Positions 1-64,000 of a DNA stretch of 64,000 nt are shown piece by piece; positions within the stretch are counted from its first letter, which is position 1, and each line of letters begins with the position of its first letter. The notes beneath the pieces were generated by a model that saw only the letters and a list, made by a program, of their open reading frames with translations, did not search any database and had not been told where the DNA came from. A program made the position numbers and the translations under genes. The stretch is taken from positions 78,467 to 142,466 of the forward strand of contig NMRA01000648.1 in NCBI GenBank assembly GCA_002633005.1, given 5' to 3'. This stretch comes from Phoronis australis. Taxonomy: Eukaryota; Animalia; Phoronida.

Positions 1-430
1 TGTAAACAATTCATAAATGAAACTAACATACATAGATGTATATACATTTAAGTAGTATCTAATATAAGTATCCCAATATTTAGATATGTTATTGCGAATA
101 TATAAAAACAAAAACATGTACATATTCATGTATGGAAATCAGAAGCAGCAATATTGATAAACGGTACATAAAAATTTGACGCAATCAGTGAACGATATCT
201 CGCGGTATCAAAGAACCAGAGCAAATAGTCTTATCCCAAAACATGTACCGAAACAATGGTTTTCAAAGACGTCGCTGCATGCGGCTTCAAAATTGCATTT
301 ATACAACCTCAGATATAAAGCACTTTACCACAAACTTCAAGTATAATGGAACACTTACGGTTTACGAAGGTTAGCGACTGCATGAGCCAACATATAACGT
401 ACATGAGTGCAAATAGAAAACTACACTCAC

Positions 431-1563
431 TTTTCTGCTTTTGCCATTCTGTCTTGTTGAGGGTACCAGATGTGACTGGCTATGTACATCTGTGTCGCCC
501 ACCAAAGCACGAAGATTCCTATATGAAAGTAGAAGAGACCGTTGTCTTTGTCTTTTTCGGGACAGTACCAAGAGTACGGACCAGGGATGAACGCATATCC
601 TTGACAGTGAAGTATGATAATGGCTAGAGTTACCGGGGAGGCCAGTGTCAACGGGAGGCTGAAGCTAATCTTCTGCATACAGAGTTTACAAGCCAGGCGT
701 GCAAAGTAAAAACATATCATCGTTGACAAAATCTGCGCAATGGCTGGGGAATATTCGATGAGAAATCCCACAAATGCCAAAGTACTCTCGCTTGAAGTTG
801 AATTGCTAGACGAATTACCAGTTTCCATCTCTTCTAATGCTTTAGTTGCATTGAAGGTGGTCCAAATACCAATTTTGTACCCGGGTACCAGAATGTACGC
901 GAACGCAATTGTCCAGCCGAGCTTCCACAGAGAGGATATCGGTAGTGACTTCTGACGACTCTCGTGCAGTTCTGCCTTGAATTGCCTGACGCTGACTGGG
1001 ATTCGACCAAATAGCCACTTGTCTTGTTCCGCGAAATTCTCCCACCATGTAAGAGATACCAAGAGCAGAGAAAGTACGATTTCCCACGTTAAGGAATCCA
1101 AGGTAAAGCTGGAAAGGTTTTCCCACAAAGAAACCTTTCGCCAGAAACTGTTTACTGGAAAGCGATGACCAGGCGGCGCCATAGTCGTGGTTACATTCAC
1201 TGTAGTCCCGTTGACGGTCGTCATGTCAGCCATCGTACTCGGGCTCTGAGTGGAATCTCCGTTGTTCATTACGGAGTCGTCAACGAATCCTGTGAGGACT
1301 ATTACAATTCCCGCTGTAAGCTGAATGAAGAACGCAGCGCACGTCAAAATTTTAGATATTATCTGCCGACGTTTGAATGCGTTCAAGTCATCGTTTTCGC
1401 GTAACGTAGGCGTGGGCTTCTTTTTAAAGAAAATTTTGCAAAATCCCGGTACAGTCGAGACTGCACTGGTGACAAGTAATGCCCGCACCATTTCTAACTT
1501 CGGAAGAACTCTGAATACCAGTAGACAGAGGCCAAACGTATGAAGTAGTTCAAATATCAGAAT
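431..1563 (-). CDS. Exon 19: chitin synthase multi-pass TM region
   Basis: [21 protein letters not shown]...WWENF...[15 protein letters not shown]...[14 protein letters not shown]; donor GTGAGT at 430. Confidence 0.94.
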
Positions 1564-4500
1564 CTGAAATAGAAGAATATTCGTTTAAGTTGCATCAAAC
1601 AAAATAAAATACGGTACAATATTTTCTGATTTAGCAAGCCTATTTTTGCTTCTCAATTTATCGAAACGCAGAGTACTTCGTGAGAAAAAGGAAACTTGGG
1701 CTTAAAATTTTATATTTTCAGCTAACGAATATAATCACTGACCTTTGTATAAGTATTGACCTTGAAAGTTTGAAGACGTGTATTGCGTTTCGCATATAAA
1801 GGAGACTTACCTTTAGTAAGCAACGGAATTTTGGGAAAGGCATGCTTCCAAACATGGCCTTGAAAAGATAGGTAAGGAACGTGAGGCAGTATGGCACACA
1901 GACGCACACGATCACTAGAGTCAAGTGTGAGTTTCTCGCTTCATCGTGTTGTTCTTTGAGTGGATGCTGGAAAGTGCAAGTCACAGAATCAGGGACGGTT
2001 AACAGCAAGGTACTTGAGACACGTCCCGTACCTTCAGGTGTTCCGTACCGCCACCAAACGACGATAAAGCTAGTATATTACGTACAACGAATTTCCTCAC
2101 AAGTTTATCAAGCACTTGCCTACAATATATTTTGCTGAAATTTAAGTTTGTCTGCTTGTCAAAACAAGTTATTGTAGAGCAGTGCTCATTCTTTTAGTTT
2201 TCAATTTAGATAGGTTTGGGGAATAGTTTGTTTGATTTAGTAGCCTAGTTTGCACGTGGAGCTTTGGGAGACTCGTTAAGAAGAACTGTCCATTTAAAAC
2301 GACCCACATAATGTCTAATTTGGCAAACTTCGGAACATCGTATCTCATAAATAGCTGGTCGGATTCCTATAAAACTTTTTGCACTGTTCTACAAAACGAC
2401 ATTAGAAATTGTGTTTGAAGTGTTCCACTTTTGCATGAGTTTCTATTAAAACAATTTGCTGAGTCGAGCGCAATTAATTGAACAAACAGAATAATTGACT
2501 ACTTGCAAACTGCATACTTCCTGGAGGACCGAAGATCTGACACTTTGATGTCTGTCCGCAGTCGATCAGAACTTAAGGAAATTTCACCTTATCGGCACTG
2601 TATTTTTGAATTTGGGTACTGAACATCAAAATACTCAGCGCACAACACTGATTTTCACGACAAGAGTCGACTCTACCGCAACCTGTACACCACCAGGACT
2701 CAGAATTATCATTCTTTTGAGACTGAACAATAAATGTTATCAATACGGAGTTTTATAAAATGACCGTAACTACTTTTATAGCGTTCCAATTAAGTATAAA
2801 CCTCAGACCATACTAGGAATCACGTGAAGTTATTCCATTATTTCTTCCGTTATATAGTTCACGGTAATTTTTTGTTTCAATTTGAAGTTGGCGGTTTTCG
2901 GCATTCAGCTCGGAACACAACGCGGTATGCCATTTTTAACAGTTGTCAATTAACTACGGCTATGAAGCGAAGTGACTGTGGAAGTTTGGTGGTAAGTGGG
3001 CAGCACAGGGGCCCCCAAGTTAATTTTGCTTCGGGTCCCGAAAGGTTATGAACGGTCCTATCTATATGTACAGGGGTCTGTTGTTGATATAGAGTCCGTC
3101 TGCTATGCTGACAGTTTTTGTACTGGTGTACGACAATGACTAGTCAAATAGATTCAAGCACCCCCTGACGACAATTTGTAGCAACTCGTATTCGTGTCGT
3201 CGTCCTCTAGTTTGGTTTGTATTTTTGTTCGAACACGATCTAAGTCAAAGAACGCGTGCTCATAATTTTATACCAATCAGAGACCAAGTTGGCTTTCGCT
3301 GCAGAAATCTAAGGAGTCGTCCAATAATGTATGTACGCGAAAACTAGCGAAAAATGGAACTGGATGACTACGAAAGACACCAGTTGTTTAACGGCTAGAT
3401 GATTCATACTTACACTGTCATTGTTCACCGTGTGATGCGCAATAGCTGACGTTAACAGCAACAGCGAACCTTTGCTAATAACGGTGCAGCTGAGAACAAT
3501 GGCGAAGATGAAGAAATACATGAACACTTTGAGACACTTTAAGAAGGAACTGAAATCCTCGCTGGCACTTGAGCGCTCTCGAGGTATCATTTGAAAGACA
3601 TCCCACGTTTCTCTGAAATTAAAAGCATATTTGTAAGTTAAACGATTTGTATCGAGCTGTTTAAAACCAAAATAATACACTCCAAATTGGATTTGAATAT
3701 TTTATCTTTCAGTGTCTTTCCGATTTATTTTCATTTTTTGTGTAATGTTACATAATTAGTGTAAGTATATTACGCACGTCTTTAGTAATCTCAGTTCGAA
3801 GTGTCCTCGTAAAGTGTAATAAAATTACATGTAATTTTGATGTCACTGTCGTCATTTCAGTGAGTATCGTTATCAAAATAATCAGTGCTATCATTACCGT
3901 TATTCTTAGGAAAAACTACATTACTGTATCTTTCATTTCTTTCCTTTTGGAATAACTCACATTTCTTCGGAAACGAAGTTTTATTTATTAATTTATGTTA
4001 GCTTGTTCAAATAGTTTGTGAACCCATCGTACAGTACATCTCTAGTGGGGCAACAAAGCGGCCTATAGCTGCAGCGCCATTCCACAAATATCATTATATG
4101 GCGTATAACAAAAGTAAACCTACTGAGGGTACTCATCGTCGTCCGTATCAATTTCGTCATCTTCCCCTTCGTAACTGAACCTATTGGCTGGCAGACCGCC
4201 ATTTTGCGGTACTCCACTCATTTCTCCTTTTGCTGACGAGTATGGTGGGGGCGGCATTGAGCCCTGAGTCTCACTGGAATCTCTCGATTCCTCAGACGAC
4301 TGGTCATCTGGTTTTTTGTCCAAAGCCATTGCTTGTGCGTGGACGTCGTCGTTGGTACTCGCGGATGGTTCTTCCATTTTAGGTCGTTCTTCATTGAGTT
4401 CGTTGGATGTAGATTCTAATTCTTTCGCCACGTCAGACAGTAAGGCATAATCCGTTTTCTTCCCGTGTTTTTTCGATATAGTCGAACTTGGTGTGTTCGG

Positions 4501-7500
4501 CTCTGTCTGCTCTGTCAAGGCGTCTAACCTTTTCCCCTCTCTTCTCTCTTGTTCCAATTTCCTATGGCGTTCTTCTTCTTTCATCTATTAAATAAAAAAA
4601 TCTCAATAAATTCTTCGTCAGTGACAGCACAAACGTCAGAGACGTCACGTGATACTGAACCAGCGCATGCGCATTGCCGACCATACTACAAAGAACTTGA
4701 AATTCAGGTTCAATGTCGACACTTGATTGGGTCACACCAGATGACGAAGAAGTCACGTGGTTTGACGTTATGTTTCATACCAAACAGTAAAACTCCAATA
4801 AAAGATGCAATTATGCGCATTAACGTTGCCTCATGGTTACAACATTGCGAGTTCATGGTATCCTAGTTAAGTGCATTGTATTGAAGAAATAAAATGAGCA
4901 GTAATGTCGTTCGTATAAAATTGACTGTCTTAAGTACTAAGTGTTTCTCTCAAGAATGCAATTTCTTTGAACTTAAAAGCTGTTGGTTGTCCAGCAGAGC
5001 AATAGTTGGCGTGCGATACAAAAATGATTATCGTCTCGAAGGTTTAATTACATCTGAAAACTGCGTTTGCGTCATGGTCACTACGTAGCCTCGTTTTAGT
5101 TACATGACCTTGCCTGTGAGAGATTGAACCTACCCGGTTCAAAACCAACGACAGAGAGTACATTAGCGTCGTCAAATTTATACATCACGCTAAAACTCGG
5201 GGTCTCCATTCAAGACACAACTTGTGAAATGGTCGCTGTTAGCAATGCTGAATATTTGTCTTACCTTTCTAATAACGTTTTCTTTAGCGGTTTTGATTAA
5301 CTGTGCATTCCTTTTGCGGCTGAGGTAACCTCTCGCACGAGCTTGAAACTTGGTAGCCAATGAACTAAGAAAGTTTAGCTTATATTCCAACTGTTCTAAG
5401 TCTTTGTCTTTAAGAAAAACCTGAAATTGTAAATATTGGAAACCAAAAGGAGCTTAAGTACATCTAATTACGTTTTAAAATGACAGTAGTTAAAAGGTTT
5501 TAAGTCAACAACATCATTTCTTCGATTGGCGTGTTGTAATCTGGGTACATTCCAGAAGGATTTATGAAGCCCGAACTGAGGCGTTTATCCCAATGTATGA
5601 ATACTCAGCCTCTCTCATATCAGAAGAAAACCTCAGTGAGTTGGTGTGTTACTTCATCGAACAATTTGAGTGGCTGACAATTGTCTCGTGCTCAAGTTAA
5701 TGCTAAGATAAACAAGACCTAAAAGAACAAAATCTTCAAATTTCAGATTTTCGGTAATGAAAGTTCTTACACTTAACAAAATGACTACAGTGAAACTGTT
5801 CGATATAAAACCTCTAATCTTGCGCATCGTTTATTTAAAAGGCACACTACGTTATCCCTGAAAGAACAATGTTATTCTCAGTAAGCCACTCCCCGACTCC
5901 TATTTTCACAAAAATGGCCGAGAAACGAGAAGTAGTAATGACTAATGCCACCCACGCCTTGGTTGATTTGGCTATTATTGCGATCATTATTTCATTATTA
6001 TTGACATAATTTCCTTGAACTGTTTATAATTCAAGACCCACGCAGCGGCAACTGTGCCAAGGTGAAATGACAAGCGTTAAGCTGTAATAACTCAAATTAT
6101 CCCCAGTTGAAGCAATCTATGGACTACATTCGGTCCATGGTTTTATCAAGTGTAGGAGCATTAGACAACCGAAAGAAAAAAGCTAAAACCACAAAACATG
6201 AACAAAAACAGTGGGTTTTCATAGACGGCGCTGCACGGCAGATATAAAATAGCCACATAGAGTACAAAAAATATAAATAAACACCGCCATGCATATAAAA
6301 GCCGGACATCTCGCTTCACTGGAGACCACTTTATGTAGTACAATGATCCAAATATAAAATACATGTATAAAATATACTTGAAGTAAATGATTTTCCTAAA
6401 ATATCCATACATTAAGCATACGCTGACAGACTCATTTACAAAAAAAATGTATGAGGGTAAAAATGAACGTCGTTGCTTTAATAGTTTTAATTGCCGGTGA
6501 CGATATCTTAGTGTGAAGAAGAATGACGTGTATTCACTTCACAATGATAGTCACTCCATATTTGACCTCAAATTGATGCAACTTCTGCATTAAACATTTA
6601 TCGATGCAACTGCAGGAAACCCAACCCAGTAAGGCTTTAAATGACAATATTAAACCAATTTATCCGCATCTTTCTGACACACCTTAAAAAGCGAAATACG
6701 ACGATGCCTTTACAACATCAGGTAAACAAATTACTGTGGTATACGACAAATACCTCTTTATTTCCTTATTAGTCTTGATTTCTTTAATTTGTCAAAATGA
6801 CAAAAGTTGATGCATACTTTAAAATGAAATAAGTAAGCCTTGAAGCTATTGGTTCAACCACGAGATGCCCCTTAGAAAATCCCGTTGAATTTATTCAGCA
6901 TTATAAAAATATTTTCAAATTGTGGGCCGTTAACAGCATAGAAGTTTATTACTTCGTAATCGCTATTCAAGCAGTCAAGCAGCCGCGTCCTTATCGTACT
7001 AATGTTAAAGAAGTCGAGACAAGAACAATTTTATTCAGTATAAATTTTACGATGTATCTGTCCGCTTTAAAACCTGGCAGGAATTGGTAACAGCCTCACA
7101 GAAATATGCCATAATTCATGGAAATACCCTAGGTGTCAACGAACTTACAACCGGAAGCAAACCTGTACACGCACACCCAAAACCTCTCATGGTCTGTCAA
7201 AATTCTGCAAACCTCTAAACGCTGATTTTCGACTCGACATATTATCTAGTCGATGTAAAGCTGTAGGTTTTTGGTATAAATTTCTTATTTGCTTACAAGG
7301 AAATGAAAACGTCTTAAACATGAAATGAATGTAGCCGATGCGTCCTTAATAGGTATAGTGAGCACTGCTTAGATGATATGACCACTACCTTGGGACACAT
7401 CGTTTAACACCATGGCGCGTGCCGAATCTTTGATTAATTTTGCCACGGCCACAATGTGCTCTTTCATAGGTGTTATTTTTGATTTAATAAACTTTGAAGT

Positions 7501-10321
7501 TGAATATTTTTGACATGACACTCTAGCGCTCACTTTAATGTTAAGCATTCTTATCAAAGATTCAGCGATAACGAAGTCTTTTTTTATTGATAAAGTATGT
7601 TTCCAAGTGTCAGTGTAGACACCTGTCAACCATCCCAAACAAAATCTTCGCATATGTCGAACATATGTATATCAGTAAACTTCTGAAGGCTAATTGGGAG
7701 AGTTACAGCTTCTCTGACAGCCATAAAATAAAGTGAGCGTTTACCTTTGACGAACCAACCGCATAGTCTTGAACTTCAAGCTCGTTTAAGATGAGTTCAC
7801 ACGTTTGTCCCGTGGCCCCCAAATACTGTGTCTCGGCAGTTCCAATGGGCCCGTATCTAAAGAAAGTGCAACCAAGTTTGTCATGTGCTTACCTCAAAAA
7901 AAAAATCCGGCAAGTAGCACCAAATAGGCGCGTCTCAAGTCCAAATCAAGTGAAAGCCTTGTGGTCAATAATGTTTATGTGCATCACCGTCACCTTTCAT
8001 TTTCATTTTGTCACTTGTCAACAAATAAATAAACTTTATTAATGTCATTTTAGTTGTACTTATGCCAACCTGAAATGCGTTGTCTAGAGCACTCATTAAA
8101 TCATGGATCAACATTTTGAAAACTAATGACAGGAGAACAGAGTCGTGAGAGAATGGTGGTCAGGTCGCTAGGCAACTGATCACGCGCACACAACAATCTA
8201 TATTAGAAGGAAGGGCAGAATGAAAGTGACTGCGGCTACTTTAGAAACGCCTCAAGTCCAGCAAACAATGTATCCCTGGCATAATGACCTTTGATTCTCA
8301 TTTGCCTGTCCTGTCTCAAAAACCACGGTAGTCTGAGGACTAAGACGGTTAGATTCAAACGAAACCCAATTTTGCTTGTTTTTCATGGAAATGAATCATT
8401 GTCTTTTATTGATGTGGCTTCGAAAACTCATCGAAGCGACGAGTTCTTGAATTCTCTGACAAGAATCCCGGAAACGTGACTTGGTGTCCCCGGCCCAAAA
8501 AGTCTGAAACAATGTCAATGACCTGACAATGATCTCAACTTGAGCTCCCCTGAGTTCATTCATCGCCTTTCGGTAACCGTCATTGTTGGCCGCTAACAGC
8601 ACAGCTTGGCAGTGATCTAGCGGAAATGGAAATTTGTGTCACCACGAAAGTGAGGGTGACCTCCGCCAACTAAGAACAGGCGAAGAAAAGAACGTTCTTA
8701 GAGAAAACAGAGTGTTGAAGTGATCGCAAATCAATTGAAAGGTGGAATGTTTTGAGGGAGAAACTGGGCCTAACAACGAAGAGTGAATTTGCCAAGTTTT
8801 AATGAGACCAGTAAGTTCACCAATTAAAAATGAATCACTGTCTGATATTTTCAAGCAACCCAATCTGTCGTCGGGGTCAGCAACACTACCGTTTCCGCCT
8901 CCTGACCCTTTCTACTTTGTTCGTGTCAGTTGCGAATTATGACCCTTGCATGTATATACATACATGTATGTATAATCAACGGAGTGTAGAATTTTTAATC
9001 CTTAAGGAAATAAGATTTTTAGAACACGGGCAAGGTGCAGAATTTAACATACTGTATTTATTAATTATCAATGAGTACTAGGAAATAAATTTCACGTGCC
9101 ACTATTCATAATGAATACATATTATGTGTGGTGGTAAGGCCGTCTACTTCGTCAATTTTCTGCTGATTAAAAATACAAGTTTTCGTTGAAGAAGCGAAAA
9201 AATTTGCAAAAACTCTTCATCTTGTCTACTTTCAAACCCAGACAATTCAAACCAATCAGAAGTGGATTTAGCAACTTTAATGTACGTTGCGTCTGTGTAA
9301 TGACCTCATTTAATATGTTGCAATTGTACTTTAGCACAAAGTTTTTGTTTGACATAATTTAGGGTCACACTCACCTCTCCAGAAAGTCGCTAATTTCCAT
9401 TCTGGTCGCATAGCCGCTCTTTCGTATTCGTGCAATCTCCACCAAGCCGTTGAAGCGAAGTTGCTCTTTCACAAGTTCGCAGTTGAATCGATCCGGTCGG
9501 CTGTGCGGATTCGGCTTGATGCAACGCACGAACCAAGGATTTGTCCGGTATAACTGGGACATTAGTTCGGACAGCGAGTTCTAGAAATGGACAATGATTT
9601 CCATAAATAATACACACAAAAATTGAAACAAAGGATTTTGGGAAGCCCCGTTTCTCTGTAACATTACAAGCAACCATGAACTCCTAGCATTAGTGGAAAA
9701 CACAGGTGTTGCGTAACAAAAGAACACCGTCTTCTTGCGCATTTTAGCATGATCACCATCGTAACTTCCGGAACTGATTCAAATATGACATAATAGTCCC
9801 CACTTCGATCTTGATTACGATGCACCCATTCTTTAAAATCACGTTCGAATTATGCTCAATTGTTTTGTCTCCAATATATAAGTCTGAAGAAAATGAACAT
9901 TTTCAATTATTACCTTGAAAATCCCAAAGCAAGTATTTTCCCGGTTTCATTGAAATTCACGTACATGTATGCCCCATCCATATATGTACGGCTGTTCGAG
10001 CAGTTTCTACACAGAAGTTTAACGAAGATTTTTTTTTTGTTTCGTTTTCGTCAGTTACCTTAAAATGGGCAAGGACAGTTGATTGAATTCGCACAGAGTC
10101 GTGTTGAGTTCCCGGTGTCTCTTTCAGTCTGAAAGTTAAAGTGGATGGTTGCATAATATACTAAAGGATTAATTACGTGTAAAACAAGAAGTCATTTCGC
10201 ATTCACAAGGTTGCTGTTGCAGGCTTTTTATGTTCGTGGTGGTTACACATCTGTACCAGATATTCAGTCAGTAAAAAACCCCGTGGTTACCGACTAGAAA
10301 GAGAAACAACAACAAAAACAA

Positions 10322-10365
<44 letters not shown>

Positions 10366-13300
10366 ACAAGAAAATGGTTATAGTACCGACTAATAGCAGT
10401 TGTAACTAGACGCCAGAATTAACAAGCCAGTGTATTCGACGCCGGCCACCGGGTTTATCGACATAATCAAAAACTGAAAGAACCCCAATATTTACCCACT
10501 TTTGAATTTAATAATAAGTATTACATATGCTTTCAGAAGTTTATCAAATACATTGTTCCAATCTACTAAAACAGAATTATTTGAATATTATAAAATTGAG
10601 AAATTTATTGTCCAAAAATTGCCAGTTGCAAGTTTTCAACAGTAGATGGACCCTGTTCGAAGAAGACTGAAAATATTATAGTGGCCGAGAGTGAATGTTG
10701 GTGACCGGGAAAACAGATAATACAACTTAGTTATAATGTTTGTTTACATTGCCTATGAGTATGACTGAACAAATTTTTCAAACCATGGAATGAGTTCAAT
10801 GTCAAGCACAATGTTTGACATTCACTCGCTATTCAATTATATTGTCGCGGGAAGGAGCACAAAACAAGAGGTGGGTTGTTTCAAAGCCTGTAAATTTGCT
10901 CTCGATTCGATTCGATTTTCAATTCTAGTTTTTGGATTTGATACTTTAATTCAATTACCAAAACACATGCAAAATGGAAAAAAATGTATATTCCGCAATC
11001 TAGGGTACGCATACTTGTGTTTTCTCTCGTTTATTCAGGGCAACGGCAAGTTGGTGCCAAATTGTCGTTTTTGCACTGTGTTGAGTTTGGTGACTTACCG
11101 TAGAAATTTTTTGCTTAGACGGTTTGTTTCGAGACGGAATGCCTTTGTAAAATAAGTCGTTACGAATACTGACCATCAGGATATCATTCGAGGTATGTTG
11201 CTTAATCTGGATGAATCTTACAAATGTGTCTTACCGTTGTCGTAATCCATGTGCAGCCGTTCTGGAAACACTGTGTCGGTGCATTGTACTAAACAGATCC
11301 GCATGTGTGTTCTTTCGTTTTAGATGGGGTTTCATTTTCTTCATACTTGTGTACCTTGAGAAGTTGCCAGTGTTGCTCATTGTAGGGGTGAAAAGTTCCT
11401 TAATGAAGTCGTTTGAACTTGTCAACAAACAAGAAACAATGCCAGAGCTTAGTGCATCACGATTTTTCACCAAAAAACCTGTAGCGTCATACTGAACCTG
11501 TAAATGAAAGTACACAGCGTAACACAGTCCTTTCAAGTATCCGACAAATGAGCTCTTAGGGATCAAATTATCGTGTTGCAAATACTAAGAATGATTTATT
11601 TGATGATGGGATTAAATTGTGAATGAAATAGCTCACCTGTCCTGCATAATGACGTATTCTGAATACTTCATAATCACCGTGGGGTTTTACGTAAAGTTTA
11701 GATTTGCTGCAGTTTTCGGTTAATTTCCGCACAAGGCTCCCATCGGTTGCTTGTGGAAATCGGGATTCTTCGTCGATGAGGTCGAATATCCCCGCTTTCT
11801 GGAAAGGAAAGACAAATTAGGATTTAGTCAAGGATCGTGTTCAAATTACTTGCATCCGAATAGAACATTCGGGCCATCGCTGTGCAACAGGCCCGCGTGA
11901 TGCCATCCAAATATTACATGTACGTAGAGTACTGATCCGTACGCAGTTTCTCCTGATACAGCAAGGATATATTCAGTTTTAGGATTTCTGCTCTTTTACA
12001 CGTTCCAAATACAAAACGAGCAATGCACTTAACCGAATTCGGCATACGCGTTAATGGCTACCAAATACTGGTATTCTACAGCACCAGTCTTTAAACTTAC
12101 TGCTTTGAATAGGTCCAATAGTGGCTCGTTGTTCTGAAAGACTATGGTAGTCCAGTTGATTCCGTTGTCTTCGTACTCTCGTTGCTCCATTTCAAAAATT
12201 CTCGTATTGAAGAAGTGTTGTAATTGTTCGTTCGCAAAATTTATGCACAGTTGCTCGAAGCTATTCACTGAGAAGTTTTCGAATCCGGACATGTCGAGAA
12301 TGCTTATTGATGTCGCCTTCTTACGAACGCTTGAAATAAAAATAAAAATAAAAATAAAAATGAAACATCTTTTGTTAAAAAATTAACGGGATAGGTTACG
12401 AACAATCTTCAGTAATGTTCATTTTGTTCTTGTTGGAGGAACAAAACTTTGTCAAATTTTCAACGAAACATGGTTTAATGAAGGACTGTTACAAACATTT
12501 ACTAAATATAACTCGAACACTGAAGTAAGAGAGTATGTTAGTGGGGAAGTAACATTTGGATAAAATGGTGTTTTCTTCGCAAATTCACTGCCCAAACCAC
12601 AGCATATAGTACAAAGTCATATCATGGTCACATATCGGCCGGTAGTCGGTCGATCCTGCCACCATATCCTGATGCCTAACAGGCTTGGACGATTTTTGTA
12701 GAATCAGAAAAGCGTTGAGTGCTTTTGACGTTGACACCGGATGTCGCTTCCGATAATCGTCTGACTTACGGCCAATATGACCTTTTTCTCCCATTAATTC
12801 ATCCAAATGGCGTCTGAAGCTTTATGAGAGCCAGACATAACATCCGAAAGTTTATACCCATTCCATACAACTGGGAGTTTAATTTAGCGAGTGATAGAAA
12901 AGGCACAATATTTGAAATTTTACCTTAAAAATAGTAGTATACCCCTTTTGTGAAATCCAAGATCAACCAATAAGTTATTTACCTTTGTGCTGTTCCAAGA
13001 TCCTGGTTGATTTGTCCCACAATCCAACCGAACAGCCGTGCATACAACGCTTTTGCCAAGGCATCTCTACCATCGTTTGCTTGCTCCAAGGTTTTAAACC
13101 TGACGACAGTTTCTCCTCGCATTACAGACGTTGAAGATATTAAAGATTCTGTGAGTTCTGTTTCGTCTATTTCCAGCAAACTTGCAGCTACAACGCAATT
13201 ATGAAGTTTAGAGCCAGGTTAAGTTTTCGTGGACCAAGTTTCTTGCGAGGAAAACGAAATCACGCAACACCACGCGAAACCTAGCAAAATGGCGGCCACT

Positions 13301-14207
13301 GAAATCATTGGTTGGTGAGGATGGAAGGTCGAGTTACTAAATAATGGAATATAATTCATTATTTCCGTTCCATATAGGAATACTTATCGTCGCAACACAT
13401 AGCAAATGTGTTGCGTCTACAGAACACACTAGTTGGACTGTGTCGCCTGCAATACACATGCCTACTGTGTCTCTGATTCTTTGATTTTGCATTCGTAGGC
13501 TTACCGGTATTTTGAGCCGTCACAAAATAAACATGGAAAAAGCAAGCAGGCATCACTGTGAAAAACAGACAACAACGAAAGTTTAAGATGGCTACTGTAC
13601 GTGCAATATTCTTACCAATTTTTAACGGCTTCTCGTGATCTATGATGACAGCGTGACATTCTTCATCAGACCGGAACTCAATGTTAGTGAGATGTAAGAT
13701 TGCTGCCAATATGGTATAAATAGTAGCCATATCCTGTAAGATTGTATAAACACTATCAACATTGATGGTAATAAACGTAACGATGTTCATATTGGCCATG
13801 GTCACGATGATTATGACGATGACGATGATAACGATGACGAATATGACGACAATGATGACAACGACAACGACGACGATTACAAGGACGAGGAGAAGGATGG
13901 TGACAAAAAAACAAACTCAGTTAAACATTCTTAAATAGTGTATTTAAAATTTACCGTTTCATTGAATCCACAAAGATCCATTGCTTTGTTTTGCCTTTCG
14001 AACATTTCCTTCCATTCAAGGAACTGAGGGGTACCTTCCAAGATTGGGCACTTGCCAAAATCACCCGTGATAATTCTAAATGAATAGAAGAAATGTCTGT
14101 TATCATTGATATTTTATTAGTATTATAATTATTATTACTATTACTATTACTATAATTACTATTACTATTACTATTACTATTACAATTACTATTACTATTA
14201 CTATTAA

Positions 14208-14252
<45 letters not shown>

Positions 14253-17200
14253 TATTATAAATTACTATCGTCAGTATCAGTATCACTATCACTATGATTA
14301 TCATTATTATTATTGTTATCACTCTTACTGCTTTTATTGTTGTATTGTTGCCCTCATTATTCAAACAGTATTTGTATAGCTCTGACAGCATAGTCCGTTA
14401 TAAAACTAAATATCAATTTTTTAAAAAAAATTTAGTTATCAGTAGAAATACGCAGCATAAATGTACATGTAGTTAGAAATTATGTAGCATAAATTCTGGT
14501 ACATAGCATAGATCTAGAACATTTACATCTCAGAAAGCCACACCATACCTATATCTGTTTGGTTCGCTAAGAAAATATTCTTCTTGCAACTTCTGCTTGT
14601 CAATGCCGCAGAACATGTAATAGAATATGTGGAAGTTTCTGTCGTCTTTTCCTTGCTGTACCACTCGCGATTTCTCCAGTAAATAGTCCTGGATTTCCGC
14701 TGTAAAGCATTTAAAGTGAACCGTTTGGTCAAACGCCGTCGTAAGCAGGCGACAATATTGCTAGTTTTTCACAACGTTAGCAGGCAGGTTATTATAGAGT
14801 CTGTTTTGCTCCGAAGAAAGACTTTGAACGAGTTTGTAAATGAAAATTGTATCACGTTTTCAATCATCAAGTCCTGACAGTCTTCTGGTATAAATTCATA
14901 CACCCATCTCTCGACTTAATTAGTGCTCCAGGTAAAGTAGACGTCATATGAAACGTAAGGGGCCAATCTAAAATTGTTGGACGCAATGCAATCGACCAAA
15001 TCTAGCATTTTCAGGACACTGCTTCAAATCGTTTTACAAAAAATAGACTCGAAATTATTTTTGACATGCCATGTGCTACTTGAGTACGAACGCAAGATTA
15101 CTGCGCTCGAGTGCATTATGATTTACGTGGCTGAATGTCTATCCTATGTTGTACTCGATGACCTCGGCATTAAAGATACAAGTTCTAGCCTGAACTCGAA
15201 ATTTCGATATTTTCACTCGATTCTAAGTGTCATCAAGTGCGAACTTGAACCAGACACTCAGATGCGTAAACCATAGCATATCCGTGCACACAATCAAGAA
15301 TGCTTACCTTGAGGTCGTACTGAAGTAGAATAAAAAAATGCAAACATATCTTTAGTTCGAGTTCGAAGATCTGACCCCGGGTCCAGATACCAGTTACGCA
15401 ACACAAGAAACTCGCTAGTGAAAGTTAGTGTTATGCACTGCGATATCTCGCGAATTCTTGCGTGATCTCGCTTAACTCCTAAACTAAACCATAGTTACGA
15501 AACCTGGCCAATAAAATTAGAAAGCTTTACCTCCCACGACTTCACCCTCCTCCGTGAAATGCATGCTGATTAATTTACCAAACCGACTGGAATTATTGTT
15601 CATGGCAGTCTTGGCATTTCCAAACGCCTCCAATAGAGGGTTTACCTACGAATAAAAAAAAAATCAGTTAAAGCTACTATGAAGTTTAGGGGTACCCTAG
15701 AATCACTCACACTAGCATCGCATCTTACGCACGAAGTACATGCGAACCTCTGAATCATTCATTAGAACCCATGAATCATGTGCACGAACCACAAAAATCA
15801 CACATATGAACACAAATCATGCGCACGAGTTTCCGAATCATACGCACAAACAATCAGACGATAAAGTATTACAGATTACAGATTTCTGGGTAGTGGAAGG
15901 AACTGCGTTTGTTATTGGTTGAGACAAGGGCTAATAGGTTGACTATGTCACGGTGACTTACTTTCACTGCGGAAAGGGTTGGCACTCTGACTCTTTGAAA
16001 AAACGCATCTTAAAAGATTGGCTTGTGAGTGTGTAGTGTTGTTGTATTAAACGTGGTCACAAATAACTGGAGTTTTGGATTGATTTGCTTTACCTTGCCA
16101 CCAGGATCGCTTGGACTCGGACATTACAGCAGGCAAGTTACATAGAAATGAAACCAACAGTCGTGAACACGACAGCAAACTATAAAATTGATCTAAACTT
16201 AAATAAAACGCTCCTAAAAGAGTCTTCTTTTCTAACATGTAAAAGGATCATTAATTTTTTTGATTCACTGTCTGTTTTCAGTGCCCCCAATTATCACAGT
16301 GTCTATTGTTATATTTTATGGTGCCTGTCATGAACGCTATAAGTTTCCGAAGTAGTCCGTAGTAATAGTACAGATTCTATGAGTTTTATTCGTTTTCCAG
16401 CTTGCAGTGACATCTTAACCCTATAATTAATCGCATTCTCAGTCCGACCCACCTGCACAATTTTTTCGTTTAAGTTATCAAAATTGCTTGGAGATAACTT
16501 GGTCACGTGGTCGATCATCAGCTTCGTATTTTCCGTCTTCCCTGAGCCAGACTCTCCACTGACCAAAATGCACTGGTTTTTGTGCGTGCGTAACATGGCT
16601 TGGTAGGCTGCATCCGGTACCCAGAACACGTGCGGTGCAACGGAACTCCTGGACGTGACATTTGTGTACTTCCGGTGATTCTGGAATATGCGTGTTTTAA
16701 TTAACATTACAAGAAGGAGAATACACGTATGCGATACTTGGTAGAGTACTAAGTTGATGAGCAGATTTTAACACGTTACTTTGTAAAGAAAAGACAATAA
16801 ACCGAATTTTTTTTCTAAAATAGCGATTCAATCACGTGATAAGTTCATGTCATCAGTACGTGAATATTGTGGCGTTGCTTGGATACGGGAACTTTGAGAT
16901 TATTCATGCAGTCATCTTTTACCTCTCGTACATCTCGGATTCGCAGGTCAACCGTCAGATGTCAGTCGGGACTGTGATAGGTGAATAATGTGCGATTGTA
17001 GTGGTAATAAGGATTTAATTGCAATAATCTGAAGACTGGTTTTTCCTGTGTATCGAGCTAGGACTAACTAATAATATGAACACTAAGGAGTGGGCTTTGT
17101 GAAAACTTGGGTGACTTTGTAAATTACTGGATATTAACAGACAACATCAGCGTATGTACATATAGTAGTCATAAAAATGCGTGACGATCTTGAATATTTT

Positions 17201-20200
17201 GGGAATGGCAGAGTTGCAACCCTTTGACAATCTTGTCGATATTTTGCTATAGATTTTACTTTTATTCGATCTTGCTGCCCCATGTACTAACGTGGGAAAA
17301 TCCCACGAGTTCGTTTCGTTTACTTTATCTGATTAAATATTCAAGATGGTGGACGAAATCCTGCCTCCCGTTCAGTAACGCTAGGACCTCGCCAAAAAGC
17401 AAGACTTCGTGAGTTTACGTGAGAATTGTGACTGTCGTGTATTTTAAATGAGAACACCTAACTTAGGCTAGATTTTAGCTAGGTCATAGCGTAGGTCCTA
17501 GCGTTACTGAACGCACGCTTGGACTCGTGTTTGGATTATTGGGATTAAACTTATTTTGATGAACGTGCAGCGCACGCGATGGAGAGTATGGATTCATTTT
17601 GATCACGTTGCAGTTTGAATTAATTGTATCACGCCGAATGATCGAGAATATTGCATTTCATAACCTACTCAAATTTCTGAGCATTGAATCATTCAAATAT
17701 ATGATTTATTTGAATATCTACTGAGCGATTTTTACAATGATTTCTGTCCTTTATTCTTACATTGGTGTCATTTGAGGATTTTGCTCTATTATCAGTCGCT
17801 CCAAAAAGGTCCCGTATTCAATTGAATCTGAAAGTAGCATGTGGCTAAAACACTAATGAAACATCTGAAAAAACAAATTGTTTTTTTCAGATGTTTCATT
17901 AGTTTGAACTTTTCTTTTATCAAGAATCAACAAAACTAAAACATCGCTCTTTTACAAATGTGCTGACCTTTCAATTTATTTTGTGAAATATGTAAAATTA
18001 GGAGGATTGAACACTCAGTAAGCCAACTAAAACATTTTCGTAACCTCACACATATGTACGAATATACACATATGTACGAATATACACATATGTACGAATA
18101 TACACATATGTACGAATATACACATATGTACGAATATACACATATGTACGAATATACACATATGTACGAATATACACATATGTACGAATATACACATATG
18201 TACTATTATACACACGTTTCCCACATTCTTTGATGCCTGCCATTTATTTTTATAACTTTCCCGTAACTTTAAGGCCAACATAACTCTGGGATACTAAAAT
18301 TTGCTCCATATCTGAGTTCTTCGAAATCGCCCTTCAATTTCTCACTTTGAGGTGAGTCAACACGCAGCTACAGACTATAAGCACTAGATAATACAATGCA
18401 CCCGTTTAAAAGCTATTTCAGTGCCATCCGTCACTGTGTTTTTTGACGATTTTTCAATCGTTTACATTTAATGCACATTACCTCTTGACCCACAGCTAAG
18501 GACGAATGATAAATTACATTTTGACAGCAATCACTTACATTCAGCGCAGGTGATGAGGCCGGGATAGAGTTCAATAGCTGTCTCGCGGCGAGATAAATCT
18601 TGCCAAAATCATGAGCTCTCGTTGAAAATACACGGCAATATCTCGCGTAATATCACCGTAGCGAGGTTCTAGCGAGGTCCCAACGTCATTGAATTTTACT
18701 CACATCTACAGTGTACGTGAGCTGCCTCAACAAGAGCAGTCAAACATTTCGTGGAAACTGACGGCATTTCACCAGTCCGCACAAAAAAGTAGTTTGTCAA
18801 AGAACCAAGCTTTTTTAATACTTTACGATGAAAGTCTGAAATGAATGTTTCATTAATTGATGTTGAACAATTATCACTAAGTTGGAAGCAACGATGGAAA
18901 AACACTGAAGTAATTTACTACACGGAACGATGCTCCTATTGAGGATTCAAATCGAAACCTGTGGTTTTAAAAACTAAAGTATTTGAGCTACATGTGTTAC
19001 CAAGTAACGAATTTTAATAACCTTTTACGTACCATTAGTAGACCTACAAAACTATATCTATTTTTAAAATCCTTGATGATCTCAAACTGTTATAGTGTGT
19101 ACGAATGTAAAAACCGAAGGATAGGTTTCACGAAAAGTGGCTTATGACGTAAGACAGAAATTAGGTCTCGCGCCCCCATTCACAATTGCTGAATTAAGGC
19201 TGAGTCATGTAATTATCAGCACATCACAGTGACTGGCAATTATGAATATATTCCTAGATATATATCTTCCTGATGAATTTTAGTTATCTTTCAAAGATAG
19301 TTACGTGGATTGTTCATCCATGAACAACCCTGCCCATGTGGCACATACTGAGCCACAACACCACTTTCCTTACAATATCTCTTTTTATCACGGCAGCTGG
19401 CCTGCTCTCTCAACTTGTCTGGAACCCGCTTTGCATGCTGTTATAGCCCAGTTGGCTGTTTGGTGTACCCACTTGGTACTTTCTATGATATTTCCCCAGT
19501 TGGCAGTTTGTACCCATTTGGTACTTATTATTGAATTTGCCGTTTTGCTCGACCCACTTGGTAGGCAATCGGCCAGTACCCATTTGGTATTATGTACCCA
19601 TTTGGTATTATATATCCATTTGGTACTTTACTACCCTGTGCCACTTAGTATCCGATACACAATTGCACATTGGGTATCGTAAATGTGTGTGACATCTTTT
19701 GTAATTAAGGAACCCTACTGGTTCCTTCTGTGAAATAGTTATTTGTAGAGATGTGACCCTGAAATTCCCAATACATCCTAAAATATATATCATTCTTGTG
19801 TTGTTTTATTTGTCTCCAATAATAACGTGGGCGTAAGATCAAATTACCGACTTAAAGTTACTACCTGAGACATAACCCAGATGTTTGTAATCATATGATC
19901 GCACTTTTTTTTCAAAAATCGTGATTTTTCACCAAGATCGCCATATTTTTCACAAACATAAATTACGTTCCTTTATTCAATTAGTGTCTGAGATATTCTG
20001 TTAACGTCTTTTGGCCGAAAAGATCGGCTACCAAAAGTCTAGACTCCATTTCTTCAAGGATCTTGGCGTCATCATTTTTGTCAGTGGGCATTAAAAGAAC
20101 ACCCAAAAATAACAAAAAAATGGCCGCTGTTCAGCTTTCAACGTTAAGCGTGTTTTGTCAAGTCACGGACAGTGCCTACACTATGCGTCATTTTTCCTTT

Positions 20201-23200
20201 AATAATTTTAAGGTGTGCCAACGTCAATAGCCTCTGGAGTGTTTCCTTTAGTCGCCGATGGTTTCGATTTTTCATGGTAACGAAAATCAAATCCTATCAG
20301 TAATATAACGAGAACGATTTTATTTGCTTTAATCACGTGTTTCATGATTCGTACTTTGACAACTATATGCCGAGGAAATGCAACTATAAGAAGGCATGTA
20401 GTTGCACTCTTAATGGCTGAGAATCAATATTCTTATTCAAACAAATTATTCAAGATTACAGTATATTTCTATATTTTGAATTTGGTGTTGCATTTGCTTT
20501 TTCGAAAATTCAGTTTGCGGCAGGCGGTGATCATCTCTGCGACTGTGTGGCTGGGATACCGAGGTCCAGAAAAACCCCTCGAAAATCTCGGTTACCAGAG
20601 TCAGAGGAGCAACAGAAACTAAGCCCAGTAACCAAAAGCAATGGTCACTTTGGGGGCCCAATATTTCAAGATATGTACCCGTATGTGGTAACTATGTGGA
20701 GATAACTCAGACTAGATATCAATAAGAACATGCACGCTATTGCTGGTTTACGAAATAGATATAGATTATTACATGGCGAAGTCGTTATCCCTCGTTATCT
20801 AGAGCCCGAGTGGATTTTGGAGAATTATCGCCCGAGGGGCGTTAGCCCCGAGGGTGACAATTCTACAAAATCCATGAAGGCTCTAGATAAGGGGGATAAC
20901 GACTGAGAACATGTAATAATCTATTTATACCACATACTGAACGAGAAACATTGCAATGAATCGATCTACCTTTCTCGACTCGCCTCGGCTTTGAAACTAC
21001 TTTCTATGTCAGAGGCCCTGGGTCGGAGTTCGTGACCTTTTAAGAAAACCCGAGATATTTTTGTAAAATAATGGTTTTACTCAAAACCAATAAAAAACAA
21101 AATAGAAATAAAGTGAATCTATAAATTAAGGTTTAGCAACTATTATAGCTTACTATACATTTTATTACGCTAAGCTTCGACCGGGAATATATCGTCTGCT
21201 CAAGTAGGTTACCACCAGTAACTGACTATAATGCTCAAGTCAAAGGATCCTGACCACACGACACCTGCATTCAAATTGGAGATCGGTGATTTACAAGTGA
21301 GAGAACACGAGAGAGTAATTTCACTGAATTAAAATATCATTTTTATGGAAATTGTGCGTCTTATTTTTCATAGCGTATAAATGTCGGTGCAATGACCTTT
21401 GCTGAACATGCGATTGTTGCGCGTGCTCATTTAAGTATTCTATTTTCACGTTCGATGACGCTGAGTCGTGTAGTGGTAAAGTCGGCGACTCGCAACTGTT
21501 GAGGCCCGGGTTCGAATCCGGCCTCGGTTTCCCGCCAAAATGTTATCTCACTAGTGAGATAATTTTATGGGTTATTACACGGTTGTATCTGCCATTCGAG
21601 GCTAATATTGTGGTATAAATGCAATTACATTGGTAAAGTCATGCCACGTGCTCAGTTTTTGGATACTGAATGCTCACTTCTAAGAATATCACGCCATCAC
21701 GGTACTATTGGGTTAACAATACTATAGTCGTTATGGCAACGGTCCCCAGATTACGGTACCTTTTATTCGTCAGTTGGCCTAAATACATAAATTGTATCCG
21801 GTTAACTAAATTTATCTCGTGTCTACTTCTTTTGCACGATAATAGCGGTAGGTCACTCATCACAAAAGTGATACCTTTATATGACTATTCTTAGACTTTC
21901 TTTGTTGTCTTTTAAAGCGGCATAAATGGGGCTATTCGGAAAATTTACATTAACTAGAGGGCGTGCGTGTACTAGTGGTGATAGATTAAGCAGCCTCGAT
22001 TTCGCGAGCCCTTTAAATACATGGTGAAATGGCTTGCAGCCGTGCCAACTGAATCTGAGATTGCGTGAACATGGTGCTTCTGTGAGAGGAACTAAGCACG
22101 ACCTTATACAAAGATAAGGTTTGTGATTATATTAACGATTATTCCATTTTTATTCTACTGATGCCTGTTAACTGAGGTACTCGCTGATGTCGACTTTGCG
22201 GCAGTCGCCAGTCGGGTTAGTCTTTGTGATGTGTGTTACGATCCTTGACGTACTATTATTGTTTGAATGATTTCTAACAGGGTTATCAGTGACAGTTACA
22301 TCAATAAATGCTGAATGTTTAGGCTGTCAACTCGATATGGATTAGTGAGTTAAGATTACAATCCAAGCCCAATGGCAATGGGTACCTGACAAATATCCAT
22401 TAGACTATTTGTTTACTCCCTATCCTATGTCTTCCGTAAATCTATTACACGTTGAAATGGTAATCTATCATGGTTTTTAGGTTTGAGGGCTCGTACCGTG
22501 CAGAGGAGATATGCATCGCTTCTGCACCGTCCCTGAATGGACAAAAAATGGTTTTAAGCACTTGACTGCACCTAACCAACAAGATCTTCCAGTCGAGTGC
22601 AGATCTGTTGTCAAATTCTACTTTCTATATGGAAGACAAGGAACAAAGCCTTTGAAAAGCAACAGCTATTTTTAAAGAAAGGTATGTAAGTCGTTCTGTT
22701 AATTTACTTTTTCAGGTCCTTAGCGGGGGATTGGCGTAGGGGGTTGGGGTAACAAAATTTGGTGAAACTGAATGTGGAAATAACAGGTAATACATGTCAT
22801 GGTGAGGTAATTCTTAACCTTCATGAAGTTCCTTCAAGTTTATTTCATGAAACTGTTTTGCTATCAATTGTAAACCAATAAAAATATTTTACAATTTCTG
22901 AATTCTCAGTGCCTTGAAATGTTGCAAGTCGTTTATAAATTCAAATGACTGCCATTTTTGTGAAACTTGCATTTTTGATGGTGCCTTACTATTTGTAATT
23001 ACTCTTAAACAACAGAAATATTATCCATCATTTTTAAATGACCCAAGTCTTCATATCTTCTATTAGAAGAAAAGTAAAAAGTCTGAGAAACGGTTCCATC
23101 AGCCTAAGACTTGAAGTACTGTATGCTTGACAGATCCATGAATCTGTAATCGGAGTTTAAAATTGCTGAAATTATCAGAGATAAAACGGATTGGAAATGG

Positions 23201-26200
23201 GAAACAAATGTGTGAAGTTGTCTAAAAAAACTTGCATATTTTGTTAACAAGTGATGTGTTTAAAGAATTGTTATGACTACGAGTGAAAAATAAAGACGCA
23301 GTTTTGTACAATACTTATTATATACACCCTTGCTTTCTGAAAATAATAATTATTTAATTTTTTGGGAAATTGTAGAGCAGTCACCAAATCATATTTTTGA
23401 AAAACTGGGGTAGCATTTTTGACTCAACCGGGAGTATTTAATTATTCATATTTCAATATTTGTTCCAGGTTCAGTGACATTTTAGGGCCACTTCAAGCCG
23501 CAACATAGACAAGCTTTGGTTACTCCTTTCTCTTCCCACAGCACTTCCACACACCAACAGTGCTGCATGGCACAATGTACAAGTCAGTGGCCCTGGATAA
23601 ATGTGAATCGCAGTACTAAGTTACCATAAGACGATGTGCCAGGGTATTCTTTGTGTATGAAGATGAACTATATATGATTGCTACACAAGTCAGCTTCGTT
23701 GGTGAGGATTCTCTTTCATAGGGAATGAGTCATGTGTGGACAATAGCTTATTTCCTTTCCTGGAAGAAACATGAGGGACTGAAGCTAAAGAAGACCTGGT
23801 GACACTCTGTCTAGTTCAGGGTCAGATTCTGGGCACAAAACGAGTCAAGCGATATGCTGTTACGTTTACCTTCAAGGATCTAATAGCGGAGTTGCAACCG
23901 AATCGATTTAACGATTGCGCATGTCCGGAAGTTAGGGTGCGCAAAGGCTACTGGGATTGTTGATGGTAAACGGGATGACCGACTGGTTTGCACGACGTGT
24001 AATTTGTGTGCATTAAACTACGCTGCTGTATGTAATTCTGCCGCTATTCGCCCTAATTAGCGCCCATGGCTCAACAAGTGCCCCAACGCGTTTTCAGACT
24101 TTGCTAAAGTAAGCGCCCAGCCCATGAACTACATGCGAAAAATGCCCTTACCTACAGTTCTAACGTCTCCAATTTATCAATTGAAAGATCCGACAGCCTG
24201 AATTTGTAACGGACCACGAGCCTCACCGTTATGTCCGTATACACTTCAAACTTACGCCGCGATTCAAAAAGAACGCAGAAGTTTTGCTGCTCTTGCGAGG
24301 GATGTGCCCCACTACGCGGGTCTGGACTTTGAAAACAGACACAGCGTACTTGTCAAAGAGCGGGATTGCATTGTTTCTTTCCAGTACAGATCTTCTCCGG
24401 CCTCAAACTTCTTTGTGCATGTGAAAACCGTGAATCGAAGACTAATAAAAAAAACTCGACCAGTGTTAGCACGCGACCAAGAAGCGCGCGCTGCATAATG
24501 TACCGACTGTCATCGAAGATTAATCGGGTAACATAGCATCGGCAAATAAATATTGGCACTAATTTCCGAAAGTTTCCAATACCGTAAAAAGCTTCTGCAT
24601 TATTTTTAAGAGAAATTATTTAACTAATCATAATTGGTGTTTTTAAGGTCAAAATGACCCACTTCGCACCCTTACACCCCAAATCTTCCGGGAAATAGCT
24701 GTTACACTACGGTCACGCATCCACTCACCCGGCGACTCAATGAGTGACATGTCGGTCTTACCGAAAAAATTCTCGAACGTTTTTAGCAGATGAGGCCAGC
24801 AAGTGCTAAGCCGTAAATATTAAAACACGCTCTGCTTGACTGCTTGACTTATTTTTTTTTTGGATACAATGCACACCTAGATCATTACATTACTCTGGCA
24901 AATGAACTCTGATGACAAGCACACGCACGCTTACTCTCACACACACGCATACAAACTTCAAAACAAACGTCACGTGACAACAACATGTGTTCCCACAGAG
25001 ATTTTTCTCGGGTTGCGTGCTACAATCTAGCGTAGATTTGGACTTAATCTGCAGTTAATCCAGACTTCACAAGAACTTAAAAATCTTAGAGACGCTATTT
25101 GGAAAACTTGAGGAGGATTTCAGGTAATTTGTTGAGTCAAAGCTGTATTCTTATTTAAGAATTCAAGCCCTATCGACGATTGCGAGACCAGCAGCTACGC
25201 ATTTGTCGGCAAGATTTCGCCCTGGAACTTCAACAAAATTTTATGAAAAATGATCGTAATTTAACAACGAATTTTGATAGCAATGTACCACAATTTTGTA
25301 GAAAGTAAATAATAATAATCTGCACGCTTTATCTTAGCGCGTAATGCATATAGTGTGCATACGTTAAGTGAGTCGACCCAGAACAGGTGATTGTGCAGAG
25401 GCATTATCCTCAAAATTGCTCATGTTGGCTTGGTTCTGGTCAAGCGAAAACAAGTTTTTTTTTCACTACCAACCGCCGTGGAGTATTTGTTACTGTTTCT
25501 TTGAAGGGAGATATTGTTGGGCAGTTTCTAAGATACGTTTTCTTGCCGCCCTCAAAATGAGCGCTGCACACTTTATGCTACGAAGTCGGAAAGAATTCAC
25601 GAAGTCGGCCTTTGCTACCAGCTCTACCGATGTCTCTGACCCATGTTTAACGCAGTTCTTGATCCTTGGGAAACAGGTAGTAACTAAATTTTTTATTTCG
25701 CTAACTGGTATTATAGCATGCCAGGCACACAACACGTATAACCTCCCTGTGGCCGGTTCGCCCCCACGCTTGCCGACGTACTTGTTTACCGGCTTAACCA
25801 CAATGCAACATTCTGACCCATTTCCAATATGGCGGCGTTGCGGATGTTATTGAGGCGGAATGAGGTTAGGCAAGCCAGTGTCCTGGACCTTTTTTTACAA
25901 GCGCTTCTATAGGCCATTGACACTAGATCCCTGTGAAATGGAAACCAAAAGCATCTGGTATAAATTCCTGTCCTTCCTCGCCGAGTGACATTAAATTTTC
26001 CTTTCAGAAGAAACGCTTTATTCTAATGGTAAAAACTTTTCAATTTGGCACGCATTATGGGGAAATGACATTCAGTGACTGCATCGATTGTCTTGTTGTC
26101 ACTAGAAAGCCCGTTAATAATACACTTTGATGATCTAATAAATTTTTCATCAGCAGGCAAGTTTGTCACTAATTATTGAAACCACTAAATTTCTTCAGAT

Positions 26201-28959
26201 TTAAAGCCCCATACAGTGCAGTTGTGCTTATTCTTTATGAAGCTGAAATGATTACCAAATACGCTAATTTTTGCGAATTGTCATTTTCCTGTTGACCTAT
26301 AGAAATGTGCAGCGATCAAAATGAAGTACCGCGGTATTCTCTTTGTTTGCGTTTGATTTGTTTGTGTGTGTAATTATTTTTAGACCTTTCTTAAGAAGGC
26401 CTTTGAAAAATTTTAAGTTTTGTGTTAACTTGTTTATGAACAAAAGTTCCACATGCAAGAAAAGTATGTTTTTAATTGCAGGTAGCTGGATAAAAACTTG
26501 CTATGCACAAGATTCGAGAATAATTATCAGTGCATTTAAAAACAAAATGACAAACTGAATAACCACATAAATACAAAGAAACAACATTGTTAAAAACTAT
26601 TATAATTTCCCCAATGCAAGGGAGTCCATAATCAGCTATATCAAGGGCTGAATTTCTGAATTAGGTTCAATTCTCTCAGGTTATTGTTGAAGGATTGCTT
26701 TTCACTTTGTCCAAAGGTAAAATAGACGGTCAGGAGGCAGGTTTCAGTCGTTTTCTCTCACCTGTAACAAAATAATCAGAGAAATATTAGCAAATTATAA
26801 AACAAAACGCAAGACAAAACTACTTTGGTAAGGCAGAACATGCTTGAAGTTTCATCTTCATGTTTATATGTAGAAACTAATAATCTTTGTACCCAAGTCT
26901 TATTTAAGATCTGAATTAAAATATGTGAAACAGGCTAAACGTGATTTAACAATGTCTTGTTTCATTACATCTAAAATGTGCTTCTGATCTCAACAAGTAA
27001 AATTCATTCTAGGTGTCAAATTTTAGTCCAATGCAATATGTTACGACATTTACTGAATAGCTTATTCATGTTAATTCGGTAACTAATCTGGTAGTCCCGA
27101 GGGCGGGGTCCGCTTCAAAATAAGGAAACTCACTCATCTAGAGAATTTTATTGGACATGGCATAGCTTTGAAGAGAAACTGCTGTAAAGAAGCCACCCTT
27201 GACTTCTGAGCGTCACGTAGCAAACACCGCTTATATTGGGCGAACTCCCATCCAGGACAATATGGGAAAATGTGCTGCTAACCTTCCCGGCATCCGAGTC
27301 CCGGGTGCATTTCCGAAAAGAAACACTTAGTTGCACTCAATAAAACCGTTATTCAGTGGGGTAACTGTTGGGGATAACATCACCGAACGATGTCGATAGA
27401 AATTAATTGCTAAAAACTTACCTAGTAACGTTATGTAGTCTCCCAAATGCATAGAGCACACACGGGGCTTCGGCATCCACACCTTTTGTCAGTTAGTTGA
27501 CCCTTTTGACCAATATGTAGTAACCTTAGGTCTTTTGGGAATTTGTGGCCACCTGTCGAAGACTTGCACCGGGGAAAATAGCAATAATAAGGCTTTGCGC
27601 GACGACTTATTTTCATAAAAATTCCGTCTTTTCACCAGCTGTTTACATGCAGACATCGACGCATGCGCAATTCAATCGCCTCTAGCACAGCAGCGACACC
27701 GCGAGTAGAATTCTCCGAATAGCCCCATTGGCGACAACGAAGCATGAATAAAATAAACAAAAAATGAACAGAATTACACGCATTTATCTCAGACTACACT
27801 TCAACAGATGTTGTTTTTTGTCACATATATCGTTTTTTACGTGAGTGTGTTCTTCTTTTGTATTTGGGCACTGACCCTCAACTTCCCCGGCTTTTTAACC
27901 AAATTACCGCCTCACTCGCATGTAGTTCCAGAGTTCGGGCATCATGTCCACTAGCACAATACTCTGATAATATCTACATTCTTCTTTGCAACCGGTTATC
28001 AGGGTTTCAAAGCAGATTTGTCAATTTAATTAGGAAATCGAGTTTTGTACGACTCACTTTATTGGCTGTAAAACCGTACGAGTCCCTTTATGATAATACT
28101 CAACAATACTGAAATCATGACGTTTAATGGGTTGGCTTGCTTTTCTCACGCGATTCATAGGAAAAACGAATAACGACTTACAGTATTGATCAAAACTAAG
28201 GTCTTTACTGGTAAACGGGTTAGTTATTTTAAACTTACACCAGGAAATATATTTTGAATCATTCCCTTTAATGCCAACAAAATTACAAAACAATAAGCAA
28301 GAACACAAAGAGCAACATTAACAATGATAGCAACAAGAACCACAACAACAACATTTATAAATTATTTCCTCCAGTATGCAATGAATACAGAATCTTTTGT
28401 GAAGCTTCTTACCTCACTATTGTAGATCGGAAGAACCTTGTATGGATTGACTGTGACTAACACGTCACCGATGAAAGTCTGGAAATTTAAACGGTGGCAC
28501 ATAGTCATAGATAGTGTAACATGGTGTTTCTGTCTGCTTTGATGCACAACTAAATCACATGTTGGCACGCATCCATTTTACCTACTAGATTTTGCTCTTT
28601 TGAGCATTTCATGGTCTCGCGTGCAGGACGTTGAATAAAATGTAACTGAATATTTAAGAAAATTAGGGACATTGGATTTTCAGCAGCGATTGTGAAATAA
28701 AAGCATACCTTAAGCTATTTGAAAAAGCAATAGGGAAACGATTACCCACACAGAACGCTGCAGAAAATAGTATCCTTTACGATATAAGAATTGTATTATG
28801 CAAAAGGAGGCAATTTTTTTCACTCACGTAGTATTTTGTTTTCTCATATCGTCGTTTCAGATAGTCTAGAATGATATTCGCATCAAGGACTTCAAGTGTT
28901 GACAGGTCGTCTGGTTCGGACCGTTGGATTCGGCTACTGGCTGCTTCACGACTTTTCAT
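431..28959 (-). CDS. CHS: Myosin-motor-domain chitin synthase, 5' part (19 coding exons; 3' end outside the window)
   Basis: Hand-spliced exons: 28828-28959, 28413-28478, 16453-16680, 15531-15645, 14549-14699, 13955-14075, 13616-13733, 12983-13187, 12101-12329, 11637-11798, 11235-11497, 10059-10128, 9375-9580, 7745-7856, 5265-5420, 4124-4584, 3414-3612, 1811-1966, 431-1563. All introns are GT..AG with matching phases and there are no in-frame stops. Myosin motifs are followed by chitin-synthase N-terminal motifs ([40 protein letters not shown]). Confidence 0.93.
1811..1966 (-). CDS. Exon 18: chitin synthase TM region
   Basis: [18 protein letters not shown]...FGSMPFP; CAG acceptor and GTAAGT donor. 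Confidence 0.9.
3414..3612 (-). CDS. Exon 17: chitin synthase N-terminus, first TM helices
   Basis: ETWDVFQ...[29 protein letters not shown], typical of the start of metazoan CHS. Confidence 0.92.
4124..4584 (-). CDS. Exon 16: charged, low-complexity linker
   Basis: TAG acceptor directly before ATG AAA GAA; donor CA|GTAGGT; E/R/K-rich start and acidic end. Confidence 0.87.
5265..5420 (-). CDS. Exon 15: end of motor plus IQ motif
   Basis: VFLK...[15 protein letters not shown] matches [IF]QxxxRGxxxR. Confidence 0.92.
7745..7856 (-). CDS. Exon 14: converter
   Basis: YGPIG...[19 protein letters not shown]; TAG acceptor and GTAAAC donor. Confidence 0.88.
9375..9580 (-). CDS. Exon 13: SH1/SH2 region
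   Basis: [10 protein letters not shown]...FVRCIKPN...[18 protein letters not shown]. Confidence 0.95.
10059..10128 (-). CDS. Exon 12: end of loop 2
   Basis: [23 protein letters not shown]; phase 2/0. Confidence 0.87.
10306..10348 (+). repeat. (CAA)n microsatellite
   Basis: Directly visible. Confidence 0.95.
11235..11497 (-). CDS. Exon 11: includes loop 2
   Basis: [16 protein letters not shown] followed by a basic insert; donor GTAAGA. Confidence 0.85.
11637..11798 (-). CDS. Exon 10: myosin head
   Basis: [19 protein letters not shown]...FRIRHYAGQ; CAG acceptor and GTGAGC donor. Confidence 0.94.
12101..12329 (-). CDS. Exon 9: switch II and relay helix
   Basis: [32 protein letters not shown]; AAG acceptor and GTAAGT donor. 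Confidence 0.94.
12983..13187 (-). CDS. Exon 8: myosin head
   Basis: [26 protein letters not shown]. Confidence 0.94.
13616..13733 (-). CDS. Exon 7: myosin head
   Basis: [20 protein letters not shown]; CAG acceptor and GTAAGA donor. Confidence 0.92.
13802..13880 (+). repeat. (GAY)n degenerate microsatellite
   Basis: Directly visible. Confidence 0.8.
13955..14075 (-). CDS. Exon 6: myosin head
   Basis: [14 protein letters not shown]...[10 protein letters not shown]; TAG acceptor and GTAAAT donor; phase 2/0. Confidence 0.85.
14113..14320 (+). repeat. (TAT/TAC)n microsatellite
   Basis: Directly visible; source of the spurious poly-Asn ORF. Confidence 0.95.
14549..14699 (-). CDS. Exon 5: myosin head
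   Basis: [29 protein letters not shown]; phase 1/2. Confidence 0.93.
15531..15645 (-). CDS. Exon 4: switch I
   Basis: [24 protein letters not shown]; TAG acceptor and GTAAAG donor; not in the ORF track. Confidence 0.95.
16453..16680 (-). CDS. Exon 3: myosin P-loop
   Basis: PHVF...[19 protein letters not shown]; CAG acceptor and GTGGGT donor. Confidence 0.95.
17364..17518 (+). mobile_element. Family A ~150-bp MITE-like element
   Basis: TIR CGTTCAGTAACGCTAGGACCT...AGGTCCTAGCGTTACTGAACG. Confidence 0.85.
17852..17903. repeat. Near-perfect 52-bp palindrome
   Basis: ACTAATGAAACATCTGAAAAAACAA-A-TTGTTTTTTTCAGATGTTTCATTAGT. Confidence 0.9.
18048..18203 (+). repeat. 18-bp minisatellite (ACACATATGTACGAATAT) x ~8.6
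   Basis: Perfect tandem copies. Confidence 0.97.
18595..18693 (-). mobile_element. Family A, degenerate partial copy
   Basis: AAAATACACGGCAATATCTCGCGTAAT...GCGAGGTCC core. Confidence 0.6.
19460..19660 (+). repeat. Cluster of TACCCA(T/C)TTGGTA repeats
   Basis: About seven copies, three of them at 17-bp spacing. Confidence 0.75.
20761..20924. repeat. ~165-bp imperfect palindrome (foldback element)
   Basis: Nested complementary blocks: ATAGATTATTACATG/CATGTAATAATCTAT, AGTCGTTATCCC/GGGATAACGACT, TTATCTAGAGCC/GGCTCTAGATAA, TGGATTTTG/CAAAATCCA. Confidence 0.88.
21460..21529 (+). pseudogene. tRNA-derived sequence (pseudo-tRNA or SINE head)
   Basis: A-box-like GTGTAGTGGT and B box GGTTCGAATCC. 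GCTGAG/CTCGGT can pair as an acceptor stem, but the anticodon and T stems are mismatched. Confidence 0.6.
23545..23721 (+). pseudogene. YqaJ/lambda-exonuclease-like remnant
   Basis: [34 protein letters not shown]...VGEDSL resembles HG..YE..A...Y....V..CGL.V...SPDG; contains a stop. Confidence 0.5.
26700..27616 (-). pseudogene. THAP zinc-finger remnant (transposase N-terminus)
   Basis: CYFPRC...HKFPKD, then frameshifted VCSMHL, donor GTAAGT at 27421 and acceptor CAG at 26762, giving [15 protein letters not shown] (THAP LK..AVP box with a stop). Confidence 0.72.
28413..28478 (-). CDS. Exon 2: [22 protein letters not shown]
   Basis: Canonical myosin T-x-x-G-x-x-L-x-x-V-N-P-Y motif; CAG acceptor and GTAAGA donor; phase 0/0. 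Confidence 0.92.
28828..28959 (-). CDS. Exon 1: start of myosin head (MKSRE...[28 protein letters not shown])
   Basis: ATG at 28959 and donor GTGAGT at 28827. A TTTCAG acceptor 6 nt upstream of the ATG suggests a further upstream exon. Confidence 0.85.
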
Positions 28960-29965
28960 AACTCGCTGAAACACGGACAAAGAACCACTGGTTGGATGGT
29001 AATGATTCACCAGAAGGGTATACATTGACATCGAGGCTCCTTTTTCCAAACCATAATAATGTGACACGCTTGATTTCGTTTTGGGTTGCGTTTTGTTTTT
29101 CACAAGTTCCATTTTTTAAAACTGAACGCTTTGTTGATTCCTGAAAGTTCATGTACCAGAGTGAAACAAGACTTTTTGTTTACTATGTTTCTCACTCCCG
29201 CTCGATCGTAGTGCTTCATCACATAAATAGAGGTCGCTTAGAACATTCTGATCCCTAATTCCCGTTTATGCTTTTCCATGTTTTAACTCTATTCTCTCAG
29301 ACTGCTCTTTCTTTGTTTTTGTTGTGAGGTGTGTTTTGGTTTGCAAAGTAATTAGCAAAAATTTGAAAATAACGCGACAGTATACCTTCAAGCTACACAA
29401 ATATACTTGCTTAACCAAAACACGTGCGTTCGAACAGGGCATGTGTATATATTAGGCCTACTTGCTTACTAAGTCGTAATTAGGTATTTTGCCAAGTATT
29501 ATGTTGTTACGAAGTAGTGTCATGGGATATTTCTGTCATTGCAACTTAGTTATTTCTCTTGCCGCATTCCAGTCGAGCAGTGACTGTTTCCATGGTAATT
29601 ACCGAGGCTCGTGGTGGTCATTTGTTATTACGCCTGTATTCAATTTTCGCTTGCGTGCACCGAGTTGAAACAAGCAATTGCAATGTCACTACTACGCCTC
29701 CTGAAGCTAGATTGGTGAAAAATATACTCATGGTTAGCCTTGTTAGCCTTATTGAAACTTTCAGTGATACGTTTTGTATCAAGGTGAGATCATACAAATG
29801 AGTCATTACATACAGGTATCTCAGTTTCAGAGACACGTTTTAATTCAACGCAATGCAAAGCAACAACCATGTTGAAAATCTAACAAATTTAATCTTGTTT
29901 AAACAAGTCACATTTAGACCCTTATTACCCCATGGTTTTACAAAATTGTGACTATTTTCTTTTTC

Positions 29966-30353
29966 CGGGGTCGGTCTGATGTTTCCCTGTCCCTATATTC
30001 CCCGTCCCAATGTTCCTCCTACTTGTTAATTCAATTTCTGCGTTTAAGAATGGTATTTTGATGCACCTTAGGTGCATAACCGTAGGCGCATGCGCCGAAA
30101 CAGTAACGAAAAAACATTTACTTGATTATATCACGGTTTTCAGCATAGGATCTATCTTCAATTTTAATTAGCAATAGATTGTATAATCAAAACAAAGAAC
30201 TTGATTTCCGATACATTGAAAATATGGAAAGGGCCGGGGGATAATCGGGACGGGGGAGCATAGGGCCGTGCGAACATAGGAACGAGGGAAAAATCAATTG
30301 GGGGAATGTAAGGACAGAGGAATACAAGGACAGGAAACAGAGGCACGGACCCC
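29966..30353. mobile_element. MITE-like element with short subterminal repeats
   Basis: Ends GGGGTCGGT / ACGGACCCC; pyrimidine-rich repeats on the left are mirrored by AGGAC/GGGAC repeats on the right. Confidence 0.5.
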
Positions 30354-30374
30354 TGTTTGTAAAGCTCTACGTAT

Positions 30375-30978
30375 CATGCGCGCACCCAGGGGGGCTCCGG
30401 GGACTCGAACGAGCCCCCCCCCCCNNNNNNNNNNNNNNNNNNNNNNNNNNNNNNNNNNNNNNNNNNNNNNNNNNNNNNNNNNNNNNNNNNNNNNNNNNNN
30501 NNNNNNNNNNNNNNNNNNNNNNNNNNNNNNNNNNNNNNNNNNNNNNNNNNNNNNNNNNNNNNNNNNNNNNNNNNNNNNNNNNNNNNNNNNNNNNNNNNNN
30601 NNNNNNNNNNNNNNNNNNNNNNNNNNNNNNNNNNNNNNNNNNNNNNNNNNNNNNNNNNNNNNNNNNNNNNNNNNNNNNNNNNNNNNNNNNNNNNNNNNNN
30701 NNNNNNNNNNNNNNNNNNNNNNNNNNNNNNNNNNNNNNNNNNNNNNNNNNNNNNNNNNNNNNNNNNNNNNNNNNNNNNNNNNNNNNNNNNNNNNNNNNNN
30801 NNNNNNNNNNNNNNNNNNNNNNNNNNNNNNNNNNNNNNNNNNNNNNNNNNNNNNNNNNNNNNNNNNNNNNNNNNNNNNNNNNNNNNNNNNNNNNNNNNNN
30901 NNNNNNNNNNNNNNNNNNNNNNTCGCCAGAAATTCGAGCCCCCCCCCCCCCATATCTCAAAGGCTGGGTGCGCGCATG
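30375..30978 (+). mobile_element. Family B MITE (spans an N gap)
   Basis: Perfect 15-bp TIR CATGCGCGCACCCAG...CTGGGTGCGCGCATG. Confidence 0.78.
30425..30922. other. Assembly gap
   Basis: N run. Confidence 1.
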
Positions 30979-33900
30979 CATATTCCAAAGGTACTTTGCC
31001 TTTGGAATTTTCACTCAAGTATTTTCGATGAATGCATAAATCAGATACGGGAGGGCTTACGTATCTGGCTCTTTGCGTTTTGAACGCAAACAACTCCGCT
31101 CCAACATTGTATCTGTACCAAGTGATAGTATTGAACAGTCATAGGCTTGCGGAACTTTGATTTAAAAACGTCGCAGTGAAGATGCATTATGGCAGATTAG
31201 AGGAGTGAGTGAGTTTGATTTTTGAACGGTATAACAAACTATGTCGTTTTTGTCTGATTCACAGAAATGCTAGTTGGCGTCCTTTAAATTCAATTACACC
31301 TTTTTGTTTTTGCTCTTTTAATTTTGCTTTGACTACAAAAACAAATAATAATTCTTGAAAATAAACGCATCTTATTTGAAATCTCAAGCGTTGTGTTATA
31401 TAACGAAGAGGGTACTGCGAAAAATGGTTTTGTTGAGATTGGTGGGACAAAACGCTCATTATGCGCAACATAGTTTTGTGGCCTTCAAAGTCGGGGGTGG
31501 TTTGAGCACCTACTCTTCCATTGGTGTCTGAACTTCTTTTCATACGAACACTAAAAGGCCGACTATTGAAATTTGGGGGTCATTGGAGAGAACTGTGACA
31601 CTAACTATCGCGGCAGGAAATGATGACCAGTGAAAACTGAGGACGAGAGAAGGGAAATTGGTTATACGACGGAAAAGAAACTGCCCCCTCAAAATGATTT
31701 TTACATTTTGACGGTTTGGACTATTGCGTATAAGGTCCCCAATTCTGTTTGTCAACAGTTCAAATTCCAGTTAGGGAGACAGGCCATCATTTTCCAAGAA
31801 ACTAGTTATTCTTCACAAACACCCGTTTTCCCAAACATGATTATTATAATAGTCAATTTTTTACAGAAACTCCAAATAAATAGATGGCTTATTTATGCAG
31901 CCTGCGTTTCCGTCATCGAGACTGTGACACTGGTGTGATTGGCAGCACGATCAAAACTTTGTGCCATACTGGAAGGGTCAATAACAGTTTCCTGGAACGG
32001 GACCAACGTGAACTGATTAGGTCAGTGAGCAAAACTTCGTTAAGGTCAAAACAAGAGGGACACAAATGGGCAGTAAAATGTCGTAACGGTTGTTGACAAA
32101 CATCAAATCGAATAATGACACTGCCAAATTCGAGATCAACACGACATCTTGTTCCAAGAAGAAAAATTCAACTAAGTGTTTTAACTCGGATTTGGGACAT
32201 GTCATAAAGGTTTTGCCAAGAGGTAGTTACTCTGGTAGAGATCTGAGCGAGGTCTTAAACCTTCCGGGAGATGTGGTCTGTTTGTCAGGTGGGTCATGCG
32301 ATCTCGTCGTTTTCTTTATTCGTCTAAAAATAGGTATCTCCAGCTATGCCTCAGGAAATCGTGTCCTTTAAATTTCAGATGATTAAAATTGAACTGTATG
32401 TTTCATTTACTGGGTACCTTTGTTATGGTTCTGTTTCTTAAAATATCTTTTTAAGAGGGTTCGCCAAAGTTTTAATGCAGCTTGACGTTTTTTCAATTTG
32501 CGTATTTTGTATTTTGGTCTTTGTCTACTACAAATCTGCAAAAATGTGGGGATCTCCGAATTAATTTTCCGTTACAACCACCTAAACGAAGATACCTCTG
32601 GCAAAAACGAGAAATTTACATGAGCTACTGAAAAGTAACATCTAATTATACAAATACTTTAATTCTTTTGAGAATGGTTTAATTTCGTTGAACAAGGTTA
32701 GTGTTATATTCTAAGGACTTGAATTATACTTCCTGGTTTACTGGTCGGCGTAAGTTAACTTATGTCCAGATTCTAAAGACCTCAAATTTTAGCGTTTTGG
32801 CTTCTATACTGAAAGTTACACCCTTATTTTTTCTTTTATTCTTCATTCTGATGTCCATCGTGTTTTGTATCAAATAAGAAAAAGTGGGGATTATCGACTT
32901 CGTTTTGAGCTATTTTAGCTCAAACAACGTCATTAAAAATGTCCTATTGAACCTTCTCGAAAGCGAATCAATTTGAAGAGCACGATTATCCCACTGGATT
33001 TCAATAGATGGCGATTATGTTATGTTGTTAGGATTGTGAAATAGGTTTAGCTGATGTGAACAGACGTTTTGCCGTTAATAAATTTAAATTTGCCGTTTGA
33101 ATTAAGTCACACCAACGTCTGCACTTGTGTTTACCAATTGTTTAATGTGACGTCATCATGAACTTTGATGTCACGCACTAACATTAAACGCTAAAATAAA
33201 AAAACAACATCAACAACAAATCATCATTTAGCAAACTGTGTCGAAACTTTTAAAAACGTATTTTTAACCCATACGAATACTATTACATTTTTCATGAAAC
33301 CTATATGTTTACGAAAACAACAATAACAATAAATATTTCATTTTCACGCCGAGCGCGAAACTTCGAAATTCTGTCCTATCTTTATTCAAAAATGTTTAAC
33401 ATTCGAACATTTAAAACTACGATTCTTTACTACGGCAACTGCTAAAACTAATACCATGCGTAATAAAAGGAATATCACTCGATTCTTAGATAAGACAGTT
33501 ATCTAAATTCGTTTTTACAATTTGATCATCGTTGTCATTTTTTCCAGTAGCGGCCCCCAATGCCAGTGTGTACATAAAACTGCACCTCTGGTTGTACTTA
33601 GTACCTAGTCTACATTCTTAACTGTGATACCCCGAGGGTATCTCAAGTAGTTGCTTTTGAAAACAATACTGAAACAACAAGGAGCACGCAAGCGTTTTTT
33701 CATTCAGCGTCAAAAGTAAAAGTGCTATTTACTTAGTGGATGAAATGGAATGTTTGAGGGGGAGTCAATATGAATTGACGTGTTTGGCACACCGGGTTTA
33801 GAGCCGTACGCAGAGTTAGGGTGTGTCTCCCAAATGGCACTAAGCCACTCGACCAGTTAATGGTGCTACGATTTCTCAACTGGACTCAGAGACTGTGGCC

Positions 33901-34262
33901 ATCTTTGAGGCCCTAAAAATGAACACCTTTTTCCATTTTATTTTCAAGAAATTTTGTAGTTGCATTCCAACATTCTTTGGATTGCTTACTGGACTACTGC
34001 ATAAAAGGCAATGATTTATAAAATGCTGTATTGTAGTATTCCAAATGATCAATTTGTTTTCAAAGTTTTTAAAACATTTAAGTTTTTTTGTTCTGTGACA
34101 CCAAGCTTGGCGCATAAAATGACACATCGTGAAAAGTCAACTCGAAAGATCTCAAGAGATAACAATCTGTCTGTTCTTCGGAAGCCCGGAAATCATCTCC
34201 AAGCTGACAAAGGAACAATTTGAGACTAATTTCGTAAAGTTTAAATGAAAAGCCTGGGTAGA

Positions 34263-34402
34263 GTTCAGTAACGCTAGGACCTCGCAAAAAAGCAAAACCT
34301 CGCGAGATTACGTGAGATATTGTTGTGTATTTTATACGAGAACGCGTGACTTTGGCTAAAGTTTAACGAGGTCCTAGAGTAGGTCTTAGCGCTGCTACTA
34401 AA
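34263..34402 (+). mobile_element. Family A copy
   Basis: GTTCAGTAACGCTAGGACCTCGC... with the same internal core. Confidence 0.82.
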
Positions 34403-37400
34403 TTATACCCGGGTTTTGTGGTGGGTGACCTTTTGACCTTGAAGAACGTGACTAGATGACGCCATTGTTGGTTTACTGTGATAATCCAGTCTATGGAATA
34501 ATATACAAAAACCTTTTACTTTGCCGTAAATACAAGACAAGTGTCAAAAGTCAATAGGTGTTAAGTCAAACCCCCCTTGAATACCGTGCACTTTAAGACA
34601 AATGGAATGACATGTATCGTTACTTGAGCCAGTTATATTGAAATAAATCACATGTTTGTACGATATTTGCTAAACCTAAAAAGTTACCTAGCAGTGAACG
34701 CCAACAGATTTTAGAAATTGCCCACTCAAGACATACAAAATGAAACTACGTTTGAATCCAGGTACGAAAAGTGTAATAGAGAGAAAGAGAAGTAGAGAGA
34801 AAAAGAGAAGGAGAGAGAGAGAAAATTTACCTTGGACGAATTTCTTCTTTCCAGGAATTTTTTCAATTTAGACTTTCGTGAAGCCCACATTTTGGCCAAA
34901 CTTGTAGTATTCTTATACTAGAAAAATAATCCTGACTGATATCACGTCACTTCTCTGGCCCATTGTCACGTAGACTGCATAAGGAAATTGGTGCGGCGTT
35001 TGGCTGCGTTGTACTTGTTAAAGGCATTTTTTTCTAGAATCTATTGTGCGTGTGTGTTTGAACAAAAGAAAATTCCTGCTCCTTGGCCAATTCAGGTACG
35101 CTGTTTTTCATTGGCTCTTTCAATCATTTCCTTGTTCAAGGTATCGAAAATTGTGGTGCTTTTTAACGAGACATTATCAGCGAGAAAAGTAATATTCTTA
35201 GATCATCCTAGGTGCGGTATGCGAACCTGCAATCCCCGAGTTCGCTGTCTAACCCTCTGTTGGTGTGGGAATATGTAAATCCCAAATAATTGACAGAGTT
35301 TTTTCAGCGTATTTTAAGCAATATTTAGCATTGCTTAGCCAGTGGTGGATCTAGGATATCGCAAAGGGGAGCCCAACATTTTGTCTGTAATCATTTGCTG
35401 CAAGCACGATTGTAGATGTGCATAGCACCGAATGGGGGGAGATCCAAATCTTATATAAACATTGAAGATGCAATTTCAAAAAAATTGTCTCAGTTTCCTA
35501 TTTTGCCCTTACGTTTCATGAAAGTTCTCAAAACTAACAATTTTGGAAAACGTAGGATACAAATTCAATTTTTTAAAAAGGCTTTCCAAACGAGTTTCAA
35601 TAAGGGCGCACAGATTACAATTTCTGAGAATTTTACACAATTACTAAGCCCTTTTTGAGATTTCCGAAAAATGTGAGGTTATCATCTCAAAGCAAATATT
35701 TATGGGAATGTTCCGCTTGGAATCAAGAAGCGAAATGTTCGTTGTCTCTTCTTCATCATTTTTGGTGTGTTTCTCCACGGGCTACTGGGCTAACTAGGAA
35801 CCATAATCATTTACATTATATTATATTATATTATATTGTATTATATTATTAACGCACGTCATTGACGAGACTTCAACGAAATATAATCTGTCCGAAATAG
35901 TCCTTGTACTCCTTTCAGTTTCGATTTGATATGTTTTGCTACAAAAGTGGCAGGTGTAGTTTTGTCTCAAAAATTTTTATACTACCGTTTGCTGAAATAT
36001 TATTACTATCAGATATGCTATGCGTACAGACTGTCGTAGATTTCGTTTGTCTGAATTTACCACTTAAGTCAGTCATTTTATTGTATAACTTGGTGCCGTA
36101 GGGATATGGAACAGGTAAAAAGCCTCATACTCACTTACACTGTACATCACGTCATCATGATTATGCGGACAATTCCCTCGTAAAGTATTTTCAGTGGGTT
36201 TCATGTTGAAGCCCGCAAAACCGGAATGCAGTCACAGAGTTTGTGCGTTTGTTTGATAATGTTGCTATTTATTTCCTTTTGGAAAATTTCCGAGCTTTGT
36301 TTATCCACCGGTGTATTCAATCACATAAATGCAACTTGCAGGAACAGGAGTGGAACCTTTTGTGAACTATAGGCCTGTACACATCACTGGTCAGCCTTAA
36401 TTTTCATTTTCAATATAGTATTGTTTATAGTTGCCAGTTTGTGTTCAAGAGCACAAACATATACAACTAACATCCTATTGAAACTACGAGGAAACAAAAC
36501 ACAATGGAACAACCTAGGCAATTCTTTGAAGTAAACTCAGCAAGCGGCTGAACAGAACAATTCACTTTTGTCACGTTTTCAAAGGAAATGCTTCCCCAAA
36601 CAACAATTGCACAAACCGATAATACACAACCCTGAAAGACTATTTTCTTAGGATCGTGTAGGCCTATTTTGTGTTTGCATTGTTCCGTTTGCAATTTATG
36701 GAAAACGATATCACATATTTTATGCCGGATTATGCGGCTGGTCGTGTTTTGAGTGAACATAAAATCGGTGGAATGTTTAGAAGTAGTCTATGACTGCTAT
36801 TCTCTTTTCTGGAAATTCCTTCAGATCCTCGTTTTATTTTGTGGGTATAGTAGATTGTCAAGGTATGTACCAGGTCCGTACAAAAGGAAATGAAAATTCA
36901 TTTTATCTTGATTATTAGACACTTTACTTCTAGGTTTTTTGACACGAGACAGGATAATTACTTCACTCTGCCTGATGCTATAAGTTAAAGATGAGTTATA
37001 ACTTTGAAAGTCTGGCCTGTCATTATTCTTCGGGGTAAGGATGTTTGAGAAACACAAACAATCCGAAAATCGGTTAACTGGTTTCAAAGAAATAGGCAAC
37101 TAACGTCTAGTTGCAACGGCTCGCTATAAAAATAACAGAGTGGATTTGCAAACTGATTTTTCTGCTGAAAGTTTTTGTCGTTTTCTTGTTGTAAGTATGT
37201 AACATGGAACAAACGTTTTTCTTTGGAAGTAAGCTAACTTGATAAGGAATGAAATTATGTTACTTTTGGTGCGGAATAGCTGTAATGACAATGTTGTGTC
37301 GTGTCAAAGCTGTTGTTTCATGCAAATCAATCTTGCAAAAGCCCTTGAATTGTTTCAAACGCAATGCCGATTTGGGATCTAATCTCTGTACTCGATTTTT

Positions 37401-38659
37401 GATTAAAAGTTTACCAATTGCGTGGCACACCTCCAGGAAGTGGACAAAAATTTATGCTCGAATAATGTGGCATGAATGGTTAAGTTTCGAGTATGACTTT
37501 GGGTTAAAAGTTTAGACCCTGGGCTCAGCCCTTTGATTATTAGTCGATTTTTCTCTACAGTTTAAAAGCAATACTCAAACTCTAATGACTCAAGGTGTGC
37601 AATAAATGTGTGGAGTGACCTTAATTAAAACACACACCTAGTTCGATGGCCGATGTCTGTCCAGGGACATTTGGTGACATGAGTGCAACCTAGTGTAGTC
37701 CAGCCAATCGCATGCAGATCAAGTTAAACAACAGATTTGAAAAATTTACCCCATATACGGCCCCCTCATACAACTATTTACCCTCTAGTAGTTTCATGAC
37801 ATTTTAAAGTAGTTGTCACCAGAGGGGGTACTTCCGCTGGGTTTTTAGTTTTCTGGATAAGAAAATAACTTCCGCTGTTATGTGTTCGTTGATTTTTATC
37901 TAAAATGAATAATATACTCTTCAAACACTCCTTCCACCCAGGAGGCAGGGAAAAAATTAGGAAAACGCGCAAAAATTAAAAGCGAAAAAAGAACAAAAAA
38001 CTAACATGGCTGCAGGTCCTCCAAATTGGCTCATAGACTTGAGGCCGTGTGAGTGAATAAACCCACACCTGCGTTTTTCAATGATTCCAGCGGAGGCCAT
38101 TCATTTCACCTGGTACTTCCCAGGTAACGAGAAACAGCAATATTAATACAAACAGCAGAGCAACCAGTTTTAAACTTAATCCTAATATTTGTCAAGAATT
38201 ATACATTCAAACAACGCCATTTTTTTATTAGGATAACGTGATTTCAAGCAACCTGTGCAATATGAATGCGATGAGTTATTGTAGGTGTGAAATATGTAAA
38301 CGTAAATCTTTATTATTTTGTACTTATTCGAAAAATGAAAATCTGTTTGTAGCTGCATATACATGCAAGAGCAGTAAATGTGTGTTTCTCACAAACCACC
38401 GTTGTCACGCGCTTACCGTCGTTTGAATTGTAATTGGTTAGAATAATAGCCTGTACTGAATTCTCTGACAATCATACTGTTATTGTAATTACAACTAACA
38501 CGACTGGTACGGCGCAATAACAATTAATCAGTTCTTCCCAATCCTAGAAATCCTTTCTAATCTGAATTAGTAACAGAGTGGCTTGGATCAATTTGATTTT
38601 TTGATAGAACTTCGGCTGTGTTGCCTTCATTGACCCTTTTAACTTTTACCAAAATAAAC

Positions 38660-39253
38660 TATGAAGGGATAAAGGGTTCGTACACGAGTACCTTTCTGCC
38701 CGTATAAAGTGCCTTATTCAACGCGCAAATACACTCTACGTAGAATAAGGACGCCACGCTACGAATACCCATATTGGTGGGCGTACTCCTGTAATCTGCG
38801 CATCGATATAAGAACGCGTGGTGTAACATCCTTATCTTACATTTGTGTGCTTTAACTGCCTCTCGCCCAATAACGCTAGGACCTCAATAAAAAGCAAGCA
38901 AAACTTCGCGAGATAACGTGAGACACTGCCGTGTATTTTTGATGAGAACACGTGACTGACTAGATTTTAGTTATATCTAGGTCCTAGCGTAGGTCCTAGC
39001 GTAGGTCCTGGCGTAGGTCCTAGCGTTACTGAACGCACGCCAGCCTCCCGTTCAGTAACGCTAGGACCTCGCTAAAAAGCAAGACGTCGCGAAATTACGT
39101 GAGATATTGCCGTGTATTTCAAAGGAAAACACGTGACTTTGGCTAAGTTTTAGCTAGGTACTAGCGTTACTGAGCGCACGCCAGGCTTACTCTACGTGCG
39201 AAATAAGGACAACGCAGAGAGGTACTCGTTTAACAACCCTTTGGTACTTCATA
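38660..39253. mobile_element. Host TIR element containing the family A dimer
   Basis: AAAGGGTTCGTACACGAGTACCTTTCTGC (38671) is an imperfect reverse complement of GCAGAGAGGTACTCGTTTAACAACCCTTT (39214-39242). Confidence 0.65.
38858..39182 (+). mobile_element. Two head-to-tail family A copies
   Basis: Copies at about 38858-39041 and 39043-39182. The first has four AGGTCCT(A/G)GCGT units. Confidence 0.85.
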
Positions 39254-40710
39254 ACACCAAGACGAAAATCATACAACACAACGTTATTCAAACTAGATGG
39301 TCTATAAAACGATGAATTTTGAAAACACCATTTACGTCCTTACACCTTGTTTACGCATACTCGTTTACTCATAAATCAGGCATGACAACGTTTTTTAAGT
39401 GTCAGTGTTATTGAAGACCTTACCCACACAACATCTCAGTAAATACGTTACTTGACTCCTCTGAAACCCCATTAAGGTAATAGATGTCATTATAATGTTT
39501 TGGTGTTGAAAGCAAGTTTCTGGACTTACATGTATATCCCACAAAATTGAGGGAAGTTTATTTTGTTGTAGCAACCTGTGAACGGAGAACGCAAATTTCT
39601 TAAAAAGCTCTTCTGGCCGCGACAATTTAAAATCCGAATACTTATTTCTGTGTCGATTGTCCGTGTTATCAACAACGTGCAATTTTTTAGACGAGGTGGA
39701 CTGCGTGAGGTTAACGTGCCCTCACATCCCACAAGCAAAGTGTGACAGGCGTCTTTAACTTGGGATCCACCGTAGGAAGTTCCAGATGAGTCTATGAGGT
39801 TCGGACCACTCCTCTCACTTCTACATTGTCTCGTGTCGTGCCCCCCTGGACAGAATTTATTTATTTAAACTTCTTTAAAAGACTGGGCGACCACTTCAGT
39901 GAATACACTGATTTTCAAGTTGGACCAGTCGGAAATAATTACATAAAGTAAAAGACACTGAGCTATGAACAATTAGACTGAAAAGATTAATAGATAAAAT
40001 AAATTACTTATAAAAATTAGTTAATATGTACAAATCGATGAATAAATAAGATAAAATAGAGTGATGAGCTGAGGCCTACAGTCCCAAACCGCTCAGAAAG
40101 TCCATGATTTACGCGTCCCGGAAGTTCCCTTTCCGTCTTTATCCCTGTGCGGAAGATTTTCCATTTTTGTAGTCCCAGAGACAAAAAGAATAAATTAGTG
40201 ATGAAATTAATTACTTAACTGTATTTTACAGCTTTTTCAATTTAGCGCAGGTCTATTTAAACTAGTCATTTTTATGATGGGAGAGATAATAACATTGAAA
40301 AACACTTTCATTGCTACATAAGATTCTTATCTACTGATAAAGGCGAGCGGACCGTAGCCACAGGCGTAGACGGAGTCCAATGTTTGTTCACATAGTCACT
40401 AGGAGAGTGTCTTTAAATTTAATCAACGAATAATGAAAAAATTAATCAGCTGTTGGAACTGAAATACGTTATTATGTTAATTTATAATATTTAGTTGCAA
40501 ATGCCGCATGGCGTACTCAAACTTTCCACAAGCTACAACGATGAATATCATCCCGCGACGAGCCGAGTCATGTCATGATCGTTTAAATTAGAAGCGAGTA
40601 CAAACCTACCCCAATTCCTGCAAAAAAATTGAATTTAGCCTTTTATAAAACTGGTGCCATTTTGATTTCTGGACATGGAAGTGTTGGCAATTCAGTTTTA
40701 CTTGAAACCA

Positions 40711-40850
40711 GACGTGCGTGAAGTAACGCTGGGACCTGCGCTAGGACCTAGATAAAATTTAGCCAAAGTCACGTGCTTTCACTTAAAATACACGGAAATA
40801 TCTCACGTAATCTTGCAAAGTCTCGCTTTTTAGCGAGGTTCTAACGTTAC
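40711..40850 (-). mobile_element. Family A copy
   Basis: Reverse-complement match to 17364-17518. Confidence 0.8.
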
Positions 40851-41765
40851 AGGCTCAATAAGTTTGCTTTCACGGCGGTTCATTTTACGCGCCACTGGAA
40901 AAGCGTGATCCGAGCAATGACCGGCTGCTTGTTCTTTTCACGCGCTGAATCGCTTCTTATTTGAGTATGGAACAAGTTGCGACCAGTTATTAGTGGGTTG
41001 TCAAAATCAATTGTCAGTTGTTGTTTTTTTTTTTGACGTAAAGAGGGTTTGCCTATCTTATAACGAAACGTTCTTGACAGTTCTTTTAAATCAAATAGGA
41101 GTACGAAATGCAGTTTTTCTGGTGATTTCAAATTCCAATTTTTGTTATCTTCAGCGTTCTTGCTTTCATTGTTATTCTGACGTATAATACTGCAACTGAA
41201 GATATCGTCATAGATATCATAATTTGCATTGAAGTTATCGTATACATAATAACTATGCTTTGATGATATACCTTGTAAAATAGCACGTGCAAAATTATAA
41301 AGCAAATCTCACTTTAGCCGCTCCTCTGAGTGCGTCAATGGAAACCCTTCTGGAGCCGACAACTGATGACCGTTTGCGCCCATCTTTTTGGTAGTGTTTC
41401 CGCATACGCTCCGATTCTTCATCGTCAATATCTCTCACAGAACTTTTTCTCCTTCGAAACATTACCGCGATTACTCCGGTGGTGTTACAAAACTGGTAGA
41501 CACCTCAACAAATTCCATTACTGACCACAAGTTATGAGGTTATTCTCCTTTTACTATGACATTTACGACGTCACGTCAACAGACGTCTCTGATTGGTCGA
41601 TTTCTTGTAAAATTATTATGGAAATAACTTTGTGACAAACACTTGAACGAGGAATCTACACATATGTGTTTATGGGTCTACAACCGTGATAAAACTCATG
41701 ATAAGAAATAGCCTAACAACAGAGGGCGTGCTTCTACGGACGTGCTACTTTTGAAATTGATCGAG

Positions 41766-42688
41766 TCATCACCACCATCATCACCATCACCAGTATTACC
41801 ATCACCATCACCATCATCATCATCATCATCACCATCATCACCAGTATTACCATCACCATCACCATCACCATCATCATCATCATCACCATCATCACCATCA
41901 CCAGTATTACCATCACCAGTATTACTATCACTATCACCATCACCATCACCATCACCATCATCATCACCATCATCATCATCATCACCATCANNNNNNNNNN
42001 NNNNNNNNNNNNNNNNNNNNNNNNNNNNNNNNNNNNNNNNNNNNNNNNNNNNNNNNNNNNNNNNNNNNNNNNNNNNNNNNNNNNNNNNNNNNNNNNNNNN
42101 NNNNNNNNNNNNNNNNNNNNNNNNNNNNNNNNNNNNNNNNNNNNNNNNNNNNNNNNNNNNNNNNNNNNNNNNNNNNNNNNNNNNNNNNNNNNNNNNNNNN
42201 NNNNNNNNNNNNNNNNNNNNNNNNNNNNNNNNNNNNNNNNNNNNNNNNNNNNNNNNNNNNNNNNNNNNNNNNNNNNNNNNNNNNNNNNNNNNNNNNNNNN
42301 NNNNNNNNNNNNNNNNNNNNNNNNNNNNNNNNNNNNNNNNNNNNNNNNNNNNNNNNNNNNCATCATCATCATCATCATCATCATCACCATCACCAGTATT
42401 ACTATCACTATCACCATCATCATCATCATCATCAACATCATCATCATCACCATCGTCTTTTTCTTCATCATCACCACTATCATCGTCACCATCATCATCA
42501 TCATCGTCATCATCATCATCATCGTCATCATCATCATCATCGTCATCATGATCATCGTCATCATCATCATCATAGCCATACTCATCATCATCATCATCAG
42601 GACCAACATCGCCGCTGTCTCAGTCATTATGCATAATCATCACCAACACCATCACTATCACCATCACTATCACCCTCATCATCATCAT
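41766..42688 (+). repeat. (CAT/CAC)n compound microsatellite around a gap
   Basis: Directly visible. Confidence 0.95.
41991..42360. other. Assembly gap
   Basis: N run. Confidence 1.
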
Positions 42689-44017
42689 CTTGTCCAAAGT
42701 AACTCGAAACATGAATTTCAATAAAAAATACGCATATAAATAAAATGGCAGGGAGATAATAGATGTATTATCTGCAATCTGTTTTGTTGTTTCAACCCAT
42801 TTACTTAGTTTCAAAAACTTGGTTTTACCTAAGCGGCGCTTCATGACAGCACTGGCTGCCACTCCCCTGTCTGATGACCTGTGTAAACGTCATTAGTCGA
42901 GGTCATTCTTTGTTGGGTGGACAGTACGTGTTTCTTGGGTAAGAAATATGGGGATTTGATTCAAGAAATAACATAATTTAGAAACTCAAGATGGTTTATT
43001 GTCAGGTTGTCACAGCTAAGGTGAAAGGGGCATTCTTCGAATTAATTGTCTATGAAGCCTGTTTGTTCAGTGTTACGTAGCATATTTCACGGCTCACCAA
43101 CATTAATTGGTCTGCAACACAGTCGGCATTAAAAGCCTACCTGTTTCAATAAGTAACATTTGACTGGGTTTTCTGGTTGTCTTCTAATCTCTCCCGTGTT
43201 CATTATTTCGGATGGTGAGTTTCAAAATGAGAAAACGTGAGTCATGAGAAACCGTGAATCAGAAACAAGACATTACGTGGAAGTTAGTGGTATAACTGAA
43301 ACGGCCAAGACCCTATATCACTGCATAGTTTTCTGTTTTTATCTGAAGTCGTGTTTAAAGACCGCAAAATAATCGATGGTAAACACTTCACACCCCCACG
43401 GTTCAATCCAAATCTAACGCATCGAGAGTTAATGCCATTGAAACCCCACAAGTGTTATCTTTAAGCATTTTGTTCTTTCCATGGTCAAAAGTGTCACTGC
43501 CTCAACTGGCCTCAGTAGAGAAGGTGGACATCCCATATACGGAAGCTTTTCGTTAAATTATGCCTCACACTGGTTAAACGTCACATACCCTGGCGCGAGC
43601 AGTGTAAAATGGCCAGTTGCCGATTGGGCAACGGAACGAAGGACTGCTTGTAAGAAGTTTGATTGGAGGAGTATTTATTCGATTTGGGAAGAGTTAAGAG
43701 ACATCAAAAGTGTTCCTCTATGCGCAAAAGGTACTTATATCAACATGTTTAATCAATACGGAGCATGATTTAGAGAAAAGCTTATTGCGTACGGAGGGCC
43801 TATATGATGGCCATCGTCTCTACTGGGGTCAATTAATTGTTAGTGTCCAGAAAGCGTGTACCAGTCAGTGCCAAAAGAACGGGAATAAGTCCCTAGATGG
43901 TCCAGGAGCAAATTCATAGAAGAGTCCAGACAGTCCGACCTCTCCCTTTACATTTGGCCTACTGTTTTGGTAACCCCAATGTTTATCCACTGTCCCCCCA
44001 TGAAGACAAAATCTGGA

Positions 44018-44166
44018 TCCCGTTCAGTAACGCTAGGGCATTGCTAAAAAGCAAGACTTTGCGAGATTACGTGAGATATTGCCGTGTATATTAAATGAGA
44101 ACACGTGACATTGGCTAGAATTTAGCTAGGTGGTAGCGTAGGACCTAGCGTTACTGAACGCACGCC
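44018..44166 (+). mobile_element. Family A copy
   Basis: TCCCGTTCAGTAACGCTAGG...CCTAGCGTTACTGAACGCACGCC. Confidence 0.85.
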
Positions 44167-44280
44167 TGGATGTGCTACTGCCTTGCGGGGCCATTGCGTC
44201 TAAACATAACGTCATTGTTTGGTAAAGGTGTCAATGGTCATGCAGGCAGTCAAGTGCGACTGGAGGGGTTCCCCACACCG

Positions 44281-44427
44281 GGCGTGCGTTCAGTAACGCT
44301 AGGACCTACGCTAGGACCTAGAAATCTAGACAGAGTTACGTGTTTCTATTGAAAATATACGGCAATATCTCACGTAATCTCGCGAAGTCTTGGTTTTTAG
44401 CGAGATCCTAGCATTACTGAACGGGAG
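44281..44427 (-). mobile_element. Family A copy, inverted relative to its neighbour
   Basis: GGCGTGCGTTCAGTAACGCTAGG...TTACTGAACGGGAG. Confidence 0.85.
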
Positions 44428-45199
44428 AGTCTGACAAACAGATAGAGTCCTGCATTAATGAGTAATCAATTTTGCTGCTGTGTAGACCACGGTTGGTGGC
44501 AATGTCGATGACTCCGTGATGGCGAAAATTGCGATCACCGGTGTGATTATTTGGTGGCAACCGGGGGCCAGGAGGGCGCGTGCATCTAGCAAGGACAGGG
44601 ATGTCGTCGTTTTCGTCCGCTTTGGGTGACTATAATCCTAAGTAACAATGTCACTGTTTTTCCCATATAAAAGTAAACTTAGGCGAAATTCCAATAATTG
44701 CTTTAATAGTTTTGTAATTTCTTCATGTCCTAAACTGCCCTTTGCGAGGTTTTTTATACTGTTTTCTTCAGGATCATTTACTCGTATTCGCTTCTTGAGA
44801 AAAATCATCTACGCGGTAAGAGCTTTTTAGAGTAAAGGTCATAGTTCAATGATTTTACCAAGCAAGACAAATATACCTGATCTGTAACATGTAACTGATG
44901 ATTAAACTTTCAACGAACAATAAAAATTGTACCATGTAAACGCCCTTCCACGATTAATCAAAACTCACGGTGTGCTCAAACGCCCGTTTCAGTCAAGACA
45001 ATGATCGCGAAAATATAGGTCAACATAGTGGGATACTTGTAAATAGAATTAAATCTGGTCTGTTGGCAATGCGCACAAAATTAAATCCCTAGAACCTCGG
45101 AGACACCACGCATTCTTCAAAGGGAAGATGATACTGTAGATTGGTAGGAACCGCCGTATCTTGCCTTCTCAGGAGATCTTGCCTGGTTATCAACCTCAC

Positions 45200-45365
45200 G
45201 TATACTCTCGTCCCAAGGAGACGACACTTCGAAGCGAGCACCACCTTGCTTGTTCAAGGAGGGATTTAGTGATTAATAAACAGTTCTTCTCCCTGTGCAG
45301 GATCTTGACATTGTCATTCTTAAATTCGTGACCTGTGTCCTGGAGGTGGTTAAACACAGCAGACG
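45200..45365 (-). mobile_element. Penelope-like element fragment (GIY-YIG endonuclease C-terminus)
   Basis: SSAVFNHLQDTGHEFKNDNVKILHREKN, then frameshifted NPSLNKQGGARF. Confidence 0.7.
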
Positions 45366-48300
45366 ACACGGACCTCACCAATAGCCCTTCTATATGTTGG
45401 TACATGCGTTTTTCACGGTTGTTCTGTTTGCACAACATACATCAAAGTCATGATCCGGTCGTTCCCGATATAACAACACTTCTTATAATGTCGATAAGTT
45501 AGATATGTATATTCAAGCATATAATATTGAAGGAAAATCGTCACACGTACAATATGCCGTAAGTATACAATTTGTTCTTGAATGAAGGTTAATAAAATGT
45601 CCAATAATTTGGCGGTGGGACTGAAACAGAAATGGTCATTGAAATTGGGTATGAACATTTCTGTGTGACTCGTCTTTCTTTTCACAGCAAAAAAGGATTC
45701 AGTTTCGTTTAAAAGCATGATAAAATAGATTTGAAGTGATCATTATAACCATGACGAATTGAGAAAATTGACGTGTATGGAGGCTTGTGCTACAGCAGTT
45801 AGGGTGGGAAAAAGTTTCGTACTCAAAAATGAAGTTGTTGTAGACTGAGTTTGAAATATCATGGATTTTATACGGGCTGCTTCTTAAAAATTCTTTTTAC
45901 GAATCGGCTGAAATGTTCAAATCAGTCGTCCTACCTCACGGTGACTTCTGTGCTATTTTTACTCACTCATGTTATTCTGCCATTACGAAGTCACGTGTTC
46001 TATTGTTTTGTGATTCTGGCGTAAATTCACAGATTACCACAATTTTAAGTAATAGTGATGAGGACTCGCCGTATTGATAATTGCTCAACGATCATTATTA
46101 GAGCCCCTGCTGCGTCATCTGCTAGTTCATGTTTTGCTCGCGTAATACTCGACTAAGCTTCGAGTACAGACGTTAAAATTGATACTTCCCACCGTAGAGC
46201 GGGGATTCGAAAAAGGAGCTTCCGTGAAAGTCACCCTTCCTTAGGCTTTTGTTTCAGAAACACTACACTTTTGGTCTTTTATAGTTTTATGAGCATAAGC
46301 CTTCCTTAGGAATACTTGGACAGACGAAATTTATACCATTTTTTAAAAGTCTGAAACAGTGAACGGACGCGACGTTGCCAGTACAAGTACAACGTCTGCA
46401 ACCAAAGTTTTAAAAATAAAGATAATAGCAAACATTCATTTCTCCCTGTGTAGCTGGCTACAAACAAAGATCAAATTAGAGCATTAATCTCTTAAATCAC
46501 CAGTATAATAATGGCTTCCATTTCCGTTACCAACAAGAACACAGAAACCATCAGGGACTCAAGAAAATGCTCGTGACTCAAGTTGGTAACGGAAGTGGAA
46601 TCCTTTCACGTTAAGGAACATTACGAGATCAGTTTGAAAGAGTAAAGGTTCTAATTCAATGTTCGCCGCCAGATAAACAGGGCAAAATAACCTTTAAACA
46701 GTTAAAACCTTTCTTTTAGTTTGTGAAGTTGGAAACTTGAACCTTTTGTGTAGTTGTAAACCTTCAAAGTGACCACTTATGTAGAGTCGCGGGAAAAGGC
46801 ACCCGTTCGTAGGGATTTTTTTCCGAAACGGAGCTCTTCTGCTCGTGAAAAATCACCCTTCTGAGCTGTACGTCCCGTATTCCCCTCCTAATTGAGGACT
46901 TTCGTAATGTTTTGGGAATGTAACTTAATGTTTTAGGTCTTTGATACTTGGCGTTCCTGTTTACACACTGTTAACAAGCCATGGACAGAATTAGTCAACT
47001 GACGTCAATCGGTCAACGGCCGCGAACTCGACTTCGCCTTAGTGCTAAGTGGGACTTAAACTGCCTCCATCGAGATAAATGACCGTCTAATTGAACAATA
47101 ATTGAGAGCCATTTTCACTAACAACCTTTCAGAAATGCCCTCCTCGGACTCAACTGGAAGAACGTTGAGTTTAACCGGAGCAAATGAAAGCACAATCCCC
47201 GGCCAACACGAGTTTCCGGTTGCTATCAATCTCATCTCTCTTCGCCACAGATTTCACTTCCGGTTGACCCCCATGCCCGACGACACCAGAATTGTGTTTT
47301 GTAGACCACGTACCTAGCGAGAAAAATGAAATCGTGCAGAACCACACAAAATCACGCGATTGAAAGGAATGTTTGCGACTATGCTAGATACCTAACTATC
47401 GTATTGTAGGCAAATGGCGGCCACTGCAGTGGTTGGTCTGTGAGGCTTGACTGTGGAATTAGTCGGATGGAATTTAATCTCATGGAGGGAGCCTCCAACT
47501 TAATAATGGAGTCAATTGCCTCTCTCAACCTGGTTTTGTGAAATCGTGCAACCTCTTACATTGAGCCAAATTATGAAATTAGGTATCACAAATTTTCAGT
47601 TTTACTGATATAACTTCTATATTGAAAAGCCACTTTTTAGTTGGAGTCTTCTCTTGGAGGAGCGACCTGGGGGAGATTGGCTTTTGTTGTCCCCTACCCC
47701 TTATAAATCTGCAACTGTCAACTATTCACAACAGGAGATATACAAATTTCAAATTCATTTGGTAAACAACAAAAACATGTTCATGTGTTTCACAAAAGTA
47801 TGAAGATATGCAGCCCAACGCTTCAAGTTCGTTGGGCTATATTCGAAAATGGCGCGTGAACGCATTACCTGTGACTTGAGTTACCGATTCATTCCACAAC
47901 CATTCAAACTCCAATGGATGTGGGATTGTTTTCAAACTAAAAAGAACGATCTGTTGAAGAATTAATTATTAACACTTAAACAGCCGAGAGATGCCCCTTC
48001 AAAAACTATACAACAGAATTGCAAGAATGTAAGAGTAGGACGCCTGAGGACTAATGATGGCCAACAATACCTGACACTGATATCATGCCAAAATTATCGA
48101 TATTTATGCCAAAAGAACCACAAAAATATAATTTATTTTATAGATGGTTTTGAGGAAAGTATTATTTATGATACTTGGAAACATTACTCTGGGTGTGCTG
48201 ATTAGAATGTCAGACGTGATTTTTAGGATTGTTTGTAAGTTTTACCGATGGATTTCAGTTATGATTCTCGAAGTATTGGTACTCATAAGCTAACAGTCCT

Positions 48301-49317
48301 GGAAAATGATTTGAAATTTCGTAATGCAAGTTGAAATCCTACAAAATCACAATTCATTGCGTCGTAGCAGCAAATCTACCCAAACGGCAAAGTCAATATT
48401 TGCGCGGATGCTGAGCCTATTGATTGCGTCATATGTATTTAGCCATATATTTGCACACTTAGGTTGATATGTCCGTATGTGAATCTAAGTGCTTGGGCCA
48501 ACATGCAATCAATTTAAGGACCAAACGTTGATGTGACTATGACATTTATTAAGTAATTCTAATCAGCAAAGGATCTATAATAGACAAACAAAAATACAAA
48601 CACCAAATTTAGGACACACCTAAGCTATTCATAAAACACCGTACTGCGCGTACATTTTTTCCCGCCCTTTTTCCTTTTCCTGCCTTTTTTCCTTTTCCCC
48701 GCCCTTTTACTGTTTTCCGACCCTTTCTACATCTTACATTTCTATGGAGAATTAGACACTGTTACTAATTTTTTAACTACAAATTCTAAGTGATACATTG
48801 TATAGCAATGTTCTTAAATATGGACTCGTAAAATTCCATGACAAGGTGTTAACATGCAGTGCAACAAAACATTTAATTTGGTGAGATATCCTGAAAGGTG
48901 TGCTACGCATAATATTGGTATATGCGCAGTGTACAGGTAGTCGTTGAATTTGAAATAAATTGTAGCTGTAAGAAGTATCTGCTAATTACACACGGCAGTT
49001 TCACTAATCGTATTTGAAAACATGAATTTCAAATGCCATTTAATCCTTTGTTTGTTTGAATTTATAAACGATACATATGATAAGTACAATTAAAATAGCC
49101 GATTTCTGATACATACTTTGATTAATACTAGTTGATAGCATGCACTCTCAGCACAATTGTACAAACTTGGTTGAAGGCCCGATGAGATCAAATTACACAC
49201 CACTAAGGTTTTAGCAGGTAACTTAATGACTAATTTGTACACATTCATCCGTAATTTCTGTATTTGTTATTTCCATATCTTTGATAAGTGGTCTCCAATA
49301 CCAATTCGAAGATCAAG

Positions 49318-49479
49318 TAAGTATGTTACAGCCCTGCAAAGTGCCATGTCTCTATAAACCGTTGTTTTGGTTCATGTTTTGGGATGGGACACTTATTCTA
49401 AGTATGTTACAGCCCTGCAAAGTGCCATGTCACTAAAAACCGTTGTTTTGGTTCATGTTTTGGGATGGGACACTTATTC
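49318..49479 (+). repeat. 81-bp tandem duplication downstream of the GPCR stop codon
   Basis: TAAGTATGTTACAGCCCTGC...GGGACACTTATTC occurs twice, nearly identical. Confidence 0.93.
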
Positions 49480-49725
49480 CTTACGGCAAACTGGTGTTCT
49501 TAATCACGTGTGGTTTCGTGACGTAATTAACCGCAGCTGAATTAATTTAGTCCGGCTTGAAGTGAACGATCTCGACATGAATTAAGTAGCGCTGCGTAGG
49601 AATTTAAAACGTTATGCATCTTAGGGTAATAATTGTTTTCATCTTTTCTCTTTTAACTGTTTTACTCATGACGAAATTTAACACGCAGTGCAGGTCCAAC
49701 GCTGTGTCCTCGCCATCAACCCGAA

Positions 49726-50781
49726 CTAGCATTCAGTGGTTTGCTGTTGCGCGGTGTCTCCGATGGCTATGGTCTCAGCCGCCACACGGTTGCTTCGGCG
49801 AAAAGGCTTCGACAAAGACTGGATCACAATGAGTAATAACTTCTTAGCCGTACCACGAAACTCCTTGTTGCGAAAAGAGTATATGAAGAAGTTCATGAAA
49901 CTGTTTGTGATTGCCATCCACCAAACGACACCCGACATATAGGTAGGCACTTGGATGTTAATACGATACCGTGTTATTATTGTGAGACTTAGCGTGTAAC
50001 ATACCTTTGGAAGGTACGCTACAGTAAAAGCCAGCAAGATGGTGGAGACAGTTTTGAAGGCATTCGATGTCTGTAGTGCGGTCGTAGCCTCAGCTGACGG
50101 AGGCTCCAGCCGTCCGCGTGCCGACGCCAGAGCCGCTAGATGTTTCCGTGCCGTTATGTACATGCTAATGTGACATACCATGATGATCAACATTGACGGA
50201 ATGAACATGATCGCCAACGACGCCATGAAGAAAGGATAATTGTTCTCGAAGCCGAATGAGCAGATGAAGGCGCCCTCCCAGTAATGAAATTTCCAGTCGA
50301 CGTCCCACTTGTTCACCAGGAAGGGGATGATGTAAAAACTAATGTTCAATGCCCAAACTAAGGCGATGATGGTGTAGGCCATTTTCTTCGTCATAAGGTT
50401 TGTATACTTAAAAGGCCAGACGATGTAGACATAACGGTCTATGCTGACTATCGCTAAAGAGTTGACGGAGAGTGTGATGGTCAGCGTACCGCAGTATCCC
50501 ACGAGCGAACACATGGTATCGCCAAATGGCCATCTGTTCAAAGCAGCCGAAGGTATGGCAAAGACGCCCATGAAGAAGCCAGTCATGAGATCCACAGCGG
50601 AGAGCTGAATAAGAAAGTAGCCAGACGGGTTGCACAGACTGGATGTTTTACTGATTACGGATATGTTCAGAACATTTGTGCCGATAATCATGATGGTTAC
50701 GATGGTGATGAGGACGGTGAAGACGTAATGTAAGCCTATGTCGTCATGCCAAAGAACAAGAGGATTGTTGACACCGATCAT
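49726..50781 (-). CDS. Intronless class A (rhodopsin-like) orphan GPCR, GPR21/GPR52-like
   Basis: Seven hydrophobic segments; TM2 LSAVDL, ECL1 WPFG..C, SIDRY, TM4 W, TM6 FTVAYLP, TM7 WMAITNSFMNFFIYS, helix 8 EFR. The first ATG is at 50781 (the ORF track starts at an upstream TTG). The subfamily assignment is by motif resemblance only. Confidence 0.92.
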   Translation of the reverse strand: MIGVNNPLVLWHDDIGLHYVFTVLITIVTIMIIGTNVLNISVISKTSSLCNPSGYFLIQLSAVDLMTGFFMGVFAIPSAALNRWPFGDTMCSLVGYCGTLTITLSVNSLAIVSIDRYVYIVWPFKYTNLMTKKMAYTIIALVWALNISFYIIPFLVNKWDVDWKFHYWEGAFICSFGFENNYPFFMASLAIMFIPSMLIIMVCHISMYITARKHLAALASARGRLEPPSAEATTALQTSNAFKTVSTILLAFTVAYLPKVCYTLSLTIITRYRINIQVPTYMSGVVWWMAITNSFMNFFIYSFRNKEFRGTAKKLLLIVIQSLSKPFRRSNRVAAETIAIGDTAQQQTTEC

Positions 50782-52432
50782 CGCGGCTTTTGAAGTGAGA
50801 ATAAGCAGTTCTAGAAGCAAAAGACTTTGGTGAGAGACACCAAAAACCTCGGAAACCTCATTCTTAAAGTAACGGTGTAAATGGTTGTATTTCAGCCAGT
50901 CTTGTGTAATGCGCTCACCATCACTTTATTCTTTTGCCGAATCGGAGCTTTCTACAAGTTGTCACGGCATACTGGTGTTCTATACTTGTAAAACAAATCT
51001 TTCAAGAGAGACAATATCTTGATTATGTTCATGCAGAACCTGGTCGATAATTTTTGAGATGGTCTTAAAGGCCATCAGTGGGAACCGTCTCAGTTAGTGT
51101 CACGCTTCACTGAATATTTTCACTAACTGACTTCTTAAAAGATGCTAATCTCACTAACTCCAATCATCGAACCGTAGTGGTCTCTCAGCCGTGGCAAACT
51201 GCCTAAACTTTGCGTCAGTTGATGCAGTCTGTAGTCCGATGTGTTGTGCGCTGTGCATGCTGTTCGATTACCAGTAGCGACGCATGCGGCTTGTATATAT
51301 GTAGCAAATTAATTGCCCTGTAAGGTTTAAGTCACGCAACATCTCCAGCAGAAACTGCAACGTCGCTAGCGATCGAGACCTCAAATTACCACCTAGCCTC
51401 GCGTTTGGGTGGTTTTTTTGTAATATAAATCCGTAACTACCGTCGACTTCAATCCTATTGTTTTTTCATAGAAAGGATTGGTCAACTGAGATGAGAAGGC
51501 TATGTTGCCCTCTTAGATATCGTATTGGGTGAGTTTGCGACACACCTAAAACAGCTTCCCAGCGTTTACTTTTTTCATTTCCGTGCCCGGAATCCGTCAG
51601 TTTAATTTAAATTCAAGGTATCATTAGAGTAGGTAACTTGCCTCAGTGTAGGATATGACGTTTGGATATCGTCCCGGGTGGAGAAACTTGTTCCCGGCAA
51701 CCTGTCGGAGAAAGGGAAACGTGTGGTTGCTGGCGCAAGTGTATAATCTTGGAATTCAGTCGAATATTTTAATCGTCTAAGTATGCATAGGTCTAGGTTC
51801 GGAATACGCGTTGACAGCCTCTGCCCAATTTTGGACAAGTCTCTACCATCGGGATAATATCTCACTAGCCCTAGCCCGTTCGCAAAGTGTCTAGATACGT
51901 GCAACAGGAAATGATAATAATGATTTTTGCGGAGGGGGATGACCTTGATTTATTTTTTACAATCAAACCTCACTTTAGGGATTTCATACAAAGCCAGTTT
52001 TAATTTTCTGCTTAATTAGTACATCTTCCGTGAGATAAAACTATCGCCTTTTCTCGTTGTTCACAGTGCCTGTGCTATGGCAAATGTCGAAGGTCATGAC
52101 CTTCAGCCAGGGAATGTCGCCTCTCGCCGTCACAAAACGCTTTCCGGCCATACTAGTTCAAACTGTTTAGATTCGACGAGGGAATTATTTTGCATCAAAC
52201 ACTCCAATGAATCAGTCGTGGTTAATTTTTGTGAACAATTCTATCTTGGGTTCTGGGATAAGTGTTGCACTAGTCATATCTCTCTTGCTACCTCACACGA
52301 GTGTGTGCCATGTAGATATATTCCTGTATGCAGAGTTTTGTTAGGATATACGTTTAAATTGAATTTTTTATAAAAAAAATAAGTAAATATTTTTCACTAA
52401 ATCACATACGTTAATTTATAACCTGATTAATA

Positions 52433-53745
52433 TTATAAGAAGAGTTACGCGAAGCGTTGAAATGTGCCCAGGAATGCATCGCAAATGATGTGCTTTTAGG
52501 GTTGTTTATTTGTATCATCAAAATGGCCACTAGATGGCGCAAAATATGTCGAATCTGTCTGAAAACCAGATACTGTCATCGTTTTTCTAAAAGAAAGCCA
52601 TTTACCAAATTTCATTAAAATTCGTCTAATAACTTCAAAGAAACGGAAAAAAATGAAATTGCCACTGGGGGGCACAGTGTTCGTCGGATCCGTCTAAAAG
52701 TCGTCGTCTTCACTAGTTAACTTGATATGAATACACATGCTAAATTTAATAAAGATCCTACAGAGGGCTTAGGAGATACAGGTATGGGTGCAAAAAACGC
52801 CACTAGGAGGCGCCACAGTAGTCGAAGTCGTCGGAAAATCATCGTCAACCTTAATTCCCTTCATAGAAACTAGAACATACATTTTTACTTTCACAATCAT
52901 CCTTAGTTAGAGTGGTTTGGTTGACAGAGGGACGGACGCTAAAAAAAAGAGTCGAAAACAACAAAAATGGCCACTAGGTGGCGCAAAATACCTTGAATCA
53001 ATCCGAAGATGAATAGTTAGCGTAAACTCCCTAATAGATGTCCATATGACAAATTTTATGGAAATCCGTTGAGGACCTTTGAAGATATTGAGGTAAACAT
53101 AAAAAACTAAAATTGCCACTAGGGGGCACACCTGTAGACCGATCTGTCCGAAAGTCGGCGTCGTCCGTTGTCAACTTCATATAAATTCACCGTAATTAAA
53201 TACATAACTTGTTCAGCGTTTGGTCGCAGCAAAACAAACAAAACTGCCACTAGGAGGCGCCACATTAGTCGAAGTTGTCGGAAAATCATCGACAACTGTC
53301 TTCTTCATAGTAAGAACATGATACATGCAAATTTTCACAATCATTGTTAGAGTGGTTTGGTTTTTAGAGGGGTGGACGCCAAAAAAACGACTCGAAAATA
53401 GTAAAAATGGCCACTACATGGCACACAATTCCTCGAATCCATCCGAAAACGTCAACTCATTAATACATGCCTATGTACCAAATTTCATGAAAATCGATTG
53501 AGTACCGTTGAAGATACGATGGAGAAAGTAAAAAACTAAAATTGCCACTAGGGGGCACAGCGGTATTTGGGTCGGTCCGTAACTCGTCGTCGGCAACCCC
53601 ATAGGAACACACCTTCCAAATTTCAATAAGATCCTGCAAGGGGTTTAGGGAGATACAGCTGCGGACGCATGATACCAGACGCCCGGACGCCCAGACAGAG
53701 ATGACGGCTATATGCGACTACATAAAAATATGTGGGCGCTTAAAA
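52433..53745 (+). mobile_element. HINE/Helentron-like element with an internal higher-order tandem repeat
   Basis: Eight 130-170-bp subunits containing CCACTAGRKGGCRC-like motifs and AAATTTCAT/AAATTTT motifs. GGAC/AGAC microrepeat, a short stem-loop and an A-run at the right end. Confidence 0.6.
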
Positions 53746-55430
53746 AGGACATTCTTTAATATACATGAGTGCTGCTTCGTCGGCTCAACGGTTCAAACTA
53801 AGACAAACAAAAATGAAGCGGTATAAAAATAACACTCATGAGCACCATTATGACTATAATATACCTGTAGAGAACAATATGTGCTAACTTGCCTCGTTCC
53901 ATGCATTTTCTGTGAAATTGGGAAGCATTTTGGAGTTTTCCTATTAAAATGTTTTACCCAAATATTAGACTTCAGGTTTTCTCATTTCAGGAACCGACTT
54001 AACATAACTCAACTCAAACAGAGCTGAAGGTCCATCAAAAAATGTTTCCAAGATTCTGGTAAATGAATGAACACGAATCAAAAGAAATTCCCAGTATGGG
54101 AAAAATACTCAGTTTGCTAAGTGTTCTAGTATTTCGAGAGTCGGCTATTACGAAAAAAGTAACTTTTAAAAATGTTTCAATGTTTGATTCATCTGAAAAA
54201 GCATGTGCACTTTGCTCTACACTAACCTCTAATAATCAAATTACTAATGTCTAACAATCCTCTCCTGCACCATAGTGTCCATCATACTATCTCCTACTGA
54301 GCTAGCACCGCCTCATCTTTTCCGTTGCCACGTGGACCTCCTTGACGACTCAAATATTGCGTGCCCCCCCGGAGGAATCTCAGAATAGTCTTTCCTCTCC
54401 AGGTTCTAATTTCCTCTCGTGCTGATATTTACGTTGTTCCGTTTTTCTCTTGCCGTTTGGGCGTCACGCATCACGATTTCGCATTGGATTTCGGATTGTT
54501 TGGCAAAGAAGTGTGGAGAGGAAGAAAGTGGCCGGAAGAAGCTTAGATACTCAGAGCGTAGGCATACACGAAATAACACGAAATCTTAACAGAACACTGA
54601 TTGAGCAATTTCGCTATAGTATCTTGTACATTTATCCATGATAAACTATACCTGAACAACGAAAGAAAATTTTAGAAGTTCATTTTAATTGAGTACATGA
54701 CCTATGAGGTGTTTCCATTAACAACGAAAGCACAGACATTGTGTTTTCTCGTGGTTGTCTTGGGTATACAGAACGCATCCAGGGTTTTGGTTAAAAATAA
54801 TTTTCCGGTTTCAGTTTTCGTAAAAAATAGTTACAGAAAATTATCTTAACGTAATCGAAAATAGTCATAAGCCAAGGCGCAGTCACACTATGACGAAATG
54901 GCACCGCGATATTTGTTTGTTCTTCTCTGGAATACGGTAATACAATATATTGTGTCCACTGTTTAGAATTCGTTATTCGTTATGAAATCCTTCCGGTCAT
55001 ACGGGCTCGCGAAGATGCTCTTCAGGAATGTGTCAAAAATTTTTGTTTCTCTATACAGCCGATTTTGAGCGCGTAAAGGATTTCGTTATGGTGTGCCACA
55101 TGACACCTTTATTCCCAAATGGTACACGAAAACTTTCAAAACACTAGCGCCTGGAAGTATAGCGTTCACTACATTTTTCGTTTTTACTTCTTCGATATCT
55201 ACAGCCGCCGAATTTGTATTATTGAATTTTCTTACCAAAAATTGATGGCACTAAATGTCGGTTGCATTTTGCAAGAATCCGATCTCGGTAACATTTTTGA
55301 TTGGTGAAATAATTCTGTGATCAAATGATGAAAGCAAAGGAAAGCGCATATTTAATTAGAGATTTCGAATTTCCAATCAGAGATTTCGAATTTCGTCGGA
55401 CGGTACCAAATTGAAGGCAACAGCTCTAAT

Positions 55431-55680
55431 CATGCGCGCACCCTGGGGGCTCCGAGGGCTCGAACGAGACCCTCATTTGGCAAAGGAGGAAAATAGTCCG
55501 CTTCAGAGAAACAAAATTCCGAAAAGTAGAGAACGAGACAAAAGTCGATTAAAAAGGCAGGAACTACCAAAATTTGGCGAATGCACAGCTCATAGGTCTG
55601 AACGTACCCCGTGACTCATAATAAAATGTCCACATTCGCAAAAAGCGAGCCCCAGTTTTTTTAAGCTGGGTGCGCGTATG
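55431..55680 (+). mobile_element. Family B MITE, second copy
   Basis: CATGCGCGCACCCTGGGGGCTCCGAGGGCTCGAACGAG...GCTGGGTGCGCGTATG. Confidence 0.78.
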
Positions 55681-57018
55681 TTCATAGCAATTTTTGAAGA
55701 AGTTTTTTATTTTTAACTTGACACCCAGATTTCTGATGCCGCCTTTGTTCTAGCATGGGTATACCCCATGGAGTCTTCCCCGGCACAGTCGTGTCTCGCG
55801 TGGTGTTAGGAACACATTCATCAATCAGTTCTAGTGGTGTACCATAAAGAGAATCAACTATAATAAATATTTTGATACACTGGGTAGTAAAATTACAACT
55901 GAAATTCATTGTTCTTGGTCTTTGACAGGTATTTGTAGGTGTATGTTCACACATTAATCACGTGACGCGCCCCATCGGGGGCAACTTTTATCACTCGGCG
56001 TAGCAATTGACTTGCACTTGACTGCACGTATGTCCAAAACATTTATAGCTTGATGACCGATGACAAAAATACTGAAGACACCGCACTTTTCGTCGGTCTC
56101 GAAAACTGTTCCCGTGGATTCACGTGCGACTGGAGTTTGCGTGTTAATGTTTCGCGGGCTCGTAAGGGTTAAGATGTTTAGAGTGTTAGGGTTGTCAAAA
56201 GTCTGATAATCGTTATGGCGACTGATTTTGCGATGCGTAGCTGAAATTCACTAACAACGTTCGTCATTTTTCTTGAGATTAAAAATAAACTGCCTGTGTT
56301 CAAAATTGTGTTACCTAGCAAAGACTTTCATCTTAATCGACATACTGTAGCACTGCCAATGGTAAAAGCTATTCAGCTTAGCCCATAATCTCGGTGGTCC
56401 CTGCGAGTGTCGCTAGGTGTTTATCTACACGCCGGGATTTTTGGAAAATAAATCAACTATTAAATTTGTTACCTCAGTCGTCCTTGCATCGATTGCACTA
56501 CAAAAACAATATTGCCAGCCTTTGGAAAGCGGAACGTTGCTATTTTAGCAGTTACTTTTTATCCATGTTGAAGAGACATTACTGTCACGTCTTTCTACTT
56601 GAGTGTAAGGCACCCCCATGGCACCACTAATAATGCGGCCGAACGCACTGACTGACACAGCTATACAGGGACACGGCACCAACTTCGGGAGGTATTCCAT
56701 GTGCCAGAGTTTTTTTTTGTTGAAAAGCCATTCACGAACTAGAACATGACTGAAACAAGCATCTCAGTTCCCTAATCCGCGCACGAGCATTTTGTCTTTT
56801 TAAACGCCGAGGCCATACATGGAAAGCAGACTGCACTTTAATTGGAGAGCTGGGCACAGCTATGGCCCGGTGCCGGGGTGGTCTGAAAACAACGAGGACT
56901 ATTTTGGTTGTGTGTGTGTTTCGAATGAAAGCGAACAGTGCTTATTTCTTTTGCATGCAACGAATAAGCATCAAAGTACGCATTGGTGCTGCATACTAAC
57001 AAGAGAGAATCAACGACG

Positions 57019-58203
57019 CAGTGGCGGATCTACGTTTTCAGCAAGGGGGGGGTTAGGATTCCCGCCAAGGTCGAATCCTAGGCGCGTGGCGCCGAGCGGG
57101 GGGAGGTCGGGAGGGAGGTTTCCCCTCCCGTGTAAGAATTTTTTTTTGTTTTTGGAGCCAAATAGTGAAATTTCCATGCATCCTTGTAAGTTTCTGGCAC
57201 TTAACATGTCTCTGGAGTTTTTCTTAAGATTAAAAACCCTTCTCGATTTCGTCACATGAACTTGGCACATAAGTTTCGTGAAACCATATTGTGCACATCT
57301 GTGTATGAGTCACGCCACCAGCAAAAATTTTTGTTGGAACATCTGCTTACACACACCTTTTTTAGCATACGAAAAGTCGTATACGAAAAAGTGTGGTGTG
57401 TATACAGGGGTTTAGACAAATTCCAAATATTCAAGAGCATAATTAAGGAGCACCGACGGGGCGTAAAAACTTGAATATCAGATGATCGCGTAACAGCAGC
57501 TTCAAGTTGTTTNNNNNNNNNNNNNNNNNNNNNNNNNNNNNNNNNNNNNNNNNNNNNNNNNNNNNNNNNNNNNNNNNNNNNNNNNNNNNNNNNNNNNNNN
57601 NNNNNNNNNNNNNNNNNNNNNNNNNNNNNNNNNNNNNNNNNNNNNNTTTTTTTCAAAAATATTACATGTACATGCATGTACACAATATTACATGTACATG
57701 TACACTGTATGATATTGCACAAGACAACTTTGCTATACATCAGTTACAAACGTGTGGAGTGTAATAGAATGACACGGCATGACAGATGAGGTAAAAACGT
57801 TGCACGTCAATTCGCCTGAATACCAGGGTTGCGGCACCGCAGTATTTCCCCTAATCAAATCAAAATATATCTTAGGGTAAAGAAGCTAGTTACCTAAAGA
57901 AATCAGCTATAGAACTGCTCTTTCAGCGGTGAAGTACATGCTTGGCTACTTCAGAAGTGTCGACGGAAGCGCGCGCACAATAATCCGCGCGCGTTTTGCC
58001 GATGAGCCACAAAGACTCAACAATTCACAACGCAAAAAACTATATTTTCAGAGTGAACCCCCCTCAATTTTTTCCAAGTTGGTTTTTGGGGTTTACACAA
58101 GCTGGCGGTGTCGTTTTTGTTTTGCTGGAGACGCTTTTGTTTGTTTTTTTAAATTTTTGGGTCCTGGCCCGAGGGGGGGTTTAAACCCCNAGATCCGCCA
58201 CTG
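57019..58203. mobile_element. Non-autonomous hAT-like element
   Basis: 13-bp TIR CAGTGGCGGATCT...AGATCCGCCACTG; flanks ACGACG and CCGACG resemble a 6-bp TSD; spans a gap. Confidence 0.7.
57513..57646. other. Assembly gap
   Basis: N run. Confidence 1.
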
Positions 58204-59371
58204 CCGACGCGGCAGAGCGAGATCCCGGCGCTCATACACTCTATGCTCGCTGAACGAAAGTGAACCGCGCCCCGGCCTTCTCTCGTACTTATGCAAATTA
58301 GCGAGCTACCAACGGCTCAAATGGCTTCAGGGACGGACCCAGCGCACATCAGTGACGCACGCCTGCAAAACAATCGTGAGTTTGCTAGAAGTCAAACGGT
58401 TTACCCTTACGGAGTGATCGGCGAAGGGCACCGTGACAGCTGAAAGTCGTAACAACAAACGCGTGATGCGTTGTGTTAGAAACAAACTGACTGTGGGTAC
58501 TGTGGGCGTCTTAGAATAAAATTGTCGTGCCACGTGAGTCACCGTAGAATCTGCCAATGGTCTTATCTACGTTGCTAGTTCATACCAAACGAGATTCAAA
58601 GGAAAAAATCTTCAGTGGTGGTAGTTTAGTAATGCCTCAGTTTCAACTCCGGAAAGCGAATTTCGGCGGTACCGCTTCGGTCGGCATGGAAAGTAGCCCA
58701 GGCGGGCGCTGCAAGGACACTGACTCAGTCGATTGGGACTTACATTTTGTATACCGTAACAACAACCAAGATCTGGCGTTGTCTAGTCAGTCCCTGCCCG
58801 GTGCACAGGCGTCCTCAGCTTCTGATCGTCCCCAATACACTACATTATGTAGTACGTTCAAATACGTTCAATAGATGTCGCTGTAGATTTCCATTTTGTA
58901 AATTTTGCTATTGTCGTTGCACAAGATTGACCCGCAAGTTCCCTGGGTAACAGTCGATTTCGTAAATTCCAATTTTAAAAATTAACAGTAACCAAAGAAG
59001 CTATATGTTGTGAATTGGCATTGTAAGTATATGAATAACCAAATCGCTGCTGTAGTAATTACGGAATCAAGTCTTTGATCAATCCCTGAACCAGGAGTTG
59101 CGTCCTGCGACTCCGGGATCCGCCTATTTGTGCTTGACTTCACTTCAGTCGTTGCCCACGTCAGTTAGAAACCAGATCTACCCAGTCACGTGTGCTAGTT
59201 TTCCTTGCGGTTGTTGTGAAGAGCGGTTTTCAAACAAATTGGAATGTGCCATAACGTAATTAATTCAAAGCATGATTTGCTTTACAACCTGTAGGCAAAC
59301 TCGAGCATGTGTGTGATAAGTACAGTCGGGCATCTTACATGTCTTGGCTGCAATAGACTGAGACTAGACAC

Positions 59372-60268
59372 AGCACTGGTCCGATATAGCGGTCCCTGGT
59401 AATTGTTTACAATATGACGACAATGACTTAGACATATGATTTTGGTATCGTTCGATTCCTCGCAATGTTATCTTTCCAAATATACACAGAAATTTGTCCT
59501 ACCCCGTTCCCTTAGTTTTTTATCGTGAAATTAATGCTCGCACTATTTCCTGGTACTCGGTGCGAAACCGCCATGTTGAATGGATAAGGAGTCACCTGGC
59601 GGTCAAAAACTGAACTAATCTACCGACTTGCAGATCGTCGCTTTTCATAAGTTCAAATTGACCGAGACCCGTCAATCCCCTGCCCGAGTTACCTAACGAA
59701 GGGTTCGAATTCGATCCTATGGTGACCCTGATATACGCATCTGCTAGCAAAAATCTGCCAAAAAAGCGGAGGTTGTTTTTGAGGTCCAGATTTGTGAAAA
59801 AGTATCACTTCAGACAATTTCATGGAAAAATGGTCAAATGGTCACAATTCTGAAAAAATGGAAAAGGTAAAGTGCTTCTACTTGTGCATCCACCATATTA
59901 TGTCAGGAAAACTTTAGCGGGAATCTCGCGCGGGCAACCACCATTCAGAATCAATAATGCTGTTTCATCCAATAACAATAGGTGTCGCTGTTATCTTGAG
60001 TTGAGCTAACATGGCGGTGTCCACCGGGAAATAGTGCTAACTGAAATTCGACGATAAAATATGAAGGAAACGCGGTAGGGGATCAATTCAAATATTTTTA
60101 GAAAGATAACATGGCGAGGAATCTAAGTCATTGCCGTCATATTGTAAACAATTACCCGGTCCCTGATTTTGAAAACCAGGCAATCACTGAATAACGAACC
60201 CATTACCTAGTGGATGAAACTGGTTCTCTAACTCAGGGACCGCTCTTTCGGCTATATCGGACCATTGC
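59372..60268. mobile_element. Foldback element with ~200-bp imperfect inverted arms
   Basis: Complementary pairs: GGTAATTGTTTACAATATGACG/CGTCATATTGTAAACAATTACC, ATGTTATCTTTC/GAAAGATAACAT, GCACTATTTCC/GGAAATAGTGC, CCGCCATGTT/AACATGGCGG, TGGTCCGATATAGC/GCTATATCGGACCA. Confidence 0.82.
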
Positions 60269-61119
60269 CATAGACACTGGACTGTTGAGTGAATGACAGT
60301 TCTTTACTTGTTGACTTTTTATGCTACTGGCATTGCTGAGGATGAGAAATCGTTTAACAAATGTGAAAACTCCCTCGGGTAGTAACTGATGAGGGTATGC
60401 TAGTGTCTAGCAACTCATAAGTTGTATTTTGTTTTCTAGTAACATGAGACGTAGTTTGAAATGCTTAGGACTAGCTTGTCCTTATATAGAAGGATAAAGT
60501 GTCTAATATCAAGATAAATAATCTTTATATAAATACAAATCTTTAACCAGCGTGGACATGCAGATGACCGGGGGCAGAAATCTTTTTAGACTTATGTTAA
60601 TTAGGTCACGTGATATGGCCCACAGACTGCGTGCAGACCAGACTTAAAAATGTTTGTGAATTACTGGTAATACTTTTTACTTGTGTCACTGTTGTGTGAT
60701 TGTTGATTTGTGTATTGGGGTTAGCAGTTTTAGCCTTGCACTTCCATATGTTACTGTGCTATGCAACATTAATCACTACTTAAACCCTTATGGTTAAGTT
60801 TGACTTGTCACCACCATGCTCAATTTTGAATTGCTGTGTCTATGCAGTCCTTTTAAGTGGTTTGAACCCTTAAAATATTGAGTCACTTGTCTACTGTCAC
60901 TTTCTTCAATTTAGTGCCTACTGCTGTCTGAATCTTACCAGTTTCCTTGAAATTATTAAATATTTACCTGATCTAATTTTTCACAAAAAATTAACCAAGA
61001 ACACAGTACTAGTAGTCTACCTTTCGTGACTTAACTGAATACTGCAATTGACAGCATTATGTCATGTCCCCCCACTCAACTTGAAGGCTATAAATTGGCA
61101 ACTAGTCTGTGTATAAAAA

Positions 61120-61367
61120 AGGGACATTGTGAACTTAGGTCACGTTTTATGAAGGAAGTTCAATGGAGACATCCAACTCAAGAATCCTGTGTACGCCTGC
61201 TGGCTAATCCAGATATATCTGCTGTTAAATATGTGTATTTTGCCCTTAAAAGACCAGAACAACTCTTAAATGGGTTGATTGCTTGTGCAAATGTGCCTGA
61301 TTAATTGTTTTGTTTATTGTACTTTGGGCCAGAGGCCTTCAATACAAATAAACGTATTATTATTATA
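61120..61367 (+). mobile_element. Probable 5'-truncated LINE 3' end
   Basis: Peptide ...KYVYFALKR resembles a LINE ORF2 C-terminus, followed by a short UTR, AATAAA and a (TAT)n tail. Confidence 0.4.
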
Positions 61368-62010
61368 GTCTGTGTATATCTTCAAAACTGTAGTGTGGAG
61401 GTAGAAAGCCTGTTGGCTAAATCACAATCAAGGTCCATATTCGAGAGTTGACTGTGTTACGGTCTAAAATAATTTTTTGGTCACTTACCAGATGCCAACT
61501 GAATCTCATTATGCAAAGAGTTATTTAGTTGTGCAAATTAAAAAAGAATCATCAAAATTGGACAATGTTTGAGAAATTTATGCATGTTTTTGTCTCTGAA
61601 TTTCATGCATTTTTAGTGTTAACTTACGAGTGGCCATTTTAAAAATAACAATTTTCAACTGTCAAGAGTAGAAAAGAAAATTATTTTATCAAGCAATCAA
61701 TTGTTTAGATATGACTGGGAATATCTTGAATCACTTTCAGAGTCAATTAGATGAAGTTGTGCTTAATCATTGAGAAATGGTAGGGTTCATAATAAAACAG
61801 GTACTCATTATGAAATTTGTAAATTCTGTGTTTCTAACCCTCACCTACTGTAAAGAAGGTTAAAAACTAAAGTTCACACTCTGTAATGAAAAAACTGCAA
61901 AATATGTCAGCCTAGGCAACACAGCAAATTATTCAATACCTAAACAAACCAAGAATTTGAATATTGAATGGGTTCTGCTATGTTGAAAATGGGCCAAAAG
62001 GCTAACAAAA

Positions 62011-62890
62011 TGTAGTGTACGTACCCCCATGTGGAATTCAGTAATACAAATGGTCATTGCAAATGAAATTATTGCCTTTTAAATAACATGGTACTTATTA
62101 TCACCAAAGAAAAATAAATGGCCGTACAACATTATGTTACCATGTGATGCAGAAACAGTGATGTAGTGTATGTACCCCCTTTTGTAGTGTACGTACCCAT
62201 TGTTTGCAAATGCCATGAAATTAAAATATCACTTGGTGAGTGAGCAATACTGGTCATAGACAGTTTTCTTCCTTAAAAATGTTAGGTTAAAAGAGTGTTT
62301 ATTACCAATACATTTGTTTTGAGTGAAATATTAGCATTTGTGTAGTGTACGTACCCCCATATTTTAATTTGTGCCTATTTTCAAAGTATGGCAGGTATGC
62401 ACTTGAATGCTGTGCTTTTTATTTTTTCTCTTTGAATTGGTTTATTAAATCAACTAACTCTCAGTAGATTCTTAGTATTTAGTTACAAACCTGACATGTC
62501 ATTGAAATGTAGTGTACGTACCCGTGTGTAGTGTTCGTACCCCTATGTGAATAAATGCCATGAAACAAAAATATAACATGGTAAGTAAGCAACACTTGTC
62601 ACAGACAGCTTCCTCCATTAAAAATTCTAGGTTAAAAGGGTGTTAATTACAAATAAATTTGTTTTGAGTGAAATATTAGCATTTGTGTAGTGTTCGTATC
62701 CCTGTATTTTAACATGTGCCTTTTTTCAAAGAATGACAGACAGATATGCACATGACTGCATGCTGTACTTTTTATTTGTTCGCTTTGAATATTGGTAAAT
62801 GAACTAACTCTCAGTAGATTTTAATTATTTTTTATAAACCTGAAAAGTCATTGAAATGTAGTGTATGTACCCCTGTGTAGTGTACGTACC
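62011..62890 (+). repeat. ~345-bp imperfect tandem repeat with recurring TGTAGTGTACGTACCC
   Basis: Motif near 62011, 62162, 62183, 62340, 62508, 62527, 62686, 62857 and 62876; blocks recur with a period of about 345. Confidence 0.8.
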
Positions 62891-64000
62891 TTCAACCTCT
62901 GTGCTATAAAGTATTGTCCACTTACATACAGCTGCTGTTCTCATGAACAATATTTCCAAAATGAATACAGTCTGACAAAAAAAAACAATGGACATTATCA
63001 AATTTGTGGACAATAAAATGCCACACAGTACTTGGCTATTACTGAAAATCCTAGAAGACACGTCATGTGACAACTGATGTTGCAGAGGCAGGTTCTCTAT
63101 CTCTCAAGACAACTTCAACTTGCAACAAAACCAACAAGTAGAGGTAGCACAAAACTCTAGACCATCTACCGGTAATACATTTGTAATTTAGTCAAAATTT
63201 GACGTTGATTGACTGTGTGTATTGTATGTACCCCCCAACCAGTACCATTTTTTACTGTTTACAAGTGGAACACTGGGCCTAGCAATGCTTTAACTATTTT
63301 GACTAACTGGTGAATGTATCGAAAACTAGGCAAATAGCACCAATATAGTTTTTGAAAAAGTAGTAGCTTGTCATTTTCTTTTTGTAAGAATCATATTGTA
63401 AGAGAAGGAAGTTCTCAATTATACTGTGTTAAGATATGCAATGTATGGTCATCTAGAACAACTTGATCAGCACGGTAATAACTTTACTTATTTTAGTATG
63501 TGATTCATCTTCAATTTAATCATAAAGTTATTAAATTAACAGCTACCTTATGAATTTTTGCATGGTAGAAGTGGGTTGTGACCACAAGTTGTAGTGTATG
63601 TACCCTTTTATACAACTGTGTTGCATTAGGCCATAAAATTGTATTTGGTGGTTCTTGTGCAAAAATATTTTAGGTTACAAACCTGGAGTGATGGTACTTG
63701 AAAATAACTGAGCTTTTACAGTTATATGACAACCTTCATTTTTCACCGAAAGTGGCAACCAAATATGGACCTTGATTTTGATTTTAGGGCCCTGTGGAAT
63801 TTTATTTTTGGCTTTATACCAATCTACCTTTAATCATTTGTTTTTAGTAAAATTTGTTGAAAAAGAGGTGAGCTTGTACGGGATATTGGGATGAAGGGGA
63901 AAGTAGGCCGTTGGTAAGCACGTGAGATGCTCCTAATTTTTCATTTGACTAAAAGAACGCCTTCCAGCCAATCTCAGCTGCGCTGTCGGACCATTGCTGA

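What the first reader, a model, noticed from the sequence alone, without database searches (positions are those of the whole stretch)
431..28959. Myosin motor fused in frame to an animal chitin synthase
Seen: 19 exons join without stops from a full myosin head through an IQ motif and linker into chitin-synthase TM segments. The junction exons (5265-5420, 4124-4584, 3414-3612) have matching phases (0, then 2). Known: myosin-chitin synthases occur in molluscs (e.g. Atrina Ar-CS1), other lophotrochozoans and some non-bilaterians, and independently in fungal class V/VII CHS. Inference: the protein couples actin or microvilli to chitin extrusion (shell, chaetae or tube). The architecture is not new in itself, but would be notable in a lineage where it is unreported, such as a deuterostome.
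Basis: partly seen in the sequence, partly recalled or inferred. Interest (0 to 1): 0.8.

Follow-up and report, generated by a model that had tools for sequence, protein, structure and literature searches.

The report
Myosin-headed chitin synthase, two likely forms
This is an intact, transcribed gene that joins a myosin motor to the front of a chitin synthase, a design already known from molluscs, annelids and lamp shells, and it likely also makes a motor-less version of the enzyme from a second start inside the gene.

Summary
The 19 exons are real. All splice sites are GT-AG and the model gives 1,427 residues with no stop: myosin motor, one IQ, acidic linker, chitin-synthase membrane region. 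The catalytic domain lies outside the window and was not seen. The protein is collinear with chiton, limpet, brachiopod and annelid myosin-chitin synthases (38% over 1,441 aligned positions at best). It groups with Capitella and molluscan copies, and a clade with amphioxus and crinoid synthases is rejected (p 0.0005). A deuterostome host is therefore unlikely, and the fusion is a known kind; the scan noted it before in an octopod. The extra finding: in one RNA sample the synthase exons have about six times the depth of the motor exons, with the step inside exon 16 just after a cluster of promoter-type motifs. That suggests a motor-less isoform (about 60%), which my searches did not find described.

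The parts
28828..28959 (-). exon 1 (coding part): ATG and start of the myosin motor; an acceptor 6 bases upstream suggests an earlier, probably untranslated exon
   Evidence: aligns with the chiton protein from residue 18; no RNA laid
28413..28478 (-). exon 2, motor
16453..16680 (-). exon 3, motor with P-loop GESGSGKT
15531..15645 (-). exon 4, motor with switch [10 protein letters not shown]
14549..14699 (-). exon 5, motor
13955..14075 (-). exon 6, motor (variable region)
13616..13733 (-). exon 7, motor
12983..13187 (-). exon 8, motor
12101..12329 (-). exon 9, motor with switch II DMSGFE and relay helix
11637..11798 (-). exon 10, motor
11235..11497 (-). exon 11, motor with a long basic insert
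10059..10128 (-). exon 12, motor
   Evidence: RNA joint to exon 13
9375..9580 (-). exon 13, motor with FVRCIKPN and the SH-helix region
   Evidence: RNA joints on both sides
7745..7856 (-). exon 14, converter
   Evidence: RNA joint to exon 13; joint to exon 15 not listed
5265..5420 (-). exon 15, end of converter and the single IQ motif
   Evidence: RNA joint to exon 16
4641..4759 (-). cluster of promoter-type motifs at the 3' end of intron 15 (NRF1-type 4663-4673, E-boxes 4644-4651 and 4752-4759, CRE-type 4641, CCAAT-type 4724): candidate internal promoter; motif names recalled
4124..4584 (-). exon 16, charged then acidic linker; begins with an in-frame ATG, with another in strong start context at 4377; read depth steps up here in run X1
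3414..3612 (-). exon 17, start of the chitin synthase: WDVF motif and first hydrophobic segment
1811..1966 (-). exon 18, hydrophobic segment
431..1563 (-). exon 19, N-terminal membrane region of the chitin synthase; spliced onward to an exon outside the window

Best explanation
This is one expressed gene that joins a myosin motor with intact nucleotide-binding motifs, one IQ motif and an acidic linker to the membrane region of an animal chitin synthase; the motor likely holds the enzyme on cortical or microvillar actin so that chitin would be extruded at chosen spots, and a second start near the beginning of exon 16 likely yields the same enzyme without the motor. Shown here: the frame, the motifs, most splice joints from exon 12 on, onward splicing out of the window, and placement among lophotrochozoan motor-bearing type II synthases. 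Inferred from relatives: the catalytic GT2 domain follows some 250-400 residues later, and the full protein has about 2,400 residues. Inferred from fungal and mollusc work: the head is cytoplasmic, binds actin and ATP, and with one IQ works as a tether or short-range positioner rather than a long-range carrier. Inferred from read depth and motifs: a promoter in the last 180 bases of intron 15 drives a motor-less transcript that starts translation at the ATG at 4584 or 4377 and dominates in one of the three raw-read samples. The host is most likely a non-mollusc lophotrochozoan; which chitinous structure is made is not known.
For: Open 1,427-residue model with canonical splice sites. Domain hits. 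P-loop, switch I, switch II, relay and FVRCIKPN motifs all present. RNA joints across IQ exon, linker and synthase, all on the expected strand, and 36 plus 4 reads that leave exon 19 for a sequence that continues the frame with the motif that follows in relatives (read by hand, compared). One collinear alignment to the chiton protein XP_064608164.1, 546 of 1,441 identical; that protein and the Capitella, Lottia and Lingula relatives carry Myosin_head plus Chitin_synth_2. Tree position and AU test. Short form: exon-corrected depth in X1 is 24-39 on exons 16-19 and 4-7 on exons 12-15, in X2 flat at 2-5 (Fisher p 0.004 on estimated pairs). A fitted 3' slope predicts 17-21 on the motor exons against 4-7 seen. 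The step lies in the first 120 bases of exon 16. The motif cluster is the only place in the window with four motif kinds in 200 bases. A chiton locus is annotated with both partly motor-bearing and motor-less isoforms.
Against: The catalytic domain was not seen (no genome held). The tree branches that place the window (93/81 and 93/95) are below the starred level, and the motor tree has no outgroup. For the short form: read counts were estimated from binned depth; X1 has its own 3' gradient (56 to 26 across exon 19); X2 has few reads; no pile of molecule starts was listed near 4584 (table 6); almost no reads lie in intron 15; four of the seven motifs were chosen after I saw the sequence; the E-box occurs 13 times in the window. 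Nothing here tests actin binding or localisation.
Confidence: 0.8

Rival explanations
1. The gene makes only the full-length form. The depth step in X1 comes from 3' bias of that library, or from a recent motor-less duplicate elsewhere in the genome whose reads land here.
For: X1 shows a 3' gradient inside exon 19. No start pile was listed. No genome is held, so a duplicate cannot be looked for. Many X1 reads carry other letters on exons 17-19.
Against: The fall is about five-fold within some 270 bases of mRNA, after about 700 flat bases and before about 500 nearly flat ones. It coincides with the motif cluster. The other letters sit mostly near one half or three quarters, not at the four-fifths share of the excess reads.
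Confidence: 0.35
2. The head is a true transport motor that carries synthase vesicles, or pulls the synthase along microvillar actin during extrusion, rather than a tether.
For: The motor keeps more of the canonical motifs than the 10 relatives compared. PMC3942024 places these heads with myosins III and XVI; that myosin III moves along actin bundles is recalled. Synthase oligomers could group several heads (recalled).
Against: Only one IQ motif. A cited paper title says that the fungal motor domain is dispensable for vesicle motility (reference list of PMC12653383), though the fungal fusion arose independently.
Confidence: 0.3
3. A myosin gene ends at the stop just after exon 16's donor, a separate chitin synthase gene starts nearby, and the fused reads are read-through.
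For: Unspliced exon 16 runs into a stop one codon later and an AATAAA follows at about 3985. X2 has about one read pair in intron 16. Synthase exons exceed motor exons in X1.
Against: 16 spliced reads and no intron-16 depth in X1. X2 depth is flat across both halves. Relatives are single collinear proteins.
Confidence: 0.04
4. The host is a deuterostome or another lineage without known myosin-chitin synthases, so the fusion is older than thought or arose again.
For: The host is not identified. No relative above about 50% identity was returned, and the neighbouring receptor gene gave no close hit.
Against: The synthase part nests with Capitella and molluscan copies inside one paralogue group. 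A clade with Branchiostoma and Anneissia is rejected at p-AU 0.00048; those two proteins have no motor. The motor is 37-46% identical to the fused motors.
Confidence: 0.05

Closest known systems
Liolophura sinensis XP_064608164.1 (P0174, 2,393 aa), a chiton myosin-chitin synthase
   Same: One collinear alignment from motor to membrane region, 38% identity; same DMSGFE switch II and MIPRER motif after WDxF.
   Different: The window has a clear IQ motif, which Pfam did not list for P0174, and a longer, more acidic linker. The window branches outside the mollusc clade.
[quoted passage not shown] 2014, PMC3942024; class-36 myosins of PMC5583752), e.g. Capitella CAPTEDRAFT_51996, Lottia LOTGIDRAFT_127517, Atrina Ar-CS1
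   Same: Domain order and tree position; the 3' end of exon 19 falls where 31 of 41 motif-bearing short database proteins end, which suggests a shared intron.
   Different: Which of groups A, B or C could not be named (supplement not readable). The papers treat motor-less members as gene-level losses; here one locus may make both forms.
Liolophura sinensis XP_064608017-19 isoforms X1-X3 (P0169, P0168, P0024)
   Same: One annotated locus with isoforms that keep part of the motor and IQ and one that lacks them.
   Different: X1 and X2 hold only the last part of the motor, and X3 joins a different short first segment just before the WDxF motif, one exon later than the start inferred here. These are automatic models.
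Fungal class V and VII chitin synthases (myosin-17; CsmA, CsmB, Mcs1)
   Same: N-terminal motor on a chitin synthase; reported role in trafficking and tethering (PMC12653383, passages).
   Different: Independent fusion from another myosin group and another synthase clade (PMC3942024); they carry cytochrome-b5-like and DEK domains.

Membership tests
Lophotrochozoan motor-bearing type II chitin synthase (groups A-C) | N-terminal myosin motor domain in frame with the synthase | tested here: met
   RNA joints 15-16-17
Lophotrochozoan motor-bearing type II chitin synthase (groups A-C) | N-terminal multi-pass membrane region starting at a WDxF motif | tested here: met
   (5 segments above the hydropathy cut-off used)
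Lophotrochozoan motor-bearing type II chitin synthase (groups A-C) | GT2 Chitin_synth_2 domain with GEDRW and QRRRW | not testable with these tools
   Lies beyond base 1; no genome held; RNA continues in frame past exon 19; relatives have the motifs
Lophotrochozoan motor-bearing type II chitin synthase (groups A-C) | Synthase part falls inside the motor-bearing lophotrochozoan clade | tested here: met
   (92/92 and 93/95, not starred); alternative rejected
Lophotrochozoan motor-bearing type II chitin synthase (groups A-C) | No C-terminal SAM domains (type II rather than type I) | not testable with these tools
   C-terminus is outside the window; Pfam lists no SAM for the closest relatives
Class-36 myosin | Motor groups with class 36 against classes 3, 16 and 80 | tested here: inconclusive
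   Motor tree holds only fused motors, no outgroup; the search meant to fetch more found nothing
Catalytically competent myosin | P-loop, switch I, switch II, relay and SH-helix motifs | tested here: met
   (consensus patterns recalled); activity itself not tested
Deuterostome type II chitin synthase | Groups with amphioxus and crinoid synthases | tested here: not met
Class-3 myosin | N-terminal kinase domain | tested here: not met
   No kinase motif in six frames of the window and no kinase Pfam hit in 50 further ORFs; short kinase exons could escape

The most novel reading that the evidence does not exclude
One locus switches, by tissue or stage, between a motor-bearing and a motor-less chitin synthase through a promoter at the end of the intron that follows the IQ exon. 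Such internal starts would be a ready route to the repeated secondary losses of the motor reported in lophotrochozoan groups B and C, and some annotated motor-less members might be short isoforms of intact genes.
Probability: 0.55. Interest if true: 0.5.

Novelty: new member of a known kind. Interest (0 to 1): 0.3.

Why it matters
The fusion itself adds one more, fairly distant member to a described family. If the short transcript is real, the same catalytic unit would be made with and without its actin anchor in one animal. The role of the motor in animal chitin deposition, so far argued mainly from fungi and from inhibitor work in mussels, could then be tested by comparing where the two forms are expressed and what chitin they lay down.

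Tried and rejected
Own-genome search for the catalytic domain: no genome held. Lineage from the neighbouring intronless receptor gene: 1 hit among 4,839 candidates, 24% identical, uninformative. Profile search with an alignment of the chiton protein and 17 window exons: none of 7,988 candidates at E 1e-50, so no myosin outgroups were obtained. Supplement of PMC3942024 for group names: not searchable; it may bear on which group this is. Second lay aimed at the exon 14-15 joint: joint not listed, and no loose ends listed at either exon end. No RNA holder was listed by index; the runs came by species label. Run X3 has no depth on the exons. Rfam: 0 matches. tRNA: 0. Pfam on 50 other ORFs: 1 weak hit below its cut-off. 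PDB search with the chiton protein listed only myosins among the best 60 of 150. An alternative first exon spliced onto exon 16 was considered: no such joint or loose end at 4584 was listed, though an exon under about 20 bases or a trans-spliced leader could be missed. A myosin-only form ending in intron 16 was considered and is not supported in X1.

Full report
Observation. I rebuilt the gene from the sequence. Nineteen minus-strand exons between 28959 and 431 have AG acceptors and GT donors and matching phases, and give 1,427 residues with no stop. Scanned one by one, 10 of 14 motor exons hit Pfam Myosin_head in the right order along the profile, exon 15 hits IQ, and exons 17 and 19 hit the chitin-synthase N-terminal family, exon 17 only weakly. 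The catalytic motifs GEDRW and QRRRW are not in the window, and no genome is held to look further.

Transcription. No RNA holder was listed by index; three raw RNA runs and one contig set of the same species label were offered. Laid on 1-10200, exon reads come from the minus-strand transcript. Six of the seven joints in that stretch were listed: exons 12-13 (3+1 reads), 13-14 (5+5), 15-16 (5 reads in X1 and a contig in X4, another study), 16-17 (16+1), 17-18 (17+1) and 18-19 (20+5). The 14-15 joint was not listed there or in a second lay at lower stringency. Both exons are covered at similar depth and no loose ends were listed at their facing ends, so I read this as a count under the listing threshold, but it is not shown. 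At the end of exon 19, 36 reads in X1 and 4 in X2 run on into sequence outside the window; read by hand it keeps the frame and matches the motif that follows in relatives. X3 has no depth on the exons, so expression differs between samples.

Relatives. A word-index search with exon 19 gave 17 proteins; all 15 named ones come from molluscs, Lingula or Owenia. A full HMMER search gave 467 at E 0.001, of which 150 were listed, none above 50% identity; I looked up names for 30 of them. The best full-length match is a chiton protein, one alignment of 546 identities in 1,441 positions from motor to membrane region, followed by Lingula and scallop proteins. The four full-length relatives scanned carry Myosin_head and Chitin_synth_2. 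Of 128 short listed hits, 41 carry the motif that closes exon 19 and 31 of these end exactly there, which suggests a shared intron position.

Trees. The synthase N-terminal tree used the window and 29 named proteins; I dropped 2 of 31 prepared rows (one Haliotis, one Dreissena) and used no unnamed proteins. The window is sister to Capitella 51996 (93/81), next to a mollusc clade of chiton, limpet and bivalves (joint branch 93/95), within a 23-row lophotrochozoan clade (92/92) that holds all motor-bearing rows. Branchiostoma and the crinoid Anneissia form their own clade (100/99). None of the branches that hold the window is starred. Forcing the window with the two deuterostome proteins is rejected, p-AU 0.00048. 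The motor tree of 11 rows has no outgroup; it puts the window loosely near the same chiton and limpet proteins (77/83), which fits inheritance of the fusion as a unit but does not test myosin class. The host was not identified. A gene nested in one lophotrochozoan paralogue group but outside the molluscs points to a non-mollusc lophotrochozoan. An earlier AI note on this genome says the same, which is not independent proof.

Known background. PMC3942024 (read: abstract, introduction, results and methods, parts 1-3 of 4; supplement not readable) describes three motor-bearing groups A-C in lophotrochozoans, derived from myosin III/XVI-like heads, with secondary motor losses in B and C, and an independent fusion in fungi. 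PMC4595640 (passages) says the motor-bearing form occurs only in lophotrochozoans. PMC5583752 (passages) calls them class-36 myosins of molluscs, rotifers and annelids. PMC8476170 (passages) finds 7 of 19 synthases with a head in a tubeworm. PMC2241824 (passages) links the mussel enzyme to larval shell and cites actin interaction as unpublished. PMC12653383 (passages) gives trafficking and tethering for the fungal motor. PMC10216261 and PMC12046283 were seen as passages. Weiss 2006, Treitschke 2010 and Schuster 2012 were seen only as reference entries. The architecture is therefore known, and the scan itself noted an octopod example.

Mechanism. The motor keeps the P-loop, switch I, switch II (DMSGFE, shared with the chiton protein), relay and FVRCIKPN motifs, more completely than the 10 relatives compared (consensus patterns recalled), so it is probably active. 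One IQ gives a short lever. A 153-residue charged and acidic linker precedes the first membrane segment, which would leave the head in the cytoplasm. I infer that the head binds cortical or microvillar actin and holds or nudges the synthase where chitin is extruded. Transport of vesicles or movement along microvilli is the main rival. Neither is tested here.

The unexpected part. In X1, exon-corrected depth is 24-39 on exons 16-19 and 4-7 on exons 12-15, a density ratio of 5.9; in X2 the ratio is 0.9 (Fisher p 0.004 on estimated read pairs). X1 has a 3' gradient, but a slope fitted to exons 16-19 predicts 17-21 on the motor exons against 4-7 seen. The finer lay places the step in the first 120 bases of exon 16 (14, then 27-30), with almost nothing in intron 15. 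The last 180 bases of intron 15 hold an NRF1-type palindrome that is the only match to that 11-mer in the window (chance mean 0.02), two E-boxes, a CRE-type and a CCAAT-type site. It is the only place with four of seven motif kinds in 200 bases, the next best having two. The motif names are recalled, four of them were picked after I saw the sequence, and the E-box occurs 13 times in the window, so this is support, not proof. Exon 16 opens with an in-frame ATG and has another in strong context at 4377. A chiton locus is annotated with partly motor-bearing and motor-less isoforms, and a scallop member of the motor-bearing clade is annotated with 13 residues before WDxF. Against it: counts are estimated from binned depth, X2 is thin, no start pile was listed, and a motor-less duplicate elsewhere cannot be excluded. 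Searches for such an isoform in print found nothing relevant: 'chitin synthase, myosin, alternative promoter' 0 papers; 'lacking the myosin' 2 yeast papers; 'myosin head domain, isoform, mollusc' only the Lingula paper; a listing of 20 papers on 'myosin head' showed none by title. Most subscription papers are outside this library. Alternative promoters in insect synthase genes are recalled, not checked.

Verdict. The likely internal start (about 55-60%) is the only part that may be new. Interest 0.3.

Noticed in passing
window:49729-50925 (-): Intronless rhodopsin-family receptor gene (7tm_1, E 8e-38) with no close database relative.
   Followed up: partly
window:27434-27671 and 25443-25600 (-), inside the 11.7-kb intron 2: Broken frames that look by eye like THAP zinc-finger remnants of DNA transposons (recalled pattern); Pfam gave no hit.
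   Followed up: partly
window:21460-21545 (-): tRNA-like stretch, perhaps the head of a SINE; ARAGORN and Rfam found nothing.
   Followed up: partly
window:4120-4123 and about 3985 (-): Unspliced exon 16 meets a stop one codon after the donor, with AATAAA about 130 bases on: a possible myosin-only ending, with no support in X1 and about one read pair in X2.
   Followed up: partly
protein P0142 (Anneissia japonica XP_033113952.1): A crinoid has an annotated motor-less chitin synthase with a Chitin_synth_2 domain that groups with an amphioxus one at 100/99; the main text of PMC3942024 names no echinoderm synthase.
   Followed up: no
window:431-3612: High allelic variation in X1 on exons 17-19 (more than 25 listed sites, mostly near one half or three quarters), but only one listed site in exon 16 and none in exon 15; unexplained.
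   Followed up: no
window:18048-18214; 20790-20895: An 18-base tandem repeat and a 51-base inverted repeat in intron 2.
   Followed up: no
window:11235-11354 (-): Exon 11 has a second, same-phase GT at 11354 that would drop 40 residues of the basic insert in the motor; not checked in RNA.
   Followed up: no
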